Virus record (IMG/VR): IMGVR_UViG_3300034105_003214
Location: 1 to 62,756 of that record
Length of the DNA: 62,756 bases
Source: a virus
Lineage: Duplodnaviria; Caudoviricetes
Reading direction: 5' to 3' (one strand)
The stretch's first letter is position 1, and each line of letters opens with the position of its first letter. The notes beneath the pieces are model-generated. The model made no database searches, had not been told where the DNA came from, and saw nothing but the letters and a program-made list of their open reading frames with translations. The position numbers and the translations under genes were made by a program. Shown here piece by piece: positions 1-62,756 of this stretch.

Positions 1-1458
1 GCAACAGGTACTACTGTTGCTTACTGGGATACAGGAACACTTGCATTTCAATCAAATAATAATGTAACATGCCACGATGTTCCAGTTTGGAATATGAATA
101 ATGTATGGAGAGAAAACCCAGCAGGTATAAGTAATTTAAATACGTATGAAGATTTTACTAAATTTGGTTCATATCCATTTTTAGGTTTTATGAATCCTTA
201 TTGTGAATATCTTTCAGAAGTATCAGCCGATACTGTAACTACTTATTGTAATTCAGTTGGTAATAGTTATATCGATGAAGTAAAAAAATCTATATCTATT
301 ATTCATTTTACAAATAATAGTATTTCCAATTTATATGGTGAATTTTTATATGTTGATGCAACAAAAAATAAAATAGTTGAGGTATTTCTTCCAGAATTAA
401 TGTATCATAGACGAGATTTTAAAACTGCTAGTGGAATGACAATGGGTATGAATTTTATTGCTTCAGGTAATACAAAATTAATTGGAAATAGTGAAATTCA
501 ATATATAGACTTAATGGAAGATTCTAGTATGATATCTTCAGCTATAGCTCCAGTATCAGTGGGTAAAGTTTTCCCACAATTAAAAATGATAATTTTTGAT
601 AATGATGAAATTGTTTCTGCATTATCTTATAAATCAAATAGAAATTGGACTCTTCCAGAATTATCAGCAACATTAGCCGCTCCTAGTGGTGGAACTTCTA
701 CTGGTATTTTAGGTGTTAATGAAACAATGTATTTAACGTATAGTTTAGAAGATAATAACCCTATTAATAATTTAAGAACTAGCATTCCTTGTCAAACTTA
801 TGTTAAAATAACCAACAATACTTCAGCACCTAAAGATATTGATTTTAGATTAATAGGTACTGATTTATTACCATACATGCGTAAGATTGAGTCATTTGAT
901 TATGATGGGTTAGGATTTCAAGCACATAAATTTAAATTAGTTTATCAAAAAGTTTCTGATGCGTCTATTAGACCAAGTTCAAATTTATGGAAAACATATA
1001 ATTTTACATCTACTAGTATAACTGGTAATAATAATGAAACTATTGACCCTAAATTATTAGAAAATCAAACACCATTTGTAAATGGGTTTAATTTAAATTT
1101 AATAAATGATGGAGCATCAACAATATTTGATATTACCTCATCAATGTCAATGGCACCAAATCTTTCACCAGATGATTTACAATTTGGTGATGAAAGATTT
1201 TTTTATGGGAATATAAACACATATATTGGGGCTACTATTTTTAAAACAATATTTGATATTGAAATTACTAATGAGTTTAAATTTACAACAAATCCGACTA
1301 GAAGTAACGAACTATCAACAAACCCAAGTGCCATAAAAGTAAGTGAGGTTGGAATTTATGATGCAAACAAAAATCTTGTTTGTATTGGAAAACTTAGTAC
1401 GCCAGTTCCTTTAAAGGCATCAAACATAACAACTTTAGAATTAAGCATGGATTTTTAA
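1..1458 (+). CDS. Virion structural protein (baseplate/tail-associated), 5'-partial
   Basis: Frame is open from base 1 through the ATG at 94; T/N/S-rich; C-terminal KVSEVGIYDANKNLVCIGKLSTP motif typical of large-phage baseplate/tail proteins. Confidence 0.6.
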   Translation, partial: ATGTTVAYWDTGTLAFQSNNNVTCHDVPVWNMNNVWRENPAGISNLNTYEDFTKFGSYPFLGFMNPYCEYLSEVSADTVTTYCNSVGNSYIDEVKKSISIIHFTNNSISNLYGEFLYVDATKNKIVEVFLPELMYHRRDFKTASGMTMGMNFIASGNTKLIGNSEIQYIDLMEDSSMISSAIAPVSVGKVFPQLKMIIFDNDEIVSALSYKSNRNWTLPELSATLAAPSGGTSTGILGVNETMYLTYSLEDNNPINNLRTSIPCQTYVKITNNTSAPKDIDFRLIGTDLLPYMRKIESFDYDGLGFQAHKFKLVYQKVSDASIRPSSNLWKTYNFTSTSITGNNNETIDPKLLENQTPFVNGFNLNLINDGASTIFDITSSMSMAPNLSPDDLQFGDERFFYGNINTYIGATIFKTIFDIEITNEFKFTTNPTRSNELSTNPSAIKVSEVGIYDANKNLVCIGKLSTPVPLKASNITTLELSMDF

Positions 1459-1459
1459 T

Positions 1460-2668
1460 ATGGGATTTAATAGTATAACACCGTCAATTAACTTAGTAGC
1501 TAAGTTGACACCTTTAGGTAGAAAAAGATTAGTTTCTACAAATAACGCTTTAATAACAACATTTAGCCTAGGTGATTCAGATGCTAATTATTATACAGCA
1601 TATCCTTTAAATAGTGGTGAAGTACCATCGTTAGCTGGTGATATTGGACCATTAAATTCAGTAGGTAATGGAGTAACAGATAATATAGTGTTAAAAAGTT
1701 TATTATATGTTAATAGACAAGGTATTACTAAAAAAAATGTTGAATCACAATCTGTTAATATAGTAACCGAAAGTATATTTAATGGATTTACAACTGTTAG
1801 TGGAACAAATTTAACTAGATTAGTTATTGATAGAAATTCATACGATACTAATAGTTATGTTAATTTATATTATTCATTTGGTTTACCCTTAAATGCAAAT
1901 AATGATTATATGTATACTGCAGTAACTAACACAAATGGTGGTTTTGCTGATACGGCATTTAGTGGTTTAGCTACTACTAATATTGGTGTTTTTGCTATCG
2001 ATAATACAACATATGGTGAAACAATAGTTGGTAAAACTATTAAAATGGATTTACCAACTACTGCTGGTACATTTACAATTTACGGTACATATGAAAATAA
2101 AAATATTGCATTAAATATTGAAGATGCTAATATCTACGATACATCAATAAATTCTAAAAATATTGATGATAATATAACATTTTTGTTTTGTGATGATATT
2201 AATAAACCAAATGGCGATTCAACCTTGTCATGGGCAACTGGTTGGAACACACATAAACCTTTTAGTCTTAACAAAAAACAATTATTTAATTTTCAAACAA
2301 ATACTAATTTAAGCCTTACAGCTGATACTATTGTTGGTGTTGCTTATTTAGATAAAGGTATAATTGTATTAACTCATCCAACAATTGTTAATAGTATTGG
2401 TGAGTTAACTTCAGGAACAACAACAGGAACCACAATAACATTTGATAGCGTATCAACAGATATTTATCAAAATATAACATGTATTGCTGATAGAGGTGAA
2501 TTTGGTACATCAACAAATATTACAATAGGTGCTGGTGATAACCCAAGAATTAGTGAAATTGGGTTATATGATGATTTAGGTAATCTTATAGCAATAGCTA
2601 AAACTGACCGTCATATAGTTAAAAATGTTAATGAATTTATTGCCTTAGGGATTAAAATAAGCCTTTAA
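1460..2668 (+). CDS. Virion structural protein with the same C-terminal motif as the upstream gene
   Basis: N-terminal AKLTPLGRKRL...FSLGDSDANY; C-terminal RISEIGLYDDLGNLIAIAK. Confidence 0.6.
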   Translation: MGFNSITPSINLVAKLTPLGRKRLVSTNNALITTFSLGDSDANYYTAYPLNSGEVPSLAGDIGPLNSVGNGVTDNIVLKSLLYVNRQGITKKNVESQSVNIVTESIFNGFTTVSGTNLTRLVIDRNSYDTNSYVNLYYSFGLPLNANNDYMYTAVTNTNGGFADTAFSGLATTNIGVFAIDNTTYGETIVGKTIKMDLPTTAGTFTIYGTYENKNIALNIEDANIYDTSINSKNIDDNITFLFCDDINKPNGDSTLSWATGWNTHKPFSLNKKQLFNFQTNTNLSLTADTIVGVAYLDKGIIVLTHPTIVNSIGELTSGTTTGTTITFDSVSTDIYQNITCIADRGEFGTSTNITIGAGDNPRISEIGLYDDLGNLIAIAKTDRHIVKNVNEFIALGIKISL

Positions 2669-2670
2669 TA

Positions 2671-3285
2671 ATGGATAATAAAGGAATATATAAAATATTT
2701 AATTTAGTAAATAATAAAATTTATATTGGTAGTGCATCCAGTAATGGTGGTTTTAGAAAACGTTGGAATGAACATAAAAGTGATTTAAATAGAAATGTTC
2801 ATCATAATAAACATTTACAATTATCATGGAATAAATACGGTTCGGATAATTTTAAATTTGAAATAATTGAATTAATTAATGATACTAGTTTAATTTTAGA
2901 GCGTGAACAATATTATTTAGATAATTTAAAGCCAGACTATAATATTTGTAAGATAGCTGGTAATACATTAGGTGTTAAACTAAGTGAAGAACATAAGAAA
3001 AAAATATCTGATAACGCTAAACTTAGAATTGGTGATAAAAACCCATTTTATGGTAAAAAAGATACTGAAGAAACTAAAAATCTAATGTTAAAAAATAAAA
3101 AAGGTAAACCAGTTAAACCGAAAAAACCAATTTTACAATTAAATATTAATAATGAAGTTATTAAATATTGGAAAGGAACTTATGATGTTGTTGAAAGTTT
3201 AGGGTTTAATCAAAGCAACATTAATTTAGTGTTAAATGATAAACGTAAAACAGCACATGGATTTAAATGGGTTTATGTAAATTAG
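2671..3285 (+). CDS. GIY-YIG homing endonuclease with NUMOD-type DNA-binding repeats
   Basis: GIYKI...IYIGS, R-W-N-E-H, EREQYY, KNPFYGK, C-terminal KRKTAHGFKW. Confidence 0.9.
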   Translation: MDNKGIYKIFNLVNNKIYIGSASSNGGFRKRWNEHKSDLNRNVHHNKHLQLSWNKYGSDNFKFEIIELINDTSLILEREQYYLDNLKPDYNICKIAGNTLGVKLSEEHKKKISDNAKLRIGDKNPFYGKKDTEETKNLMLKNKKGKPVKPKKPILQLNINNEVIKYWKGTYDVVESLGFNQSNINLVLNDKRKTAHGFKWVYVN

Positions 3286-3355
3286 GTATTAAAATATCAT
3301 TATAGTATTTATTTTTTAGAATTCTGGTTTAGATTTATATAAAAATTTTTATAAT

Positions 3356-4012
3356 ATGGAAAATAAAATAGAAAAAGAACCAGAATTTCTTTTAAGTCTG
3401 GATGTATCCACCTCTACAATAGGTATCGCTTTATTTGAAGATGATGGGACTAAAGGTGATTTGAAATTACTTCACCACGTTAGCCCTAAAGTTAAACCAC
3501 TTCCAAGTAGTAAAATGGAAGAATTATTTCGTAAGGTGGAAATATTTGAAGAAGAATTCCTTAAAAACTACACCAATTTTAATATTACTACTGTTGTAAT
3601 TGAAGAACCTCTTTTACAATCAAATAACGTTTATACAATCGCAACTCTTTTACGATTCAATGGAATGATATCCAAATCAGTGTACGACACATTAGGAGTC
3701 GTTCCTACGTTCATTTCTTCTTATGATGCTCGTAAGTATGCTTTTCCAGAATTGATGGCTGTAAGAACCTTTAAAAAGGACGGGACAGCATTAGATGCAA
3801 AAGCAATAGCTAAAAACACACCAGTACTTTTTGGTGGTTATCCATTTGATTTAGATAAAAAATATGTTCTTTGGGAAAAAGTTGCTGAACTTGAACCACA
3901 AATTACATGGTTTTTTGATAAGAAAAACAAATTAAAAAAAGAAACATTCGATATGTCAGATGCCTATGTATGTGGGTTGGCATATTTTAATAAAAGAAAT
4001 TTGGAAAAATAA
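3356..4012 (+). CDS. RuvC-like Holliday junction resolvase
   Basis: LSLDVSTSTIGIA, VVIEEP, DMSDAY acidic motifs. Confidence 0.75.
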   Translation: MENKIEKEPEFLLSLDVSTSTIGIALFEDDGTKGDLKLLHHVSPKVKPLPSSKMEELFRKVEIFEEEFLKNYTNFNITTVVIEEPLLQSNNVYTIATLLRFNGMISKSVYDTLGVVPTFISSYDARKYAFPELMAVRTFKKDGTALDAKAIAKNTPVLFGGYPFDLDKKYVLWEKVAELEPQITWFFDKKNKLKKETFDMSDAYVCGLAYFNKRNLEK

Positions 4013-4014
4013 AG

Positions 4015-4656
4015 TTAATTATCTTTTCTAACTATATTCCATATTGTTGATTTACTAATACCGTATAATTCACTTAATTTCCTAGTTGAATAAGAACCAG
4101 AACTATATTTATTTAATAGTTCTGTTCTTATTTCATTAGAGATTTTAGTTTTGTATTTTATTGATTTTAAAATATCTTTTTTACTTTTATTAATCATTAA
4201 AATTTTTGTTTTTTCTTCATGTTTAAGACCAATATGTGAATTAGACATTTTATTTTTTGTTTCATCAGTATGTTTATTACCCAAACTATTTTTATTACCA
4301 ATACGACTTTTAGACATTTTATTTTTTGTTTCATCGCTATGTTTGAAACCTAGCATATTACCAGCTGTTTTACATAAATTATAACTCATTTTTTTATCGT
4401 ATGTTATTAAATCTAAATAAAATTGTTCACGTTCTAATAATTTATTTAAATCTAAAACATATTCAATCACTTCAAATAAAAATGATTCTTCACCATGTTT
4501 ATTCCATGATTTTTGAAGAAAATTATTATCATGTTTATTTTGTTTTAATGTGCGTTTATGTTCATTCCATCTATTTTTAATATTTATAGAACTACCAATA
4601 TAATAACGACCATTATTTTTATTTATTATTTTATAAATTCCAGATTTAATTATCAT
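4015..4656 (-). CDS. GIY-YIG homing endonuclease, NUMOD3 repeats, C-terminal HTH
   Basis: SGIYKI...YYIGSS; KHSDETKNKMS repeated; ATG at 4656 chosen as start. Confidence 0.9.
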   Translation of the reverse strand: MIIKSGIYKIINKNNGRYYIGSSINIKNRWNEHKRTLKQNKHDNNFLQKSWNKHGEESFLFEVIEYVLDLNKLLEREQFYLDLITYDKKMSYNLCKTAGNMLGFKHSDETKNKMSKSRIGNKNSLGNKHTDETKNKMSNSHIGLKHEEKTKILMINKSKKDILKSIKYKTKISNEIRTELLNKYSSGSYSTRKLSELYGISKSTIWNIVRKDN

Positions 4657-4885
4657 TGATATCAATTATTTTAGTTGTTTTACTACCAACATAATTATTA
4701 TTTTTATCATATTTAATTTCAATGTTGTTTGTTATTGTTACGTTTTTTAAATAATTATTAATTAAGTTTTCAATAAATTCTGATTTATTATTTGTTAGTA
4801 TTTCTAACATGGTAAATGAATGGTTAGAAATAGTTATACCTAATTTTATTTTTTTTTCTTTTTCTTCTAGTTTTGGTCTTCCCAT
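4646..4885 (-). CDS. Small ribbon-helix-helix-like DNA-binding protein
   Basis: MGRPKLEEKEKKIKLGITIS...NKSEFIENLI pattern; overlaps the endonuclease start. Confidence 0.55.
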   Translation of the reverse strand: MGRPKLEEKEKKIKLGITISNHSFTMLEILTNNKSEFIENLINNYLKNVTITNNIEIKYDKNNNYVGSKTTKIIDINDN

Positions 4886-4961
4886 AATATTTGTTTTATT
4901 AATAAATATCGGATAAAAATCAAAAAATCGGATAAAAACTAAATAAATTAAAAATATTTAG

Positions 4962-4969
4962 TATATTTG
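4962..4969 (+). promoter_or_regulatory. Bacteroidota-type -7 promoter box TAnnTTTG (representative copy)
   Basis: TATATTTG before primase; same motif at 5973, 12955, 25768, 26675, 28383, 30587, 31826, 33361, 34343, 35075, 39044, 42719, 42801, 47554, 51380, 55195, 58820, 60771, 62684, all intergenic. Confidence 0.75.
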
Positions 4970-4985
4970 CATAAAAATTAAAATA

Positions 4986-5942
4986 ATGTCGAGTTTATTA
5001 GTAAACATATTAGAGTCATTTCTTGGTGATATTAAGAAACATAATGAAGACACAGGACAAGCAGCGTTTGATTGTCCCGTGTGTTCTGCTGAAAAAAACT
5101 TACCTAATGGTGATGGAAAGGGAAACTTAGAAATTAACTATAATAAAAACATGTTTAAGTGTTGGGCATGTCCTGATACTAACCATATGCATGGTCCAGT
5201 AGTAAGACTACTTAAAAAACATGCAACACCTAAAAACCTTAGAGATTATTTACTAGTAAAACCAGATGCTGACGTTATTGTTAATAAAGAACGTGAGGAA
5301 ATAATTGTCACACTACCAGAAGGTTATAAAAAATTATCAGAATGTACTGGTAAAGAATATAATTATTATTCTGCTATAAATTATTTAAAAAGTAGAGGTA
5401 TTACTGATTGGATAATTAAAGAATTTGATATAGGTTATACAACCAAAGGACCTTTTTATAATAGAATTATTATTCCATCATATGATATTGATGGGAAATT
5501 AAACTACTTTATTGCTAGATGGTTTCCTAAAGAATACAATAAATTAAAATACATTAACCCCACTGCTGAAAAACAAGAAATTATCTTTAATGAAAATAAG
5601 ATAAACTGGGATGCAACAATTTATATCGTGGAAGGTGTTACAGACCATATAGTTACACCAAATTCAATACCATTGCTAGGTAAATTCATATCAGATAAAC
5701 TAATAGAACAACTTCATGATAAGGCACAAGGTCTTATCGTTATAGTACTAGATGGTGATGCATATGAAGATGCTAAAATACTTTATAAAAAATTAAGTTT
5801 TGGAGATTTACTAGGTAGAATTCGTATTTGTGTACCCCCAGAGGATTTTGACCCATCAAAGATATTTGAAAGATTAGGTAATAAGGGTATTATTAAACTA
5901 TTAAAAAGTTCATATAAATTGTCTCCAATGGATTTTTATTGA
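4986..5942 (+). CDS. DNA primase (Zn finger + TOPRIM)
   Basis: CPVC...CWAC; YLKSRGI; RIIIP; IVEGVTD; LDGDA. Confidence 0.85.
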   Translation: MSSLLVNILESFLGDIKKHNEDTGQAAFDCPVCSAEKNLPNGDGKGNLEINYNKNMFKCWACPDTNHMHGPVVRLLKKHATPKNLRDYLLVKPDADVIVNKEREEIIVTLPEGYKKLSECTGKEYNYYSAINYLKSRGITDWIIKEFDIGYTTKGPFYNRIIIPSYDIDGKLNYFIARWFPKEYNKLKYINPTAEKQEIIFNENKINWDATIYIVEGVTDHIVTPNSIPLLGKFISDKLIEQLHDKAQGLIVIVLDGDAYEDAKILYKKLSFGDLLGRIRICVPPEDFDPSKIFERLGNKGIIKLLKSSYKLSPMDFY

Positions 5943-5992
5943 TTTTAAGTTGTTATATTGGTAATTATTTAGTAAGTTTGCAATAAAAAAAT

Positions 5993-6775
5993 ATGAGTGA
6001 AGCAAAATTATGGGTTGGGCCAGTATACTTAGAACCCATTGAACATAAATACCATCATAGAGAAACTGGTAAAATATATAAATCAGTTACTACTACATTA
6101 TCATCCATAGAACCACACTTTGATTCAGAAGCTGTTTCTGCAGCTATTGTACAACAACAAGATGCCAATAAACAAGAAAGATATATTGGTATGAATCAAC
6201 AACAAATACTTGATTATTGGCAAATGCTTAATGATGAAGCTAATGTTTACGGTACTATGGTACATGATATTGTTGAACGTTATTTATTGGCAAATAAATG
6301 GTATTTCCCACCAAATAATGAAGAAGGTCAATTTGAACAAAAAGTTATTGATGGATATAACTCATTAGAAATTGATGAGGGTATTGCTGTATGGCCAGAA
6401 CGTATTCTTTTTTCTGAAGAATATGAATTGGCTGGTATGTCGGATTTAATTATAGATATTGATGATGTTTATTTCGATGTTCTTGACCACAAAACCAATA
6501 GAGTATTCAATTTCTTTAATCCTTATGGGTATGAAACCCTATATAAACCATTTGACCACTTACAATCATGTCAATGGTCAATTTATACCTTACAGTTAAG
6601 TGTTTATGCTTATATGTATGAACTAGAATTCCCAAAACGTAAATGTCGTCAAATTGTCATTTTATATTGGGATAAAATAAAAGAATCTTTTGAAAAGATT
6701 CACGTAATGTACCTCAAGCACGAAGCACGTAAATTAATAGAAATGCACCATTATAATTTAATGAAAAATAAATAA
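5993..6775 (+). CDS. PD-(D/E)XK exonuclease
   Basis: SVTT, GTMVH, E...AGMSD...DHKT, LQLSVY. Confidence 0.8.
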   Translation: MSEAKLWVGPVYLEPIEHKYHHRETGKIYKSVTTTLSSIEPHFDSEAVSAAIVQQQDANKQERYIGMNQQQILDYWQMLNDEANVYGTMVHDIVERYLLANKWYFPPNNEEGQFEQKVIDGYNSLEIDEGIAVWPERILFSEEYELAGMSDLIIDIDDVYFDVLDHKTNRVFNFFNPYGYETLYKPFDHLQSCQWSIYTLQLSVYAYMYELEFPKRKCRQIVILYWDKIKESFEKIHVMYLKHEARKLIEMHHYNLMKNK

Positions 6776-6785
6776 ATAAATAGAT

Positions 6786-8165
6786 ATGAATGAACAATTT
6801 TTAGTGTTACCAAAATTAATTAAAGAAGAACGAATCGAAAAGGTTACCAATAGTATTGTTAAACCAGATGTTTCAATGTTGAATGAAGAACAGAAAGAAA
6901 TATTTGATAAGATAACAACTATCAAACTGCATACTTTCTCTCAAAGTCTTTTAACTGGTTATTCTGGTACTGGCAAAACCTTTTTAGTTACAAAGATAAT
7001 TGAAGAGATTCTTTATCAAAACAAAGGTGTTAAAATAGCTATTACGGCACCAACAAACAAAGCAGTAAGAGTATTGAAAAACTTATCATCAATTTGTGAA
7101 ACACATTCCAGAGTTGAATTTAATACGCTTCACTCATTACTTGGATTGAAAAGAGTTATAACTTCTGAAGGTAAAGAAGAATATAAAGCAGAATTCGGTG
7201 GTGGTGAAATAGGTGAATTTAATATTGTATTGGTTGACGAAGTTTCAATGTTAGATAATGAATTATACGAGCAATTATTAAGTAGTGCTGAATACAATAA
7301 TATTTTATTGTTATTCATCGGTGATAGAGGTCAAATACCACCAGTAAATGGAGGTGAATCTAGGTTATTTACTGAAAAATTAGAAAATAGTTTTAACCTT
7401 ACCAAAATTATCAGACAAGCTGGTGGTAATCCAATTATTCAGATAGCACAAAAGATTAGAACCAATGAAGATATTAAAGAAGAAACTATAGTTGATGAGG
7501 AAAACAATGGTGTTATCTTTTTAAAGATAAACACTGAAATGCCTTTATTGGAAAAATACTTTAAATCTGAAAATTTTAATAAAAATCCTAATTTTGTTAA
7601 GGTGTTAGCTTGGACAAATAGAGCAGTAGATTATTACAATGATAAAATCAGAGGAATGATTTATGGTGAAAAATGTGGTGTATTAAATATTGGTGAAAAA
7701 ATGGTTTGTAATAAACCAATTACTGATAGTAGAAAAAGAATACTATTAAATAACAATGATGAGTTTGAAGTACTTTCATATGAAATGAAAACTGAAACAA
7801 CTGCTTATAAGTTTTCTTATTATGCGGTTAAGGTTTTATGTAATGGTAAAACACAAACGATAAAGTTATTAGCTGAAAAATCAGAATCAGCATTTCAAAA
7901 AGAATTAAAAATCTTAAAAGAGAAAGCTAGTAAAGCTTCTCCAATGTTAAGAAGAAATGCGTGGGTTAAGTATTTTAACCTATTGGGTAAATATGCTGAT
8001 GTAAAGTATAATTACGCTTTGACAGTACATAAATCACAAGGTAGTACATTTGACAATGCCATCGTAATCAATTGTGATATTAAACGTGTACAAGATAAAA
8101 AAGAACGAAATAAGCTTTTGTATACTGCTGTAACAAGAGCAAAAAATAAATTATTTGTAATATAA
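6786..8165 (+). CDS. Dda/RecD-like SF1B helicase
   Basis: GYSGTGKT, APTNKA, DEVSM, GDRGQIPPV, IRQ, TVHKSQGSTF, YTAVTRA. Confidence 0.92.
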   Translation: MNEQFLVLPKLIKEERIEKVTNSIVKPDVSMLNEEQKEIFDKITTIKLHTFSQSLLTGYSGTGKTFLVTKIIEEILYQNKGVKIAITAPTNKAVRVLKNLSSICETHSRVEFNTLHSLLGLKRVITSEGKEEYKAEFGGGEIGEFNIVLVDEVSMLDNELYEQLLSSAEYNNILLLFIGDRGQIPPVNGGESRLFTEKLENSFNLTKIIRQAGGNPIIQIAQKIRTNEDIKEETIVDEENNGVIFLKINTEMPLLEKYFKSENFNKNPNFVKVLAWTNRAVDYYNDKIRGMIYGEKCGVLNIGEKMVCNKPITDSRKRILLNNNDEFEVLSYEMKTETTAYKFSYYAVKVLCNGKTQTIKLLAEKSESAFQKELKILKEKASKASPMLRRNAWVKYFNLLGKYADVKYNYALTVHKSQGSTFDNAIVINCDIKRVQDKKERNKLLYTAVTRAKNKLFVI

Positions 8166-8845
8166 TGATAAAAAAAGTAGTACACGTAGCTGATATACAC
8201 ATTAGAACAATGAGGCTTCATGATGAATACAAAACTGTATTTATCAACTTTTTTTCAGACCTAACTGATTTGTTAGCTGATTATAAAAGAGAAGAAATTA
8301 GAATTGTGGTTGCTGGTGACCTTGTTCATCAAAAAATTGTTATCTCTAACGAACAATTATTGTTAGGAACATGGTTTTTACGTAAATTAGAAGAATTTGG
8401 TTCTGTAGTTGTTATTGCAGGTAATCATGACCTTTTAGAGAATAATAAAGACCGTATGGATTCAATAACACCGATGGTTCAATTCTTACCAGATAAAGAA
8501 ATTAATTATTTCAAAGAATCTAAGTGTTATTTGGATGATAATATTGTATGGTGCGTCTATTCAATATTTGAAGAAAATACAAGACCTGATATTGAAGCAG
8601 CCAGAGCACAATTTGGTGATGACAAGTCATATATTGGATTATTTCATGGTCCATTAATTGGTTCAAGTACTGATATTGGTTATGTGATAGACCACGGATA
8701 TGATTTAGAAATATTTAATGGTTGCGATATTGTAATGTGTGGGGATATTCACAAAAGAGGTACTTTAAACTTTAAAGAGGTTAAAGAAATAAATGAAGAT
8801 GATTTGGATAAATATCTTAAAATGGGTTGGGAGATAGATGAATAA
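8165..8845 (+). CDS. sbcD: SbcD/Mre11 metallophosphoesterase, N-terminal part of split gene
   Basis: ADIH, AGDL, GNHD, FHG, GDIHKR; the downstream PxSL motif is missing from this ORF. Confidence 0.8.
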   Translation: MIKKVVHVADIHIRTMRLHDEYKTVFINFFSDLTDLLADYKREEIRIVVAGDLVHQKIVISNEQLLLGTWFLRKLEEFGSVVVIAGNHDLLENNKDRMDSITPMVQFLPDKEINYFKESKCYLDDNIVWCVYSIFEENTRPDIEAARAQFGDDKSYIGLFHGPLIGSSTDIGYVIDHGYDLEIFNGCDIVMCGDIHKRGTLNFKEVKEINEDDLDKYLKMGWEIDE

Positions 8846-8883
8846 CTTCTTTTCTTATTTTTGGAGATATTTATAATAAAATA

Positions 8884-9789
8884 ATGTGGGTATCACCAAA
8901 AATAACTATAGCAAAAATGGAAAAAAAATGTAAAGAGTGTAATAATAACTTTAAAACGTATAAAAAAGAGCAAATATTTTGCTCTAGAGAATGTAGTTCT
9001 AATAGTCAAAAATTTGAAAAAAAAGAGAAAATATGTGAATTTAGTGGGTGTACCAATGTTTTTCATGTAATAAATTCAGCAAAATCTATTGATAGAGAAA
9101 AACGTTTTTGTTCTAAAGAATGTCAAATTGAGTGGCAAAAATTTTATCAATTAGGAGAGAATAATGGGAATTATGGTAAAGAAAATAAATGGGGCTATCA
9201 CGATAACGATAAGAGACTTGAAATTAGTGAAAAAATTAAAAAATCATGGCAAAATCCAGAAAGGTTAAAAAAACATTTAGATTTTCTGGATAGACATAGA
9301 ATAGATGATGGTAGTTTTGATTTTCAAAATAAATTATTTAGAGATAAAATATCTTCAGCTAATATAAGTAGAATGTTAAGTAACCCAAGTTATGGTGCGT
9401 ATAATTCATGTCAACGAGGGTGGTATATTAGTAAAAAAACTAAAGATGAAGAATATTATCATTCTTCATGGGAAAAAGAACGAATGATAGAATTAGATAA
9501 TGATAAATCAGTTATTTTTTGGACTAAAAAACATGGATATGTTATAAATTTTATTCATAATAATATAAATAAAAGATATTTACCAGATTTTTTAATTAAA
9601 TTTGAAAATCATCAAATAATTGAAGAAGTAAAAGGGTATATTGATGATGAAAATATTTTTAAATTAAAATGTGAAGCGTCTTTAATTTTTTTTAAAAATA
9701 TAGGTATTGAATATAAAATAAATTTTATGTATAATACTAAAAAATATGAAAAAATAATAAATTGGTTTAATAAATTAAAAAATAAATGA
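8884..9789 (+). CDS. Putative homing endonuclease (Cys-rich repeats + TnsA-like PD-(D/E)XK domain) inserted in sbcD
   Basis: CKEC...FCSREC, FCSKEC; SSWE...YLPDF...EEVKG. Confidence 0.7.
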   Translation: MWVSPKITIAKMEKKCKECNNNFKTYKKEQIFCSRECSSNSQKFEKKEKICEFSGCTNVFHVINSAKSIDREKRFCSKECQIEWQKFYQLGENNGNYGKENKWGYHDNDKRLEISEKIKKSWQNPERLKKHLDFLDRHRIDDGSFDFQNKLFRDKISSANISRMLSNPSYGAYNSCQRGWYISKKTKDEEYYHSSWEKERMIELDNDKSVIFWTKKHGYVINFIHNNINKRYLPDFLIKFENHQIIEEVKGYIDDENIFKLKCEASLIFFKNIGIEYKINFMYNTKKYEKIINWFNKLKNK

Positions 9790-10010
9790 AAAAAATAAAA
9801 ATTAAAAAAATAATTAAAGTCGTAATGCCATCAAGTTTGATTCAACAAAACTTTGGTGAAAACGTTACCAAACATGGTTTTTTACTATGGGATATTGAAA
9901 CCAAAACATTTACAGAACACGATGTTGAAAATTATTCACCGTTTTACAAATTTAAAATAACATCCCTTGAAGATTTAGAAGAAGGGAAAGAAAAAATAAC
10001 AAATTTATAA
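9786..10010 (+). CDS. sbcD: SbcD/Mre11 C-terminal part of split gene
   Basis: MPSSLIQQNFGE...HGFLLWD continues the SbcD fold after GDIHKR. Confidence 0.75.
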   Translation: MKKIKIKKIIKVVMPSSLIQQNFGENVTKHGFLLWDIETKTFTEHDVENYSPFYKFKITSLEDLEEGKEKITNL

Positions 10011-10273
10011 TGACACTAGGAGAATTAAAAACATTCGTGAACTCAATACCTGAAGACATGGACAATTACGAAGCAGTAAACGGTGAGTTTTGCTTGGATA
10101 AAGATGGCAACACATTTATCATGAAAAATAATTCAATCATGACTATTTATGTTGACCAGAAGACTAATGACGTACAGTTCCTTCATCAAACTGACGAAGA
10201 TGTGAAAAACATTTTGTTAGGTGACTTGGAACAATTAAACTTTGACGAAAATGGAGATACCGAAACAACTTAA
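10010..10273 (+). CDS. Hypothetical protein
   Basis: ORF coupled by TAATG overlap. Confidence 0.6.
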   Translation: MTLGELKTFVNSIPEDMDNYEAVNGEFCLDKDGNTFIMKNNSIMTIYVDQKTNDVQFLHQTDEDVKNILLGDLEQLNFDENGDTETT

Positions 10274-10592
10274 AGATGATATTTGGGATTATTGCAGAGC
10301 CAATAATATAACCAACATAGACGAGTTCATAGTGAGACTTATTAGACAAGGTTTTACTATTGAAAAATTTGGTGCGACACCAATAATTCCTGGTAAAACT
10401 AATAAGGTGACCCCAGAAGTGTCAGTTGAAGTTATCAACCCAATCAGTTTGGAAGTTCCAGAAAATATCAAAAAACACACTGCTACGGTTAAAAAAGTTA
10501 AAAATAAAATTGAAGCTGAAGTAAAAACAATTAATAAAGAAATCTCAGCAAGAGACCAAAAAAACAACAAAATAGATTTATATGGCGAATAA
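10251..10592 (+). CDS. Hypothetical protein, possible RHH-like N-terminus
   Basis: MEIPKQLKDDIWDYCRANNI...; in operon. Confidence 0.55.
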   Translation: MEIPKQLKDDIWDYCRANNITNIDEFIVRLIRQGFTIEKFGATPIIPGKTNKVTPEVSVEVINPISLEVPENIKKHTATVKKVKNKIEAEVKTINKEISARDQKNNKIDLYGE

Positions 10593-12930
10593 TACAATAC
10601 CACCGTATTCTAAAGTAAAAGTAGAATGGTTGGATAGGTCAGAAAACTACAGTAGAGCTAATCAGACAAGAGTTATCAATCACTTTGCGAATAAGTATGG
10701 TATACCAAAAACAAACATTAGTGTTACATTTAAAGCGGTAAAAAAGAATGCCAATGGTGATATGATTGAAGTATCTGGTGCAGGTATAGAAAATATTATG
10801 GATGTCAATTATCAAAGAGCCCTTATGAAGGAAGTTATTGATAGAGATGGCAAAGTAGTAGATTTTAGTCGTATATTAGCATTGGATGATAAGGTTAATA
10901 GTGAATTAAATATTGATTTAAATGAATCACAACATCGTTCATGGTCAATCAAATGGGTTATGGTAGATAATTTTTTATCATTTGGTGAAAATAATTATGC
11001 CCCATTCAGTAAATTGAGAGGGTTAACAATCGTAAACTCAATCCCAGCAAACCAGGGTGGAAAAACGACCCTTACGATTGATGCTATTAAATTTTTGTTA
11101 CATGGTACAACAACCAAAACAGATAGAAATGAAGAAGTCTTCAATTTATACAGTGATAGAAACGAATTGACTGTACGTGGAATGATTGATATTGAAGGTG
11201 AGGAAACTATCATTGAACGTAAAATGAAACGTTCAGCTAAAAAAGGTGGTGGGTGGACTGTTACTAACAAGTTAAATTATTATAAGCTACTTCCAGATGA
11301 TACTGAAGAATTGCAGAATGAAGAAGATGCTAAACAAACAACTAAAAAACTTAGAGAAACAATAGGTACAGAGAAAGATTTCGAAATGCTTGTATTAGCT
11401 ACTGAGAAAAACTTAGATGATTTAATAGGGTTAACTACTACGGAGTCTGGTAAGGTACTAACTAGACTTATAGGTCTAGAGATACTAGAACTTAAAGAAG
11501 CTGCCGTTAGAGGTATGTATAATGAGTTTGCTAAGAAAAAGAAATCAAATAATTATGATGTAATAACTTTGGGTGAAGAAATTGCTGACCATAAAGAAAA
11601 AATTGTATTAAATACTGAATTAAAAGGTACATTAGAAAAAATACTTGGTGATGCTATTAAAGAAATGGCTGACCTTAGTGTTGAAAATGATAGATTACTT
11701 AACAGTAAAGAAAATGTTGATGTTACTATCTTTGAATTAAACCCATCTAAATTAGAAGGTGATATTGTTGATTTAAAAACTAAAGGTATTGCGTTAAAAG
11801 AAAAAAAAGAGGGTATAGAAGCTAAAATAGCTAATATCGGTGAAGTAGATTTTGATGAGGATAAACATTATGTTTTAACCAAAGATTTGAATCAAAAAAC
11901 AACTGATAAAGCTATCAAAGAAAGTGAAATTAATAGGGTTAAAAAAGTTATTAGTGGTTTAATAGCTGGTGGAATATGTCAATCCTGTAATAGAAAATTA
12001 GATGATGTGGATAACTCAGAACACATAGCAAAACATGAATTAGGCGTAGAAAAACTGAATGATGAGATATTTATAATAGATGCTAATCTTAAAACTATAG
12101 GTAATGAAATAGATGCTTTAAATAAAATTAAAGTTTTGGTTGATGAAAAAAATAGACTTGAATTAGATAAAGATAGGGCCGAAGTTGAAATTGGTTCTTT
12201 AAGAAATAGTTTTGCTTCAAAGACAAATGATTTGAAAAAATACAATTTAAATCTAGAAGCGATTGAATTAAATCGAAAAATTGATTCTGAAGTTGCTAAG
12301 GTGAAAACAGATATTAAAGTTGCTGAAGTTACAAAAACAGAAACTATGAGTAAAATAGGTAGAGTTACTTCTGATATTGAATCAAATGCTAGCAATATTG
12401 ACGTTAAAGAAAAATTAATAGAAGCTATAAAAAAAGAAGAAGAAGTTGATAAAATTTATAAAATCTATATTGATTTAGTTGGTAAAAAAGGTATTAGTAA
12501 ATTAGTTTTGCGTTCCGTGTTACCAATAATAAATTCTGAAGTTCAAAGACTTTTAGAAGATGTTTGCGACTTTGATGTTGAAATATACATGGATGATAAA
12601 AATGAAGTTCAATTCCTAATGATAAAAGATGATACAACTAAACGTTTGAAAGCTGGTAGTGGTTTTGAAAAAACAGCAGCTAGTCTTGCATTAAGATGCG
12701 TATTAGGTAAAATGTCGACATTACCTATGCCTAATTTTATCACTTTTGATGAAGTATTAGGCAAAGTGGCACCAGATAACTTAGAGAAGCTTAAAATACT
12801 ATTTGATAAGATTAAAGACATGTATGAGATAGTATTTTTCATAACACACAATGACTTGGTAAAGGATTGGTCGGATAACATCCTGACTGTCACTAAAACA
12901 GATAATGTGTCAAAAATAACGATAAAATAG
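10582..12930 (+). CDS. sbcC: SbcC/Rad50 SMC-like ATPase
   Basis: NFLSFG, NQGGKTT, coiled coil with CQSC hook, GSGFE signature, FITFDEV, ITH. Confidence 0.9.
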   Translation: MANNTIPPYSKVKVEWLDRSENYSRANQTRVINHFANKYGIPKTNISVTFKAVKKNANGDMIEVSGAGIENIMDVNYQRALMKEVIDRDGKVVDFSRILALDDKVNSELNIDLNESQHRSWSIKWVMVDNFLSFGENNYAPFSKLRGLTIVNSIPANQGGKTTLTIDAIKFLLHGTTTKTDRNEEVFNLYSDRNELTVRGMIDIEGEETIIERKMKRSAKKGGGWTVTNKLNYYKLLPDDTEELQNEEDAKQTTKKLRETIGTEKDFEMLVLATEKNLDDLIGLTTTESGKVLTRLIGLEILELKEAAVRGMYNEFAKKKKSNNYDVITLGEEIADHKEKIVLNTELKGTLEKILGDAIKEMADLSVENDRLLNSKENVDVTIFELNPSKLEGDIVDLKTKGIALKEKKEGIEAKIANIGEVDFDEDKHYVLTKDLNQKTTDKAIKESEINRVKKVISGLIAGGICQSCNRKLDDVDNSEHIAKHELGVEKLNDEIFIIDANLKTIGNEIDALNKIKVLVDEKNRLELDKDRAEVEIGSLRNSFASKTNDLKKYNLNLEAIELNRKIDSEVAKVKTDIKVAEVTKTETMSKIGRVTSDIESNASNIDVKEKLIEAIKKEEEVDKIYKIYIDLVGKKGISKLVLRSVLPIINSEVQRLLEDVCDFDVEIYMDDKNEVQFLMIKDDTTKRLKAGSGFEKTAASLALRCVLGKMSTLPMPNFITFDEVLGKVAPDNLEKLKILFDKIKDMYEIVFFITHNDLVKDWSDNILTVTKTDNVSKITIK

Positions 12931-12983
12931 TTTGGTGAGTCCAAAACTTTATCGTATATTTGTTAAAATAAAAAAATAAAGAT

Positions 12984-13475
12984 ATGAAGTTTAGAAACTA
13001 TTGTGTAGTTATTATGGGTGAAACTAAAAATGCGTTACCTGAAATTGAAAAAATAAGTAAATCTAAAGTAAATGTTTTAGATGCAAAAGGTATCTTAATA
13101 GCTACCTTTTCATCTAATTTTGAGCCATGTGAATTAACTGATTGGTTTAAAGATAATAATAGAAGTTTTCTAGTATTTGATTTGAACACTGAAAATTCTG
13201 GTTTTAATGTAACAAAAACTGATGTTCATGAAGGGTTATTTTCATTTTTAAATGAAATTAATTTAGAAGAAAAAGCTAGAGATTTGTTAGATACGATAGA
13301 AGATGCTAAAACAATCAGTAAAATGAAAAGTCATCAACCTAAAGAATTAACAATTGAAGATGTTATGAAATTAACATTGAGTGAAAAAAAAGAAATGTTC
13401 GATAAAATCCTTGATAAAGGAGCTAATAATTTTACCGAAAATGATAAAAAAATTATGTCATTTTTAGCAAAATAA
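12984..13475 (+). CDS. Hypothetical protein
   Basis: ORF after a TAnnTTTG box. Confidence 0.6.
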   Translation: MKFRNYCVVIMGETKNALPEIEKISKSKVNVLDAKGILIATFSSNFEPCELTDWFKDNNRSFLVFDLNTENSGFNVTKTDVHEGLFSFLNEINLEEKARDLLDTIEDAKTISKMKSHQPKELTIEDVMKLTLSEKKEMFDKILDKGANNFTENDKKIMSFLAK

Positions 13476-13560
13476 TTGGAAAAACACTTGACTTTTAGTG
13501 TTTTTGTCGTATATTTAACAGTATTAACATAACGAAAAAAAGATAAATATGAAGAAATAA

Positions 13561-14394
13561 ATGAGTCGTAAATATGTAAATTTTGATGTTGAAGATAACA
13601 TTGGAAAATATTTTAAAGATGTAAGAAAATCAATAATATTAACTCCTAGTGAGGAAATTAGATTAGCAGAAAGAATAAAAGAAGGTGATGACAAAGCAGT
13701 TGAATTGTTGGTAAATGCAAACCTTAAATTCGTAATATCAGTTGCGAAAGAATATCAAAATCAAGGATTACCTTTATCAGATTTAATTAGTGAAGGTAAT
13801 TATGGTCTTGTTAAAGCAGCAAAAAGATTTGACCATGAAAAAGGTTTTAGATTCATTTCCTATGCTGTTTGGTGGATTAGACAATCAATATTACAAAGTT
13901 TAAATGATAATGCTAGAATGGTAAGATTACCTGCTAATATAATTAACAAAATAACATATTTAAATAAAGAAATTTCTAAATTTGAATTTATTAATGAAAG
14001 AGAACCAGTTTATGGTGAAATTTTTGATAAAGATAAAGAGGTTATGGATTTGATTTATTATCCAAAATGTTTATCTTTAAATGAAACGATAAATGAAGAT
14101 GGTGATGAATTAATTGAATTAATTCCTAATAATGAAGATGAAGTAGAAAATAAAACAGAAATTGATTTTAAAGTTAAAAACGAACTTCAAAAAACACTTA
14201 GTATATTAGATGATAGAGAAAAAGAAATAATTGAAAATTATTTTGGTATAAATACTGAATCAGAACCAATGACGTTAGAAGCTATTGGTGAAAAATATGA
14301 TTTAACTAAAGAAAGAATACGCCAAATAAAAAATAAAGCATTGATGAAGTTACGTTATAATTCAAATGGGTTATATAGTTTAATGAACGAATAA
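13561..14394 (+). CDS. RNA polymerase sigma factor, sigma-70 family (RpoD/RpoH-like)
   Basis: LVNANLKFVISVAK, DLISEGNYGL, GFRFISYAVWWIRQ, TLEAIG...TKERIRQI. Confidence 0.93.
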   Translation: MSRKYVNFDVEDNIGKYFKDVRKSIILTPSEEIRLAERIKEGDDKAVELLVNANLKFVISVAKEYQNQGLPLSDLISEGNYGLVKAAKRFDHEKGFRFISYAVWWIRQSILQSLNDNARMVRLPANIINKITYLNKEISKFEFINEREPVYGEIFDKDKEVMDLIYYPKCLSLNETINEDGDELIELIPNNEDEVENKTEIDFKVKNELQKTLSILDDREKEIIENYFGINTESEPMTLEAIGEKYDLTKERIRQIKNKALMKLRYNSNGLYSLMNE

Positions 14395-14418
14395 AAGATG
14401 GGCTTTATGCCCATCTTT
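14394..14418 (+). terminator. Intrinsic terminator hairpin
   Basis: AAAGATGGGC-TTTAT-GCCCATCTTT. Confidence 0.6.
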
Positions 14419-14440
14419 GTTTTATATGATATTTATAAAT

Positions 14441-15640
14441 ATGAAAATAAAATTTAGATATATAATGTTAATGATGGCCCTAGCTATTGCTGGTTGTGCT
14501 GCCGTTTTCTCAATTTTTGGTCTTAGTCAATTATTTGCTGGTGCTAGTTTTGCTGTAATTATCATGGCATCAGTTTTAGAAATAGGTAAACTAGTTGTTA
14601 CAACAGCTTTGCACACATATTGGGATAAATTTTCAAAACTATTAAGAAGTTACTTAACAATAAGTGTTGTTATTCTTATGTTAATCACATCTGCTGGTAT
14701 TTATGGGTTTCTTTCAAATGCTTATCAAAAAACGGCAAATAAACTTGAGATTCATGAAGGTGAATTAGGTGTTTTAGATGGTAAGAAAAATATTTTTCAA
14801 AAGAATATTGATGATAACCAAAAAATAATTGATACTAAAAATAAACGTTTAGACCAATTATCTGGTCTTAGAACATCACAAGAAAGTAGAATAGATGGTT
14901 CTAAATCCAATAGAGATAAAAATTCAGTAAGGGGCGACATTGCATCAGCAAATACTGAAATACAAAAACTTTCAAGTGAAATTGATGTTTTAAATAATAA
15001 AAATACTATCTTATCAGATTCAATTGGAAAATATAATGTAAAAGCTCTAGAAATGAAATCAAGTAGTGATGTTGCTGGAGAAGTTGGGCCACTAAAATAC
15101 ATAGCAGAACTTACAGGAATACCAATGGCTAAAGTTGTTAACTATTTAATACTTTTATTAATATTTGTATTTGACCCTCTAGCTATATCACTAGTATTAG
15201 CAACAAATAAAGCTTTTGATTTAGCTGGCGAAAACACACCATTAGAACCTAAAAAAGATTCAACTAAAGAAGTGTTAGAAGAAATATTAGAAGAGTTAAA
15301 ACATGAACACGAACATGATGCTGTAAATGATGCTGTAAATGATGCTGTAAATGAGGGAGTAAGTGAGGGAGTAAGTGAGGGAGTAAACCCTGAAATTGTA
15401 GAGTTACCAATAGTTGAAGAGGTTTCAATTCCAGAACAAACAATTGAAATGCCAACAAATAATCCAATGATGTCATCAAGTAAAATAGCCTTAGAAGATA
15501 TCAAAGAAATCAAAGAAGGTCAAAGAGGTTATTCCGTAAATGTACCACAACCTAAAAGTAACAATACCGTTGAAAGAATTGGTAGTAACAAGTTAATTAA
15601 AGATGGGAATAACAGTAAATTTTTTTTTAAACGTGGATAA
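14441..15640 (+). CDS. Membrane protein with coiled coil
   Basis: Three N-terminal TM segments, TSAGIYGFLS, GEVGPLKYIAE, IFVFDPLA. Confidence 0.7.
   Translation: MKIKFRYIMLMMALAIAGCAAVFSIFGLSQLFAGASFAVIIMASVLEIGKLVVTTALHTYWDKFSKLLRSYLTISVVILMLITSAGIYGFLSNAYQKTANKLEIHEGELGVLDGKKNIFQKNIDDNQKIIDTKNKRLDQLSGLRTSQESRIDGSKSNRDKNSVRGDIASANTEIQKLSSEIDVLNNKNTILSDSIGKYNVKALEMKSSSDVAGEVGPLKYIAELTGIPMAKVVNYLILLLIFVFDPLAISLVLATNKAFDLAGENTPLEPKKDSTKEVLEEILEELKHEHEHDAVNDAVNDAVNEGVSEGVSEGVNPEIVELPIVEEVSIPEQTIEMPTNNPMMSSSKIALEDIKEIKEGQRGYSVNVPQPKSNNTVERIGSNKLIKDGNNSKFFFKRG
15315..15386 (+). repeat. In-frame 12-bp tandem repeat, six units
   Basis: (ATGATGCTGTAA)x3 then (RTGAGGGAGTAA)x3, encoding DAVN/EGVS repeats. 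Confidence 0.9.
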
Positions 15641-16245
15641 TGAAAATTGAAGAATCTTACATATTATCAAATGATAATTACGTTAATATCGAAAGTATTA
15701 AGAAGCAAATAGTTATAGGTAATACGAATAATAATAACATGAAACATTATATTGGTTGGGTCAATAGATATAATGGTAAATATAAAAAAACTGCGGCATT
15801 CACTATTGGTTTAGATGGGATAATTTATAAACACTTCGACCCTAAATATCAATCAGAATATTTCAAAGATTTAGACCAAAATAATAAAAGTATTATTATT
15901 TTGTTAGAAAATGATGGTTGGTTAATAAAAGATATAGAAAAAAATAGTTTTATTTCATGGTTAGGTTATATTTATAAAGAAGAAGAAGTATTTGAAAAAA
16001 AATGGCGAAACCATAATTTTTGGGTTCAATATACAAAAGAACAAATAGATTCAACAATTAATTTAGTTAAAGAATTGTGTAATGAATTTTATATTCCTTT
16101 AACTGCGATGACACATAATGTTAAAGTAAATGATTTGAAAGATTATAGTGGTATATTATATAAAAGTAATATTGAAATGTATTATAAAGATTTATCACCA
16201 GCATTTAATTTTGACTACTTTATAAATAATATAGAAATAAAATAA
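15640..16245 (+). CDS. N-acetylmuramoyl-L-alanine amidase-like protein, possibly degenerate
   Basis: AAFTIGLDGIIY, SIIILLEN, YTKEQIDS, MTHN, DLSPAF; first Zn-ligand His position reads IVIGNT. Confidence 0.5.
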   Translation: MKIEESYILSNDNYVNIESIKKQIVIGNTNNNNMKHYIGWVNRYNGKYKKTAAFTIGLDGIIYKHFDPKYQSEYFKDLDQNNKSIIILLENDGWLIKDIEKNSFISWLGYIYKEEEVFEKKWRNHNFWVQYTKEQIDSTINLVKELCNEFYIPLTAMTHNVKVNDLKDYSGILYKSNIEMYYKDLSPAFNFDYFINNIEIK

Positions 16246-16250
16246 AAACG

Positions 16251-16781
16251 ATGAAAGAATCAATTAATGAACATGATATGACTAAAAAAATGATGAGTAT
16301 CATGAGAGGTGGTTATAAACCATTACTTAAAGAAGAAGAAGAAGAAAGAGAAATTGACTCCCAACCCCAAGGTTTAGCTAAACCACCACGTGAAGGTCGT
16401 GCATCATTAATACAATTAGATAATTCTTATTTTGAAATGGATAAAAACGACCAACGTTTTAAAGCTTTACAAAATAAATTAACAGAAATAGTATCACAAG
16501 CAAAAATTACTAGTGTTTATATTTCTGACCCAAATGGATTAGTAATAAATGGTGTTGCGTTAGATTTTAGTGAAAATTCTGGATTATATTTTACTTTAGC
16601 ACGTTCTGAACCTAATATCTTAGTTAGTAGTGAAAATGTTCAAGGTAATTTAAATATAGAAGTTCAAGAAAATCTACAAAAATTCTGGGATGCTATGTTA
16701 GCCGATACTATGGGTACAGCTGAATTTTTATATAATGAAAGAGATGATAAAGAAGCAAAAGAAGCAAATCAAGCAGGTTAA
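16251..16781 (+). CDS. Hypothetical protein
   Basis: ORF; INE/LKE motifs at N-terminus. Confidence 0.6.
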   Translation: MKESINEHDMTKKMMSIMRGGYKPLLKEEEEEREIDSQPQGLAKPPREGRASLIQLDNSYFEMDKNDQRFKALQNKLTEIVSQAKITSVYISDPNGLVINGVALDFSENSGLYFTLARSEPNILVSSENVQGNLNIEVQENLQKFWDAMLADTMGTAEFLYNERDDKEAKEANQAG

Positions 16782-16791
16782 AAATTTAAAT

Positions 16792-17211
16792 ATGAAAACA
16801 ACATTTATAAAACTATATCAATTGATGAAAACACAAACAAATAAGATTAATTTTTTAGATATGAAAACAATACTTATATTCATACTTGGAATTATAGTTA
16901 TTGGTTTGCTTTTATTTGGTAATAATACTATTGATAAACACGCAACTGAAATAAAAAATTTGAATATTGAAAATGCTTCATTATTATCTAAAAATGAAGG
17001 GTTAAAAAACGAAAATGTTAAATTGGATGCTATTTTAAATCAAATTGATTCAAAATTAAATAAAAATAATAAAGAAACAAATGCTGTATTATCAGCTTTG
17101 GATAAATTAAAAAATAAGAAAAATGAAATACCTAATTACGTTAATTCTTTGTCTGCTAATGGGACATCAAATGCAATCACAAAATATCTCGAAGATAGAA
17201 CCAAGGGTTAA
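16792..17211 (+). CDS. TM-anchored coiled-coil protein, spanin-like
   Basis: One TM helix then coiled coil; overlaps next gene; start could also be 16861. Confidence 0.45.
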   Translation: MKTTFIKLYQLMKTQTNKINFLDMKTILIFILGIIVIGLLLFGNNTIDKHATEIKNLNIENASLLSKNEGLKNENVKLDAILNQIDSKLNKNNKETNAVLSALDKLKNKKNEIPNYVNSLSANGTSNAITKYLEDRTKG

Positions 17212-17587
17212 ACCAGTATTAACTTCTAAAGGAGATACACTAATACAGTTAAGATTATCTGATGCTAAAAGTATGTTAAAAGATGTTTTAGAAAAAAAAG
17301 TTTGCGATAGCACTGTAGCTGAATATATTCAACTAGATAATCTTAGAAGTGGTACAATAGCATTACAAAAATATAAAATATCAACATTAGAATCTAAAAT
17401 TAATAATTATGATACTATGTTAGTAAATTCAGAAAAAATAGTTAAAAATAAAAATAATGAAATTGATTTGCTTAATGGTATTATAAAAAAACAAAATAGA
17501 GAAATATTTAAACAAAAATTCTTTAAAATTATGGGGTTTGGTGTAGCTATATTGATACCAGTTACATTTTTATTACTTCACAAATAA
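17123..17587 (+). CDS. Secreted coiled-coil protein with C-terminal TM, spanin-like partner
   Basis: Signal-like N-terminus, coiled coil, hydrophobic C-terminus; 89-nt overlap with upstream gene. Confidence 0.45.
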   Translation: MKYLITLILCLLMGHQMQSQNISKIEPRVKPVLTSKGDTLIQLRLSDAKSMLKDVLEKKVCDSTVAEYIQLDNLRSGTIALQKYKISTLESKINNYDTMLVNSEKIVKNKNNEIDLLNGIIKKQNREIFKQKFFKIMGFGVAILIPVTFLLLHK

Positions 17588-17667
17588 TGAAATAGAAATA
17601 TTATCAAAATAAAGCCCTTATTGGGTTTTTTTTGTTTTCTATAATATATTTATAATAAAATAAAAAG

Positions 17668-20253
17668 ATGAAAAAACTTAAAATAACAAAAGAACAATAT
17701 AATATACTAATTAAAGCTGGTTTGATTAAAGAATCTAGCATTAAAGGTGGTATTGATAGAGTACAAAAGTCATTTAATCAAGCATTTGCTGGTAAAGATA
17801 TTAAATCAGTAACTGAAGATGAAAATTTTAATATTAAAGCACCTAATACTGATTTACCTAGAGCACAACAAAAACCACTAGGAGCAAAACATAATATAGA
17901 CGAAGCTAAAAAAGGTGGTACTGATAAAATTAGTACAGAAATAAAAGATTTGTTAAAACATCTATATGGTTATACACCTGAATTTAATTCGGATTATTGG
18001 GTTGGAGAAAAAGGTAAATCATCCGAAGAAATATGTGAGTATTTAACTAGTAAAGGACATATTGTTAAAAAAGGGCGTAATTATATCGTACCTAAAAGTA
18101 TTGGTACCAAAGAAGAAGCTAAAGCTGCTATTGAAGAGACTATGAGAGAATTTGTTGGTGAACCAATGGAAGAAATAGAAGAAGAATTAGATACATACGA
18201 TACACATAGTCCTGATAACCCATCAAATCAAGAAGACCCAGAACCTATTGAAAACAATACAGATTACGATGTTTTTGTATATAATGATGGTATTGCAATA
18301 CTTAACCAAGGCACTGAATTTTTCTTGTTAGATTTTTTTGATAATGGTGTTGATTATGAAGGTCGTGAAATGACTGAAGATGATATTAATTTCTTTCTTA
18401 ATAAGAAAGAACGTGAATTACCTAAAATTCTTATCCCTTTAAATATTGAGTTGATTGATGAGTTAGGTGAAATCTATCCCTTAAATCCATTTTTCATGAA
18501 AAAACTTGAACAAGTTAAAACTATCATGTCTGGTTTAAGTGAAGGACTAGAAGATTTTAGCAATGAATATCCTGAAAGAACTCCTGAAGATATGGAAAGT
18601 CTTCAAAAAAAAATACAAGCTCGTAGAGCTAAAGAATTAGCATCTAGAGAACCAATGGGTTCTAAACATCCACATGGTGAATGGAATGACCCTAAACAAA
18701 CAGAATTAGATTTAGATGAAATGACTAGTGCTGCTGGTGGTTCATCTGGTGCTTTTACAGCTCCAATGGGTACAACACCAATTAAAAGAAAAATCGAAAC
18801 TGTTTATGAATCGACTATTGCTAGTACTGGTAATTTTCAATATGACACACCAGGACTTGCCAACATAGGTAGAAATGGTGAATTTAAAGAACCTAAAAAA
18901 AAAACTAAAGCACAAGCCAAAACTCAATGGTCTGGTGGTGCCTTTGTTGAATTAGATGATTGTACAAAATTAAATAACAATAAAAAAGCTCAAAACGGTG
19001 GTTGTAGTACAGGTGCTGTTGATAATGTTGTAAAACTTAAAAAAACTAGTGGTAACATAAATGCACCTTCATTAAACGAAGGGTTAATGCGTGAAGCATT
19101 AAAATTACAACATGATAAAAATCAAGGTAAACTTATTGTATTATCAGATTTAGAAGGTAGAGCTGCTAGTCAAGAAACATTTCACAATAAAGCTGTTTTA
19201 AAACAAAATGGTTTTAATTGGAATGGTACAAATTGGGTTATTGATGCTGATAAATTAGAAATTGCAAAAAAAACACTTACATTAATAAATAAAGCAGAGT
19301 ATATTATAGGTGAATTAGAAGACCTAGAAGATGCGGTAGAAGGTTCAACAGCTGATAATAAAGAATTATTAAAAGCTAGAATTGAACAATATATTATGGA
19401 TTTAGCTAATGCAACTGATGAAGCTGCTTTATCAGCAGAAATTAGAAGATATTTAACTTTCTTTTCTAAATTCCACAGTTATAGTTTCTATAATAGAATG
19501 CTTATTTTCATTCAAAGACCAGACGCAACAAAAGTTGGTTCATTTAAATTATGGGAATCTAAATTTAGAAGAGTCAAAAAAGGTGCTAAAGCAATCAAAG
19601 TATTGGCACCAGCTGGTAAACCAGAAATGACTCAATACGATGACGAAACAACCGCATTAGTGGGTCAAATGGGTATGACAAATAGACCTCAAATAACTAG
19701 ATTTAGAGCGGTTAATGTTTTTGACATTAGCGATACAGAGCCTATTGATGAAAGAGGTGATGTTCCAGATTCACCACAATGGTGGGGTGATAACACACCA
19801 TCAGAAACTGCAGATATATTATTTGGTGCTGTATCTGAAGTAGCTACTGATTTAGGTATTAGAGTAACTCAAAGCGATGCACAAGGTGGAGAAAAAGGTT
19901 ATAGTGCTGGTGACCATATTAATATATCATCAGATGTATCAGGTGCAGCTAGATTATCAACTACTATTCACGAGATTGCTCACGAACTAATGCACTGGAA
20001 AAAATCTTCTATATATTTTATCGATAATGGTGAAGGTAAAGAAAAAAATCAATTACAAGAATTACAAGCTGAAAGTGTTTCTTACGTTGTGTTGAAGCAT
20101 TATGGTATTCCAGTAGCTCACCATGCAACATATTTAGTTTTATGGAAAGCAAACAAAGAAAGAATACAAAATAACTTAGAAATCATTTCTAAGGTATCTC
20201 AATTTATTATTGACAAAATAGATAAACAAGTTAGTAGTACAGAAAAACAATAA
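17668..20253 (+). CDS. Large multidomain protein with C-terminal ArdC-like ssDNA-binding and zincin metallopeptidase-like domains
   Basis: FHSYSFYNRMLIFIQRPDATKVGSFKLW...VFDISDT; HEIAHELMH...ELQAESVSY. Confidence 0.75.
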   Translation: MKKLKITKEQYNILIKAGLIKESSIKGGIDRVQKSFNQAFAGKDIKSVTEDENFNIKAPNTDLPRAQQKPLGAKHNIDEAKKGGTDKISTEIKDLLKHLYGYTPEFNSDYWVGEKGKSSEEICEYLTSKGHIVKKGRNYIVPKSIGTKEEAKAAIEETMREFVGEPMEEIEEELDTYDTHSPDNPSNQEDPEPIENNTDYDVFVYNDGIAILNQGTEFFLLDFFDNGVDYEGREMTEDDINFFLNKKERELPKILIPLNIELIDELGEIYPLNPFFMKKLEQVKTIMSGLSEGLEDFSNEYPERTPEDMESLQKKIQARRAKELASREPMGSKHPHGEWNDPKQTELDLDEMTSAAGGSSGAFTAPMGTTPIKRKIETVYESTIASTGNFQYDTPGLANIGRNGEFKEPKKKTKAQAKTQWSGGAFVELDDCTKLNNNKKAQNGGCSTGAVDNVVKLKKTSGNINAPSLNEGLMREALKLQHDKNQGKLIVLSDLEGRAASQETFHNKAVLKQNGFNWNGTNWVIDADKLEIAKKTLTLINKAEYIIGELEDLEDAVEGSTADNKELLKARIEQYIMDLANATDEAALSAEIRRYLTFFSKFHSYSFYNRMLIFIQRPDATKVGSFKLWESKFRRVKKGAKAIKVLAPAGKPEMTQYDDETTALVGQMGMTNRPQITRFRAVNVFDISDTEPIDERGDVPDSPQWWGDNTPSETADILFGAVSEVATDLGIRVTQSDAQGGEKGYSAGDHINISSDVSGAARLSTTIHEIAHELMHWKKSSIYFIDNGEGKEKNQLQELQAESVSYVVLKHYGIPVAHHATYLVLWKANKERIQNNLEIISKVSQFIIDKIDKQVSSTEKQ

Positions 20254-20279
20254 TAGTTATAACTTTATTAAAAAGTTAG

Positions 20280-20289
20280 ATATTTATAA
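20280..20289 (+). promoter_or_regulatory. Putative phage-sigma (late) promoter motif ATATTTAT (representative copy)
   Basis: ATATTTATA here and near 8867, 14429, 17646, 22168, 36816, 40218, 41489, 42050, 44273, 45110; on the minus strand near 4902, 49415, 58761, 60239, 60732. Confidence 0.55.
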
Positions 20290-20304
20290 TAAAACCAATT
20301 AAAG

Positions 20305-21798
20305 ATGGACAAAAACATAATAAAAAATCAATTAATAGCTAGATTCTTAAAAGAAGAAAGCACTCCTGGTATTGATGTAACTAAAAAAGCTCAAAAACAA
20401 TCTGAAAAGATTAACAAAGCTGGGGTTAAAGACATGGACAAGGAGTTAGCTGGTTATGAAAAAGCTATTGTAAAAACAGAAAAAGCAGGTAAAATGCCAG
20501 CTAATAAGTTTAATTACAACGGTGATAAAGAAAAAGAATATCATGACCAAATGGAAATTATGAATGGTCAAGAAATGATTCAATATGATAGAGACCCAAA
20601 CAAAGAATTTAAAGATAGAGCTGAAGAAGCTATAGCTGGTAGTTCTAGAATGGGAAACAACCCAGAATGGGCAAATGTTGTTGCAAAAGGACAAGGTGGT
20701 GACCCAGAATTTGGTAAAAACCTAGTTAAAGCTATTAAAGCTTCTACAAAGAAAAGACAAGATGCTACCGATAGTGTTATTAGCTTTGGTGATGATATTG
20801 AAACTGTTCCTAAGGGGTCTAAGCCAATTGGTAAACATGGAGCTTTATCTGAAGGTAAAGAACAAGCTAGCAAAGATATTGAAAATGATAAACCACATGG
20901 TACTGAAGATGAATATGAATTCAATAATAGTGACGATGCTAAAAAACCATTAGAACAAAAAGAAGAGAATAAAAATAATAATAATAAACCAAAAATAAAA
21001 GAAGGAATGAAAAGACTTAATTTCAAAAAAGAATTCAATGGTGTTGGAAACGCATTGAAAATGATACCTGAATCATACAAAGTAGACAACAAAGTATTCG
21101 AAATGGCTGACGGTAATGAATCATACAAAATCCGTTGGGAAGGTACTCTTTCTGAAGGTAGAGCAATCGTATTAACTGCAGCTAACAAAACTATGGTTAA
21201 CGAAGATATGCAAAAAATGAAACACCTTATGGGTTACAAATCTGAGAAAACTCTTGGTCTTGTAAAAGGTAACGCTAGACTTAATGAAAATGCTATCTTC
21301 AATGATATCTATACTAAAACTAAAGCTCTTTTAGAAGGTGAAGATATTGAAGACCAAGATGCGTCTGAAGTAAAAGATGCTAGTAAATCTGTATCTGTTG
21401 CTAAAGAAGCTAAAAAAGACATCCAAGGAAGCGTATCTACTGATAAAGGCACACAAGCACCAAAAGTTAAAACAACTTCACCAGAAGCGTTAGATTCAGC
21501 TAAAAAACAAGCTCCAGAAGCTAAGAAACATGTTGAAGGAAGTGTTGATGGTAAAATTGGAATGGGATTAGGTGAAAAAGCTCCAGAAGGAGAATGGGAC
21601 CAAATTGATGTACCACAAGGTGCTGCTCATGGTAACCCATCAAAAACAACTTATGCTCCAGCTCCTGGAACAGGTGAATGGGATAAAATAAACGTACCAC
21701 AAGCTGCTGATGCTAAAAAACATGTTAGCATGTCTGAAGGTGTTACACTAGGTGGTGTATATTACGGTCCAATCGTAGCTAAAAAAAAAATAAATTAG
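20305..21798 (+). CDS. Charged low-complexity protein, probable internal head/scaffold-type protein
   Basis: K/E-rich; repeated LxE motifs; internal repeats AKKHV and GEWD.I.VPQ. Confidence 0.5.
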   Translation: MDKNIIKNQLIARFLKEESTPGIDVTKKAQKQSEKINKAGVKDMDKELAGYEKAIVKTEKAGKMPANKFNYNGDKEKEYHDQMEIMNGQEMIQYDRDPNKEFKDRAEEAIAGSSRMGNNPEWANVVAKGQGGDPEFGKNLVKAIKASTKKRQDATDSVISFGDDIETVPKGSKPIGKHGALSEGKEQASKDIENDKPHGTEDEYEFNNSDDAKKPLEQKEENKNNNNKPKIKEGMKRLNFKKEFNGVGNALKMIPESYKVDNKVFEMADGNESYKIRWEGTLSEGRAIVLTAANKTMVNEDMQKMKHLMGYKSEKTLGLVKGNARLNENAIFNDIYTKTKALLEGEDIEDQDASEVKDASKSVSVAKEAKKDIQGSVSTDKGTQAPKVKTTSPEALDSAKKQAPEAKKHVEGSVDGKIGMGLGEKAPEGEWDQIDVPQGAAHGNPSKTTYAPAPGTGEWDKINVPQAADAKKHVSMSEGVTLGGVYYGPIVAKKKIN

Positions 21799-21812
21799 TT
21801 AAAGAACATTGG

Positions 21813-22112
21813 ATGGATGAAGGTCCACAGGGGTATAGTAATGATAATGTCTTAAACAAATTAGCACCAGAAGATAGAGAAGAGAAATTAAAAACTCAAC
21901 CCGTATATTCTGAGGAAGAAGATAAAGACGATGTAATTACCTATAAAGGAAAACACATCAACAGATTATTCCCAAGTGGTATGTATGTATATTATTCTGA
22001 TTCTGAAGAAAGATTTATAAAATCTGATGATTTAGATTATATTAAATACATGATAGAAAAAGATAATGATAAATTTATTGATTCTGTTCCTTTCCCACCA
22101 CATGAATACTAA
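21813..22112 (+). CDS. Hypothetical protein
   Basis: ORF followed by terminator. Confidence 0.5.
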   Translation: MDEGPQGYSNDNVLNKLAPEDREEKLKTQPVYSEEEDKDDVITYKGKHINRLFPSGMYVYYSDSEERFIKSDDLDYIKYMIEKDNDKFIDSVPFPPHEY

Positions 22113-22129
22113 TATTAAAACATAAATAA

Positions 22130-22158
22130 AAAAAGCTACTCATTCGGGTAGCTTTTTT
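22130..22158 (+). terminator. Intrinsic terminator
   Basis: AAAAAGCTACTC-ATTC-GGGTAGCTTTTT. Confidence 0.65.
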
Positions 22159-22213
22159 GTTTTAAAGATATTTATTAAATGAATAACAATAACAATTTTT
22201 TAAAAATAAAACT

Positions 22214-22828
22214 ATGAGTTTAACTAAACTACAAGAAAAATTAGGTGTAAAAGCTGATGGAGCTTTTGGTCCTGGAACACTTAAAGCAGCAATGGCTTAC
22301 TACAAATTAACACCAGCAAGAGCTGCACATTTCTTTGCACAATGCGGACATGAGACAGGTGATTTTAAAATATTCACTGAAAATCTTAACTATTCAGCAA
22401 AAGGATTACAAGATATCTTTGGAAAATACTTTCCAGGTACTTTAGAAGAGTCTTATGCTAGACAACCAGAGAAAATAGCATCTAGAGTATATGCTGATAG
22501 AATGGGTAATGGAAATGAAGCATCAAAAGATGGTTACAAATTTAGAGGTCGTGGAGCAATCCAATTAACAGGTAAAGATAACTACAAACAATTTTCTGAA
22601 AGTATTAAAAGACCTGATGTATTAACAAATCCAGATATTGTTGCTACTGAATTAGCTTTTGAATCTGCTAAGTTTTTCTTTGATAAAAACAAATTATGGT
22701 CAATCTGTGACAAAGGAGTTAGTGATGCATCAATCCTAGCTTTAACAAAAAGAGTTAACGGTGGTACACACGGTTTAGAAGATAGAGCAGCAAAAACTAA
22801 AAAATATTACGGTTGGTTAACAACTTAA
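22214..22828 (+). CDS. Glycoside hydrolase family 19 endolysin with short peptidoglycan-binding N-terminus
   Basis: LQEKLGVKADGAFGPGT; FFAQCGHET, ENLNYS, FRGRGAIQLTGKDNY, VNGGTHGLEDR. Confidence 0.9.
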   Translation: MSLTKLQEKLGVKADGAFGPGTLKAAMAYYKLTPARAAHFFAQCGHETGDFKIFTENLNYSAKGLQDIFGKYFPGTLEESYARQPEKIASRVYADRMGNGNEASKDGYKFRGRGAIQLTGKDNYKQFSESIKRPDVLTNPDIVATELAFESAKFFFDKNKLWSICDKGVSDASILALTKRVNGGTHGLEDRAAKTKKYYGWLTT

Positions 22829-22877
22829 GTATTTATTTTTTGATTCTTTTTAATATAATTATAAAAAAGAATAATTA

Positions 22878-23345
22878 ATGGATAAATTTAACAAAAATAG
22901 TTTTCTAGGCTACATCAATAACCCTATGAGTAAAGAGGATATGATGTTATTCTATAAAGAAAACAATATAAAATATGAGAAGTGCGAATTATATAGTGAT
23001 TTCGCACTTTCTCTTATTATAACTATTTTTGATACTTATATGGGTGACGATGTTACCTCTTTAGAAGACCAATTCAAACACTTCGAATGGGCATGGCAAA
23101 AAACAATACAAAATTTTGTTGAGGAGGGTTTAGATTTTGAAACTAATATTTTATATGAATATTTTTTAGAATTTATGCTAGAAGTTTATTATCAAATAAC
23201 AAATAAAAATGAATTAGGTATTGATAAAAAAATATGTAAACTATGGATAGATATTTTTGATTATGATAAAATTAAAACCAATTCAGATATTGACGCACTT
23301 ACCGAAATATATACTATATTCGAAAAATCCCTAAAAATATTATAA
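22878..23345 (+). CDS. Hypothetical protein
   Basis: ORF. Confidence 0.6.
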   Translation: MDKFNKNSFLGYINNPMSKEDMMLFYKENNIKYEKCELYSDFALSLIITIFDTYMGDDVTSLEDQFKHFEWAWQKTIQNFVEEGLDFETNILYEYFLEFMLEVYYQITNKNELGIDKKICKLWIDIFDYDKIKTNSDIDALTEIYTIFEKSLKIL

Positions 23346-23397
23346 AAAAAACCCTTTTACTATTTAGTTTTGTAAAATATGTAGTAGCTTTACAATT

Positions 23398-23610
23398 ATG
23401 GAAACGAATAGATTTATGCAAATTATGGTTATGGAGTTAACTTCAGATATTCTAAAAGCAGAAGAAGCTTTGGAAAAAACCATTAATTCTTCAGATTTGT
23501 TAGATATTAAAATTAATAACGCTAAGGCTCAATTAGGCAATTTATTATTAGCTGAAAATAAGTTAGCAAAATTTAATAATATGTTTCGTAATGAAGATAC
23601 AATACAATAA
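23398..23610 (+). CDS. Hypothetical protein
   Basis: ORF. Confidence 0.5.
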   Translation: METNRFMQIMVMELTSDILKAEEALEKTINSSDLLDIKINNAKAQLGNLLLAENKLAKFNNMFRNEDTIQ

Positions 23611-23632
23611 CATTTAAAAAAAAAAGAAAAAA

Positions 23633-23806
23633 ATGGAAAATTTTAATGAATTAAAAGCATTAGTAGCAAGTATGGAAGAAGACGTAACAAAGTTTTACGA
23701 AAAAGATAACAAAGCTGCTGGTGTAAGAGTTAGAAAAGCCTTACAAGAAATTAAAGGTTTATCTCAAACAATGAGAAACGAAGTTTCAGAAAAAAACAAA
23801 CAATAA
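23633..23806 (+). CDS. Histone H1-like (Hc1-family) protein, 57 aa, not in ORF track
   Basis: MENFNELKALVASMEEDVTKFYEKDNKAAGVRVRKALQEIKGLSQTMRNEVSEKNKQ; NKAAGxRxRK motif. Confidence 0.75.
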   Translation: MENFNELKALVASMEEDVTKFYEKDNKAAGVRVRKALQEIKGLSQTMRNEVSEKNKQ

Positions 23807-23810
23807 TATT

Positions 23811-24026
23811 ATGTTAATAGAAATATCTAATAAAATATTGATGATTTGTTTCTTTTTGTCTTGTCTAACTACTTTTAGACATGGTTATTATTTTATTCAA
23901 GCATTTTTCTCATCCACTGAGGATACTCCAGTTAAGTACAGAATTTCAAAAATATCATTACTTTTATTAGGTGTTTCTATTGCGTATATTTTATCAAGCT
24001 TATTTACAGGTATAACACTAAAATAA
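23811..24026 (+). CDS. Small two-TM membrane protein
   Basis: Two hydrophobic segments. Confidence 0.55.
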   Translation: MLIEISNKILMICFFLSCLTTFRHGYYFIQAFFSSTEDTPVKYRISKISLLLLGVSIAYILSSLFTGITLK

Positions 24027-24032
24027 AAAACT

Positions 24033-24803
24033 ATGAATATACAAAAAACTCTTGATTCACTTCAACCATATGTAATTGGGATACGCTACCTTGAAGGAAC
24101 TCCTCTTGTTGATGCTGTATTTAAAGAAGGTTGGAATGTTCCAGATGACCCAAAGATAAAAAAGATTAAAGGGAATGATGATATGAATTATTTCATGTTA
24201 CTTAGTGAAATTCCTGGTGTTGGTCTAGATGAATTATTAGCTTTTGTTGATAAAACTATAAAGTTAAATATAGAAAGAGAAAAAAAACATGATTTACTTA
24301 AAGTAAAATTTAATGAGTTAAAAGAAGTCTTTAAAAAAACATCTCTAGATAAACTTAAATGTCTTAAATTTACCTTTGCTGAAGAAGATTTGGTACCCAC
24401 TTTAACAGAATTTGATATGGATGATTTTGATGAAGAAGAATTAATACCACAACCATTACCATCAGAAAATTTAATACCAGAAGAGTATAGCGTTACTGAT
24501 GAGTACGAAGAAGTGGAATCAACTCCAATATCTATTGAACATACTGCATATTTAGATGAAGATGGCAAACCAATTGAACTAAGTGAAGATGATATGGAAT
24601 TATTAGCTGAAGAAGCTAGAGCCGAACAAAATCGCAAATACTTAGATAGTAAAAACAAAAACAATACTAGTAAAAAAATTGCAAATAAAGTGGAACTACC
24701 ACCAAAACGTAAACCAGTACTAGAAACAACTATTGATTATGGTGGTGATTGTGAATGTGGACCAGATGAAGCTTGTGACCGTTGCATCGATTCAAAATAC
24801 TAA
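24033..24803 (+). CDS. Hypothetical acidic protein, Cys-rich C-terminus
   Basis: ORF; CECGPDEACDRC. Confidence 0.6.
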   Translation: MNIQKTLDSLQPYVIGIRYLEGTPLVDAVFKEGWNVPDDPKIKKIKGNDDMNYFMLLSEIPGVGLDELLAFVDKTIKLNIEREKKHDLLKVKFNELKEVFKKTSLDKLKCLKFTFAEEDLVPTLTEFDMDDFDEEELIPQPLPSENLIPEEYSVTDEYEEVESTPISIEHTAYLDEDGKPIELSEDDMELLAEEARAEQNRKYLDSKNKNNTSKKIANKVELPPKRKPVLETTIDYGGDCECGPDEACDRCIDSKY

Positions 24804-24808
24804 AACAA

Positions 24809-24837
24809 AAAAAGAGCCTTTTTAAGGGCTCTTTTTT
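24809..24837. terminator. Bidirectional terminator between convergent genes
   Basis: A-run, GAGCC...GGCTC, T-run. Confidence 0.65.
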
Positions 24838-24859
24838 ATTTAATGGTATTCGTATATGA

Positions 24860-25192
24860 TTATTCGTTTGATATTGATTCTAAAGCTTCCTGTAGTGTGT
24901 GGATTAACCATACACCAGCAGTTGAAACCAAACCATTCATAAAAATCATTAACCATGGCAAAGTAATAGCACCCATAGGTGTTAAATGCTCAAAACCATA
25001 GTAATAAAGAATACCTGATACTGCAAATCCCATCCATGTACCTAAACACATAAAACATGTGAATAATTTATACAAGCTATAACCACCAGTACCAAATTTT
25101 GCTAAAAAATCTCTATATCCTTCGAATAGAGAACCGTAAATTAAATTGTTACAAGCTCCGTAACAAATAAGGATAAAAATAAGTGTTGTCAT
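24860..25192 (-). CDS. Membrane protein with CxxC (DUF1360-like)
   Basis: LFTCFMCLGTWMG; hydrophobic helices. Confidence 0.55.
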   Translation of the reverse strand: MTTLIFILICYGACNNLIYGSLFEGYRDFLAKFGTGGYSLYKLFTCFMCLGTWMGFAVSGILYYYGFEHLTPMGAITLPWLMIFMNGLVSTAGVWLIHTLQEALESISNE

Positions 25193-25285
25193 AATTTTTA
25201 TTCAAATATAGTGTTTATAACGCTATTAGTAAATATTTATATTGACAAAACTGTTTTTTTTATTATATTTATCAAAAATATAATT

Positions 25286-25513
25286 ATGATACGAGTAAAT
25301 AAAGATGAATTAAGTATAGAACTTGAACAAACTCAGAAAGAAAAAGTTTTGATGGCTCAAAACAATGATAAACGAAAACGAGAACTAATTACAGATATAA
25401 AAACAGGGTTAGGTGAAGAAATCAAAAAAAATCCAGGAAGAGCTAAAATAATTAAAAAAACCAAATATGAAAAATTAATGATATGGTTGAAAAAAATATT
25501 TACAAAATTTTAA
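25286..25513 (+). CDS. Hypothetical protein
   Basis: ATG at 25286 within the listed ORF. Confidence 0.5.
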   Translation: MIRVNKDELSIELEQTQKEKVLMAQNNDKRKRELITDIKTGLGEEIKKNPGRAKIIKKTKYEKLMIWLKKIFTKF

Positions 25514-25514
25514 A

Positions 25515-25745
25515 ATGACATACGAAAATTTAATAGAAACCGTAACATCAATACTAGATGATGAAACAATTTACAAAAATGGGTTAACCTTAACTTATGA
25601 GTTAACACCAAAAAATCATAAAGCAATGAATGAGTTGTTATTTTATAAATCCAATCCAATTACTGATAACCCAATACTTACTGATGAATTTGAAGCTGAT
25701 TTTGATGGGATTGTTGTTAAATTTATAAAAAAAGAAGAAGAATAG
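25515..25745 (+). CDS. Hypothetical protein
   Basis: ORF. Confidence 0.55.
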   Translation: MTYENLIETVTSILDDETIYKNGLTLTYELTPKNHKAMNELLFYKSNPITDNPILTDEFEADFDGIVVKFIKKEEE

Positions 25746-25779
25746 TTGTAAGTTTAAATTATTTATGTAACTTTGCATT

Positions 25780-26034
25780 ATGGAAATAAATGATATAATA
25801 GGTTCAATAGGTGTAACAATGATGTTATTTGGCTTTGTTTTAAACATTGTTGATAAATTAGACAATGATAATATTTTTTATATATTACTAAACTTATTTG
25901 GTGGTATTTTAGCGTGCATCGCCTCAATTCTAATAAAATATACACCATTTATAATTTTAGAGGCTACTTGGGTTCTAGTATCTGGTTGGGGAATTTATGA
26001 TTATATAATTAAAAAAAGAAATGAAATTAAATAA
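25780..26034 (+). CDS. Small three-TM membrane protein
   Basis: IGSIGV...LNLFGG...PFIILEATW. Confidence 0.6.
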   Translation: MEINDIIGSIGVTMMLFGFVLNIVDKLDNDNIFYILLNLFGGILACIASILIKYTPFIILEATWVLVSGWGIYDYIIKKRNEIK

Positions 26035-26634
26035 AATTTTAGAATATGCTCCACCTCGTCTAGCCGAATTAGATTTTATCTGCGGCATTGACGAGGTGGG
26101 CTAATTGGTAGAGGTTGTGGTGCTGGTCCAGTAGTAACTGCTGCTGTGATATTACCTAAGGGTTTTTCATCACCGTTATTACGAGATTCAAAAAAACTTA
26201 CGGAAAAACAAAGATTAGAAGCATACCAATTAATTATTGATAATGCGTTAGCCATATCTTGTAATGCTGGTTCTGTATCTGATATAGATGAACTTGGCAT
26301 AAATCCCGCCACGTTCAAAGTTATGCATAAATGTATTGACGAATTATCAATAACACCAGATTATATATTATTAGATGGAACCGTTTGGGATAATATTGGT
26401 GATATTAGAGTTGAATTAGTACCTAAAGGTGATGATACTTATTTATCGATTGCCGCTGCAGCAATTGTTGCTAAGGTTAGACGTGATGAATATATGGTTA
26501 AGTTACATCAATTATTCCCAATATATGATTGGGATAGCAATAAAGGATACTTATCACCATCACATATAGCTGCAATTAAAGAAAAAGGTGTATGTAAATA
26601 CCATAGAAATCAATACGTTAGAAATTTTATTTAA
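26021..26634 (+). CDS. rnhB: Ribonuclease HII, reading frame interrupted by 8 extra nt including TAA (recoded gene or pseudogene)
   Basis: 26021-26104 encodes MKLN...ICGIDEVG*; a different frame from 26107 gives GRGCGAGPVVTAAVIL...DSKKL...LLDG...KGD...SIAAAAIVAKV.RD...NKGY. Confidence 0.85.
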
Positions 26635-26717
26635 AATAATTCAAAAAAAACTTGGTATTAGTGTATAAATGTTATATCTTTGCACTCAATTAAAAAACAA
26701 ACTTAAAATTTAACGTT

Positions 26718-28157
26718 ATGGGAAATTCATTATTATCTGCAATGCAAACTAAAAATTCACTTACTGAAAACGGTATGGTTACTAACTCGTCATCATTAAA
26801 CCACTGTGTAGATTTATTCTTCCAGATTGGTGCAATGAGAGGTGCTGACAAAACTCGTCTAATTAATGTATTTACGAAAGCATTTGGAGAAAATCCATTG
26901 ACTGCTATGCGTTTATTATTTTGGGCCAGAGATGTACGTGGTGGTGCTGGTGAAAGACAAATATTTAAAGATATAATCTCTTACTTGGCTGAGAACCGTA
27001 CAGAAGTATTAGGTAAAAACCTACACCTTATTTCAGAATTTGGTAGATGGGATGATATGTTAGTGTTATTTGGTACTCCATTGGAGAATCAAGCATTAAC
27101 TATAATCACTGAAGCGTTAAACGCTAAAAATGGGTTAGCATGCAAATGGATGCCACGTCCAAACGTTGCTAGCCGTGATGCTAAAAGACAAGCTAATACA
27201 CTTAGAAAACACTTAGGGTTATCTCCAAAAGAGTACCGTAAGTTACTTGTTGAAAACTCTAACACTGTTGAGCAATTGATGTGTGCTAGAGAATGGACTA
27301 AAATAGAATACTCTAAATTGCCTTCAAAAGCAATGAGTGATTTGATGAAAGCCTTTTCTAAAAACGACTTGGCTCGTTTTCAAGAATACTTAACAAGTGT
27401 TGAAAAAGGTGAAGCTAAAATCAATGCTGGTGCTTTGTACCCATATGATGTTATCAAAAACCTTAAACAAGACAATGTGAAAGGTGCTAACGCTCAATGG
27501 AACGCATTGCCAAACTTCTTGGAGTCTAACAATGAAAGATTCCTTCCAGTTGTTGACGTTTCTGGGTCTATGTCATGCTCTGCTGGTAACAGCCAAAGTG
27601 TAACATGTATGGATGTAGCAATCTCATTGGGATTATACATATCTGAAAGAAATATAGGTATGTTTCAAGATGCGTTTATTACTTTCTCAAACAGACCAGA
27701 ATTACAAATCCTTAAAGGTTCTCTTTCTGAAAGATACAGTCAATTAGAAAACGCTGCATGGGATATGTCAACTAATGTTGAAGCTGTATTTAATTTAATT
27801 TTGAAAAAAGCTATTGATAGCAATGTTCAAGAAAGTGAAATGCCAACAATGATTCTTATCCTTTCGGATATGGAATTCAATGCTGGTACTAGAGGAAATT
27901 GGGACTCTACTGCACAAGAAACTTTTGAAAAATTGTATGCTGAAGCAGGTTATGTGATGCCAAAAATTGTTTACTGGAATATCCATTCTAGAAACGACTC
28001 TAACAAACCAGTTCAATTTGATAAAAATGGGACTTGCCTCGTTAGTGGATTTTCGCCATCACTATTATCAAATCTATTGGGTGGAAAAGATATGAGTCCA
28101 TACTCAATGATGATGAATGTAATTGATTCAGAGCGTTACTCTGCGATTACAGTATAA
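26718..28157 (+). CDS. DUF2828-type TROVE-like/vWA-domain protein
   Basis: TENG, ARDVRGGAGER, FGRWDD, KWMPR; vWA MIDAS VVDVSGSM, ILSDMEF, YWN, SGFSP. Confidence 0.8.
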   Translation: MGNSLLSAMQTKNSLTENGMVTNSSSLNHCVDLFFQIGAMRGADKTRLINVFTKAFGENPLTAMRLLFWARDVRGGAGERQIFKDIISYLAENRTEVLGKNLHLISEFGRWDDMLVLFGTPLENQALTIITEALNAKNGLACKWMPRPNVASRDAKRQANTLRKHLGLSPKEYRKLLVENSNTVEQLMCAREWTKIEYSKLPSKAMSDLMKAFSKNDLARFQEYLTSVEKGEAKINAGALYPYDVIKNLKQDNVKGANAQWNALPNFLESNNERFLPVVDVSGSMSCSAGNSQSVTCMDVAISLGLYISERNIGMFQDAFITFSNRPELQILKGSLSERYSQLENAAWDMSTNVEAVFNLILKKAIDSNVQESEMPTMILILSDMEFNAGTRGNWDSTAQETFEKLYAEAGYVMPKIVYWNIHSRNDSNKPVQFDKNGTCLVSGFSPSLLSNLLGGKDMSPYSMMMNVIDSERYSAITV

Positions 28158-28172
28158 TATATTTGTTCATAA

Positions 28173-28307
28173 AAGATAAGTGCTGCAACCAAACACACAA
28201 AAAATTTAACTAAACTTGAAATCCGTAGGTACCCAATCCTCTAACAATTTTATTTAATGGGAAAGCTTCTTAACAGGGTTAGAAGAAAAAAATGCCCCCC
28301 TATCTTG
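28173..28307 (+). ncRNA. Putative ncRNA A of the TNCWGCAA family
   Basis: AAGATA/TATCTT closing stem, TGCTGCAA box; lies between the vWA gene stop and a terminator. Confidence 0.5.
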
Positions 28308-28322
28308 GAACAAAGAAAAAAG

Positions 28323-28348
28323 AAACTCACAGAAATGTGGGTTTTTTT
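28323..28348 (+). terminator. Intrinsic terminator
   Basis: AAACTCAC-AGAAAT-GTGGGTTTTTTT. Confidence 0.6.
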
Positions 28349-28410
28349 CGTTTTTAGTATTTACACATATTTTTATTTTCAGTAAATTTGAATATAAAAA
28401 TAAAAAACCT

Positions 28411-28653
28411 ATGAAATCAATACTTATTAAAGAAGTAGACCAATTACACAGCAAAATACATAAAAATAGACTTGTTAGTGAATATTTAGTTTACTTAATG
28501 GAAAATGACGTTAAATTAGCGTGTTACAGCGAACTTGGTAAAGAATCTAAAGACATGAGAGTAAATGAACTTATCGTTGATAATTTTGACCTAGAAATCG
28601 CTCTAGAAGACATAATCAAAGAAGTTACCTTTGAGGAATTAATAAACAATTAA
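28411..28653 (+). CDS. Hypothetical protein
   Basis: ORF after a TAnnTTTG box. Confidence 0.55.
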   Translation: MKSILIKEVDQLHSKIHKNRLVSEYLVYLMENDVKLACYSELGKESKDMRVNELIVDNFDLEIALEDIIKEVTFEELINN

Positions 28654-28656
28654 AAA

Positions 28657-29001
28657 ATGGCAGAAGAAAAACAACACCCATTAGTACTCGTATTCTATTT
28701 AGATATAGAATTATTAAGCAATAGAGAAATTGCACAACCATTTGTTGATATGGTTAATGATGTGATAACACAGAAAGATGCTAACGCAGTTGCTTTCTTT
28801 TTACCAACACGTGGTGAAGAAAGAATCGAATGTATTAACCCTGTAGTTATGGCAGAGCCTGATATGGCAAAAGTAACACAAATGATAGCGGACATTAAAG
28901 AACAGTTTTCAATAGCTGCGGAAATGGATGTCCTAGATGAAGAAATAACACCTGATGATAACCCATGTGAATGTGGTGGAAATTGCAAATGTAACCAATA
29001 A
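28657..29001 (+). CDS. Hypothetical protein, Cys-rich tail
   Basis: CECGGNCKC. Confidence 0.6.
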   Translation: MAEEKQHPLVLVFYLDIELLSNREIAQPFVDMVNDVITQKDANAVAFFLPTRGEERIECINPVVMAEPDMAKVTQMIADIKEQFSIAAEMDVLDEEITPDDNPCECGGNCKCNQ

Positions 29002-29004
29002 AAT

Positions 29005-29193
29005 ATGGAACAAGAAAACAAAGCAGTAATCTATGATGAATGTCTTAGAGAAAGCGACCACTTACAGAGAGTAAATTCCAAGATAAAATCAGAATATGCT
29101 GGTAATATCCCACCTGAACAACAATTAATACTAGATAGAAACAATGAAAAAATTAGCTATCTAGTAAAAAGACTTGAAAGTTTATTTAGTTAA
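29005..29193 (+). CDS. Hypothetical protein
   Basis: ORF in operon. Confidence 0.55.
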   Translation: MEQENKAVIYDECLRESDHLQRVNSKIKSEYAGNIPPEQQLILDRNNEKISYLVKRLESLFS

Positions 29194-29867
29194 TGGAAGA
29201 AATTCAAATGGTTGTTAGTTATCTTGATAGATATTATAGAATTATTAATAATAACTGTATTAATGGTGAAGGTAATATCGTGACTGGTGATAGGATAGTC
29301 ACAAATATGGTCAAAATATTTAGCCTTTCGGAAGAGGTATGTGTGAACACCGTTAAAGAATGGGTTGAAACAAATGGATTAGAAAAATCAGTTTCTGATG
29401 AAATTAAATGGGTTAAACCATCACCAATACATCAACCTGTAAATAGGGCTAATTTTGGGTATGTTCCTTATGAACCAAAAAGACAAAACAGATTTTTGGT
29501 AAATATGCCACCAGAATTTGAAATACAGCAATGGGTGGTTAGAAAAGCATGTCGACCATCAACATATATTTTAAGAAATGGTCCTGATGGATGTGAAATT
29601 CGATATGACCCAATGGTTTTGGTTTTTGCTGACCCTATTGGTCCATCAGTAGCACAAAGACTAGCGATTATTTTACGTGAAAGACCAGGAGAACCATTTG
29701 ATTTTTCAATTGATTTGCTTGACCCAACTGGTGTTGTTATTGAACAATGGCTTTTTTCTGAATGTTACTTCGAATCAATGGATTTTGGTCCTTTAGATAT
29801 GGATATAGATGAAATGGTAACATGTAAAGTAACAATAATAATTGGTAATATGATTTTAAATTTCTAA
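29193..29867 (+). CDS. Fusion of an unknown N-terminal domain to a T4 gp19-like tail-tube domain
   Basis: YEPKRQNRF, RPS, FADPIGPSVAQ, LLDPTGVVIEQW, DFGPLD resemble large-myophage tube proteins. Confidence 0.6.
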   Translation: MEEIQMVVSYLDRYYRIINNNCINGEGNIVTGDRIVTNMVKIFSLSEEVCVNTVKEWVETNGLEKSVSDEIKWVKPSPIHQPVNRANFGYVPYEPKRQNRFLVNMPPEFEIQQWVVRKACRPSTYILRNGPDGCEIRYDPMVLVFADPIGPSVAQRLAIILRERPGEPFDFSIDLLDPTGVVIEQWLFSECYFESMDFGPLDMDIDEMVTCKVTIIIGNMILNF

Positions 29868-29897
29868 TAAAAAACCCACAATTACTGTGGGTTTTTT
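29868..29897. terminator. Bidirectional terminator
   Basis: AAAAAACCCACA-ATTAC-TGTGGGTTTTTT between convergent genes. Confidence 0.7.
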
Positions 29898-29898
29898 A

Positions 29899-30555
29899 TT
29901 ATGGTCTTGTACTAGTACGTCTTATTTTAGTATATGGCCAGCCAGTATTTTCGTGAATAACATCATAATATCTACCAATATTTGCTGGACTAGCAGTACC
30001 CATAAACAATAGACTCTTAATCTTTTGTTTCTTTGCAATTTTAGCTAGTGTATGGTGTAATCGTTGAGCATCTTCTAATTTCTTACAAATAATCATATCA
30101 AATTGGTCCTCGTTGTATATTATTAGTTTATTATACACAACAATGATTTGTTTAACCATTTTTTTACCATGAGCACCTATCATAAGTCTTTTAACAACTT
30201 CTGATATGGTAGGTCTATCTTTATTATTTTCTAATCCATGTATCCAGAAGGTTTCTTCTACATTATAATCAGCTGAAGCAAGGATTGTCCAATCACCTAG
30301 GGGTTCTTCAGTATATAATTTACCATATCCATCTCTAAGGGTACGGAAAGTATCACCTTCTTCAGTTATTTTTGTAACACATATTTGATACTTAACTGGT
30401 TTTAAACCATTAGAATTGATAAATTTTCTAGGGAACATGACGTTATTATTTTCTTTCAATGAATGAAAGTTAAGATAAGCTGTTTCACTAGTCTTACTCC
30501 TATGTAAAGTCTTCTTATATTTACCGTTTGCTAATAAAACTACTCGATATGTCAT
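29899..30555 (-). CDS. Hypothetical basic protein
   Basis: 218-aa ORF filling a gap. Confidence 0.65.
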   Translation of the reverse strand: MTYRVVLLANGKYKKTLHRSKTSETAYLNFHSLKENNNVMFPRKFINSNGLKPVKYQICVTKITEEGDTFRTLRDGYGKLYTEEPLGDWTILASADYNVEETFWIHGLENNKDRPTISEVVKRLMIGAHGKKMVKQIIVVYNKLIIYNEDQFDMIICKKLEDAQRLHHTLAKIAKKQKIKSLLFMGTASPANIGRYYDVIHENTGWPYTKIRRTSTRP

Positions 30556-30781
30556 TTAATTATTTGTTTATATGAATAAGTATACGTATATTTGCAAAAA
30601 AATAAATACATTAGAATGAAATAAACTATAGTAATATAGTCTTTTTATAGGTTTCTATACATTTATAATAATGTAAAAATGTTTTATTATACTGATAAAA
30701 TAGAATGTATTAATGGTGGGTATTTTGACATTGTTTATACTGATGAAATAGAAATGATTAATAATATTAAAATAAATAAAA

Positions 30782-31822
30782 ATGTCAAATAAAAAAGATT
30801 ATTACGAATTATTAGAATTATCAAAAAATGATAAAAATTTATCAAAGGATGAATTTAAATCTAAATTAAAAAGTAATTATAAAAAATTATGTAAAATTCA
30901 TCACCCAGATAAAGGGGGTGATGAAAATGCATTCAAAGAAGTTAATGAAGCATATGAAGTTTTATCTGATAATGATAAGAAACAAAAATATGACCAATTT
31001 GGTCATGAGGGTCAACAAAACCAACAAAGAAATCCATTTGGTGGTTTTGATTTTAATGGATTCCAACAATCACCTGAACGTTTTGGTTATAATATGAGTT
31101 TAAACATTAGATTAACGCTAGAAGAAATTTATACAGGTGTTAAAAAAACTTATAAATATTCTAGACATGATAGTTGTGATTCTTGCGGTGGTCATGGTGG
31201 TACTGATATTGATAATTGTGGTTCATGTAATGGGTCAGGTGTTATTACCAGGGTATTGCAAACCCCAATAGGAATGATGCAACAATCAATGCCATGTCCA
31301 ACTTGTTCTGGTCTTGGTACTAAATATAAAGTTCAATGTGGTAAATGTAGTGGAAGTGGAACAAAAACAATAGAAGAAAAAATTGATGTTGATATTCCAT
31401 CTGGTGTTCAACAAGGTATGACATTTATCATGAAAGGAAAAGGTCATGCGATAAAAAGTGGTAAGTGTGGTGATTTACTTATTAACGTTCAAGAATTATT
31501 ACATAAAACATATGAAAGAAGTGGTAATGATTTAAAACTTAATTTGAAAGTAAATTATCCTTTGCTTGTTCTAGGTGGTAAAGTAGAAATAGAAACAATT
31601 GATGGTGGTAAAATTAGAGTTTCTATACCAGAATATAGCGATGTTGGTTCTAATTTGAGAATACAAAAGAAAGGTATGAAATTTTATGGTCAAGACCAAA
31701 GAGGTGATGTAGTTATTACATTAAATGTGGAGATACCAAAAGATTTAGATGATGATGCCAAATCATTATTAATAGATTTAAAAGAAAAACTTGAAAAAAA
31801 TGTTGCTACAACAGAAAATTAG
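30782..31822 (+). CDS. dnaJ: DnaJ chaperone
   Basis: J domain with HPD; four CxxCxGxG repeats; C-terminal domain. Confidence 0.95.
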   Translation: MSNKKDYYELLELSKNDKNLSKDEFKSKLKSNYKKLCKIHHPDKGGDENAFKEVNEAYEVLSDNDKKQKYDQFGHEGQQNQQRNPFGGFDFNGFQQSPERFGYNMSLNIRLTLEEIYTGVKKTYKYSRHDSCDSCGGHGGTDIDNCGSCNGSGVITRVLQTPIGMMQQSMPCPTCSGLGTKYKVQCGKCSGSGTKTIEEKIDVDIPSGVQQGMTFIMKGKGHAIKSGKCGDLLINVQELLHKTYERSGNDLKLNLKVNYPLLVLGGKVEIETIDGGKIRVSIPEYSDVGSNLRIQKKGMKFYGQDQRGDVVITLNVEIPKDLDDDAKSLLIDLKEKLEKNVATTEN

Positions 31823-31880
31823 TTGTAAGTTTGCTAAAATAATAAAATAACAATTACTTTATAAATTAAATTAAAACAAG

Positions 31881-32288
31881 ATGGCAAAATTTGACGAACC
31901 ATTTGAGGACACCCAAGCACTATATGATGAAAAAATCCAAGCTGTGGGGTTAGACCAATTCATTAACATTACCGTTGTAGTAAACAACACCGCAAAAGAA
32001 CTTTTTAAAGTTAACAAAGCAAACGATTTATTGAAATACCGTACTGGTGATGATGTATTAATCGTGTTAAACGAAAAGATTTTTGAACAACTAACTGATG
32101 CTCAAAAACACATTGTTGTTGAAGATTCATTAGCTAGCATCCATTTCGATACTGAGAAGGATAGATTAATAATAACAAAACCAGATGTTATTGCATACTC
32201 TGGTGTCCTTTCTAAGTTCACGTTTGAAACTTGGAATGTGGTTAGAGAGTCCATTAAAACTCTTTATGCTGCTGAAAAATCCGAATAA
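31881..32288 (+). CDS. Hypothetical protein, putative phage metallopeptidase-like fold lacking HExxH
   Basis: FEQLTDAQKHIVVEDSL...KPDV pattern. Confidence 0.45.
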   Translation: MAKFDEPFEDTQALYDEKIQAVGLDQFINITVVVNNTAKELFKVNKANDLLKYRTGDDVLIVLNEKIFEQLTDAQKHIVVEDSLASIHFDTEKDRLIITKPDVIAYSGVLSKFTFETWNVVRESIKTLYAAEKSE

Positions 32289-32290
32289 TT

Positions 32291-32590
32291 ATGGCTCGTG
32301 ATGAAATAGCAGAAATTAATCCAGAAGCATTATTATGTGATGGATTCGATGAAGCAATTATAGGCATGGGTGAGAGAATTAACCTTGGCCCTGTTGTTGC
32401 TTATGATGTTGAAAAAATGCTTAGCATATTAGCATTGGATATGGAAGTTGAGGAATCTGATTTACAAGAAGGTGAAACAATTGAAATGTTAAAATATAGT
32501 ATGGCTTTAGAATATTTTGAGTTCAATATAAAAGGTGCATGGATGGGTGAATTTACACCAGTATTCATAACCACAAGTTTAAGTTATTAA
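32291..32590 (+). CDS. Conserved phage hypothetical protein
   Basis: DGFDEAIIG...EYFEFNIKGAWMGEFTP. Confidence 0.6.
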   Translation: MARDEIAEINPEALLCDGFDEAIIGMGERINLGPVVAYDVEKMLSILALDMEVEESDLQEGETIEMLKYSMALEYFEFNIKGAWMGEFTPVFITTSLSY

Positions 32591-32605
32591 AATAAAATTA
32601 AAACA

Positions 32606-33325
32606 ATGAATTTAACACACGATTTTAAACAATATGCTAAAGAGAATTTTGGTGTAACTGATTACGAATTTAATACTTGGGAAGGTATTCAACAAATGAT
32701 TTATAACCCAACAGTATTATCTGGATTCCAAGGTGTAAACGCATCCCTAACACCATATATTCTTGAAGAAAGAGAAATGCGTGTAACACAAATGGATATT
32801 TTCTCACGTTTAATGATGGACCGTATTATTTGGTTAGCTGGTCCAGTTAACGATAGAATGAGCACTGTTGTACAAGCACAACTTATGTTCTTAGACAACT
32901 TAGAAGTAAAAGATATCACACTTCACGTAGATACACCTGGTGGGTCAGTTAAATCTGGATTATCCATCGTAGATGTTATCAACTATGTAAAATCTGATAT
33001 TGTTACAGTTAACACTGGTATGGCAGCAAGTATGGGTAGTATCTTATTGGGTTCTGGTACAAAAGGTAAACGTTATTCGTTGCCTAATAGTAGAGTAATG
33101 CTTCACCAAGTATCAACTGGTGCTTCTGGAAATATCCAAGACATCAGACGTTCAATTGCTGAAGGTGAAAAATACAATACTAAATTGTTTGGTTTATTAG
33201 GTCAATATTGTGATAAAACACCAGAACAAGTATTGGAAGATGCAAGTCGTGATTTATGGTTGGATGCTGAAGAAGCAAAAGAATACGGAATCATTGATGA
33301 TATCATCACCACAAAGAAAAAATAA
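32606..33325 (+). CDS. clpP: ClpP protease proteolytic subunit
   Basis: MDIFSRLMMDRII, TPGGSV, GMAASMG, RVMLHQ, RDLWLDAEEAKEYGIID. Confidence 0.95.
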   Translation: MNLTHDFKQYAKENFGVTDYEFNTWEGIQQMIYNPTVLSGFQGVNASLTPYILEEREMRVTQMDIFSRLMMDRIIWLAGPVNDRMSTVVQAQLMFLDNLEVKDITLHVDTPGGSVKSGLSIVDVINYVKSDIVTVNTGMAASMGSILLGSGTKGKRYSLPNSRVMLHQVSTGASGNIQDIRRSIAEGEKYNTKLFGLLGQYCDKTPEQVLEDASRDLWLDAEEAKEYGIIDDIITTKKK

Positions 33326-33442
33326 TAGCAAAAAAACTTGCATCGAATAAAAAGATGTAGTATATTTGCACAAGATTTAAGAATATGTGGGTTTTTTTAA
33401 TAAAATCCACATATTTATAAATCACAAGTTCTTAAACATTAT

Positions 33443-33815
33443 GGGGGTAAACGGTATCGACAGGGTATGGTCGTGAATTGTAAGCATGTAGTGCTAGATT
33501 GGAAGCACTTAAATCTGTCTATTAAAAAATTGAATTGACAACGTATTTAACGTATCAGAAAATTTCTTGAACGAAACATCAGTGTTTTCAACAAGAGAGG
33601 TTGCAGTAGCCTAACAACTGCCAATTGTGGTAATCCACTGGATGGTGATAAATCACTAGAACCCACTTTTGTATGAGTGGTTAAGTCGGATACAAGTCAT
33701 TATAGATATGGGACTAGCACTATCTTGAAAGATTGCCAGTTAAATGAATTGGATAAACATGTAGAAAGCCTTTTGTGAATGCTTTTGGACAGGGGTTCGA
33801 CTCCCCTTGCCTCCA
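33443..33815 (+). ncRNA. ssrA: tmRNA
   Basis: GGGGGTA/TGCCTCC acceptor stem with G3-U70, TATCGAC, GCATGT/ACATGT helix, T-arm AGGGG-TTCGACT-CCCCT; tag frame 33537-33614 DNVFNVSENFLNETSVFSTREVAVA*. Confidence 0.92.
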
Positions 33816-33930
33816 CTCTTAGTGATTCTGCTCAACAATAACCTTTGAGACAGAAATAACAAACCTCTGATAAGTCGCTTTTTCAGAGGTTAAATTTATC
33901 AAATAAAAAAAGGGCTTAATAGCCCTTTAA

Positions 33931-33981
33931 TTATTTTTTTGGTGGTTTACAACCGCAACCTTTAGTGTTCTGTGTTTTCAT
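33931..33981 (-). CDS. Putative 16-aa micropeptide MKTQNTKGCGCKPPKK
   Basis: Upstream GTATTTAT box near 34015-34023 on the minus strand; hairpin near 33909-33928 downstream. Confidence 0.35.
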   Translation of the reverse strand: MKTQNTKGCGCKPPKK

Positions 33982-34056
33982 GGTGTTAGTTTTTTAGATG
34001 ATGTTATGTTATATATAAATACTTGACAAATATATTTTATTTATTATATTTATGTT

Positions 34057-34296
34057 ATGAATGAAATTAAATATACGGTGTCAATTTTAGATAGTAAATG
34101 GCAACCAATAAAAAGAAATGTAGAAATGATTATCATCCCAAGAAGAGATGAATATGTCTATATGAATGAACAATATTATGAAGTTCTTAATGTCGTTCAT
34201 ACACTTAACGAAAAACAAGATATTTTTGTTATAGTTAATGAAATGGTAAAAAATATTAACCCACAAGAACCTGAAAATCAGGAAATTGAAAAATAA
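34057..34296 (+). CDS. Hypothetical protein
   Basis: ORF. Confidence 0.55.
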   Translation: MNEIKYTVSILDSKWQPIKRNVEMIIIPRRDEYVYMNEQYYEVLNVVHTLNEKQDIFVIVNEMVKNINPQEPENQEIEK

Positions 34297-34398
34297 TATA
34301 AAAATAGTTACAAAAAAACTTGTTATATCATATATTATTTAGTATATTTGCATATAATTAATAAACACACGTTCATACACATAATAAAAATATCTAAA

Positions 34399-34635
34399 AA
34401 GATGGGTTCTGCAACAAAAAAACAGACAAACTTAAGAGGCTAATTTGGTATGGAAGATATTTTATCTTCCCATGATTAGAAAAAATGGTAATTTCTCCAT
34501 TCAAAAGAAAACCGTCAACCACCCCAAAAGGTGCAAGTAGGATGTAGTTGAATAATAGTAAACTCTCGCCAAAGCAAAGCCGAAGACGTAAAATGGGTTA
34601 ATCCGCTGGGATGAAAAATACAAATAACCATCTTG
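34399..34635 (+). ncRNA. Putative ncRNA B of the TNCWGCAA family
   Basis: AAGATGG/CCATCTT closing stem, TTCTGCAA box, internal hairpins, no long ORF. Confidence 0.55.
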
Positions 34636-34647
34636 AGATAAATTTTA

Positions 34648-34707
34648 TGGGACAGGACATTTAACTTGGACAGCCAAAAGGCAGAGTTGTAAGTCTGGAC
34701 AGTCCCA
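34648..34707 (+). ncRNA. Putative structured RNA
   Basis: TGGGAC/GTCCCA closing stem, internal GCC-AAAA-GGC hairpin, repeated GGACA. Confidence 0.35.
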
Positions 34708-34722
34708 AATTAAATTGACAAA

Positions 34723-34773
34723 AGAATCAGTTCAGCAATCAAACAACACTTTATATGGAAAAAAGTGATTCTG
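34723..34773 (+). ncRNA. Putative ncRNA C of the TNCWGCAA family
   Basis: AGAATCA/TGATTCT stem, TTCAGCAA box. Confidence 0.55.
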
Positions 34774-34783
34774 GTCAACAATA

Positions 34784-34855
34784 TTACTATAAGCATGAGG
34801 GAAGTGCGGCATCCACTGGGGGTGAGGGTAAAAGGTTCGAGTCCTTTATAGTAGT
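34784..34855 (+). tRNA. tRNA-Pro(GGG)-like, poorly paired anticodon stem
   Basis: TTACTAT/ATAGTAG acceptor, GCAT/GTGC D-stem, CTGGGGG loop, AAAGG-TTCGAGT-CCTTT T-arm. Confidence 0.5.
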
Positions 34856-34862
34856 CTAATAA

Positions 34863-34937
34863 TGCGGAAGAGTGAAACGGAATATCACACTAGTCTCATA
34901 AGCTCGTAATATTGGGTTCGACTCCCATTTTCCGCAA
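34863..34937 (+). tRNA. tRNA-Met(CAT)
   Basis: TGCGGAA/TTCCGCA acceptor, CTCATAA loop, TGGG-TTCGACT-CCCA. Confidence 0.75.
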
Positions 34938-34942
34938 CTAAA

Positions 34943-35002
34943 AGAATGGTTACAGCAATTAAAAATATTTATCTGTAAAATAAACCAAAAAATGCTATTC
35001 TG
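34943..35002 (+). ncRNA. Putative ncRNA D of the TNCWGCAA family with a Tyr(GTA)-like anticodon hairpin
   Basis: AGAATGG/CTATTCT stem, TACAGCAA box, TTTAT-CTGTAAA-ATAAA. Confidence 0.55.
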
Positions 35003-35011
35003 AAATTTAAG

Positions 35012-35037
35012 AAGCCCATAGAAATATGGGCTTTTTT
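35012..35037 (+). terminator. Intrinsic terminator closing the first RNA island
   Basis: AAGCCCATA-GAAA-TATGGGCTTTTTT. Confidence 0.7.
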
Positions 35038-35100
35038 ATTTTACAAAAAGTTTGTTTATGTAAAAAATATTTTGTAAGTTTGTAAAAAAAAAAGAAAATT

Positions 35101-35424
35101 ATGAGTGAAACACCTAAAAAACTTAGATTCGGTTTAATTGAATCTCACAGCTACTCCGTATGGTACGATTCTATGACCATTGACGTATCAGACTATCCTG
35201 AATTGGAAGGTATGAGTAAAGAAGAAATGATTTCATATATCAACGAAAATTTCTGGGATATGAAATCGATGGAAGATGATGAATATACTTTGTTAGATGA
35301 TTTACAAAATATGGGTGACGTAAAAGATAAAATTTACGATGAAGAAAAAGAACTATATTTTGAAGAAATTGATGAAGATGATTATGATGAAGATGATGAA
35401 GATGATGAAGAAGAAGAGGAATAA
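35101..35424 (+). CDS. Very acidic hypothetical protein, paralog of next gene
   Basis: DVSDYPELEGMSKEEMISYINENFWDMK; D/E tail. Confidence 0.65.
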   Translation: MSETPKKLRFGLIESHSYSVWYDSMTIDVSDYPELEGMSKEEMISYINENFWDMKSMEDDEYTLLDDLQNMGDVKDKIYDEEKELYFEEIDEDDYDEDDEDDEEEEE

Positions 35425-35447
35425 TAATAAATTAAATAAATAAAATT

Positions 35448-35732
35448 ATGTCAGAAGAAAAAAAAGAAACACCTAAAACAATTTCAGTATTTGCAACTGA
35501 AGGTTACTCAACGTATATTGTTAGAGAACCAATCGAACTTAATGTTGAAGACTATCCAGAATTAGCTGGAATGGATAGAAAAGAAGCTATTGATTATATT
35601 GAATCAAACGCATGGGAAATGAAACCAACGAATGAAGAAGGTTATTATGAATCATTAGGTGAGGAACTTAACGATATGGATATTCATAGAGAGAAGTTAA
35701 ATAATGAATCTCAAGAGATAAACGCTGAATAA
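35448..35732 (+). CDS. Acidic hypothetical protein, paralog of previous gene
   Basis: NVEDYPELAGMDRKEAIDYIESNAWEMK. Confidence 0.65.
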   Translation: MSEEKKETPKTISVFATEGYSTYIVREPIELNVEDYPELAGMDRKEAIDYIESNAWEMKPTNEEGYYESLGEELNDMDIHREKLNNESQEINAE

Positions 35733-36271
35733 TGAAATATAAAATAACCGTAAGTGGATATGGTTGTGATGCAATTATCCATACAATAAGTGAAGAACAA
35801 TTAGAAACATTTACAGAAAATAATGTTTCTGATGGTGAGATGACTAATGAAGAAATTTGTGATGTATTAGAACTTGATAGTATTTATGATTCTGATGATA
35901 TTGTTAATGGTCTTTATTTTGATAATGAAGAGTTAATAAATACTATGGAAATTGTTGTTGAAGATGAAGATGGGAATGAAGTTTGGAAATCTGATAAAAA
36001 TTTTTCATTTGATTATGATAGTTTTGAAACTACTTTTCATTTTTACAATGATAACTATTTCATTGTTGAATCAATGCAAAAAGGTCAATTTAGAATATTT
36101 GATTTGGAAACTGAAGAATTTAACCCAAAATTGTTAACACCAGTGGTTGTTGAATTATTAGATGGTGCTTTTGAACTAATTACATCATTACATTATGATG
36201 GTGAAGAATTAGATGGTGATTTTGGTGATACCAGAAATACAGGTGATAATTATTCTTTATTTGAAGCTTAA
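35732..36271 (+). CDS. Acidic hypothetical protein
   Basis: D/E-rich ORF. Confidence 0.6.
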   Translation: MKYKITVSGYGCDAIIHTISEEQLETFTENNVSDGEMTNEEICDVLELDSIYDSDDIVNGLYFDNEELINTMEIVVEDEDGNEVWKSDKNFSFDYDSFETTFHFYNDNYFIVESMQKGQFRIFDLETEEFNPKLLTPVVVELLDGAFELITSLHYDGEELDGDFGDTRNTGDNYSLFEA

Positions 36272-36275
36272 ATAT

Positions 36276-36785
36276 ATGGAAAATAAACTACCCTCACTTC
36301 TTATTGTGGGTCACGCCAGGCATGCGAAAGATACATTTGCTGAAATTCTCAGAGATGAGTTTGGATTAACATTTATTTCATCATCACAAGCTGCTGCTGA
36401 TATATTCATTTATGATGAATTAAAAGAAAAATACGGATACACAACATCTATTGAATGTTTTGAGGACCGTATGAATCATAGACAAGAATGGTATGAAATG
36501 ATTTGTGATTATAACAAAGATGATAAAGCCAAGCTTGCTAAGGGTATTCTAGCAATGGCAGATTGTTATGTCGGCATGCGAGATAGGGGTGAGATTGAAG
36601 AATGTATCAAACAAGGACTTTTTGATTTGGTTATTTGGATTGATGCAAGTGAAAGATTACCTTTGGAAGATGCGAGTTCATTCAACATAGATAAATCATG
36701 TGCTGATATAATCGTTGATAATAATGGTACAGAAGCTCAATTTAGGGAACGAGTTAAAAGACTTGGAAACATATTAAAAAAATAG
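36276..36785 (+). CDS. P-loop dNMP-kinase-like protein
   Basis: IVGHARHAKDT, VGMR...E, IWIDA, ADIIVDNNG; ATG at 36276. Confidence 0.6.
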   Translation: MENKLPSLLIVGHARHAKDTFAEILRDEFGLTFISSSQAAADIFIYDELKEKYGYTTSIECFEDRMNHRQEWYEMICDYNKDDKAKLAKGILAMADCYVGMRDRGEIEECIKQGLFDLVIWIDASERLPLEDASSFNIDKSCADIIVDNNGTEAQFRERVKRLGNILKK

Positions 36786-36827
36786 GGCCTTATGGGCCCT
36801 TTTTTATTTTAATAGATATTTATAGGT

Positions 36828-39008
36828 ATGAAGAATATAATTAAACAATTACTTAGAGAAGGATTAGCTATAAATGAGATTTATGGTAAAAAAACACTAG
36901 ATATATTAACTAAAAAATTTAATGATACATCTGAAAATATGATAAATAAATTAGCTATTGCTAGTTTGTTTAGAAATGAAATTGGTGATATTCAACAATA
37001 TAAAACCAAAGAACAATTTGATGTTGTTTTTAATAAATGGTACGAATCAACATTAAATAATTTAATTAAAACTTCCTCATTCCCAGAAAACAAAGAATTG
37101 GCTAAAAAATACTTGGATGCTTATATTACCAACATTAAATCATTAGGTCAATCAGCAATGCCATTCTCAATGAAAAAAATTGAAAGTGGATTGGTTGATT
37201 TGGTTAATAATAATCGTTGGATTAAAGATAGTGAAATAAAACAAGGAAATACAATATATAACCCTAAAGATGAAGATATTGTATTTGAAAATGATAATGT
37301 TATTATTTTGGATACCAATACCAAGGCTAAATGTGTTATGTATGGACAAGGTGAATCATGGTGTATAACCAAACCTGAATTGAACTATTACAACACATAT
37401 AGACTTAGCTATAAGGCAACACCTTATTTTGTTTTACAAAAAAATATACAAGGTAATGAACATAAATTTGTTATAATGAATTATGGTTATAGAGGATACG
37501 CAATTGCTGATAGAAGCAATACTGGTGAAAGAAGCGGTAGTTCAAGCGATGCAATGCCATGGGATGAAATAGAACAACAATTACCTAACTTACAAGGTCT
37601 AGAAAGATATTTTCCATATAGAGAAATTACTGACGATGAGAATAGATATGCTGAATTATTGGATAAGGTTAAGGCTAATTTTGTTGGTGATGATTTGCAA
37701 GACCTTGTTGATAGAAGCATAAAAGGACTTATAATAAATGGTTCTCAAGTCACACCAGCTGATTTTATTAGAGATTTAGCTACAAACCAAATGGCTTTTA
37801 ATTTAGAACAATTAAAAAGCCTGCGAAAAGAAACCATGGATAGTCTTATTGAAGTTGGTTATTTTGTTAACAGGTATATAGATAGCAAATTATATGAAGA
37901 AGTTCTATCACCAACTCAAATAAATCGTATTATAAAATTAAAAATTGATAGCAATGTTCTACTTAGCGATTCTTTTTATAAATTTATGTCTGAAGACAGT
38001 ATTAAAAAATATTTGATGCTTAGGGTAAATGGTAATAACACTGGTGTTTCTGATGCGTGGAGAAGTGGTATTAATCAAACAAAACTGGACTATGATGAAT
38101 TACAGAATATAAAAAAATTGTTACCATCAGTTAAGATAAATATAGACAGATATGATTTAAATGATGGTAATGACTTATTTTGTGCTATTTATGCTGAAAA
38201 TAGTATCATTAAATCACCTGAAGTTAAAGAAAATTTAAATAAATTGTCGAAACATCAAGTATCGTTGTTAATTTACGATTACCCTGAATTAGCTAAGTAT
38301 TTAGTTAAAACAGAAGGTTTTGATGAAATAGGTACATGGCAATTATCTAATATATTAGAAAAAGACTCTAGTAGTTATAAAGCAATATTAGATAATGTAT
38401 CAGAAGAAAAAAAATTAGACCTTTTAGATAGATTAAAATATGGTAATTTGCTTCCTTTGTTAATAAGAGATAAATATATTGTTATAAATACTAAAGAAGA
38501 ATTTGATGCACTTAGATATACTTTGTTATATGATACTAAAGCCAAGGCTTTTGTTTATAAACCAGAATTGTTGAGGTTTGTTGATAGTTCTTATGACCTT
38601 GAAAAGGTTTTATCAAATCAACCGACACTGTTTAAACAATTAGGTGATAGGATTAATAATATTACTGATTATGATTTAAAAGACATAATAGTAAAAAATC
38701 CAAAAGCCTTAAAATATATACCTGATGAACGTATTGATAAAATGGATGAATATAGAATATACAGTATGATACGTGATAAACCAATTCTAGTGCGTCAATT
38801 TTATAATAAGATTAGTATGAACTATATGATTGATTTGATTAAATCTGCTCCTAAGGTAATCCAATACTTACCAGATTCGATACTTAAACAATTGGATAAA
38901 TATGATATGACAAATATTCTTTACAAGAAAGAATTATACCCATATATGGAACCAATAATTGACAAATATATGCCAGATGACAAAGAGTTTATATTATCTA
39001 GAATATAA
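36828..39008 (+). CDS. Large hypothetical protein with IKQLLRE leader, WCIT motif and helical repeats
   Basis: YGQGESWCIT...Y; C-terminal repeats of the P.L.KY.P type. Confidence 0.65.
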   Translation: MKNIIKQLLREGLAINEIYGKKTLDILTKKFNDTSENMINKLAIASLFRNEIGDIQQYKTKEQFDVVFNKWYESTLNNLIKTSSFPENKELAKKYLDAYITNIKSLGQSAMPFSMKKIESGLVDLVNNNRWIKDSEIKQGNTIYNPKDEDIVFENDNVIILDTNTKAKCVMYGQGESWCITKPELNYYNTYRLSYKATPYFVLQKNIQGNEHKFVIMNYGYRGYAIADRSNTGERSGSSSDAMPWDEIEQQLPNLQGLERYFPYREITDDENRYAELLDKVKANFVGDDLQDLVDRSIKGLIINGSQVTPADFIRDLATNQMAFNLEQLKSLRKETMDSLIEVGYFVNRYIDSKLYEEVLSPTQINRIIKLKIDSNVLLSDSFYKFMSEDSIKKYLMLRVNGNNTGVSDAWRSGINQTKLDYDELQNIKKLLPSVKINIDRYDLNDGNDLFCAIYAENSIIKSPEVKENLNKLSKHQVSLLIYDYPELAKYLVKTEGFDEIGTWQLSNILEKDSSSYKAILDNVSEEKKLDLLDRLKYGNLLPLLIRDKYIVINTKEEFDALRYTLLYDTKAKAFVYKPELLRFVDSSYDLEKVLSNQPTLFKQLGDRINNITDYDLKDIIVKNPKALKYIPDERIDKMDEYRIYSMIRDKPILVRQFYNKISMNYMIDLIKSAPKVIQYLPDSILKQLDKYDMTNILYKKELYPYMEPIIDKYMPDDKEFILSRI

Positions 39009-39055
39009 TTCTAGATAATATTTGGTAGTTTAAAAAATAATTATATCTTTGCAAC

Positions 39056-40189
39056 ATGATAAAAATAAAACAAAATATAGATTTACCTAATGAGGTAAAA
39101 TTGATACACAAAATTTTTCGAATTGAAGGGTTTGAATTATTTTTGATTGGTGGGGCTGTTCGTGATGCTGTGTTGGGAACGATACCCAAGGATTTTGATT
39201 TGGTTACCAATGCAGTACCAGAAAAGGTTATTGCATTGTTGGAATATCAGGAGTTTGTTATTAACATTTTAGTAACGGGAAAAGCATTTGGAGTAATCAA
39301 TGTAATTACCAATACTCACGAATTTGAGATAGCAACTATGCGTCAAGATGTCGGTTCAGGTAGAAGACCTGAATCGGTTGTATTTACTAATATCGAAACA
39401 GATATCTTACGTAGAGATTTGACCTGTAATGCATTATTTTTTGATATTGATACCAAAGAGATAGTTGACTTAGTTGGTGGTGTAAATGACCTTAAAAGAG
39501 GTATAGTGAGGACTGTAGGTGCTGCTGAAGATAGATTTGGTGAGGATAGGCTTAGAATCTTAAGAGCAATTAGATTTGCTGGTAGATTTGGAAGTGATTT
39601 AGACCCTAATGTCGATGCTGCATTGCAAAAAGATGCAAGTCTTGTTGGAATTTCTGGTGAAAGAATTAGAGATGAATTTATCAAAGGTATCATATCAGCC
39701 AAATCAACAGATGGTTATTTATTGATGTTAGATAAATACAAATTGTTTGATTGGGTTTTTCCTAATTTAAATGTTGATAGAAGAGTCTTTAGAAGAAACC
39801 TAGATTACAAAGGAGATGATTACGTAGTATTATTGGCTAGATTATTAAAAGATAATAGTATTGAGGTATTGAGAAAGAAATTAAATGAATTGAAATACTC
39901 AGCAGATGAAATTAAAGCTATTGTATTTTTAATATCGTTATTAAAGTTAGATGTTAATACAGCTTACTTATTAAAAAAGATACAACAAACTTCTGGTGTT
40001 AATAATGACCAAATTAGAAACTTTGGTACTAACGAGGGTATATCATCACAGTTATTAGATGCTTTTGAAAATTTTAGGTTAACTGTAACTGGACCAGAGG
40101 CGATGAGTAAATTCAATATAAAACCTGGTCCTGAATTAGGTAAAGCCATAGAGAAAATGGAAACTGATAATTTCCAAAAATTATTATAA
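39056..40189 (+). CDS. cca: Class II tRNA nucleotidyltransferase (CCA-adding enzyme family)
   Basis: GGAVRD, PKDFD, EIAT.R, RRDLTCNA, EDRLRILRAIRF, SGERIRDE. Confidence 0.9.
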   Translation: MIKIKQNIDLPNEVKLIHKIFRIEGFELFLIGGAVRDAVLGTIPKDFDLVTNAVPEKVIALLEYQEFVINILVTGKAFGVINVITNTHEFEIATMRQDVGSGRRPESVVFTNIETDILRRDLTCNALFFDIDTKEIVDLVGGVNDLKRGIVRTVGAAEDRFGEDRLRILRAIRFAGRFGSDLDPNVDAALQKDASLVGISGERIRDEFIKGIISAKSTDGYLLMLDKYKLFDWVFPNLNVDRRVFRRNLDYKGDDYVVLLARLLKDNSIEVLRKKLNELKYSADEIKAIVFLISLLKLDVNTAYLLKKIQQTSGVNNDQIRNFGTNEGISSQLLDAFENFRLTVTGPEAMSKFNIKPGPELGKAIEKMETDNFQKLL

Positions 40190-40242
40190 TAATATTGATT
40201 TTTATTTTGCCATTGTTATATTTATAATAAAAATTAATAACA

Positions 40243-40617
40243 ATGGCAAAATATTTGGCAAAATTTAGCAGCGTGGTAAATGAAATCGAAATTAGTGGTT
40301 TTATTGTCATGAATGAAAGAGAAGTTGAAAACTTCGAAGAATTAGCATTAAGCATTACATGGGATTTCGTATATGAATTTGGTGAAGATAACCAATTTCA
40401 ATTAGAATTTTCAGATGGTGAAGATTTATTATCTAGGATTGAATTTAAAGAAATATCCTTAGATGAAGCAAAAACATTAAAACGATTGTTTAACGATGAA
40501 TTTGGAACCTTTATAGGTGAAGCATTCTTAGAACAAGTTATAGGTGAAGAAGATTCAGATTTCGATGATGAAGATGAAGACGACTATGACGATATTAATT
40601 ATGAAACAGATTATTAA
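40243..40617 (+). CDS. Acidic hypothetical protein
   Basis: D/E-rich ORF. Confidence 0.6.
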   Translation: MAKYLAKFSSVVNEIEISGFIVMNEREVENFEELALSITWDFVYEFGEDNQFQLEFSDGEDLLSRIEFKEISLDEAKTLKRLFNDEFGTFIGEAFLEQVIGEEDSDFDDEDEDDYDDINYETDY

Positions 40618-41479
40618 ACATTACCAACAACCTAATGGAATTAGCTGCGGTCCAACATGTATAATGATGGCCTACGAAGCACTTCCACAAACACCTAAAA
40701 AACAGCACTACTCAATCATGGAAATTTGTGATTTTTGTGGTACTGATAATATAACTGGTACTCCACCAGAAAGACTTGAAAAAGGTATGAATGCATTGGG
40801 TATGAATTATATCCATCATGTAAAATCGCAAGAACCATTCCAACATTTAAAATCAGTTCTAGATAATGGTAATTTACCAATGCTTAGAACTTTTACTCAT
40901 GGTATTCCACATTGGATTATTATAAGTGGGTATGATGATAATAAATATTATGCAAATGACCCATGGCAAGGTGAAATGACATATAGTGAAGAAGAATTAA
41001 GTACTATTTGGATTGGAAGACACTATGAATTTTATGAAATTGAAATGCTTGTAATAAAACAAGGTATACCAAAAGAAAGACTTAATGAAATTATGGAATG
41101 GTCGTTCCCTTACTTTACACACGTTATTACCGAAGGTTATTTCAATATAGTTGTTGAAAATCAAACTGACCTAGAAAAATCAGCAATGATAATTGATAGG
41201 GATAATAATATACGTGGTGCTTATTTGATAGGTAATAGTCAATTACGTCATTTAGATTTTCATGATTTAAAAGGTGTTGAAGGTGTTCTTTTAGCAATTG
41301 ATGAATCCATAAGAGGTAGAGGTTGGGGAAACAGACTTAAAGACTACCCTAAAACTCTTGGTGTTGATTATATTTGGGGACAACAAGCAAAAGGTCTAAA
41401 TAATATAAAAGATTGGTTAAAACGCAGAGAATTGATTAATGAAAGTGGTGGTGTATATATAACAGCTGAATTTTTTTAA
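40601..41479 (+). CDS. Peptidase C39-like domain fused to a GNAT-like domain
   Basis: QQPNGISCGPTC...HWIIISGYD...NDPW; IDESIRGRGWGNRL; ATG at 40601. Confidence 0.7.
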   Translation: MKQIIKHYQQPNGISCGPTCIMMAYEALPQTPKKQHYSIMEICDFCGTDNITGTPPERLEKGMNALGMNYIHHVKSQEPFQHLKSVLDNGNLPMLRTFTHGIPHWIIISGYDDNKYYANDPWQGEMTYSEEELSTIWIGRHYEFYEIEMLVIKQGIPKERLNEIMEWSFPYFTHVITEGYFNIVVENQTDLEKSAMIIDRDNNIRGAYLIGNSQLRHLDFHDLKGVEGVLLAIDESIRGRGWGNRLKDYPKTLGVDYIWGQQAKGLNNIKDWLKRRELINESGGVYITAEFF

Positions 41480-41498
41480 TATTATAGAATATTTATAT
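41397..41498 (+). repeat. 102-bp direct repeat, copy 1
   Basis: Identical to 41958-42059 except at 41407. Confidence 0.95.
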
Positions 41499-41513
41499 AT
41501 AAACTTAATATAA

Positions 41514-41960
41514 ATGAGAAGGATAGAAAAAAAATTAAACATTCAAAAAGTTAATTTATTAACTGAACAAAGATATGTCGAAAATAAAGATTCAATAAAA
41601 CGTATCGATGAAAACGATAAACCACCTTATATTGGTACTAATCATAACGAGGTAAATATTTTATATAATTTAACTGGCGATGATTATTCTTATGTTCCAG
41701 CAAACCTTAAATATTTGAGTATTAATACTGATAATACATCGTTTAATACTCAAATACCACATTTTACTGATGAAGAACAATATCAAGAAAGTATTAAACG
41801 TAAAGATTTTTTCTTTATTTATTATAACGGTAATAGATATCTTTATTTACCACATCATAAAATACTATTTGATAAATCAGCGAATAAAATAATTGGAAAA
41901 GATAAAAATCCAGTATTTAATGACCAAATGAATCGAATAATTTATAACACAGTTAATTAA
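41514..41960 (+). CDS. Hypothetical protein between the 102-bp direct repeats
   Basis: ORF. Confidence 0.6.
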   Translation: MRRIEKKLNIQKVNLLTEQRYVENKDSIKRIDENDKPPYIGTNHNEVNILYNLTGDDYSYVPANLKYLSINTDNTSFNTQIPHFTDEEQYQESIKRKDFFFIYYNGNRYLYLPHHKILFDKSANKIIGKDKNPVFNDQMNRIIYNTVN

Positions 41961-42059
41961 ATAATATTAAAGATTGGTTAAAACGCAGAGAATTGATTAA
42001 TGAAAGTGGTGGTGTATATATAACAGCTGAATTTTTTTAATATTATAGAATATTTATAT
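41958..42059 (+). repeat. 102-bp direct repeat, copy 2
   Basis: Duplicates the 3' end of the C39-GNAT gene and the ATATTTAT box. Confidence 0.95.
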
Positions 42060-42071
42060 TAAAATAGTATT

Positions 42072-42689
42072 ATGAAAAAAATTATATTAAACGAAGTTGA
42101 TAAAAAAGAAATCATCAATCAAAGAGAAAAAGTTATTGTTGAAAACTTTGCTAAAACATTTAATTCTATCAAACGTGTTGATGAAGAAACGATAAAACCA
42201 AAAGATATTTCTAAAAAATTTATTATTTATCCTAATTTTAAAGGTGTAGACCCTTCACCTATAATTGGACAAAATAAAATTATAAATGTGGCAGATGCAT
42301 TAGGAAACGAACCTAATAAAGATTATAAATACTTCACATCAGGTAAATTACCTGATGGAACCGAGGTAAAACAATATGTGGATAATATGATTCAAAACGC
42401 TAAAAATGGTGGTTGGAAATCTTTTAAACCAGTAGTAGCAATCGAACATCCATTACTTTCAGGTAAATATGCTGTTATAGATGGAAATCATAGATTAGGT
42501 GCTTTTAAAATGGGAAAAATACCTCAAATAAATGCTACAATAATAAATTATGATGATATATTATTAGCCACTCCCGAAAGTATATGGCAAGATGGTAAAA
42601 CACCAGAAACCATTAGTTTAAATGACGCTAAAGATAAAGGTATTGATTTAAAACAATATTTTACAACAAAAGATTTACAATTAAATTAA
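42072..42689 (+). CDS. ParB/sulfiredoxin-like domain protein
   Basis: FKPVVA...YAVIDGNHRL. Confidence 0.6.
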   Translation: MKKIILNEVDKKEIINQREKVIVENFAKTFNSIKRVDEETIKPKDISKKFIIYPNFKGVDPSPIIGQNKIINVADALGNEPNKDYKYFTSGKLPDGTEVKQYVDNMIQNAKNGGWKSFKPVVAIEHPLLSGKYAVIDGNHRLGAFKMGKIPQINATIINYDDILLATPESIWQDGKTPETISLNDAKDKGIDLKQYFTTKDLQLN

Positions 42690-42834
42690 AAAAACTTGCA
42701 TAGTATTTAAACTTTTTGTATCTTTGTACATATTTAATAATAAACACAAAAAGATTAAAAAAAAAATAGCAAAAAACTTGACTTGTATTAAATAAGTTAG
42801 TATATTTGCAAAGAAATTAAAAACAAACAAAAAA

Positions 42835-42936
42835 ATGACAACAATTAACATACATATGATATCGATTAGCAATTGGAGACGTAATAGTCGCCCAGTAGCA
42901 GGTATGTGTAATTGTCAAGGTGGTACGGAAGTATAA
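42835..42936 (+). CDS. Putative attenuator leader peptide (33 aa) of the tRNA operon
   Basis: MTTINIHMISISNWRRNSRPVAGMCNCQGGTEV*, after promoter box 42801 and an A-rich start context; codons 4-19 match the downstream tRNAs. Confidence 0.75.
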   Translation: MTTINIHMISISNWRRNSRPVAGMCNCQGGTEV

Positions 42937-42958
42937 CTCAAAACAAAATATAACAATT

Positions 42959-42994
42959 AAAACCTGACTACATCAAAACTAGTCAGGTTTTTTT
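42959..42994 (+). terminator. Attenuator terminator (3:4 hairpin)
   Basis: AAAACCTGACTA-CATCAAAAC-TAGTCAGGTTTTTTT. Confidence 0.85.
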
Positions 42995-43000
42995 ATTTTA

Positions 43001-43180
43001 ATGAATATGGGAAATCTAGTGAGAAATTTAGGAAAAGAAAAAACTGTTAACTTAATGAAAGATTTTGACCTCATAGTTGACAAGTATAGAAAGATAGCTG
43101 ATGCAAGTGGTTATCATGGTGAATTAAGATTTCAAAAAGAAGGTGGGTTTACCATTATCTTTGTTGATATAAAAGAATAA
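43001..43180 (+). CDS. Hypothetical 59-aa protein, first gene after the attenuator (not in ORF track)
   Basis: MNMGNLVRNLGKEKTV...IIFVDIKE*. Confidence 0.5.
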   Translation: MNMGNLVRNLGKEKTVNLMKDFDLIVDKYRKIADASGYHGELRFQKEGGFTIIFVDIKE

Positions 43181-43183
43181 AAT

Positions 43184-43275
43184 GGAAGGGTAAGCCGAGT
43201 TGGTCTAGCGGCAGCCGCCTTGAAAGCGGAGGGTCCCGTAAAACGGATGTGTGGGTTCGAGTCCCACTCCTTCTT
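43184..43275 (+). tRNA. tRNA-Ser(TGA)
   Basis: CCGC-CTTGAAA-GCGG, long variable arm, GTGGG-TTCGAGT-CCCAC. Confidence 0.85.
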
Positions 43276-43281
43276 CAAAAT

Positions 43282-43352
43282 ACGTCTATGGTGCAACGGT
43301 AGCATCACGCTCTCCAAAAGCGTTGATGGGGGTTCGAATCCCTCTGGACGTG
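43282..43352 (+). tRNA. tRNA-Trp(CCA)
   Basis: ACGTCTA/TGGACGT; ACGCT-CTCCAAA-AGCGT. Confidence 0.9.
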
Positions 43353-43356
43353 CAAA

Positions 43357-43463
43357 GCTAATCACCGCAAAAATGCGGAGAATAGCCAGATAATCACCGC
43401 ATAGTTTATAACTTTTAAAGTTACAGGCGATTATCACCGCAGAAATGAGGTAAAGATAAACTA
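43357..43463 (+). repeat. Three ATCACCGCA copies within a structured spacer
   Basis: Copies at 43361, 43393, 43433; CCGCA-AAAA-TGCGG hairpin. Confidence 0.7.
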
Positions 43464-43468
43464 AATAT

Positions 43469-43540
43469 GGTATTTCAAGCTTTAAGGTGAAGCGTCAGAC
43501 TGTGAATCTGAAGAACTCGGTTCGATACCGTGGTTATACC
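43469..43540 (+). tRNA. tRNA-His(GTG), mismatched acceptor stem
   Basis: G-1; TCAGA-CTGTGAA-TCTGA; CGG-TTCGATA-CCG. Confidence 0.7.
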
Positions 43541-43611
43541 CAAATATAATAAAAAAATGAAAAAAGAATTTGATATGCTTTGAGGTCTACTAAACAATAG
43601 ACTGAAAAGTT

Positions 43612-43803
43612 ATGAGTGTAAACACAAACAGAATGAAGTTGAAAAAAGCAACTTGTTCTAAAGATTACAGAATTATTTGGTTAAAATTTGAATACCCACC
43701 TTATTGGGATGAGGGTGTTTATTACAGAAAAGGTCAGTTCTCTCACAAATATAGAGAACATAAAACTTGGAAGTATAACCGAAAAACACAATGGAAGTCA
43801 TAG
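43612..43803 (+). CDS. Small basic hypothetical protein within tRNA cluster
   Basis: ...KTWKYNRKTQWKS; preceded by minigene 43557-43583. Confidence 0.55.
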   Translation: MSVNTNRMKLKKATCSKDYRIIWLKFEYPPYWDEGVYYRKGQFSHKYREHKTWKYNRKTQWKS

Positions 43804-43814
43804 ACTTCCAAAAT

Positions 43815-43886
43815 AGGTGTGTGGTGAAATGGTTATCACGCAAGACTGATACTTTTGTATTTTGGGTTCGAGTCCCAACATGCCTA
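43815..43886 (+). tRNA. tRNA-Ile(GAT)
   Basis: AGGTGTG/CATGCCT; CAAGA-CTGATAC-TTTTG; TTGGG-TTCGAGT-CCCAA. Confidence 0.8.
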
Positions 43887-43894
43887 CTAAATAT

Positions 43895-43968
43895 TGCCTT
43901 GTAGCTCAGATGGTTAGAGCACCGCACTCATAATGCGTAGGTCTTGGGTTCGAGCCCCAGCGAGGCAA
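43895..43968 (+). tRNA. tRNA with CAT anticodon (Met or lysidine Ile2)
   Basis: TGCCTTG/CGAGGCA; CGCA-CTCATAA-TGCG. Confidence 0.85.
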
Positions 43969-44019
43969 CAATATCAGCCAAATGTTGTATTTAAAGTATA
44001 GATTTGGCTGGTAATAAAT

Positions 44020-44093
44020 TCCTCAGTAACTCAATTGGTTAGAGTGCCACTCTGTTAAAGTGGAAGTTCCAGGTTCAAAGCCTGGCTGAGGAG
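44020..44093 (+). tRNA. tRNA-Asn(GTT)
   Basis: TCCTCAG/CTGAGGA; CCACT-CTGTTAA-AGTGG. Confidence 0.9.
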
Positions 44094-44098
44094 CGTAA

Positions 44099-44170
44099 TG
44101 GCGAGGGTTATTGGAAAACGTTCATCCCTCATAAAGATGAATAAATGGGCTCGGCTCCCATACTCGCTAC
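44099..44170 (+). tRNA. Degenerate tRNA(CAT)-like element
   Basis: TGGCGAG/CTCGCTA; TCATC-C-CTCATAA-A-GATGA; atypical T-loop CTCGGCT. Confidence 0.45.
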
Positions 44171-44174
44171 AAAT

Positions 44175-44247
44175 GGCTCTATCGTTCAACTGGATAGGAC
44201 TTAGCACTACGAATGCTAGAATTGGGGTTCGAATCCCTGTAGGGCTA
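44175..44247 (+). tRNA. tRNA-Arg(ACG)
   Basis: TAGCA-CTACGAA-TGCTA; GGG-TTCGAAT-CCC. Confidence 0.88.
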
Positions 44248-44296
44248 CTTGACTTTTTTGTCCTTTATGTTATATTTATTATAAAAGATATAACAT

Positions 44297-44917
44297 ATGG
44301 CAAGAAAAGTAAGAAATATACATTACATATATAAAACAACATGTAATGTAACAGGAAAATGGTATGTTGGTATGCATAGTGCATATACATTAGAAGATGG
44401 ATACATGGGTAGCGGAAGAATACTAAAACGTAGTATAAGAAAATATGGTGTGGAAAAACATACTAAAGAAATTCTAGAATTTTGTGATTCTAAAGAAGCG
44501 TTGGTTTTTAGAGAATCCGAGATTGTTACTAAAGAATTGATTTCTGACGGTAAATGTATGAACCTTAAAGAAGGTGGTTGTGGTGGGTTTATTAGTTATG
44601 AAATTTCAAAACGTGGTGGTGACGCTCTTAAAAATAAATTAGAACAAGATTTAGAATTTAGTGAGAAACATAGAAAGATAGTTTCTAACAATATGAAACA
44701 ATTACATTTAGATAAAAAATCTTATGATTGGATTGGAAAAAATCACTCAGAAGAAACTAAAAAAATAATGTCTGAACAAAGAAAAAATACAGGTATTGGT
44801 GAAGCAAATTCACAATATGGTACTTGTTGGATAACCAAAGATGGTGAGAACAAAAAAATAAAAAAAGAAGTCCTTGAAATTTGGCTTGAACAAAACTGGG
44901 TAATAGGTAGAGCATAA
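44297..44917 (+). CDS. Seg-like GIY-YIG homing endonuclease inside the tRNA cluster
   Basis: YIYKTT...WYVGMH, YMGSG, NLKEGG, HSEETKK. Confidence 0.85.
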   Translation: MARKVRNIHYIYKTTCNVTGKWYVGMHSAYTLEDGYMGSGRILKRSIRKYGVEKHTKEILEFCDSKEALVFRESEIVTKELISDGKCMNLKEGGCGGFISYEISKRGGDALKNKLEQDLEFSEKHRKIVSNNMKQLHLDKKSYDWIGKNHSEETKKIMSEQRKNTGIGEANSQYGTCWITKDGENKKIKKEVLEIWLEQNWVIGRA

Positions 44918-44923
44918 TTATTT

Positions 44924-44996
44924 GCCTTCATAGCATAAATGGAAATGCAACATCCTTCTAAGATGTATAATCGGGGTTCGAATCCCTGTGGGGGTA
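44924..44996 (+). tRNA. tRNA-Arg(TCT)
   Basis: ACATC-CTTCTAA-GATGT; GGG-TTCGAAT-CCC. Confidence 0.88.
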
Positions 44997-45003
44997 CTAA
45001 ATT

Positions 45004-45090
45004 GGAGAGTAGACTAATATTGGTTTGTGGTGGCACCCTGCTAAGGTGTTCCGTGTAATAGCGGTGAGGGTTCGATTCCCTTGCTCTCCG
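45004..45090 (+). tRNA. tRNA-Ser(GCT)
   Basis: GGAGAGT/GCTCTCC; GCACC-CTGCTAA-GGTGT; long variable arm. Confidence 0.85.
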
Positions 45091-45131
45091 CACTTTTATA
45101 TAAATCTACATATTTATCAATAAACACTATT

Positions 45132-46169
45132 ATGTTATTAACGATAATGAAAAATATGGAGAAAGCCCAAAATTATGGGTCGATGTTTGGTCAAGATGTT
45201 GAACCAACAGGAACTTATGTCCTTGAAAAAGATTTTGACCGAAAACTTGATAAGCCATGGGTTGAGGGTCAAGCTGATATTAGAAATCCACTTATTATCG
45301 ATGTTGATGATGACACACTTATTTCCTACAAATACGAATTAGCAAAAAAATACAAAGCCAAAGGTAAACGTTTAACTGAAAAATTAATGAATGCTGGTTA
45401 TGATGCTATTATTACTATGCGAAATGGTAGTACTGGTGAGATAATATTATTTCCAAATTGTAAATTTATGTTAGATAGTTTAGATGAAACTAAGACGTTT
45501 ATTAAAAAAAGACTATCCGAAAGCTTAACTCATAAGCTAATTGAATCATATTTGGAAGAAGACTATCCAACAAACTTTGATTTAAAAGAATTCTCAAAAC
45601 TAACCAGCTATAACAAGCGGATTCAATATTGTCAAGAAAGACTAAAGAGAATTTCTTCTGGGTCCTCCAGAATTGTTTATATGGTTGATGATACCAAAGT
45701 ATTAAAAATTGCTAAAAATAAAAAAGGTCTTGCTCAAAACGATGTTGAAGCAACAAATTCCAATTATCATGACATTAAAGATATTACTGCTAGAGTATTT
45801 GCTTATGATGACAATGATTTATGGATTGAAATGGAATTGGCTAGAAAAGTAACACCACAAATTTTTCAACAAGTTATTGGTTTTACTTTTGATGATTATT
45901 GTGGGGCCATTAGTAATTACTATTCGAATAATAACCCACAAAAAGCTAGATATATTAGAAAATACAATATAGATAAAGAAACAGTTGATGCTATGTGGGA
46001 AAATGAATTTATTAAAGATATTTTTTCTTTTTTAGGTGGATATGAGGTACCTGTTGGTGATTTATGTAAACTTAATTCATATGGATTAGTAAAAAGAAAT
46101 GGTGAAGATACTATTGTAATGATTGATTATGGAATAACGTCAGATGTGTGGGATGAATATTATGGATAA
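45132..46169 (+). CDS. Two-domain protein: ART-like N-part plus protein-kinase-like C-part
   Basis: NPLIID...GYDAII...EIILF; SSGSSRIVY, VLKIAK, VGDL..LNSYG, VMIDYG; start moved to ATG 45132 because the listed start overlaps a tRNA. Confidence 0.55.
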   Translation: MLLTIMKNMEKAQNYGSMFGQDVEPTGTYVLEKDFDRKLDKPWVEGQADIRNPLIIDVDDDTLISYKYELAKKYKAKGKRLTEKLMNAGYDAIITMRNGSTGEIILFPNCKFMLDSLDETKTFIKKRLSESLTHKLIESYLEEDYPTNFDLKEFSKLTSYNKRIQYCQERLKRISSGSSRIVYMVDDTKVLKIAKNKKGLAQNDVEATNSNYHDIKDITARVFAYDDNDLWIEMELARKVTPQIFQQVIGFTFDDYCGAISNYYSNNNPQKARYIRKYNIDKETVDAMWENEFIKDIFSFLGGYEVPVGDLCKLNSYGLVKRNGEDTIVMIDYGITSDVWDEYYG

Positions 46170-46959
46170 AAAATTAATTAAAAAACAACTCCGAGAATCA
46201 TTATTAACTGAATTTGTTGGACAAGAAATGGTTTCATTAAAAAGATATTTCTCAATGACTGATGAAGAAAAGAAATCTTATTTACCACATGAATATCCTT
46301 ATGAATTTGATACGTTTTTAGATGAAGAGGGTTTAGAAACTGACATTGAAGGTGAACCATATGAAATTACTGATATTTTATTTGATAAAAACCCAGAACT
46401 ATACAATCAATTTGCTCAATGGTTATATGATAAAATAATGGACCATGATTTAAACATAAATGATGCTGATTTACCAGCTTGGTCATTTTTTGACAACCCT
46501 AGATTAGTTAAAAACCAGTGGTTGATTCATTTTACTGACGATGCTGAAGGGATAGCCAGACAAGGGTTTAAATATGGTGTTGATGAAATAGATAAATTAG
46601 CATTGACGACACACTTGGGTGAATTTGAAAAGAAATACGGTGGTTATAACTTTGCTTATGATATTGATAGATATGCAAGATATGCACATAGCAATCATGG
46701 TCGTGGTTTTAAATACGGCAAAGAAGCAGTGATTTTTAGAGCTTCAGGTATGGAATTATGGCATTATGGAGATGAAGAACCACAAGTTATATTTTATGGC
46801 AACACAGCAAAGAGTATTATCCCTATTACTGAAGGTGAAGAACGTCAATGGGCGGTTAAAAGTGTAAAGAGTGGAAGAAGTCTTTACGAGAGTGATGAAT
46901 TTGATGATGTAGTTGTTTGGGTACTTAGAAATTTCATTCAATATAGAAAACAACTTTAA
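46162..46959 (+). CDS. Hypothetical protein with IKKQLRES leader, possible ART-like fold
   Basis: WLIHFTDDA..IA..GF...DEEPQ. Confidence 0.5.
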   Translation: MDKKLIKKQLRESLLTEFVGQEMVSLKRYFSMTDEEKKSYLPHEYPYEFDTFLDEEGLETDIEGEPYEITDILFDKNPELYNQFAQWLYDKIMDHDLNINDADLPAWSFFDNPRLVKNQWLIHFTDDAEGIARQGFKYGVDEIDKLALTTHLGEFEKKYGGYNFAYDIDRYARYAHSNHGRGFKYGKEAVIFRASGMELWHYGDEEPQVIFYGNTAKSIIPITEGEERQWAVKSVKSGRSLYESDEFDDVVVWVLRNFIQYRKQL

Positions 46960-46961
46960 AT

Positions 46962-47528
46962 ATGAAAAAATTAATTAGACAACAACTTAGAGAATCATTA
47001 TTACCAGAAGCAATTGCTGGTGGAGAATATCATGTCTTTCATGGTAGCCCAACCAAGATAAATAAATTTATTGATGATTTTGTTGGTGGTCAAGAAGCAT
47101 TTGATAGAGAAGGTCCTGGTATTTATTTTACAACATCAGAAGAAGAGGCAAATCGTTATGGTGAAAACGTTTATAGTGTAATTTTAAAACCTAATATTTT
47201 ATTTGATGAGGTTCCTATAAACAAAGTTAAAATAAGACCTTTTATGAAAAAATTAGCTATGATGGCTGATGATTGGGAAGGTTCGGCACAAAATTGGGGT
47301 GAAGACCCAATAAGAGGTATTCAAACATTTATTGAAGATTCTATGGAATATAATGATAATGAAAAAGATTGTATTCTCCAAGTATGGATTGATTTTTATA
47401 GGTATAATCCAGTTGAATTTGTTAGAAATTGTGTATCGTTGGGTATTGATGGTATTATAGTAAATAAAGACTATGAAGATATAAAACATATAATAGTTTA
47501 TAATCCTTCTATAATTAATATTAAATAA
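46962..47528 (+). CDS. ADP-ribosyltransferase-like (ART-PolyVal-type) protein with IRQQLRES leader
   Basis: VFHGSP, GPGIYFTTS..EA.RYG, GIDGII, IVYNP. Confidence 0.6.
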   Translation: MKKLIRQQLRESLLPEAIAGGEYHVFHGSPTKINKFIDDFVGGQEAFDREGPGIYFTTSEEEANRYGENVYSVILKPNILFDEVPINKVKIRPFMKKLAMMADDWEGSAQNWGEDPIRGIQTFIEDSMEYNDNEKDCILQVWIDFYRYNPVEFVRNCVSLGIDGIIVNKDYEDIKHIIVYNPSIINIK

Positions 47529-47565
47529 AGTTGTTTATATCATTTATTATTAGTATTTTTGCAAA

Positions 47566-48762
47566 ATGAAAAAAAATATTTTAAATATAGAAATAATTAG
47601 ACCAGAACAAGAATTAATCATTATGGTTGGTGTTTCTGGTTCTGGTAAAAGTAGTAAAGCTAGAGAGATAGTAGGTAAAGGAGTTATTCACTCAACCGAT
47701 TCTGTTATAGAATCCTTAGGTGATTATAACTATTTTTTTAAAAAAATGATTGAATCAGGGAATTTTTCTGATTTATCCAGAGCTCATTTAATTAATATTA
47801 ATAATTCAATAAATTCAATTAAAAATGGTATTACCCCTTGTATTATTGATAACACTAATTTAAGTAAAAGTGAAATAAAACAATATGTTGAAAATGGGTT
47901 ATTACTTGGATTATCTGATGATAATATTAAAATTATTAAAATTGGAATTGATGATTTATCACCAGAAGAATTAACTAAAAGAAATTCACACGGTGTACCA
48001 TTAGAAAAGATAATAAAAATGATTCAAAAATATAAAAATTTGGGTGAGTTAACACTAAAAAATATTTTAGCATCTAAAGATATCTATCATAATAAAGTTG
48101 GTGTGTATAACTTAGTAAATTTAAAAAATGGTAAAGTGTATATAGGTAGTACTGGTAAATCTTTATCGTTAAGGAAAAAACAACACTTTAATAATTTAAA
48201 AAATGGTACTCATGAAAATCCAATTTTGCAAAAATCATACAATAAACATGGGTTAGAAAGTTTCAAATTTGAAATAATTGAAAGTTTTAATAATATAAAA
48301 ATAGAAAAATTATTAAAATTGGAAGAGAAATATATTTTAGAAAATGATTCAACAAACAGAAATTTTGGTTATAATATTTGTTCTGTTAGTCAATCTAGAT
48401 TAGGTACTAAATGGTCTGAAGAATCTAAAATAAATAGATGTGGAATAGGAAACCCAATGTTTGGTAAAGGTGATGATAGAAAAGGTAATAAAAACCCAAT
48501 GTTTGGTAAAAATGTATCTGAAGAAACTAGAAATAAACTATCAATAATTGGAAAAGGTGTAAAAAAACCAATGGTTAGTGAAAAATTAAGTGTTCCAATA
48601 GTTCAATTAGATATGTATGGTAATAAAATTAAAGAATTTAAATCTGGTGTTGAAGCTTTTAACGAAACAAAAATTTTTCATATTAATGCTGTATGTAATG
48701 GAAAAAGAAAACAAGCTGGTGGTTATGTATGGATTTTTAAAAAAGATTATACTGATAAATAA
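47566..48762 (+). CDS. AAA_33/PNK-like kinase fused in frame to a GIY-YIG homing endonuclease
   Basis: GVSGSGKS, IIDNTN, RNSHGVP; then GVYNL...VYIGST, NPMFGK x2, KRKQAGGYVW. Confidence 0.85.
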   Translation: MKKNILNIEIIRPEQELIIMVGVSGSGKSSKAREIVGKGVIHSTDSVIESLGDYNYFFKKMIESGNFSDLSRAHLININNSINSIKNGITPCIIDNTNLSKSEIKQYVENGLLLGLSDDNIKIIKIGIDDLSPEELTKRNSHGVPLEKIIKMIQKYKNLGELTLKNILASKDIYHNKVGVYNLVNLKNGKVYIGSTGKSLSLRKKQHFNNLKNGTHENPILQKSYNKHGLESFKFEIIESFNNIKIEKLLKLEEKYILENDSTNRNFGYNICSVSQSRLGTKWSEESKINRCGIGNPMFGKGDDRKGNKNPMFGKNVSEETRNKLSIIGKGVKKPMVSEKLSVPIVQLDMYGNKIKEFKSGVEAFNETKIFHINAVCNGKRKQAGGYVWIFKKDYTDK

Positions 48763-48767
48763 AAATT

Positions 48768-49157
48768 ATGGAAGGAGAAACTAATGTATTGTATAGTTGT
48801 GTGTTATTAGATGAAGAATCTAGAAAAATATTATTAGATAATTTAAAATATTTAATACCAGATAATTTCAAAATCATTGCACATCATATGACAATAACCA
48901 TGGGTGAATTAAAAGATAAAAGTATTTTGGGTACTGAACAACTTCTTGCAGTAACTAAAGTTGGTATTAGTGATATGGCAATGGCTGTTGCGGTTCAAAG
49001 TGATATTGAAACCAAAAATAAAATACCACACGTAACGGTTGCTATTAATCCAGATGGGGGTAAACCTGTAATGAGCAATGATATTACTGATTGGCAAGAT
49101 ATAAGAATGTTTATATTATCAGGTGAAGTAACTGAAATAAAAAAGAGAGCTATATAG
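48768..49157 (+). CDS. 2H phosphoesterase (Trl1 cyclic-phosphodiesterase-like)
   Basis: HHMTI and PHVTVA motifs; SN..TDW. Confidence 0.75.
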   Translation: MEGETNVLYSCVLLDEESRKILLDNLKYLIPDNFKIIAHHMTITMGELKDKSILGTEQLLAVTKVGISDMAMAVAVQSDIETKNKIPHVTVAINPDGGKPVMSNDITDWQDIRMFILSGEVTEIKKRAI

Positions 49158-49167
49158 CTCTCTTTTT
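49139..49167. terminator. Bidirectional terminator
   Basis: AAAAAGAGAGCTA-TA-TAGCTCTCTTTTT. Confidence 0.65.
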
Positions 49168-49184
49168 AGTTTTATGTTATATTG

Positions 49185-49400
49185 TTAAAGGTAAAGTTTA
49201 GCCCCATCTTCTTGTAATAAATAAAACCCATCTTCTTGTAATAAAAATTGACTTATTATTATTATCCCACGACCTCCATTAGGACTACTTTTTTCAGTTG
49301 TTGAACTTTTTTTTGTTGTTGTTTTTGCATAGTATGATTTAACATCGCTTTTGTCTGTTTCTATAAAAACAACTCTTGGGTTTATTAGATTTTTTTTCAT
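49185..49400 (-). CDS. Small protein with LLQEDG repeat, possibly virion-associated
   Basis: FLLQEDGFYLLQEDGAKL; ATATTTAT box upstream. Confidence 0.5.
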   Translation of the reverse strand: MKKNLINPRVVFIETDKSDVKSYYAKTTTKKSSTTEKSSPNGGRGIIIISQFLLQEDGFYLLQEDGAKLYL

Positions 49401-49505
49401 GTTTTTGGTTTATTATAAATATTAAAATAATACAAAAAAAAAAATAATTAATATATTATTTGGTTGTTATTATAATATATTGTATTTTTGTCAAAATTTA
49501 ATCAT

Positions 49506-49847
49506 ATGAAAAATGAAGATAGACACTTAGACCTTAGTGCTAAGTTTATAGAAATGGGTCAAACCCTTATGTTAGAAGGTAAAAATTCTAAAGATTTAAT
49601 GATATCACAATCGGGTGGTGTTTTAGTTTTGTTGGGTAGTTTGATGTATGATGAAAAAGATATTAATTTACTTAGTCAAATATGTTCCATGTTTTCTGCG
49701 AAGAAAATAGTTGAAAATATGGAAAGAAATAATAATGATTATACAAATTATTTAAAAGATAAACACAAAAGTGAAACCTATGATGATTTTATTAAAAGAA
49801 TAAATGATTTAAGAAGAAAAAATGGTGATGAACCAATTGATGAATAA
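49506..49847 (+). CDS. Hypothetical protein
   Basis: ORF. Confidence 0.55.
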   Translation: MKNEDRHLDLSAKFIEMGQTLMLEGKNSKDLMISQSGGVLVLLGSLMYDEKDINLLSQICSMFSAKKIVENMERNNNDYTNYLKDKHKSETYDDFIKRINDLRRKNGDEPIDE

Positions 49848-49851
49848 TATT

Positions 49852-50976
49852 ATGTTAACAATACAAAAATATATAATTAAACACGGATTAGAAAAAACAA
49901 TCTTAGACTTTCAATTAAAGGTTAAGAGATACCCTTCAAAAATTCTTTTAAAATATGACCAGCTAGTGTCACCAACTCTTATGGGGTTGCCAGAGATGCA
50001 AGATTGTCGTGGGTTAATACTTGAAATAGATACATGGAAAGTAATGTCACTAGCATTCAGAAAATTTTTTAACTCACAAGAGAATAACGCAGCTAAAATA
50101 GATTGGAATACTGCTAGTGTGTTAGAAAAACTAGATGGTACCATGATTCAAGTATATTGGGACTGGAATAAAGAAACATGGTTTGCTGCTACTACTGGTA
50201 CAGCCGAAGGTGAAGGTGAAGTAAACAATAAAATGGGTACCACATTCAATGAATTGTTTTGGGATACTGTAAATAACAAATATAATTTTAATAATTGTTT
50301 GTTAGATAAAAATCACATATACGTTTTTGAATTAACTACACCATATAATATAGTGGTTAAACCACATGGTGAATCATCTGCTACAATCCTTACAGTTAGA
50401 AACAGAGAAACTCTAGTAGAACTATCTGGAAAAGACTTGGAAATGGTTGCTATATCACTTGGGTTACCACTGGTTAAAAAGTTTGACTTGAATGCGAAAG
50501 ATATAGGTGCTTTGTTACATACATTTGAAGGTATGCCATGGTCAGAAGAAGGGTATGTTGTTGTGGATGCTAATTTTAATCGTGTTAAAATAAAAAATCC
50601 AGCGTACCTGGCTGTTCACCACTTAAAAGGTAAAACAGCTGAACATAATATCCTTACAATAGTTAAGACTAATGAGATTGAAGAGTTCGCATCAACTTTC
50701 CCAGAAAGAAAAGATGAACTTTATAAGTTAAAAGAAAACTACGATAAATTAACTGAAACGTTAAATGTTACGTGGGAAATATTGAGATTAGCTAAACCTA
50801 AAGAAATAACTCCAGCTGAAAAAAAGAGATATGCAATGAAAGTTTTTGAGGTATGTGATAACACTACCTTAAAACCATTTACAGGTTTATACTTTGGATT
50901 GGCAGAAGGTAAAATAGAGTCTGTTGAAGACTTTATATTTAAATACGATGATAAATTATTATATAAAATGCTTTAA
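49852..50976 (+). CDS. RNA ligase 1 (T4 Rnl1-like)
   Basis: CRGLIL, FRKFFN, EKLDGT, FELTTP.N.IV, EEGYVV, RVKIKN..Y. Confidence 0.85.
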   Translation: MLTIQKYIIKHGLEKTILDFQLKVKRYPSKILLKYDQLVSPTLMGLPEMQDCRGLILEIDTWKVMSLAFRKFFNSQENNAAKIDWNTASVLEKLDGTMIQVYWDWNKETWFAATTGTAEGEGEVNNKMGTTFNELFWDTVNNKYNFNNCLLDKNHIYVFELTTPYNIVVKPHGESSATILTVRNRETLVELSGKDLEMVAISLGLPLVKKFDLNAKDIGALLHTFEGMPWSEEGYVVVDANFNRVKIKNPAYLAVHHLKGKTAEHNILTIVKTNEIEEFASTFPERKDELYKLKENYDKLTETLNVTWEILRLAKPKEITPAEKKRYAMKVFEVCDNTTLKPFTGLYFGLAEGKIESVEDFIFKYDDKLLYKML

Positions 50977-50978
50977 TT

Positions 50979-51356
50979 ATGAGTAAAGAAGAAATGGATG
51001 AATTTCTAGTTTCCATTGGTGGATTAGAAAGAACGTATAGAGAAGACAAAGGACCAATCGTTGATGCGTATTATTTTAGTGTGTATGAAGGTTGGTATCC
51101 TTTAATTAAAGACCTTATAAATGAATTGATTGCTTTGGGTTGGGATAAACGAATTGCTCAGGTTAAAGAAAAATTTGGTGGGCTTAGATTCTATATTGAA
51201 ACATATTCTGAAGGGTATCAAGAAGTTATTTCTAAATATGAAAGACTATCATATAAAACATGTGAGAAATGTGGTAATGATGGTACCAATAGGAAAATTA
51301 AAAATTGGTTATGTACACTATGTGATGACCACGCAAAAGAAAAAGAAGAAAATTAA
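50979..51356 (+). CDS. Conserved phage hypothetical protein
   Basis: GW, QVKEKFGGLRFY, CEKCG...TLCDDH. Confidence 0.65.
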   Translation: MSKEEMDEFLVSIGGLERTYREDKGPIVDAYYFSVYEGWYPLIKDLINELIALGWDKRIAQVKEKFGGLRFYIETYSEGYQEVISKYERLSYKTCEKCGNDGTNRKIKNWLCTLCDDHAKEKEEN

Positions 51357-51407
51357 TTTGGTAGTTTAAAAATAAGTATTATATTTGCACTCTAAAACAA
51401 TAACATT

Positions 51408-52814
51408 ATGAAAATTAAAGAAATTTTTGACGAAATTGCTGCTGAAGGTGGTACAAATGCTAAGGTTGCAATCCTTACAAAATATGTTGACAATGAATTG
51501 TTGAAACGTGTTTTATATTTAGCTAATTCTAAAAGGGTTAAATTTTATATTAAACAACTTCCAGAATACAGTTGGATTAACAATGGTGGTGAAACTTTAG
51601 AATGGGCGTTAGATGGGTTGAAACGTATTACTGATAGAAGCATTACTGGTACTGATGCATTAAATTGGCTTGTAGTTCTTTTAAGTGGTGTATCTACTGA
51701 TGATGCTTATATTCTTGAGCGTATCATTGACAAAGATTGTAAAATTGGTTTAGGTACCACTTACATGAATAAAGTATTCAAAGGTCTTATTGAAGATACT
51801 CCTTATATGGGTGCTGTATCGTTTGATGAGAAGAAAGCTCGTAAGGTATTTGAAAAAGGTGCCAAAGGAATATCACAAATCAAAATGGATGGTCGTTATT
51901 GCAACGCTATTGTTCGTAATGGTGAAGTTGAAATGGAAAGCCGCCAAGGTGAACCAACAATCCTTACTGGTGCTAAATTCTTGGAAGAATTAACTTCTTT
52001 CGAAGATTGCGTACTTAATGGTGAGTTAACTATGGATGGTGTATCTCGTTATGAGTCAAATGGTATCATTGCATCGCTTATTGATATTTGTTCTAAACGT
52101 GATTCCAGAACTGATAAAGAAAACGATAAGAAAATAACCAACTTTGAAGATAAGCATGGTAGTTTCACTGGTGCTTTAGAGAAAATCAGATACACCGTAT
52201 GGGATAGACTTACTGTTGATGAGTATTTCAACAAAGCTTCTAAACTTAAGTATGCTGAACGTTTAGCGTATTTGGAAAGATTAATTGAAAATGCTAATTC
52301 TTCTAGTGTTAAAATGATTGAAAGCACTATAGTTCATAACTATGCACAAGCAATGACACACTTCCAAGAAGTATTGGCTGCAGGTGAAGAAGGAACAATC
52401 CTTAAAGCATGGGATGGTGAGTGGAAAGATGGTAAACCAACATGGCAAATTAAATGTAAATTGGAATTGGATTTAGATTTGAAAATTACTGGATTTAACT
52501 ATGGGGCTAAAGGTACTAAAAATGAAAATGTTATTAGTTCATTAAATGTTGAAAGTTTATGTGGTAAACTAAAAACAAGACCACAAGGATTAAAAGAAAC
52601 TTTAATGAAAGAAATTACAGAAAATCAAGACAAATTATTAGGTACTATAATTGAAGTTAAGTGTTCTGGTTTATCACATGACAGTAATGGTAATTATTCA
52701 CTTCTTCACCCAGCATTTAAAGGTTTTAGGGATGATAAAATAGAAGCAAATACTTTAAAAGAATGTATTGAAATTCAAAATTCAGCTATTGGATTATCTT
52801 TAATAACAACGTAA
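51408..52814 (+). CDS. ATP-dependent DNA ligase
   Basis: IKMDGRY, LNGEL, VWD, EEGTILK, IKCK, LLHPAF..FRDDK. Confidence 0.9.
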   Translation: MKIKEIFDEIAAEGGTNAKVAILTKYVDNELLKRVLYLANSKRVKFYIKQLPEYSWINNGGETLEWALDGLKRITDRSITGTDALNWLVVLLSGVSTDDAYILERIIDKDCKIGLGTTYMNKVFKGLIEDTPYMGAVSFDEKKARKVFEKGAKGISQIKMDGRYCNAIVRNGEVEMESRQGEPTILTGAKFLEELTSFEDCVLNGELTMDGVSRYESNGIIASLIDICSKRDSRTDKENDKKITNFEDKHGSFTGALEKIRYTVWDRLTVDEYFNKASKLKYAERLAYLERLIENANSSSVKMIESTIVHNYAQAMTHFQEVLAAGEEGTILKAWDGEWKDGKPTWQIKCKLELDLDLKITGFNYGAKGTKNENVISSLNVESLCGKLKTRPQGLKETLMKEITENQDKLLGTIIEVKCSGLSHDSNGNYSLLHPAFKGFRDDKIEANTLKECIEIQNSAIGLSLITT

Positions 52815-52815
52815 T

Positions 52816-52989
52816 ATGGAAATAATATTCACAATAATCGGAATTTTAATTAGTATCTTATTACCTTTGGTAATATTATTTATCTTATTTTTTGGTTATC
52901 AAAGATATAAAGTAAAAAAGAAATCAGATTTTTTCTTTAATAAAAAAATGAGTGAAACAATAATAAAAAATAAAAATAAAATAATATGA
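52816..52989 (+). CDS. Small membrane protein (not in ORF track)
   Basis: MEIIFTIIGILISILLPLVILFILFFGY...; fills the gap. Confidence 0.45.
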   Translation: MEIIFTIIGILISILLPLVILFILFFGYQRYKVKKKSDFFFNKKMSETIIKNKNKII

Positions 52990-53195
52990 AAATAGATTAC
53001 GGTAGCGAAGAATTAATCTCCGCATTTTACGATTATAATGGGGAAATGGAAGATGGAAGAAAGTTCATTATTCATGCGACTTGGGATTCTTGGGATGAAT
53101 ATGGGGTTGATTCAATTGAATGGTTAAATGATGCAGAAGGAACTGATGAAGAGGAAGAGGAAATAATTGAACAATTTTTATCTGATAATAATTAA
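52986..53195 (+). CDS. Small very acidic protein
   Basis: D/E-rich ORF. Confidence 0.55.
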   Translation: MKIDYGSEELISAFYDYNGEMEDGRKFIIHATWDSWDEYGVDSIEWLNDAEGTDEEEEEIIEQFLSDNN

Positions 53196-53196
53196 C

Positions 53197-53859
53197 ATGA
53201 AAAAATTAATTTTAGTCATGTTGTTAATCACAATAAGTGGTTATAGTCAAATTAAACTAGATTCATTATCTATTAGTAAAGATTCCGTAATCAATACTAA
53301 GGTTAAAAGTTCATGGTATGTTAGAAGTATGTTTGTTTCTTTGATGAGTGCTGGTCAACTTGGTGAGACGTTATCAGAACGCATTACTCAAAATATTGAA
53401 TTTGGTAAGTCGATAGGTATGGTAGATGTTGGATTGGCTATTGGTAAAGCTAAATTAATTAATTATAGTTCTGATAGCTATTTGGTAGATAATTCTATTA
53501 TTACACAATACCAAGACCATAATGAAAATAAATTATACATTCAGGGTAGATTAACAATGGATGCATGTCAATATGGTATTTTCAGTAATGAAATTTCAAT
53601 TGGTGCTGGTTATACATTTTCTAAAACAATGCCAATCATGCTTGAGATTTCATCAACAATCTTTGCACAGGTTGGTGATAATTGGGGTTTAGGAATTATA
53701 ATTGGTACTTATAATTTTACTGGTGATAATGATGATTTAAATAAATCTTTCACTGGTTTATTTTTAAGATATGGTTTAATAAGAGATGATGGTGGTATAT
53801 TATTAAACAGGACACGTGTAACACGTTCAAAACGACCAATCCATAATAAAGTTAAATAA
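53197..53859 (+). CDS. Secreted, possibly outer-membrane beta-barrel protein
   Basis: MKKLILVMLLITISGYSQ signal peptide of Bacteroidota type; alternating beta-strand pattern. Confidence 0.5.
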   Translation: MKKLILVMLLITISGYSQIKLDSLSISKDSVINTKVKSSWYVRSMFVSLMSAGQLGETLSERITQNIEFGKSIGMVDVGLAIGKAKLINYSSDSYLVDNSIITQYQDHNENKLYIQGRLTMDACQYGIFSNEISIGAGYTFSKTMPIMLEISSTIFAQVGDNWGLGIIIGTYNFTGDNDDLNKSFTGLFLRYGLIRDDGGILLNRTRVTRSKRPIHNKVK

Positions 53860-53873
53860 TAAAAATAGATAAA

Positions 53874-54914
53874 ATGAAAAAAATGATAAAATTTCCGTCT
53901 ATCGAGCAGTTTAGAAGTGTCGTGACGAATATAAACAGACATTACAACTATGTTGGGTTAGATGAAAATGGTGATGCTATTTATGACCATACATTACCTA
54001 AACCAACACTTACCTTTAAAGGTACTGTTAAGTTACATGGAACCAATGCTGCTGTATCTTATAATAAAGATGGTGGGTTTTGGGCACAATCTCGTGAGAA
54101 TATCATTACACCAGAAAAAGATAACGCAGCTTTCGCTTTCTTTGCTGAATCTAACAAAGATGCTTTTAATAAGTTATTCCGTGAGATTCAAGAAAAAACT
54201 AATGTTAGTTACGAACATAATACAGTCACTATTTATGGTGAGTGGTGTGGTGGTAATATTCAAAAAGGTGTTGGTATTACCAATCTCCCTAAATCTTTCT
54301 TTATTTTTGGGGTTAAGATTAGTCCAATCGTTGCTGATGAAGAAGAATTAAAAAACCAACCAGCTTATTGGGTTGATTATTCATATTTGAAATCACCAGA
54401 AAACAAAATCTACAATATTGATGACTATGAAACATTTTCAATTGATATTGATTTTAACATGCCTGCTTTGGTTCAAAATCAATTATCTGAACTTACTATC
54501 GCTGTTGAAGAAGAATGTCCTGTAGCGAAAGCTTTTGGCTTCTCTGGAATCGGTGAAGGTATTGTTTGGTCAACTGAAGTAAAAGGTATCACTCATCGCT
54601 TTAAGGTGAAAGGTGAAAAACACTCTAGTTCTAAGGTTAAAACTCTTGCAAGTGTTGATGTTGAAAAATTGGAGGGTATTCAAAAATTTGTAGAATATGC
54701 AGTTACTGAAAGTCGTTTCAATCAAGCACTTGAAAATACATTCATTAATGATGAACCAATCGATGTTAAAAAGATGGGTGATGTTATCAGATGGGTTGTA
54801 AATGATGTAGTAAAAGAAGAAATGGATACTATGGTAACCAATAACATTGAACCTAAAGAAATAAATAAATATCTTTCCAGCAAAGTAAGGGAGATGTTCT
54901 TTAAAATGGTTTAA
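53874..54914 (+). CDS. RNA ligase 2-like protein
   Basis: TVKLHGTNA, QSR, IYGEWCG..IQKGV, GEGIVW, FKVK. Confidence 0.8.
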   Translation: MKKMIKFPSIEQFRSVVTNINRHYNYVGLDENGDAIYDHTLPKPTLTFKGTVKLHGTNAAVSYNKDGGFWAQSRENIITPEKDNAAFAFFAESNKDAFNKLFREIQEKTNVSYEHNTVTIYGEWCGGNIQKGVGITNLPKSFFIFGVKISPIVADEEELKNQPAYWVDYSYLKSPENKIYNIDDYETFSIDIDFNMPALVQNQLSELTIAVEEECPVAKAFGFSGIGEGIVWSTEVKGITHRFKVKGEKHSSSKVKTLASVDVEKLEGIQKFVEYAVTESRFNQALENTFINDEPIDVKKMGDVIRWVVNDVVKEEMDTMVTNNIEPKEINKYLSSKVREMFFKMV

Positions 54915-54962
54915 TAGTTGACTTTTGAACTTTGTTTGTTATCTTTATAAAAAAATAAAATT

Positions 54963-55166
54963 ATGATAACAAATAAAGTTTTTAGATTAAAACACGCTGC
55001 AGAAGTAGCACCAGGAATGCCACTACAAGGTGGCCAAGAATTAGAGATTGTAACTGATGTGGTTTACGTAAATGGAAACATGGTACCACCAGATATGCAA
55101 TCTTTATTCTATAATTGGATTATTAATAACCAAGGATTATTTGATGACGTAACAAAAAATTGGTGA
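54963..55166 (+). CDS. Hypothetical protein
   Basis: ORF. Confidence 0.55.
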   Translation: MITNKVFRLKHAAEVAPGMPLQGGQELEIVTDVVYVNGNMVPPDMQSLFYNWIINNQGLFDDVTKNW

Positions 55167-55225
55167 TTAAATTTTTTATTTGAAATAATTAATTTATCTT
55201 TGCAAAGAATTTAATATAATTTATC

Positions 55226-56518
55226 ATGATAATTAAAGAAAACGGTTTAAGATACGCCAAATTAATTCATGTTTCTGTTGATAACGGAATGACTGATAAT
55301 AGTAACAAAGTTTATATCATGGAAGAACTTTCCGATGGTACTATCAAATGTGAATACGGTAGAGTTGGACGTAGTTTAACTACTGAGATTAAACCTTCAA
55401 GCAAATGGGATAGTGTTCTTAAACAGAAACTATCTAAAACAAAAGGTTATACTGATGTTACTGAATTCTTAGCTGAACCAGTAATTGATGCTACCAGTGG
55501 TTCAACAGCTACTGCTAAAACTGAAGAGATTAAAAACTCTGTGGTTAAAAGACTTATCGACCAATTAATGAGCTTTGCAAACAAAGCAATCCAAAGAAAC
55601 TATAAGGTTACTCAAGAAGCTGTATCTGAACAACAAGTAAATGCTGCTCAGGAATTAATTGATACTATTAGTTTTAAATTGGTCTTGAATGTTGATAAGA
55701 AAGACATCAATGACTTGTTACTTAAATTATATACCATTATCCCTAGAAGAATGGATAATGTACGTGATTATCTTATCAATGATGTAAACGATGTTAATTC
55801 CTTAGAAAAAGCACAAAAATTCATTGGACAAGAACAATCTACATTAGATACGATGGCAGGTCAGGTTCAATTGATTAAACAACAAAAAGCCGCTGCTGAC
55901 GCTCCAGAAGAAGAACAAGTTGACCAAATTACAATCCTTGACCAAATGGGTCTTAGAGTTGATGTTGAAGAAGATACTGAAACACTTGCTCTTGTCACTA
56001 AGCTTATGGGCCCTAACGCTCACCAAGTTAAACAAGTCTTTAAGGTTGTTAATACCAAAACACAAAAAGTATTTGACACTCACTTTGAACAAGCTAAGGT
56101 TAAGAAAAGAAGACTTTACTGGCATGGTTCCCGTAATGAGAACTGGTTTAACATCTTACAAACTGGTTTATTGATTAGACCTTCTGGTGCTGTTCATACT
56201 GGTAGTATGTTTGGTGATGGTATCTACTTTGCTGATAAAGCACAGAAATCTATCGGTTATTCATCGTTGAGAGGTTCTTATTGGACCAAAGGTGGTGATG
56301 ATAAAGCATATTTAGCGTTGTTTGATGTTCATTTAGGAAATCAAAAAGAAATCCTTAACCACACATCTAGTTGTTATTCATTATCTGATAAAGTATTGAA
56401 AAAAGACGATTACGATTCAGTATTTGCCAAAGGTGGTGCTGATTTAAGAAACAATGAATACATCGTTTATAACGCAGCACAATGTACTGTATCGCATTTA
56501 ATTGAAATTGGAAACTAA
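55226..56518 (+). CDS. PARP-like ADP-ribosyltransferase (WGR-like, helical regulatory and catalytic domains)
   Basis: NKVY...YGRVG; LYTIIPR; LYWHGSR, GSMFGDGIYFA..AQKS.GY, NNEYIVYN. Confidence 0.88.
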   Translation: MIIKENGLRYAKLIHVSVDNGMTDNSNKVYIMEELSDGTIKCEYGRVGRSLTTEIKPSSKWDSVLKQKLSKTKGYTDVTEFLAEPVIDATSGSTATAKTEEIKNSVVKRLIDQLMSFANKAIQRNYKVTQEAVSEQQVNAAQELIDTISFKLVLNVDKKDINDLLLKLYTIIPRRMDNVRDYLINDVNDVNSLEKAQKFIGQEQSTLDTMAGQVQLIKQQKAAADAPEEEQVDQITILDQMGLRVDVEEDTETLALVTKLMGPNAHQVKQVFKVVNTKTQKVFDTHFEQAKVKKRRLYWHGSRNENWFNILQTGLLIRPSGAVHTGSMFGDGIYFADKAQKSIGYSSLRGSYWTKGGDDKAYLALFDVHLGNQKEILNHTSSCYSLSDKVLKKDDYDSVFAKGGADLRNNEYIVYNAAQCTVSHLIEIGN

Positions 56519-56721
56519 TGGCATCATTTGAATTAAACGAAGTAGAACAAAAGACATTAGACAAATTGATACAAGCGATTAACATTGTGTATGGTGATAA
56601 TCTAAGTGCAAAAATAACATATTGTTTCACCCATACAGGTATTGGTTGTAACGTAAAAGTTATAATAAAATGGGGTGATAATACAATAGAAAAAGACATA
56701 ACCGACTACGATAGTTGGTAG
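56518..56721 (+). CDS. Conserved phage hypothetical protein
   Basis: TYCFTHTGIG...DITDYDSW. Confidence 0.6.
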   Translation: MASFELNEVEQKTLDKLIQAINIVYGDNLSAKITYCFTHTGIGCNVKVIIKWGDNTIEKDITDYDSW

Positions 56722-56760
56722 TTTACTATCAATAGTAAATAGTAAAAAACCAAAAGAAAA

Positions 56761-57474
56761 ATGAATGATTTAAGAACAGGGTACGATTGGTGCCTATCAG
56801 CTAATATGAGAATCCTTGACATTTCGTCATGGGATACTGACATGGTGTCATGTGAAGATTCATATAACACAGAAAAAATAACATCAGATGAATTTATAAG
56901 ACGTATTGAGTTATGCAAAGTTAAAGCTAACTCAATGCCTCGTAAGACAGTTATGTATTTAGAATATCGTATGTATGGATTAGTTGCCTATCAATTATCT
57001 GGTACAATACATGCTGGAATTCAATTTGGTCATGCAGTAGTCGAATATCAACAAAATGTTAAAGGATTACCACCACATGAAGCAATTTATAATAAATGGG
57101 CTAAAAATGATAAAACATTCATTATCCTTAATGGTGGAACTACCAACAATAACCCAGAAAAAATGGGAAGCCTTAATCAGCACTTAGCTGCATTGTATTT
57201 TAATGGTATTATCACATCAGAGTTCTATGAACCAGATTTGGGTGACCAATTAACAGCGTTTGTTTTCTTGGTTGATGAAAGAGTTTTTAATAGAACTCTT
57301 TATCCAGACTTTCAAGAAGAAAAATTACCTTATGGTGTTCGTAAACCATCTAAGAAAGTTGAAACTGAATTAGAAGAACGCAACGAAGCCAACTACGAAA
57401 AATGGGTTGATAAAATTGGTGGGCCCACCAATGCATTCTTAAGAGAATTTTTAAAACCGCTTAGATTAGCTTAA
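56761..57474 (+). CDS. Peptidyl-tRNA hydrolase 2 (Pth2)-like fold protein
   Basis: MY.LV..QLS..HAGIQFGHA, KTFIILNGG, FYEPDLGDQLTA. Confidence 0.55.
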   Translation: MNDLRTGYDWCLSANMRILDISSWDTDMVSCEDSYNTEKITSDEFIRRIELCKVKANSMPRKTVMYLEYRMYGLVAYQLSGTIHAGIQFGHAVVEYQQNVKGLPPHEAIYNKWAKNDKTFIILNGGTTNNNPEKMGSLNQHLAALYFNGIITSEFYEPDLGDQLTAFVFLVDERVFNRTLYPDFQEEKLPYGVRKPSKKVETELEERNEANYEKWVDKIGGPTNAFLREFLKPLRLA

Positions 57475-57512
57475 AAACTTGACTTATTCTAAATTTATCT
57501 TTATACTTGTAT

Positions 57513-58073
57513 ATGGATGAATTTAGAAAGTTTGGTCAAATATTAAACTATATTAAAAAGTATTACTATGTTAAAGATGGTATATTTTTTAATAGGTATC
57601 ATGAACATGAATATGGTAACGATATTATTCGTGAATTACCTAAGATATTTAGTGTTGATAGAGAAGATTGTATAGAGATATTCAAGAATTGGGCTGAATC
57701 TCATGGTGTTGAATATCTAGATACAGATGCTTATGGTTCACATAAGTTAAAAAGTTACTGGTCACCTGAAATGATTCAAGATTTAACTGCCTTTAGGAAT
57801 ATTGATGCTGAAGCAGAATTAACCGCAATTTTAAGTGAACAAATAGCTGCTGAAATAGATGCACAAATTCTTTTGGATTTAAGAGGACAACTTAATGCTA
57901 ATGACTTGCTTGATGTAATTAAATGTGTTGGTTATGAAAAAGGCCCAACAATCTATGACCCAACAACATTCTCTCCAAAGAATTATTTTACTTCAATGAA
58001 AAAACACCAAATACAATATGAACGACAGAATAACCCTCACTGGCAGAATTGGATTAAAAATCGTCCATCTTAA
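57513..58073 (+). CDS. Fusion of an unknown N-terminal domain to a T4 gp23-like major-capsid segment
   Basis: WSPEMIQDLTAFRNIDAEAELTAILSEQIAAEIDAQIL resembles the conserved gp23 helix region; far too short for a capsid protein. Confidence 0.65.
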   Translation: MDEFRKFGQILNYIKKYYYVKDGIFFNRYHEHEYGNDIIRELPKIFSVDREDCIEIFKNWAESHGVEYLDTDAYGSHKLKSYWSPEMIQDLTAFRNIDAEAELTAILSEQIAAEIDAQILLDLRGQLNANDLLDVIKCVGYEKGPTIYDPTTFSPKNYFTSMKKHQIQYERQNNPHWQNWIKNRPS

Positions 58074-58596
58074 TATTTCGGTTAGTATATGAACATAAAG
58101 GTTGAAGATTTAAATGATGATTTAATTTAATTATATCTTCTTCTGTTTTACCAGTTTTTAACGGTATTATGTGGTCTATATCCCACCCGTAATTTAGTTT
58201 ATTAGGTTCATATAAACCATAGTTATCCCAATTCATCCATGGCCCCCAAAGTGATTCTAAATGGTTTTTAAATTCTTCAAAAGTACACCCAAGTATTTTT
58301 TCAGATAATGTATTCTTTTTTAAACCTTTATATCTAAAAGATTGTCTAATTAAACTCCTAATGTTTGATGTTATTCTATATAAAGGGTCTTTTAAAATTC
58401 GTTCTCTTCTATATGTGTTTATCTTATCTTTATTTTTTTCTCTATATATTTTATCGATATTACTAATAGTAGTTTTATTATTATCTCTATATTTCTTAGC
58501 TATTTTTTTTATTTTATCTTTATTTTTAAGTCTATATTCAGCATAATATTTTCTTTTAGCTTCACGACCTTCTTCAGTATTAAGATTCCAACCCAT
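58054..58596 (-). CDS. HNH-type putative homing endonuclease
   Basis: ILGCTFEEFKNHLE...MNWDNYG...WDIDHIIP...NLQPL...N. Confidence 0.8.
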   Translation of the reverse strand: MGWNLNTEEGREAKRKYYAEYRLKNKDKIKKIAKKYRDNNKTTISNIDKIYREKNKDKINTYRRERILKDPLYRITSNIRSLIRQSFRYKGLKKNTLSEKILGCTFEEFKNHLESLWGPWMNWDNYGLYEPNKLNYGWDIDHIIPLKTGKTEEDIIKLNHHLNLQPLCSYTNRNIKMDDF

Positions 58597-58738
58597 TTTT
58601 AATTTCTTTTTTAATTAGTATTTTTATTAATTTATTCATTGAGTAACCCTTATTATCACAATAAGTTTTAAATTCATCTTTTAGTTCCTGTGACATTCTT
58701 ATTGGCCAAACAACATCTTTTAGTTTTTCTTTTTTCAT
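58580..58738 (-). CDS. 52-aa RHH-like protein (not in ORF track)
   Basis: MKKEKLKDVVWPIRMSQELKDEFKTYCDNKGYSMNKLIKILIKKEIKNGLES. Confidence 0.7.
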   Translation of the reverse strand: MKKEKLKDVVWPIRMSQELKDEFKTYCDNKGYSMNKLIKILIKKEIKNGLES

Positions 58739-58831
58739 ATGTATAACATTTATTATATATATAAATATAATACATATGAAAAAAAAGTAAAATAATTTAA
58801 TAATATTAAAAAAAAATTATATATTTGCATT

Positions 58832-59353
58832 ATGGATAGAATCAAATTAATAGGAAAAATAGGTTTTGAACCAGAAGATAAAACAAACAAGCATTTATTC
58901 CAATCATCATGGAAGAAGATAGCTATGGTTTTTATTGAAGGTGATGTTTGTGAATACTACGCATGGTTTCTAAAAAAAAGATATAACATTACCCTTAACA
59001 AACCAATCAGAGGAGCTCACGTATCATTCATAAACGATTCTATGAGAGATTTAACACAGAACAATGATAAGTCAGAAGAAGAAATTCTTCAATTATGGGA
59101 AGATGTTAAAACTAAATGGGATGGAAAAAAAATTGATATTGTATTAGACTTAAACCCTAAGACTGATGATAGAATCTGGTGGTTGGATATTCCTAACGAA
59201 GAAAGAGAAGGCCTTCAAGCCATTAGAAATGAATTAGGATTAGGTAGACCATACTTTGGGATGCACATGAGCATTGGAAGGGCTCGTGATGGTGTTATGG
59301 AAGAGCATTCAAAATATCTTCATGAATGTATAAAGAATGGTTTTATTCAATAA
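58832..59353 (+). CDS. 2H phosphoesterase-like protein
   Basis: AHVSF and MHMSIG motifs. Confidence 0.55.
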   Translation: MDRIKLIGKIGFEPEDKTNKHLFQSSWKKIAMVFIEGDVCEYYAWFLKKRYNITLNKPIRGAHVSFINDSMRDLTQNNDKSEEEILQLWEDVKTKWDGKKIDIVLDLNPKTDDRIWWLDIPNEEREGLQAIRNELGLGRPYFGMHMSIGRARDGVMEEHSKYLHECIKNGFIQ

Positions 59354-60068
59354 AAAACCATTCTTTAAAATTTTTAGATTTAATACGTTCAATTACTTTA
59401 CCATAATTTATATTTAATTTAATTGACGCATCTTTACCAGATTTATATTCAGTTCCTTCAATGATACATTTTTTATTTCTTCCACCAGTTCCATTTTTTA
59501 ACATAGTTTCTCTAATTTTATTCTTTGTTTCTTCACTGGGACCAATATAATTTGGGTTCCATTTAATACCTTTCCTAATTTCACTCATTTTTATTTTAGA
59601 TTCTTCAGTATGTTTAGAACCTTTTCTATTAGATACGCAACCTTTTCTAGTTTTACTTATTTTAGCTTTTATCTCATCAGACATAATTAAACCTTTATTT
59701 GGACCAACATTACCTTTTAATTTATCACTAATTTTTTTCTTAGTTTCATCAGAAACTATTCTACCGTAATTTGATTCAGCTTTTGGTCTAGAATTGTAAC
59801 CATTATGGTATGAATTAAAACTATCTATATAAAATTGTTCTCTTTTTAACAATTCATTTATATCGTCCACTAATTCAATTATTTCAAAAATAAAAAATGA
59901 TAACCCATGAATATTATATGAATTTTGTAATTTTGGTGACCTATGTTTATTTTTAACTAAAGAATTTTTATGTTCTCTAAATCTTTTATTTATATTAATA
60001 GATGAACCAATGTAAACTTTATTAGTTTTATTATTTAGTATTTTATAAATACCTTGTTTATTTTCCAT
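59343..60068 (-). CDS. GIY-YIG homing endonuclease with NUMOD3 repeats
   Basis: QGIYKI...VYIGSS, KREQFY, GYN, SDETKKKIS repeats. Confidence 0.9.
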   Translation of the reverse strand: MENKQGIYKILNNKTNKVYIGSSININKRFREHKNSLVKNKHRSPKLQNSYNIHGLSFFIFEIIELVDDINELLKREQFYIDSFNSYHNGYNSRPKAESNYGRIVSDETKKKISDKLKGNVGPNKGLIMSDEIKAKISKTRKGCVSNRKGSKHTEESKIKMSEIRKGIKWNPNYIGPSEETKNKIRETMLKNGTGGRNKKCIIEGTEYKSGKDASIKLNINYGKVIERIKSKNFKEWFFIE

Positions 60069-60219
60069 TTTTTATCGTTATTTTGTCTTCAATATCCATT
60101 TTCATTAGATATTTTATTCTTGCTGATAATGACATATAGTTATCTTCAGCTTTTTGGTTGAATCTGGTTTTTAAATCTTCATCGATTCTCATAATAAGTG
60201 TTTTTTCTTGTTTTTTCAT
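60058..60219 (-). CDS. 53-aa RHH-like protein (not in ORF track)
   Basis: MKKQEKTLIMRIDEDLKTRFNQKAEDNYMSLSARIKYLMKMDIEDKITIKNGK. Confidence 0.7.
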   Translation of the reverse strand: MKKQEKTLIMRIDEDLKTRFNQKAEDNYMSLSARIKYLMKMDIEDKITIKNGK

Positions 60220-60435
60220 ATTTTAATTGTATATACTATAAATATACACATATATAATAAAAAGTCAAGTATTTTAAAAATAAAAGTAAAAATAATTTGT
60301 GTGTTAAAAAATAGTTGTATATTTGTACTCTAATTTAAAAGTTTTAAAAACGAGAAAAACATTGAACAGAGCACTTACATACATGAATTAATAAAACAAG
60401 GGTATATAAAATAAAGGGCTGATATCAGCCCTATT

Positions 60436-60714
60436 TTATTCATCTTCTTTTACCACATCATCTTTTACTACATCATCTGATGGTTTGGCTGGTGTTTTTC
60501 CCCATATTTTATCTACACTGGCAAGTCCTAAACAACCAAAAGACAACATAGCAACAGCATTAACTAAAGAATCAGAGGGTTTAAAATTAGCCCCGTAAAA
60601 ACTGTTAACAAATAATGTTATACATAATGTTAATCCAGCAATGAGTCCAAGAAATCTTTTGGATGAGTTTTTTCCTCTCTCGTCTTTAAAAAGATTAATA
60701 GCAAATGTTTTCAT
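60436..60714 (-). CDS. Two-TM membrane protein, holin-like
   Basis: SSKRFLG then two TM helices and a charged tail. Confidence 0.5.
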   Translation of the reverse strand: MKTFAINLFKDERGKNSSKRFLGLIAGLTLCITLFVNSFYGANFKPSDSLVNAVAMLSFGCLGLASVDKIWGKTPAKPSDDVVKDDVVKEDE

Positions 60715-60808
60715 AATATTATTATTTAATAATAAATATCAAAACATTTGGTAATATAAAAATTAAATTATATATTTGCCAAAATAATAATAAATAAAAA
60801 ATAAAATT

Positions 60809-61081
60809 ATGAAAAAATTAAACAAAGAAATACTATTAAGTATGGGATTCGAAAAAATTGGTAATGATATCTATAGTCTAACTATTGATAGTGAAGGTTT
60901 AGATTTATTTTGTTCAAATCATATTGATGAAGAATTTACATTGATTGGTAACGATAAAGAAGGCTTTGTTCTTGATGGTGAATTACATATAAATAGAGTT
61001 GATGATTTAATAAATGTTATAACCAAAGTAATGTATAACAAAGGTGTAAGAGCTAGTTATTCAGAAGCAAATAATGTTTAA
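60809..61081 (+). CDS. Hypothetical protein
   Basis: ORF after a TAnnTTTG box. Confidence 0.55.
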   Translation: MKKLNKEILLSMGFEKIGNDIYSLTIDSEGLDLFCSNHIDEEFTLIGNDKEGFVLDGELHINRVDDLINVITKVMYNKGVRASYSEANNV

Positions 61082-61093
61082 ACTAATAAAAAT

Positions 61094-62278
61094 ATGAAAC
61101 AGATAACACATGAGTATCTTGTAGATAACGGTCTTATCTTATTTGAAACCATTATTGGTTCTCAAGCATATGGAACACAGACACCTGAAAGTGATGTAGA
61201 CAAAAAATTTGTTTATATCCTACCTCTGGAAAACATTCTAGGTACTGGTTACGTGGAACAAATCAATGTAAATAAGGATTATACTGGATGGGAGATTAGA
61301 CGTTTCCTAGAACTTATGGGTTCTAACAACCCAACAGTACTAGAACTTCTTAATAGTCCAGAAGATTGTATAATTAGCAAACATCCATTGTTTGACCTTA
61401 TCCTTGAACAAAAGGAAAAGTTTATTACCAAAGTATGTAAGGATAGTTTTGGGGGTTATGCTAGACAACAAATTAAAAAAGCTAAGGGTCTTAATAAAAA
61501 ACAAAATTGGGAGAAAGATAAAGTAGTTCGTAAAGACCTATTGGATTTCTGTTATGTTATTGATGGAGAAAAAACCATTCCATGGAAAAAATGGAATGAT
61601 GGTAGGTTTGAAGAAAAATACATTGGTGCTGTTAATTTATCAAATGCTAGAGATGTATATGCTTTATTTTATGATAAAGTAAGTGAGTTATTACATTCAG
61701 ATAGACATACTGAAGCTAAACGAACAGCTTCAAAAGAAATTCGAAAAGATGCTGGTAAATCAATGGGCTTCGGATATAAGGGACTTATTAATACTGGTCA
61801 TGAAGATGAAGATGGTAAGATTAATTATGGTATTTCAAATCAATTAAGACTTTCTAGCATTCCTAAAGGTGAGAAAGCTATCTGTAACCTAATCTATAAC
61901 AAAGATGGTTACTCAGAGCATTGTAAAGATTATAGAGAGTATCAAGAATGGTTAGAGAACCGTAATGAAGCTCGTTATGTTGAAACACAAGAACATGGTC
62001 AACGTATCGATGGAAAGAATATGATGCATTGTATTAGACTTATTAATATGGCTACTGAAATTGGTCGTGGAGAAGGTATACAAGTCAGACGACAAGATGC
62101 TGCAGAACTTCTTAAAATTAGACGTGGTGAAGTTGATTTGGAAACTCTAATTGAAACTGCAGATGCTGCGATTGCAAATATGGATTCAGTATTTGAAGAT
62201 TCAGACTTACCAAATAGTGTTGATAAGAATTTGGTTAATGATTTATTGGTAAGGATTCGTAAAGAATTTTATTTATAA
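61094..62278 (+). CDS. Pol-beta superfamily nucleotidyltransferase (YcgL-like)
   Basis: GSQAYGT.TPESDVD, NNPTVLELL, KNMMHCIRL, LLKIRRG. Confidence 0.8.
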   Translation: MKQITHEYLVDNGLILFETIIGSQAYGTQTPESDVDKKFVYILPLENILGTGYVEQINVNKDYTGWEIRRFLELMGSNNPTVLELLNSPEDCIISKHPLFDLILEQKEKFITKVCKDSFGGYARQQIKKAKGLNKKQNWEKDKVVRKDLLDFCYVIDGEKTIPWKKWNDGRFEEKYIGAVNLSNARDVYALFYDKVSELLHSDRHTEAKRTASKEIRKDAGKSMGFGYKGLINTGHEDEDGKINYGISNQLRLSSIPKGEKAICNLIYNKDGYSEHCKDYREYQEWLENRNEARYVETQEHGQRIDGKNMMHCIRLINMATEIGRGEGIQVRRQDAAELLKIRRGEVDLETLIETADAAIANMDSVFEDSDLPNSVDKNLVNDLLVRIRKEFYL

Positions 62279-62595
62279 AGAGAATTATTTTCAAGTAGGA
62301 ATTTGATGGTTTCATCAGCTTCTTTACAATCATCAATAAATGAGAACACATTCTCATCGGTAAGTATACGCCACTCATTCTTGGCTTCAGATTTGGAGCC
62401 AGAATGTTTTCGGTGCATCCATTGTTCTACTTTTAGATAGTTTTTTGAATAGTATTGTTTAAGAAGACTTATTTTATTAGGATTACCTGTTTGCAATTGC
62501 TTTAAACGAAGGTTTGGGTCGTTTTTAGTTATACCTATTTTGTGGGAACAATTTCCATCAATGTCGGTTTGTAATAAGAGGTAAACGTAGCCCAT
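62269..62595 (-). CDS. GIY-YIG/T5orf172-domain protein
   Basis: GYVYLL, KIGIT, RLKQLQTGNP, E..MH, NEW. Confidence 0.8.
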   Translation of the reverse strand: MGYVYLLLQTDIDGNCSHKIGITKNDPNLRLKQLQTGNPNKISLLKQYYSKNYLKVEQWMHRKHSGSKSEAKNEWRILTDENVFSFIDDCKEADETIKFLLENNSLYK

Positions 62596-62756
62596 AATTC
62601 TTAAATATAAGGAATATTTTAAAAATTGTCAATATATTTTAAAAATAAATCAATAAAATACTTGACTATTAGGAATCTTTTTGTATATTTGCTTATATTT
62701 ATTAAACAACGTGGTAGAAACCACATAAAAATTAAAATAAAAATGAAAAATTTAGC

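Follow-up and report, generated by a model that had tools for sequence, protein, structure and literature searches.

A large uncultured phage encodes small proteins resembling pieces of its own virion components

Two genes of one modular family

Our analysis of a 62,756-nucleotide stretch of phage DNA (the window) examined two genes, gene 1 and gene 2 (Table 1), through which a large uncultured phage encodes small proteins resembling pieces of its own virion components. Both genes very probably belong to a single lineage-restricted family, in which an N-terminal domain (N-domain) is followed by a variable linker and an anciently copied piece of one of the two main polymerising virion proteins. 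We also hold with high confidence, in a judgement made jointly on the architecture of the two genes, that neither serves the phage as its working gene for capsid or tube. Our preferred functional reading is tentative: the proteins may be non-polymerising mimics that intercept the host factors by which capsid or tube protein is recognised before assembly.

Table 1. Positions of the two fusion genes, their parts and adjoining features in the window.
Feature	Position	Strand	Description
Three small co-oriented ORFs before gene 1	28411-29193	+	80, 114 and 62 aa
Gene 1	29193-29867	+	224 aa; N-domain, linker and trimmed tail-tube domain
Gene 1 N-domain	29193-29396	+	aa 1-68; predicted helix-strand-strand-helix-helix
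Gene 1 variable linker	29397-29465	+	aa 69-91; low model confidence
Gene 1 tail-tube domain	29466-29864	+	aa 92-224; first ~8 tube residues missing, shortened at ~aa 131 and ~aa 164
Sigma-70-type promoter-like site	57479-57507	+	TTGACT-17 nt-TATACT; ends 5 nt before gene 2 ATG
Gene 2	57513-58073	+	186 aa from ATG; N-domain, capsid P-domain helices and conserved tail
Gene 2 N-domain	57513-57722	+	aa 1-70
Gene 2 capsid P-domain helix piece	57735-57890	+	aa 75-126
Gene 2 conserved C-terminal tail	57891-58070	+	aa 127-186; missing from short forms
HNH-like endonuclease gene, convergent	58054-58596	-	3' end runs 20 nt into that of gene 2

An earlier note on this DNA had claimed a gapless alignment of about 55 residues between the two N-termini. 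Pairwise BLASTP comparison extended it to 59 gapless residues (17 identical, 32 similar; E 6e-9), including the quoted KIFS...E.C....K.W.E..G stretch. The profile comparison named there as a check was also significant: profiles of the gene 1 family (family 1; 15 sequences) and the gene 2 family (family 2; 21 sequences), neither of which contained the other family, aligned over 61 columns (hhalign probability 97.1%, E 7.6e-11). The N-domain is approximately 65 residues long with a conserved YL...Y...IF...W pattern, in which Y10, Y15 and W57 were invariant and F43 near-invariant among 15 diverse copies. AlphaFold2 models placed its secondary structure elements in the same order in gene 1 (H2-14, E15-18, E21-24, H32-43, H47-60) and gene 2 (H3-17, E18-21, E24-27, H35-46, H50-63).

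Both genes matched a local profile that included them at E 1e-27 to 6e-32. A search with the N-domain profile retrieved 389 cluster representatives at E ≤ 0.001. The 150 listed of these 389 were proteins of 63-318 aa with the N-domain at the N-terminus, of which 58 carried capsid pieces from four regions and nine a tube domain, while 66 had an unassigned tail of at least 20 aa and 17 were almost tailless. The capsid partners among the 150 comprised 40 helix pieces, 15 pieces resembling the region of the T4 Gol peptide (three of which were accompanied by a capsid N-terminal piece), one N-terminal piece only and two C-terminal pieces, one of them doubtful. Library searches of the same 150 recovered Pfam Gp23 in 47, PHROG major head in 42 and PHROG tail tube in nine. 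When their tails were compared with the remaining ORFs of G001, a complete relative, none gave a match, so that among the listed members only capsid and tube appear to have been copied. This listing extends the modular family of carrier and structural-protein piece that had been proposed earlier.

The best Pfam hit of the N-domain had an E value of 0.035 and its best PDB sequence match was a 43-residue peptide (E 0.0067). The gene 2 model had no counterpart at E ≤ 0.001 in the PDB and BFVD fold libraries, and PADLOC and NCBIfam models gave no match. By these searches the N-domain defines an undescribed family without a detectable relative.

A trimmed tail-tube domain in gene 1

Gene 1 has 14 close full-length relatives (74-100% identity), in which the linker is far more variable (mean pairwise identity 53%) than the two flanking domains (80-86%). 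The AlphaFold2 model of gene 1 had a mean pLDDT of 84.6, falling below 50 at linker residues 79-82 and 87-90. A gp19-like tube domain had been placed from about position 29,470, within a few nucleotides of the start found here, and the model matched solved tube structures. Foldseek comparison with the PDB gave 63 chains at E ≤ 0.001, the listed ones all with probability 1.00, including T4 gp19 (5w5f; TMt 0.65), and the AFP, PVC and T4 tube proteins matched at E 4.7e-8 to 4.8e-6 (probability 1.00). A Pfam search of gene 1 gave no match, its orthologue in a second relative, G002, scoring 17.5 bits against PF06841 (cut-off 28.2). Residues 169-215 matched the PHROG tail tube family (PHROG 4542) at E 4.7e-7, and direct alignment of residues ~92-224 with true 162-aa gp19-type tubes gave 31-38% identity.

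The C-terminal 133 residues of gene 1 have the fold of the T4 gp19-type tube (PF06841, PHROG 4542) and share conserved motifs with the true 162-aa tubes, to which gene 1 adds the N-domain. All 11 aligned tube fusions lacked the first ~8 tube residues and were shortened at the equivalents of T4 gp19 ~53-60 and ~96-107, as judged against six true tubes, T4 gp19 included. By position rather than superposition, the trimmed segments would be the N-loop, the beta2-beta3 hairpin and the alpha-loop. Very likely, in the same joint judgement, the tube domain is nearly whole with these three contact elements cut back. Paralogues of gp19-type tubes include T4 gp54, gp48 and gp3 and the AFP and PVC tube-like proteins of contractile tails, and we know of none that shares an N-terminal domain with capsid-fragment proteins. 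The N-loop, beta2-beta3 loop and alpha-loop are reported to make ring-stacking contacts whose loss halts tube growth (PMC8718954).

Capsid pieces in gene 2 and its relatives

Gene 2 has 35 full-length relatives (42-99% identity); nine others are shorter (130-143 aa), and one of 181 aa retains part of the tail. The homologues do not support an alternative start at the TTG two codons before the ATG. The gp23-like segment claimed in the earlier note was recovered at residues 75-126, which matched positions 146-197 of the 376 in Pfam Gp23 (PF07068; E 3.8e-12; 46.7 bits, cut-off 24.4), the rest of the profile having no match in gene 2 (52/376 positions covered). The PHROG major head protein matched at E 8.5e-12, and 36 of 48 residues (75%) were identical to a real 674-aa capsid protein. 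Matches to the piece were found in capsid genes of cyanophages and of Flavobacterium, Xanthomonas, Escherichia and other phages. With 186 aa, gene 2 falls short of full capsid length (579-674 aa in related contigs) and, compared with T4 gp23, holds just a fragment attached to a foreign carrier. The T4 paralogue gp24, by comparison, is a full-length relative of gp23 that resides in the capsid.

The piece is clearly homologous to P-domain helices of the gp23-type capsid, mapping onto T4 gp23 263-307, and was modelled as two helices (H85-92 and H99-124). Residues 292, 306 and 307 of T4 gp23 are described as part of the spine helix (PMC9546572), and the joint judgement on architecture, again a confident one, is that the piece represents the short helix and the spine helix of the capsid P domain. 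Within the long forms, conservation was highest in the tail beyond it (mean identity 62-67%). Tail residues 142-161 (nt 57936-57995) aligned over 20 columns with positions 575-594 of 623 in a profile of 76 capsids (hhalign probability 62.8%, E 7.1e-5; reversed control E 0.57), with a pairwise E of only 0.088. This weakly resembling motif may derive from the capsid C-terminus.

Related family-3 genes, seen only in relatives, carry a different capsid piece that maps to T4 gp23 94-135, within the first quarter of gp23 where Gol lies. Some members carry capsid pieces in a non-native order, in which capsid residues 22-58 come after the Gol-like piece.

Genomic setting and expression

The genome represented by the window is only approximately 18% complete, which leaves the phage's own tube and capsid genes out of view; its capsid gene lies outside this fragment. 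Complete or large relatives retain ordinary capsid and tube genes elsewhere, and gene 1 lies outside the tail module. The true 162-aa tube gene lies at 143111-143596 in G001 and 17406-17891 in G002, apart from the tube fusions at 63 kb and 93 kb, respectively, and the possibility raised earlier that gene 1 is the sole true tube gene was not borne out by these relatives. The tube genes of G001 and G002 were 66% and 64% identical to P0098, and the fusions 40% and 36%. A 638-aa capsid frame is found at 212-214 kb of G001 and the family-2 gene at 16 kb, giving fusion-to-true-gene distances of ~80 kb for tube and ~196 kb for capsid. In three related contigs (L016, L030 and L069) the real capsid gene, by eye, follows an acidic scaffold-like ORF.

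The placement of both genes among non-structural genes, as previously suggested, is true of the neighbours that can be named: DnaJ, DUF2828/DUF7788, PARP, RNA ligase, hydrolase, RlaP and homing endonucleases. Gene 2 is flanked by the HNH-like gene, which has no Pfam match and weak PHROG matches to endonuclease VII (E 6.9e-4) and HNH endonuclease (E 3.4e-3), and by a GIY-YIG gene (59343-60068). The stop codon of the 62-aa ORF overlaps the gene 1 start codon. The three upstream ORFs match no family, have G001 orthologues in the same order (33-61% identity) and are preceded by a terminator-like hairpin (28319-28348).

The promoter-like site before gene 2 scored 10/12 in our scanner and the transcript is predicted to be leaderless or nearly so. 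In DNA this rich in AT, single sites of this kind are no more frequent than chance would give (23 found, 28.1 +/- 5.7 in shuffles). The layout with the promoter abutting the ATG was kept at 6/6 family-2 and 3/3 family-3 loci and was rare genome-wide, occurring at seven frames in a 362 kb relative (two in the reversed control) and at three in the window (none in the reversed control). The two top-scoring sites in G001 belong to the capsid-fragment genes. The true capsid and tube genes lack such a promoter, as does gene 1, which appears coupled to the upstream ORFs.

In relatives, an N-domain gene lies directly 3' of a phage sigma-70-family gene (two records; in G001 its start overlaps the sigma stop) or of a phage IF-3 gene (three records). 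This can be interpreted as a regulatory function, in which the N-domain would bind a transcription or translation component and the structural piece would sense the free capsid or tube pool. In E. coli, IF-3 works against the translation of leaderless mRNA, and leaderless transcripts are predicted for families 2 and 3. The Gol region of T4 gp23 is reported to bind EF-Tu (PMC3014915), which would also suit a regulator. We nevertheless regard this function as improbable, as the N-domain had no detectable likeness to nucleic-acid-binding or factor-binding domains in Pfam, PDB and BFVD, gene neighbourhood by itself says little, and the neighbours of the two window genes differ (PARP and hydrolase for gene 2, DnaJ for gene 1).

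G001 possesses four copies of the family, and one third of G004 at least four, including a tandem pair. All five related records were found using the fusion genes as queries, so the presence of the family in 5/5 of them is circular. The family was missing from 13/13 records chosen by capsid similarity alone, among them a complete 312 kb phage with a capsid 55% identical to that of G001, and from five named large phages (T4 and four others).

Selection and divergence

Comparison of the capsid-like sequence with capsid proteins showed 68-77% amino-acid identity, with only 45% and 23% identity at third codon positions and a longest exact DNA match of 14 nt, and every folded region was conserved among orthologues. 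These patterns indicate that the capsid-like sequence is maintained by protein-level selection rather than by recent DNA exchange. The syntenic G001 orthologues of gene 1 and gene 2 were 32% and 45% identical to them, respectively, in comparison to 55-72% for adjacent genes, the third and eleventh lowest ranks among 68 genes. Judged by these identities, both genes have diverged faster than their neighbours.

T4-like genomes shuffle sequence near homing endonuclease elements, and with such genes flanking gene 2 the two genes could be debris, remnants of genes produced through recombination or by the homing endonucleases themselves. This origin is contradicted by the conservation data and is very improbable: the frames are open with lengths conserved in dozens of clusters, folded regions and promoter are conserved, the 389 representatives are diverse, and high amino-acid identity to capsid coincides with third codon positions near or at saturation and the 14-nt limit on exact DNA matches.

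Alternatively, high identity to real capsids at near-saturated synonymous sites would be expected if the same surfaces must still fit, as in control of the phage's own assembly. The pieces would then bind unassembled capsid or tube protein, chaperones or scaffold through native-like contacts and delay, cap or guide folding and polymerisation, with gene 2, for instance, occupying a capsomer-edge contact or aiding P-domain folding and gene 1 capping tube rings. A tube domain that retains the core motifs of true tubes and loses the stacking loops has the shape expected of a cap. In T4 gp23 the P-domain helices are tied to chaperonin bypass and inter-capsomer contacts, the spine helix holding gp31 co-chaperonin bypass mutations and the short acidic helix contacting neighbouring capsomers in the account of PMC9546572. 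In the window and in G001 alike, gene 1 is followed ~0.9 kb downstream by a full DnaJ gene, and both fusion genes are syntenic in relatives as distant as 32-45% identity. On the other hand, the absence of the family from the 312 kb phage, the 12 other records of the same capsid type, T4 and four other large phages suggests that gp23-type assembly generally does not need it. The genes are also far from structural modules with a promoter type unlike that of capsid and tube genes, identity between the tube domain and the resident tube is no higher than 36-40%, and out-of-order capsid pieces are hard to reconcile with native-like docking. Assembly control is the main rival to our preferred reading, and we consider it possible but doubtful.

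Another outcome of tube trimming, an expected stop to ring stacking, would also suit a weapon, a use likewise put forward in the earlier note. Acting as dominant-negative subunits, the proteins would interfere with the building of capsids or tails by T4-like phages that co-infect or superinfect the cell. No parts of gp23-type capsids are more widely conserved than the copied pieces, and the promoter suggests expression before the late genes. The capsid pieces, however, resemble the phage's own capsid type (72-77%) no less than any other, and such a weapon would therefore poison its own phage. With no self-immunity mechanism visible and no obvious docking site for a 50-residue internal helix on a folded capsid subunit, this role is unlikely.

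A non-polymerising mimic as the preferred reading

Our tentative preference for a mimic builds on observed features: homology, trimming, separate location, a separate conserved promoter, protein-level selection and rapid divergence. The structural piece would be a mimic unable to polymerise, expressed separately from the late structural genes under its own promoter, and early if the promoter is a guide. It would engage host factors that recognise unassembled capsid or tube, most plausibly immune sensors. Because a mimic bearing the trigger epitope would be expected to activate the sensor on its own, the model calls for a further activity, common to the family and supplied by the shared N-domain, that would render binding harmless, perhaps by preventing the bound factor from being activated or from oligomerising.

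Circumstantial support comes from the joining of one N-domain to many structural pieces and from the nature of the copied proteins, as capsid and tube are both documented triggers of bacterial sensors. Capsid is reported to trigger Avs7, Avs8 and Avs10 and tube another Avs family (preprint 10.64898/2026.01.04.697583), and tube protein also triggers DSR2, whose binding surfaces conflict with tube-tube contacts (PMC11850899). The trimming of the tube fusions at stacking contacts may be read, circumstantially, alongside this conflict. Gol, described as a 29-residue segment in the first quarter of T4 gp23, can act as a peptide on its own, and it both binds EF-Tu and triggers Lit (PMC3014915); the position of the family-3 piece in this region provides a similar, circumstantial parallel. 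Capsid pieces out of their native order are easier to explain as epitopes that act separately than as a folded domain of the capsid. The distance of the fusions from the true genes and their own conserved promoter likewise point, circumstantially, to separate expression, and rapid divergence, variable copy number and patchy presence are possible signs of a gene family in conflict.

Several observations weigh against a mimic. Avs7 is reported to envelop the entire capsid fold (preprint 10.64898/2026.01.04.697583), which a 50-residue piece would not reproduce if sensors of this type were the target. The negative PADLOC and NCBIfam searches likewise lend the mimic no support. The earlier note's statement that Gol lies elsewhere in gp23 holds for gene 2, whose own piece (T4 263-307) is outside the Gol region, and fails for the sister genes of relatives (94-135). 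Early expression would follow from a promoter-like motif of a kind not enriched in this AT-rich region, and gene 1, without such a promoter, appears to depend on coupling to its upstream ORFs. A capsid piece close to the resident capsid would suit a role on the phage's own capsid equally, and synteny across distant relatives is less typical of accessory counter-defence genes.

We know of no evidence that DSAD1 derives from a tube protein. The logic proposed for the mimic would be that of DSAD1 acting on DSR2, in which a phage protein occupies a sensor that binds tube (PMC11087589, PMC11850899). Gol serves as precedent for a short linear piece of gp23 acting alone in the cell (PMC3014915); it is placed there only to the first quarter of gp23, where the region carried by family 3 (T4 94-135) also lies. 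Gol, however, sits within the capsid protein and is a liability for T4, whereas here the piece is a separate gene on a carrier. Among known phages, the Group 2 jumbo phages of Iyer and colleagues (PMC7824862) are described as encoding a gp23-type capsid and a sigma factor. That description mentions no family of capsid- or tube-fragment fusions, although its supplementary tables could list one. The combined gene content of the window and G001, with a gp23-type capsid, a sigma-70-family factor, RNA ligases and repair genes, fits this group as described there.

Architecture of the two fusion genes

Two genes of the window combine a common N-terminal domain of about 65 residues (N-domain) with a tail-tube domain (gene 1) or with a capsid helix piece and a tail (gene 2). 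Their N-termini aligned without gaps over 59 residues, 17 of them identical (pairwise E 6e-9), and comparison of a profile of 15 N-domain-tube proteins (family 1) with one of 21 N-domain-capsid-helix proteins (family 2) gave an hhalign probability of 97.1% over 61 columns (E 7.6e-11), so that the shared domain reported in the earlier note, with coordinates and a quoted motif that were correct, is significant in profile comparison. The homologies proposed there for the C-terminal parts also held. Gene 1 residues 92–224 could be aligned to 162-aa gp19-type tubes from their true N-terminal region on, with 31–38% identity, and its AlphaFold2 model (mean pLDDT 84.6) matched solved tubes, with 63 PDB chains at E <= 0.001 in a fold search and a TMt of 0.65 for T4 gp19 (5w5f), while gene 2 residues 75–126 matched positions 146–197 of 376 of Pfam Gp23 (E 3.8e-12). 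No other Gp23 or tube match was found within the window, a genome fragment whose completeness was estimated at about 18% for a viral record of 62,756 bases. PADLOC and NCBIfam searches of both genes and their neighbours gave no match, nor did blastn of the gene 1 region. The architecture of a carrier N-domain joined to capsid or tube pieces is secure.

Coordinates of the fusion genes, of neighbouring genes in the window and of genes in related phage records
Feature	Record	Position	Strand	Length	Remark
Gene 1 (N-domain, tube)	window	29193-29867	+	224 aa	
Gene 2 (N-domain, capsid helix, tail)	window	57513-58073	+	186 aa	
ArdC-like protein	window	17668-20253	+	861 aa	
DUF2828/DUF7788 protein	window	26718-28157	+	479 aa	
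Cysteine-rich C-terminus protein	window	28657-29001	+	114 aa	ends in C-x-C-G-G-x-C-K-C
DnaJ	window	30782-31822	+		
ORF with promoter-like site	window	34057-34296	+	79 aa	
GIY-YIG/NUMOD3 homing endonuclease	window	47566-48762	+		AAA_33 kinase-like N-terminus fused
RNA-repair and ADP-ribosylation genes	window	53874-62278			region around gene 2
RNA ligase	window	53874-54914			
PARP catalytic domain protein	window	55226-56518			
PHROG 'hydrolase'	window	56761-57474			
HNH-like homing endonuclease	window	58054-58596	-		20-nt overlap with gene 2 end
PHROG 12204 protein	window	58832-59353		173 aa	
GIY-YIG homing endonuclease	window	59343-60068	-		
RlaP nucleotidyltransferase	window	61094-62278			
Capsid frame	G001	212-214 kb		638 aa	
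Tube gene	G001	143111-143596		162 aa	
N-domain-tube gene	G001	~63 kb			
N-domain-capsid-helix gene	G001	~16 kb			
N-domain-Gol-like gene (locus L106)	G003	1300-1884	-		

The N-domain family and its partners

An N-domain alignment of 15 sequences, drawn from the window and locus references only, was searched against 1.84 billion cluster representatives and matched 389 at E <= 0.001 and 30 at E <= 1e-10. Two Y residues and a W, all aromatic, are invariant in this alignment and an F is near-invariant, and conserved polar residues in an arrangement suggestive of catalysis were not seen. The 150 matches listed of the 389 measured 63–318 aa, with the N-domain N-terminal in nearly all and a tandem double copy in three. 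Sorting of these 150 by local profiles (5 real capsid proteins, about 100 true tubes) assigned a capsid helix piece after the N-domain to 40, a "Gol-like" capsid piece (profile positions 65–132) to 15, three of which then also carry capsid 14–58, capsid 14–58 alone to one, a capsid C-terminal piece to two (P0339, E 6e-8; P0282, doubtful) and a tube domain to nine, leaving 66 with an unassigned tail of at least 20 aa and 17 with almost no tail. BLASTP of the unassigned tails against all ORFs of the related phage record G001 matched 12 to its Gol-like protein and seven to a fourth, short-tailed type, and none to any further ORF. Of the same 150, 47 matched Pfam Gp23, 42 the major head family of PHROGs and nine its tail tube family, and no further structural family appeared in Pfam or PHROGs. 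When both fusion genes and three divergent family members were compared by tblastn with 50,697 phage records, matches were confined to the tube and capsid pieces, the member of the short-tailed type (family 4) had no match, and no cultured phage of the lineage came to light; protein P0153, used as a query for related loci, found nothing.

For the N-domain, the same order of a helix, two short strands and two helices was predicted in two AlphaFold2 runs whose alignments were largely independent. Pfam searches of 17 N-domains found no relative (best E 0.035), the best match of the N-domain profile among PDB sequences was a 43-residue FliF peptide taken as chance (E 0.0067), and ESM Atlas scores did not exceed 0.80, a level that the tool itself gives as chance. 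The whole gene 2 model had no match at E <= 0.001 in the PDB (best 0.47) and none in BFVD (best 0.059). A two-copy complex prediction of the N-domain (score 0.06, mark 0.42) was evidence neither for nor against self-association. Additionally, a 105-aa uncultured-phage protein that matched the gene 2 model with a probability of 0.97 over 76 columns may be a family member.

Related phages and their true structural genes

Relatives were reached with the two fusion proteins as queries. The 362,018-base record G001, rated 100% complete, encodes a capsid frame and a tube gene besides its N-domain-tube and N-domain-capsid-helix genes, and G002, which has the closest locus-backed gene 1 orthologue (78% identity), carries a 162-aa tube gene in addition to it. 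These relatives speak against gene 1 being the phage's only true tube gene, an outcome that the earlier note had allowed for, and neither gene 1 nor gene 2 is a working structural gene. Synteny links the window to ~13–94 kb of G001, with gene order kept around both fusions. Each of the four N-domain types is represented by a single gene in G001, which is a count and not a discovery, as all four sat in the training set of the profile. Between the window and G001, gene 1 showed 32% identity, the third lowest among 68 matched ORFs and above only two homing endonuclease hits, and gene 2 showed 45%, the 11th lowest of the 68, with adjacent genes at 55–72%.

A closely similar N-domain profile detected the domain in 5/5 related records, a circular figure because these records were found with the fusion genes as queries. 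Among records retrieved via the capsid gene alone, the N-domain was detected in 0/13, one of which, a 312 kb genome, is complete and carries terminal repeats; the capsids listed, from 11 of the 13 records, had 50–57% identity to that of G001, with one at 76%. It was also detected in 0/5 of T4, a Flavobacterium phage, a Microcystis phage, a 484 kb uncultured phage and a Lak phage. These absences restrict the family to a sub-lineage.

Origin and conservation of the capsid pieces

Mapped onto T4 gp23 from NC_000866, the gene 2 piece corresponds to residues 263–307. In T4 gp23 a short acidic P-domain helix makes inter-capsomer contacts, according to PMC9546572, and the gene 2 model (mean pLDDT 77, pTM 0.45) has a short helix (85–92) and a long helix (99–124) within the piece, the former of which would, from its position, be the equivalent of the T4 contact helix. 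The gene 2 tail (residues 127–186) is missing from short forms of ~131 aa. A tail profile compared with 76 real capsid proteins placed residues 142–161 onto capsid 575–594 of 623 (probability 62.8%, E 7.1e-5; reversed control E 0.57), which gives moderate support to a tail motif that may derive from the capsid C-terminal region.

The Gol-like piece (family 3), found in relatives and absent from the window, maps to T4 gp23 94–135. The 29-residue Gol region, the T4 peptide tied to Lit, has a known location in the first quarter of gp23, where it forms the most conserved part and binds EF-Tu (PMC3014915), and on alignment the Gol-like piece appears to fall where Gol lies. In the family-3 protein of G003 as well as P0238, P0270 and P0293, the Gol-like piece is followed by capsid ~14–58, the reverse of the native order.

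The G001 helix piece shared 32/47 residues with the resident capsid, 66% of bases and 45% of third codon positions, with the same codon at 16 of the 32 identical residues and a longest exact run of 14 nt, and gene 2 shared ~77% at the protein level and 23% of third positions with a real capsid gene (L011). Such low third-position identity and short exact runs indicate that the capsid-like sequence is held by protein-level selection and not by recent DNA exchange, and recent gene conversion with the capsid gene is ruled out. Mean identities over the 36 long forms of family 2 were 56% (N-domain), 58% (helix), 62–67% (tail) and 51% (linker), which rules out the helix piece as the most conserved part of this family; over the 15 sequences of family 1, which have no tail, they were 86% (N-domain), 80% (tube) and 53% (linker). 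Orthologues thus conserve all folded parts as their linkers drift, and that these genes are debris is barely credible.

The fusion proteins could alternatively control assembly of the phage's own virions, and would then be assembly factors of a new type, derived from pieces of the protein that they target. The tight tracking of capsid sequence, the conserved synteny and the link between the spine helix and dependence on the chaperonin (PMC9546572) argue for such control, whereas the absence of the family from other gp23-type phages and the location of the genes fit poorly with it, and we consider it unlikely, although it is the strongest rival to the mimic reading given below.

Trimming of the tube domain

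All 11 aligned fusions are trimmed alike in comparison to six true tubes including T4 gp19, lacking the tube's first ~8 residues and being shortened at the equivalents of T4 gp19 ~53–60 and ~96–107. The review PMC8718954 describes the beta2-beta3 loop as the largest ring-to-ring contact, with YSD1 left with mostly hexameric rings in the passage on this loop, the YSD1 protein without its N-loop as monomeric, and T4 gp19 as having an additional N-loop and alpha-loop. Judged by position in the gene 1 model, the trimmed elements are probably the N-loop, beta2-beta3 loop and alpha-loop.

Promoter layout and gene location

Upstream of gene 2, TTGACT and TATACT are spaced by 17 nt, and the latter lies 5 nt before the ATG. 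A single promoter-like site of this kind means little, since 23 were found in comparison to 28.1 +/- 5.7 in shuffles. The layout of a promoter abutting the ATG recurred in 6/6 family-2 and 3/3 family-3 loci, with scores of 8–11 out of 12 and differing spacers, and a motif-first scan of G001 returned seven such frames of at least 50 codons against two in the reversed control, the two best being its family-2 and family-3 genes. The window scan returned three frames including gene 2, against none in the control. No similar site was seen upstream of the genes for the true capsid and tube in G001, and family-1 genes are without one; gene 1, which at its start overlaps with the stop of the preceding ORF, is the last of a four-gene block after a terminator-like hairpin. 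A phage sigma-70-family gene precedes family-4 genes, and a phage IF-3 gene precedes those of family 3. A regulatory role coupled to assembly is highly unlikely in our estimate.

The family-3 gene is directly 3' of the IF-3 gene at L109 (G001), L100 (G004) and L106 (G003), Pfam-confirmed in two and by eye in the third, and has the same promoter layout as gene 2 in all three records. The family-4 gene is directly 3' of the sigma-70-family gene at L099 (G001) and L097 (G004), the window being without one; its start overlaps the sigma stop in G001, and G004 has two such genes in tandem. The best site of this layout in the window (TTGACA, 16 nt, TATATT, 6 nt, ATG; 11/12) belongs to the 79-aa ORF, which shows 54% identity in G001 and may share the expression class of gene 2.

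Proposed function

Our preferred reading, held tentatively and with somewhat less than even confidence, is that the fusion products are non-polymerising mimics that would meet host factors able to recognise capsid or tube protein in unassembled form. It is preferred because only capsid and tube are copied, both of them documented immune triggers, because one piece appears to fall where Gol lies, because pieces occur out of native order and because the tube loses stacking elements. The genes also lie away from the structural modules, have a promoter type of their own, and are fast-evolving, variable in copy number and lineage-restricted, which argues in the same direction. The capsid is a trigger of Avs7, Avs8 and Avs10 and the tube of another Avs family, as stated in a preprint (10.64898/2026.01.04.697583), and the tube triggers DSR2 (PMC11850899). 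The main weakness of the mimic reading is that a mimic should itself trigger the sensor unless the N-domain prevents that.

An extended form, which we regard as rather doubtful, is a modular mimic system with capsid-piece genes transcribed early and leaderless. The carrier domain would be combined at will with the most highly conserved capsid pieces (N-terminal, Gol-equivalent, P-domain helices, C-terminal motif) or, alternatively, with a tube domain stripped of stacking loops. Their own promoters would yield leaderless capsid-piece messages before real virion proteins appear, and the products would saturate or disarm factors that detect or exploit unassembled capsid or tube, such as Lit-like, Avs-like and DSR2-like sensors or EF-Tu. 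Competition with other phages, which the earlier note had offered beside titration of host sensors, is quite unlikely.

Capsid and tail-tube proteins are increasingly found to be targets of bacterial immune systems, and how phages answer sensors aimed at indispensable proteins is an open question. The N-domain family, with conserved capsid or tube parts on a common carrier under separate location and control, offers a candidate answer that is concrete and can be tested, and if the extended form is true, a counter-defence would for the first time be seen to consist of copies of a phage's own immune triggers. Neither fusions of capsid or tube fragments nor mimics derived from immune triggers were found described in the literature, including passages of PMC7824862, supplementary files aside. 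Whether mimicry or assembly control applies, the N-domain represents a fold-level family not described before, whose members are diverse and number in the hundreds, and the fragments mark parts of gp23-type capsids able to act alone.

Neighbouring genes

RNA-repair and ADP-ribosylation genes surround gene 2. Two H-x-S motifs, seen by eye in relatives' orthologues, suggest that the PHROG 12204 protein is a putative 2H phosphoesterase. The three homing-endonuclease-like genes look like recent insertions, as their best G001 matches are not syntenic.

The 114-aa protein, with 59% identity in G001 and no family match, is always encoded two genes upstream of the N-domain-tube gene. Just 5' of the gene 1 block is the DUF2828/DUF7788 protein gene (77% identity to its G001 orthologue), and the block is also adjoined, in G001 as in the window, by the gene of a full-length DnaJ with J, zinc-finger and C-terminal domains (55% identity in G001). 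In the 861-aa protein, an ArdC N-terminal-like domain (E 6.3e-6) is accompanied by a weak match to IrrE/M78 peptidase below the cut-off (E 0.0069), a pairing reminiscent of anti-restriction proteins.

What the first reader, a model, noticed from the sequence alone, without database searches (positions are those of the whole stretch)
42801..45090. Leader-peptide attenuator whose codons mirror the downstream tRNA operon: a candidate tRNA-depletion sensor
Seen: after a TAnnTTTG promoter (42801), a 33-codon ORF (42835-42936) precedes a strong terminator (42959-42994) and then the tRNA cluster. Codons 4-19 are ATT AAC ATA CAT ATG ATA TCG ATT AGC AAT TGG AGA CGT AAT AGT CGC. All 16 are read by downstream tRNAs: Ser-TGA, Trp, His, Ile-GAT, CAT-type (Met/Ile2), Asn, Arg-ACG, Arg-TCT, Ser-GCT. 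Every downstream species is represented, including both Ser and both Arg isoacceptors. Alternative pairings exist: 1:2 (ACAATTA-ACATAC 42841-53 with GTATGTGTAATTGT 42902-15), 2:3 (GTAGCAGGT...TAATTGT 42895-915 with ACAATTA..ACCTGACTAC 42953-71) and 3:4 (terminator). Established: this is the architecture of trp/his-type ribosome-mediated attenuation, and host anticodon nucleases deplete tRNAs during infection. Inference: stalling at any of these codons frees segment 2 and antiterminates, so the phage makes replacement tRNAs on demand, a multi-input OR gate. ATA decoding assumes one CAT tRNA is lysidine-modified.
Basis: partly seen in the sequence, partly recalled or inferred. Interest (0 to 1): 0.95.

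Follow-up and report, generated by a model that had tools for sequence, protein, structure and literature searches.

The report
Leader-peptide attenuator gating phage tRNA genes
A short translated leader in front of this phage's tRNA genes is written almost entirely in the codons those same tRNAs read, and it sits in a terminator/antiterminator switch, so the phage probably makes its tRNAs only when ribosomes run short of them.

Summary
ORF 42835-42936 holds a run of 16 codons (42844-42891), all read by the nine downstream tRNA species. The next-longest run in six frames is 10 codons. About 0.0009 runs of 16 or more are expected, and 0 of 200 simulated genomes reach 16.

The leader, its terminator and the same tRNA set recur in 21 viral contigs and 69 metagenome stretches. 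The ORF keeps its frame and its 31-33 codons. The segment after the run covaries with the terminator's 5' arm, which marks it as an antiterminator. In folding models, a ribosome stalled at codons 2-17 frees this antiterminator in 22 of 22 leaders. A ribosome further on does not.

The decisive test came from related jumbo phages. They carry three more leader classes in front of other tRNA clusters: Cys/Val/Leu, Phe/Glu/Asp/Ala and Pro/Gln/Tyr/Thr/Gly/Lys. Each is written in its own cluster's codons. With this class, the four cover all 20 amino acids.

tRNA-repair genes (kinase, 2H phosphodiesterase, Rnl1-type ligase) follow on the same strand.

I found no description of this in print. Nothing has been tested experimentally.

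The parts
42695..42726 (+). Upstream promoter-like site P1 (CTTGCA, 20 nt, TATCTTTG)
   Evidence: Read. It has the same geometry as P2. The promoter consensus is recalled knowledge and was not tested.
42778..42808 (+). Promoter-like site P2 (TTGACT, 18 nt, TATATTTG) in front of the leader
   Evidence: One of 4 window matches to TTGAC-N16-22-TAnnTTTG, against 0.62 expected. The same motif stands upstream of most related leaders.
42835..42936 (+). Leader ORF, 33 codons: MTTINIHMISISNWRRNSRPVAGMCNCQGGTEV
   Evidence: The ATG, the frame and a length of 31-33 codons are kept in 22 of 22 distinct relatives. Indels are multiples of 3.
42844..42891 (+). Regulatory run, codons 4-19, all read by the downstream tRNAs
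   Evidence: outlier across the whole genome. Variants in relatives mostly stay inside the set.
42841..42853 (+). Segment 1 (ACAATTAACATAC), pairs with segment 2b
   Evidence: Minimum-energy fold; repeat I16. Its role as anti-antiterminator is supported by folding in only about 5 of 22 leaders.
42895..42915 (+). Segment 2: 2a (42895-42903) pairs with the terminator 5' arm; 2b (42902-42915) pairs with segment 1 or with ACAATTA at 42953-42959
   Evidence: Covariation of 2a with the 5' arm.
42953..42999 (+). Intrinsic terminator: ACAATTA copy, 5' arm 42959-42970, loop, 3' arm 42980-42991, T tract
   Evidence: A hairpin plus T tail is present in 22 of 22 relatives, with different stem sequences.
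43007..43180 (+). Conserved small ORF (57 aa from the conserved ATG; 59 aa from 43001), first cistron after the terminator; function unknown
   Evidence: 14 homologous loci at 60-89% identity. No Pfam, PHROG, Atlas or PDB match. The model has low confidence.
43184..44248 (+). tRNA genes Ser-TGA, Trp-CCA, His-GTG, Ile-GAT, CAT, Asn-GTT and Arg-ACG, with a 63-aa ORF at 43612-43803
44297..44917 (+). GIY-YIG homing endonuclease inserted in the tRNA cluster, with a promoter-like site at 44249-44276
   Evidence: PHROG 314 at E 3.5e-34; weak Pfam SegE match; promoter-like site.
44924..45091 (+). tRNA genes Arg-TCT and Ser-GCT, the end of the cluster
   Evidence: Arg-TCT is also; Ser-GCT is called by ARAGORN only.
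47566..49157 (+). RNA-repair genes on the same strand: a kinase (AAA_33) interrupted by a GIY-YIG/NUMOD3 endonuclease, then a 2H phosphodiesterase (tRNA_lig_CPD). A terminator-like hairpin follows at 49140-49167
   Evidence: The kinase-CPD gene is syntenic in 18 of 20 relatives that have 6 kb or more of downstream sequence.
49822..50976 (+). Rnl1-type RNA ligase
   Evidence: Pfam RNA_lig_T4_1 at E 1.4e-15. Syntenic in many relatives.

Best explanation
This is a ribosome-mediated transcription attenuator that gates a phage tRNA operon.

Transcription starts at the promoter-like site near 42801, and the 33-codon leader is translated. Codons 4-19 need exactly the tRNA species encoded downstream (Ser-UGA, Trp, His, Ile-GAU, CAU type, Asn, Arg-ACG, Arg-UCU, Ser-GCU).

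When any of these charged tRNAs is scarce, the ribosome lingers within codons 2-17. Segment 2 (42895-42915) then lies free behind it and pairs with the 5' arm of the terminator. RNA polymerase reads on into the small ORF, the tRNA genes and perhaps the repair genes beyond.

When supply is good, the ribosome moves on over segment 2 to the stop codon. The terminator hairpin (42959-42991) forms and transcription stops.

The result is a negative feedback loop on the tRNA pool, with many inputs, any one of which is enough.

Shown by computation:
- the ORF and its conservation;
- the match between leader codons and downstream tRNAs;
- the terminator;
- the covarying antiterminator;
- the position of the sensitive window;
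- the three sister classes of leader.

Inferred:
- that the leader is translated;
- that the choice between the two structures is kinetic;
- what causes the shortage.
For: 1. Not chance. The run of 16 in-set codons using 9 of 9 species is unique in six frames, with 0.0009 expected and 0 of 200 simulations reaching it.

2. Conserved module. 14 loci were found through the small ORF, 21 viral contigs through a degenerate pattern and 69 metagenome stretches. Of 23 leader rows, 21 have tRNAs called downstream. Every one of those is for Ser, His, Trp, Ile, CAT, Asn or Arg, except one Thr-TGT.

3. A coding signature. ATG, frame and 31-33 codons are kept in 22 of 22 leaders, indels come in threes, and one Ser position switches between TCG and AGY.

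4. Variants stay in the set. 10 of 13 distinct amino-acid changes are in-set, against 37% expected (p 0.004).

5. Antiterminator.
- Each leader's own segment 2a binds its own 5' arm better than those of other leaders (-11.1 against -7.9 kcal/mol; 0 of 20,000 permutations as good).
- RNAalifold, run unguided, picks this helix.
- 22 cells have changes on both sides, against 7.2 +/- 2.1 in shuffles (0 of 500). The covariation score is 0.54, against 0.02-0.20 for the slid controls.

6. Geometry. With a ribosome placed at A-site codons 2-17, the antiterminator forms in 22 of 22 leaders. From about codon 19 on it mostly does not. This is where the in-set run ends.

7. Independent replicates.
- In five jumbo-phage records the other tRNA clusters have their own leaders in their own codons.
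- In one genome, codons 2-20 match the own cluster in 17, 9, 10 and 16 of 19 cases for the four classes, against 0-6 of 19 for any other cluster.
- 8 of 8 and 11 of 11 further pattern hits precede the matching tRNAs.
- The same fold behaviour is seen in 16 of 17.

8. No room for a separate promoter. In 16 of 21 sister leaders the first tRNA starts 5-20 nt after the T tract.

9. One case of tracking. TCY codons occur in the leader only where a Ser-GGA tRNA is in the cluster (3 of 5 against 0 of 16, p 0.0075).
Against: - Nothing is experimental.
- The full-length minimum-energy fold always keeps the terminator, so the switch must be kinetic.
- In 17 of 22 leaders the free RNA prefers the antiterminator by 1.3-9.1 kcal/mol. 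The classical 1:2 lock is therefore doubtful, and an untranslated leader may read through.
- Third codon positions are more conserved than the codon-set idea alone requires. Recent spread of the module, or RNA constraints, may add to this.
- The sequences are related, so the p-values overstate independence.
- Tracking is partial. L013/L102 lack Ile-GAT and CAT tRNAs by both detectors yet keep ATG and two ATT codons. Extra Thr-TGT and Arg-CCT tRNAs are not mirrored in the leader.
- In the wider metagenome set only 13 of 21 variants stay in the set (p 0.023). Out-of-set residues occur at positions 4, 6, 18 and 19.
- L036/L081 have the leader but no tRNA within 4.5 kb.
- L014 has the small ORF without a leader.
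- In the window a TATCTTTG (43156) lies inside the small ORF. A promoter-like site (44249-44276) precedes the endonuclease and the last two tRNAs.
- Host tRNAs read the same codons, so the sensor reads the whole pool.
Confidence: 0.8

Rival explanations
1. Same switch, different signal. The leader senses amino-acid starvation or global translation failure (the charged fraction), not the amount of tRNA. Read-through is then a general stress or late-infection timer.
For: A stalled ribosome cannot tell a missing tRNA from an uncharged one. Together the four classes cover all 20 amino acids. Free, untranslated RNA favours the antiterminator in 17 of 22 leaders, so any loss of translation would switch the operon on.
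Against: The cargo is tRNA genes, sorted so that each leader matches its own cluster. Making more tRNA does not relieve amino-acid starvation. A general timer would not need class-specific codons.
Confidence: 0.12
2. The ORF encodes a functional micropeptide or a nascent arrest peptide. The sequence INIHMISISNWRRNS matters in its own right, an ordinary terminator follows, and the codon match is a side effect.
For: The order of residues, and not only the composition, is nearly invariant across diverged phages. Some variants at position 4 are conservative hydrophobic changes (V, L, F).
Against: Three unrelated peptide classes repeat the same rule with other amino acids. Observed changes such as I to N, I to S, H to R, H to I and M to R are radical for a protein but stay in the set. 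The C-terminal third varies freely in sequence while keeping its complementarity to the terminator. tRNAs abut the terminators.
Confidence: 0.04
3. An RNA-only element, a riboswitch or tRNA-binding leader like a T-box, with an incidental reading frame.
For: Nucleotide conservation is very high, third positions included. The structure is stronger than shuffles (z = -3.96).
Against: No Rfam family matches there at gathering score. The ATG, the frame, indels in threes and the stop position are all conserved. The Ser codon-family switch keeps the amino acid. The coherence across the four classes is at the amino-acid level.
Confidence: 0.04

Closest known systems
Leader-peptide attenuators of amino-acid operons (trp, his, pheA, thr, ilvGMEDA of enterobacteria; from my own knowledge; abstract of PMC1183508 seen in a search listing)
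   Same: A short translated leader with regulatory codons, an intrinsic terminator, and a mutually exclusive antiterminator that is freed when the ribosome stalls. The thr and ilv leaders also mix several amino acids.
   Different: The cargo is tRNA genes, not biosynthetic enzymes. The leader has seven amino acids and nine tRNA species in one run. It is found in phages with Bacteroidota-type promoters. It comes in four sister classes that divide the 20 amino acids. The 1:2 lock is weak.
pheST attenuator with its pheM leader (recalled; no call)
   Same: A gene of the translation apparatus controlled by a leader rich in the cognate codon.
   Different: It controls a synthetase, for one amino acid, in a bacterial chromosome.
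T-box riboswitches
   Same: They read the state of a particular tRNA and decide between a terminator and an antiterminator.
   Different: The T-box binds uncharged tRNA directly and needs no translation. There is no Rfam T-box match here, and here a conserved reading frame is present.
Phage T4 tRNA cluster with Pnkp and Rnl1 repair of tRNA cut by the PrrC anticodon nuclease (recalled); phage tRNAs as an escape from tRNA-targeting defences (eLife 2023 PMC10264068, Nat Commun 2024 PMC11555353, Nature 2024 PMC11464382: abstracts seen in the listing)
   Same: A phage tRNA cluster next to a kinase, a 2H phosphodiesterase and an Rnl1-type ligase.
   Different: No leader-peptide control of the tRNA genes is described for these systems in what I saw.
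Long tRNA array of Anabaena, induced by translational stress (PMC8421152: abstract, plus a term search of the text)
   Same: Extra tRNA genes that are switched on when translation is impaired.
   Different: The words leader, attenuat- and terminator do not occur in its main text. No codon-matched leader is described.

Membership tests
Ribosome-mediated (leader-peptide) transcription attenuator | A short translatable ORF in the 5' leader | tested here: met
   ORF of 33 codons with ATG and an A-rich upstream stretch. Frame, ATG and 31-33 codons are kept in 22 of 22 relatives, and indels come in threes. Translation itself is not shown.
Ribosome-mediated (leader-peptide) transcription attenuator | Regulatory codons cognate to what the operon supplies | tested here: met
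   16 of 16 codons are read by the nine downstream tRNAs. Class-specific matching holds in the four classes.
Ribosome-mediated (leader-peptide) transcription attenuator | An intrinsic terminator between the leader ORF and the cargo | tested here: met
   12-bp stem plus T tract. Hairpin plus T tail is present in 22 of 22 leaders, 20-28 nt after the stop codon.
Ribosome-mediated (leader-peptide) transcription attenuator | An antiterminator exclusive with the terminator, freed by a ribosome stalled at the regulatory codons | tested here: met
   Covariation. Ribosome-mask folds agree in 22 of 22. Tested in silico only.
Ribosome-mediated (leader-peptide) transcription attenuator | An anti-antiterminator (1:2) that gives termination when the leader is fully translated or not translated at all | tested here: inconclusive
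   1:2 is in the window's minimum-energy fold. In the free truncated RNA it matches the antiterminator to within 0.8 kcal/mol in only 5 of 22 leaders. One compensatory change in L013 was read.
Ribosome-mediated (leader-peptide) transcription attenuator | Read-through that depends on translation of the leader and on the supply of charged tRNA | not testable with these tools
   Needs reporter, Term-seq or Ribo-seq experiments. RNA-library contigs of relatives cross the terminator, but they cannot show transcripts.
T-box riboswitch or any curated Rfam leader family | A match to the family's covariance model | tested here: not met
   No Rfam match in 42700-43180 at gathering score. The more permissive E-value mode was not run.
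Phage tRNA gene cluster | Several tRNA genes in tandem on one strand of a phage genome | tested here: met
   Nine tRNAs at 43184-45091.
T4-like RNA healing-and-sealing pathway (Pnkp/Rnl1) | Kinase, 2',3'-cyclic phosphodiesterase and Rnl1-type ligase domains | tested here: met
   Pfam AAA_33, tRNA_lig_CPD and RNA_lig_T4_1. That tRNA is the substrate is inferred from the T4 precedent, which is recalled.

The most novel reading that the evidence does not exclude
These phages run closed-loop controllers of the cell's tRNA pool. Four sister leader-peptide attenuators each read the supply of exactly the tRNAs their own operon encodes, and together they cover all 20 amino acids. The class found here is linked to a tRNA healing-and-sealing module. 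In one relative it directly precedes that module instead of tRNAs. The phage would therefore detect loss or cleavage of tRNAs, for example by host anticodon nucleases or by decay of the host pool, and answer with replacement and repair on demand.
Probability: 0.35. Interest if true: 0.95.

Novelty: new variant of a known kind. Interest (0 to 1): 0.9.

Why it matters
Why phages carry tRNA genes, and how those genes are controlled, has been argued for about fifty years. The proposals include codon compensation, replacement of a decaying host pool, and escape from tRNA-cutting defences.

A leader that reads the supply of the very tRNAs it gates would be the first case, as far as my searches show, of attenuation controlling tRNA genes. 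It would be a direct feedback from decoding speed to tRNA synthesis.

It also makes the old question testable: whatever condition opens the attenuator is the condition the phage tRNAs are there for.

The four-way split of the 20 amino acids offers natural, codon-specific sensors of tRNA availability that could be used as reporters.

It adds a clear ribosome-mediated attenuator to phages that use Bacteroidota-type promoters.

Tried and rejected
- Named phage records gave nothing. blastn of the leader region and tblastn of the upstream ORF found no match in the phage collection.
- The upstream ParB-like ORF led only to a non-syntenic locus without tRNAs (L001).
- The 33-aa peptide was too short for the search for related loci. 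I used the small ORF and a degenerate DNA pattern instead.
- The genome-contig scan with the leader pattern found nothing. No host or prophage copy was found, and the host stays unidentified.
- TAnnTTTG alone is not enriched in the window, so I do not use it as evidence.
- The small ORF stays unexplained: no Pfam, PHROG, Atlas or PDB match. The AlphaFold model has mean pLDDT 66.7, one helix and a hairpin. I ran no fold search because the confidence is low.
- Public runs: lake-water DNA runs hold the stretch. Four RNA-library runs hold only small shares, as contigs of relatives. One 769-nt contig (X22, record 17) runs from the leader across the terminator into tRNA-Ser and tRNA-Trp. Contigs cannot show transcripts, ends or strand, so I do not count this as evidence.
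- Tracking of Ile-GAT with ATT/ATC, CAT with ATA, Thr-TGT with ACN, and Arg-CCT with AGG showed no relation. ARAGORN misses some odd tRNAs, which weakens these null results.
- I could not decide whether the cluster's CAT tRNA is an Ile2 (lysidine) or a Met tRNA.
- In one search my script picked the wrong T run for L058, so that row is void.
- Supplementary files of papers were not opened. Those of PMC9723584 (huge freshwater phages of Bacteroidetes) might list related genomes.
- Not in print, as far as searched: six searches and term searches in two papers found no description of leader-peptide control of tRNA genes. Subscription journals are largely outside that library.


Full report
**What is in the window.**
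The contig is 62,756 bases with 29% G+C, and nearly all long ORFs are on the + strand.

After the ParB-like ORF 42072-42689 come two promoter-like sites with the same geometry. They are CTTGCA-20-TATCTTTG at 42695-42726 and TTGACT-18-TATATTTG at 42778-42808.

An A-rich stretch follows, then an ORF of 33 codons at 42835-42936. After it comes a hairpin with a 12-bp stem (42959-42970 / 42980-42991), a 9-nt loop and seven T.

Next is a small ORF (43001 or 43007 to 43180). Four bases after its stop the tRNA genes begin: Ser-TGA, Trp, His, Ile-GAT, CAT, Asn and Arg-ACG. A GIY-YIG homing endonuclease follows, then Arg-TCT and Ser-GCT.

**Is the codon match chance?**
The nine anticodons read 18 codons, counting ATA for a CAT tRNA. 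These make up 28.5% of codons in the 57 long ORFs and 31% of all six-frame triplets.

Codons 4-19 are all in the set and use all nine species. In six frames the next-longest run has 10 codons and 4 species. About 0.0009 runs of 16 or more are expected. In 200 second-order Markov genomes the longest run was 15. The run is not chance.

**Relatives.**
Named phage records gave nothing. The small ORF brought 14 viral loci. A degenerate pattern for the peptide core brought 21 viral contigs of 27-369 kb. A looser pattern brought 69 metagenome stretches with 64 complete leaders, 40 of them distinct.

In 22 distinct leaders, the window's included, the following hold:
- the ATG and the frame are kept;
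- the length is 31-33 codons;
- indels between codons 19 and 23 are multiples of three;
- a hairpin with a T tail follows 20-28 nt after the stop.

Downstream tRNAs were called in 21 of 23 leader rows. All are for Ser, His, Trp, Ile, CAT, Asn or Arg, apart from one Thr-TGT. Infernal added several odd tRNAs that ARAGORN missed: Ile-GAT-like and CAT genes with long variable arms, an Asn, and Ser-TGA-like genes. The clusters are therefore more uniform than ARAGORN suggests.

Exceptions:
- L036/L081 have the leader but no tRNA within 4.5 kb.
- L010/L026 show only Ser-TGA within 4.7 kb.
- L014 has the small ORF without a leader.

**Selection on the leader.**
Codons 4-19 are nearly invariant, even at third positions. 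One Ser position switches between TCG and AGC/AGT.

Of 13 distinct amino-acid changes in the 22 leaders, 10 stay inside the set, against 37% expected for single-base changes (p 0.004). Examples are I to N, I to S, M to R, M to I, and H to R, I or S. In the larger metagenome set the count is 13 of 21 (p 0.023). Out-of-set residues occur at positions 4, 6, 18 and 19.

The constraint is therefore strong in the core of the run and looser at its edges.

**The switch.**
The part of the leader after the run varies in sequence but stays complementary to the 5' arm of its own terminator.

- Duplex energies of each segment 2a with its own arm average -11.1 kcal/mol, against -7.9 with other arms. None of 20,000 permutations does as well.
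- RNAalifold, run unguided on the alignment, returns this helix.
- On this helix 85.5% of cells pair, against 66.5 +/- 2.8 in shuffles.
- 22 cells have changes on both sides, against 7.2 +/- 2.1.
- The covariation score is 0.54, against 0.22 in shuffles (0 of 500 as high) and 0.02-0.20 when the partner is slid by 1-3 columns.

I then placed a 28-nt ribosome footprint at each codon and folded the transcript as it exists before the 3' arm is made. With the A site at codons 2-17, the antiterminator forms in 22 of 22 leaders (7-11 arm bases paired). From about codon 19 to the stop it mostly does not form, provided no pair may span the ribosome. The sensitive window ends where the in-set run ends.

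Two weak points remain. The full-length fold always keeps the terminator, so the choice must be kinetic, as in the trp operon. And the 1:2 pairing competes with the antiterminator in only about 5 of 22 free RNAs.

**The decisive comparison.**
Five jumbo-phage records that carry this leader have 22-65 tRNA matches each, in several clusters. The clusters have a fixed make-up:
- Class I: Ser, His, Trp, Ile, Met, Asn, Arg (the class found in the window).
- Class IIa: Cys, Val, Leu.
- Class IIb: Phe, Glu, Asp, Ala.
- Class III: Pro, Gln, Tyr, Thr, Gly, Lys.

Together these are all 20 amino acids.

Each of the other clusters is preceded by its own short ORF with the same build: promoter-like site, A-rich stretch, 24-36 codons, a segment complementary to the terminator, a terminator, then tRNAs. 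Each ORF has a run in its own amino acids. Examples are ...LVLLSLCLLVV......FDFAFFAAEED... and ...TYQTQYQPKGGKP....

In one genome, codons 2-20 of the four leaders are read by their own cluster's tRNAs in 17, 9, 10 and 16 of 19 cases. Any other cluster reads only 0-6 of 19.

Further pattern scans found 8 class III leaders and 11 class IIb leaders. All are followed by the matching tRNAs. The ribosome-mask folds behave alike in 16 of 17; the one miss was my script's error.

In 16 of 21 of these leaders the first tRNA begins 5-20 nt after the T tract. That leaves no room for a separate promoter, so these tRNAs can only be made by reading through the terminator.

The window itself holds only class I.

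**Fine tracking within class I is partial.**
TCT appears in the run only where the cluster has a Ser-GGA tRNA (3 of 5 distinct leaders, against 0 of 16; p 0.0075). L013/L102, which lack Ile-GAT and CAT tRNAs by both detectors, have lost the ATA codon and two ATT codons but keep ATG and two ATT. The other pairs tested show no relation.

**Context.**
On the same strand, downstream of the cluster, lie:
- an ADP-ribosyltransferase-like ORF;
- a kinase split by a GIY-YIG endonuclease;
- a 2H phosphodiesterase of the tRNA-ligase type;
- an Rnl1-type RNA ligase;
- a further ligase.

A strong hairpin at 49140-49167 follows the phosphodiesterase gene.

Kinase-phosphodiesterase genes follow the cluster in 18 of 20 class I loci with 6 kb or more of downstream sequence, and Rnl1 follows in many. 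In L036/L081 the leader and terminator stand directly in front of these repair genes.

From the T4 precedent, which I recall and did not test here, such enzymes mend tRNAs cut by anticodon nucleases.

**What is known.**
Rfam has no family matching the leader at gathering score. Six literature searches and two term searches in papers found no report of leader-peptide control of tRNA genes.

The mechanism belongs to the classical attenuators. The cargo, the many-input run and the four-way division are new to me. All evidence here is computational and comes from related sequences, so the statistics overstate independence.

**Verdict.**
My confidence that this is a working ribosome-mediated attenuator of the tRNA operon is about 0.8. 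My confidence that it answers specifically to host tRNA-cutting defence is about 0.35.

Noticed in passing
window 33443-33818: A full-length tmRNA gene in the phage (Rfam 92.4 bits against a cut-off of 47; ARAGORN gives the tag ANCGNPLDGDKSLEPTFV), preceded by a promoter-like site at 33338-33368.
   Followed up: partly
window 34343-34936: About 480 nt without a convincing ORF lie between a promoter-like TATATTTG (34343) and a lone CAT tRNA (34864-34936). There is no Rfam match at gathering score. This may be an unknown structured RNA.
   Followed up: no
window 47566-49157: The kinase-phosphodiesterase repair gene, a single protein of 279-318 aa in relatives, is split here by a GIY-YIG/NUMOD3 homing endonuclease.
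   Followed up: partly
window 46962-47528: An ORF with an ART-PolyVal ADP-ribosyltransferase domain (E 1.2e-08) lies between the tRNA cluster and the repair genes.
   Followed up: no
window 40544-41479: An ORF with a Peptidase_C39-like domain (E 2.6e-08 to 4.9e-09). Its C-terminal part looks like an acetyltransferase to my eye; this was not tested.
   Followed up: no
window 43360-43450: Three copies of a motif like AATCACCGCA lie between tRNA-Trp and tRNA-His. A similar stretch is in L002.
   Followed up: no
L002, L015, L023, L024, L029 (relatives): Unusual tRNA genes: Ile-GAT-like and CAT genes with long variable arms, and Ser-TGA-like genes with an odd anticodon loop. Infernal finds them but ARAGORN misses or mislabels them.
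   Followed up: partly
L015, L018, L025, L026, L045, L050 (relatives): tRNA genes with anticodon CTA (amber suppressor type, labelled Pyl by ARAGORN) lie upstream of the class I module in several jumbo phages. Some leaders there end in TAG.
   Followed up: no
L021 7641-9380 (minus strand): Two class I leaders stand 1.5 kb apart in one contig. The first differs at several positions within the set and is followed by a single His tRNA before the second leader.
   Followed up: partly
L036 1235-5771 and L081: A class I leader and terminator are followed not by tRNAs but by a Cys-rich 63-aa ORF, kinase-phosphodiesterase, NUDIX, an Rnl1-type RNA ligase and a second RNA ligase.
   Followed up: partly
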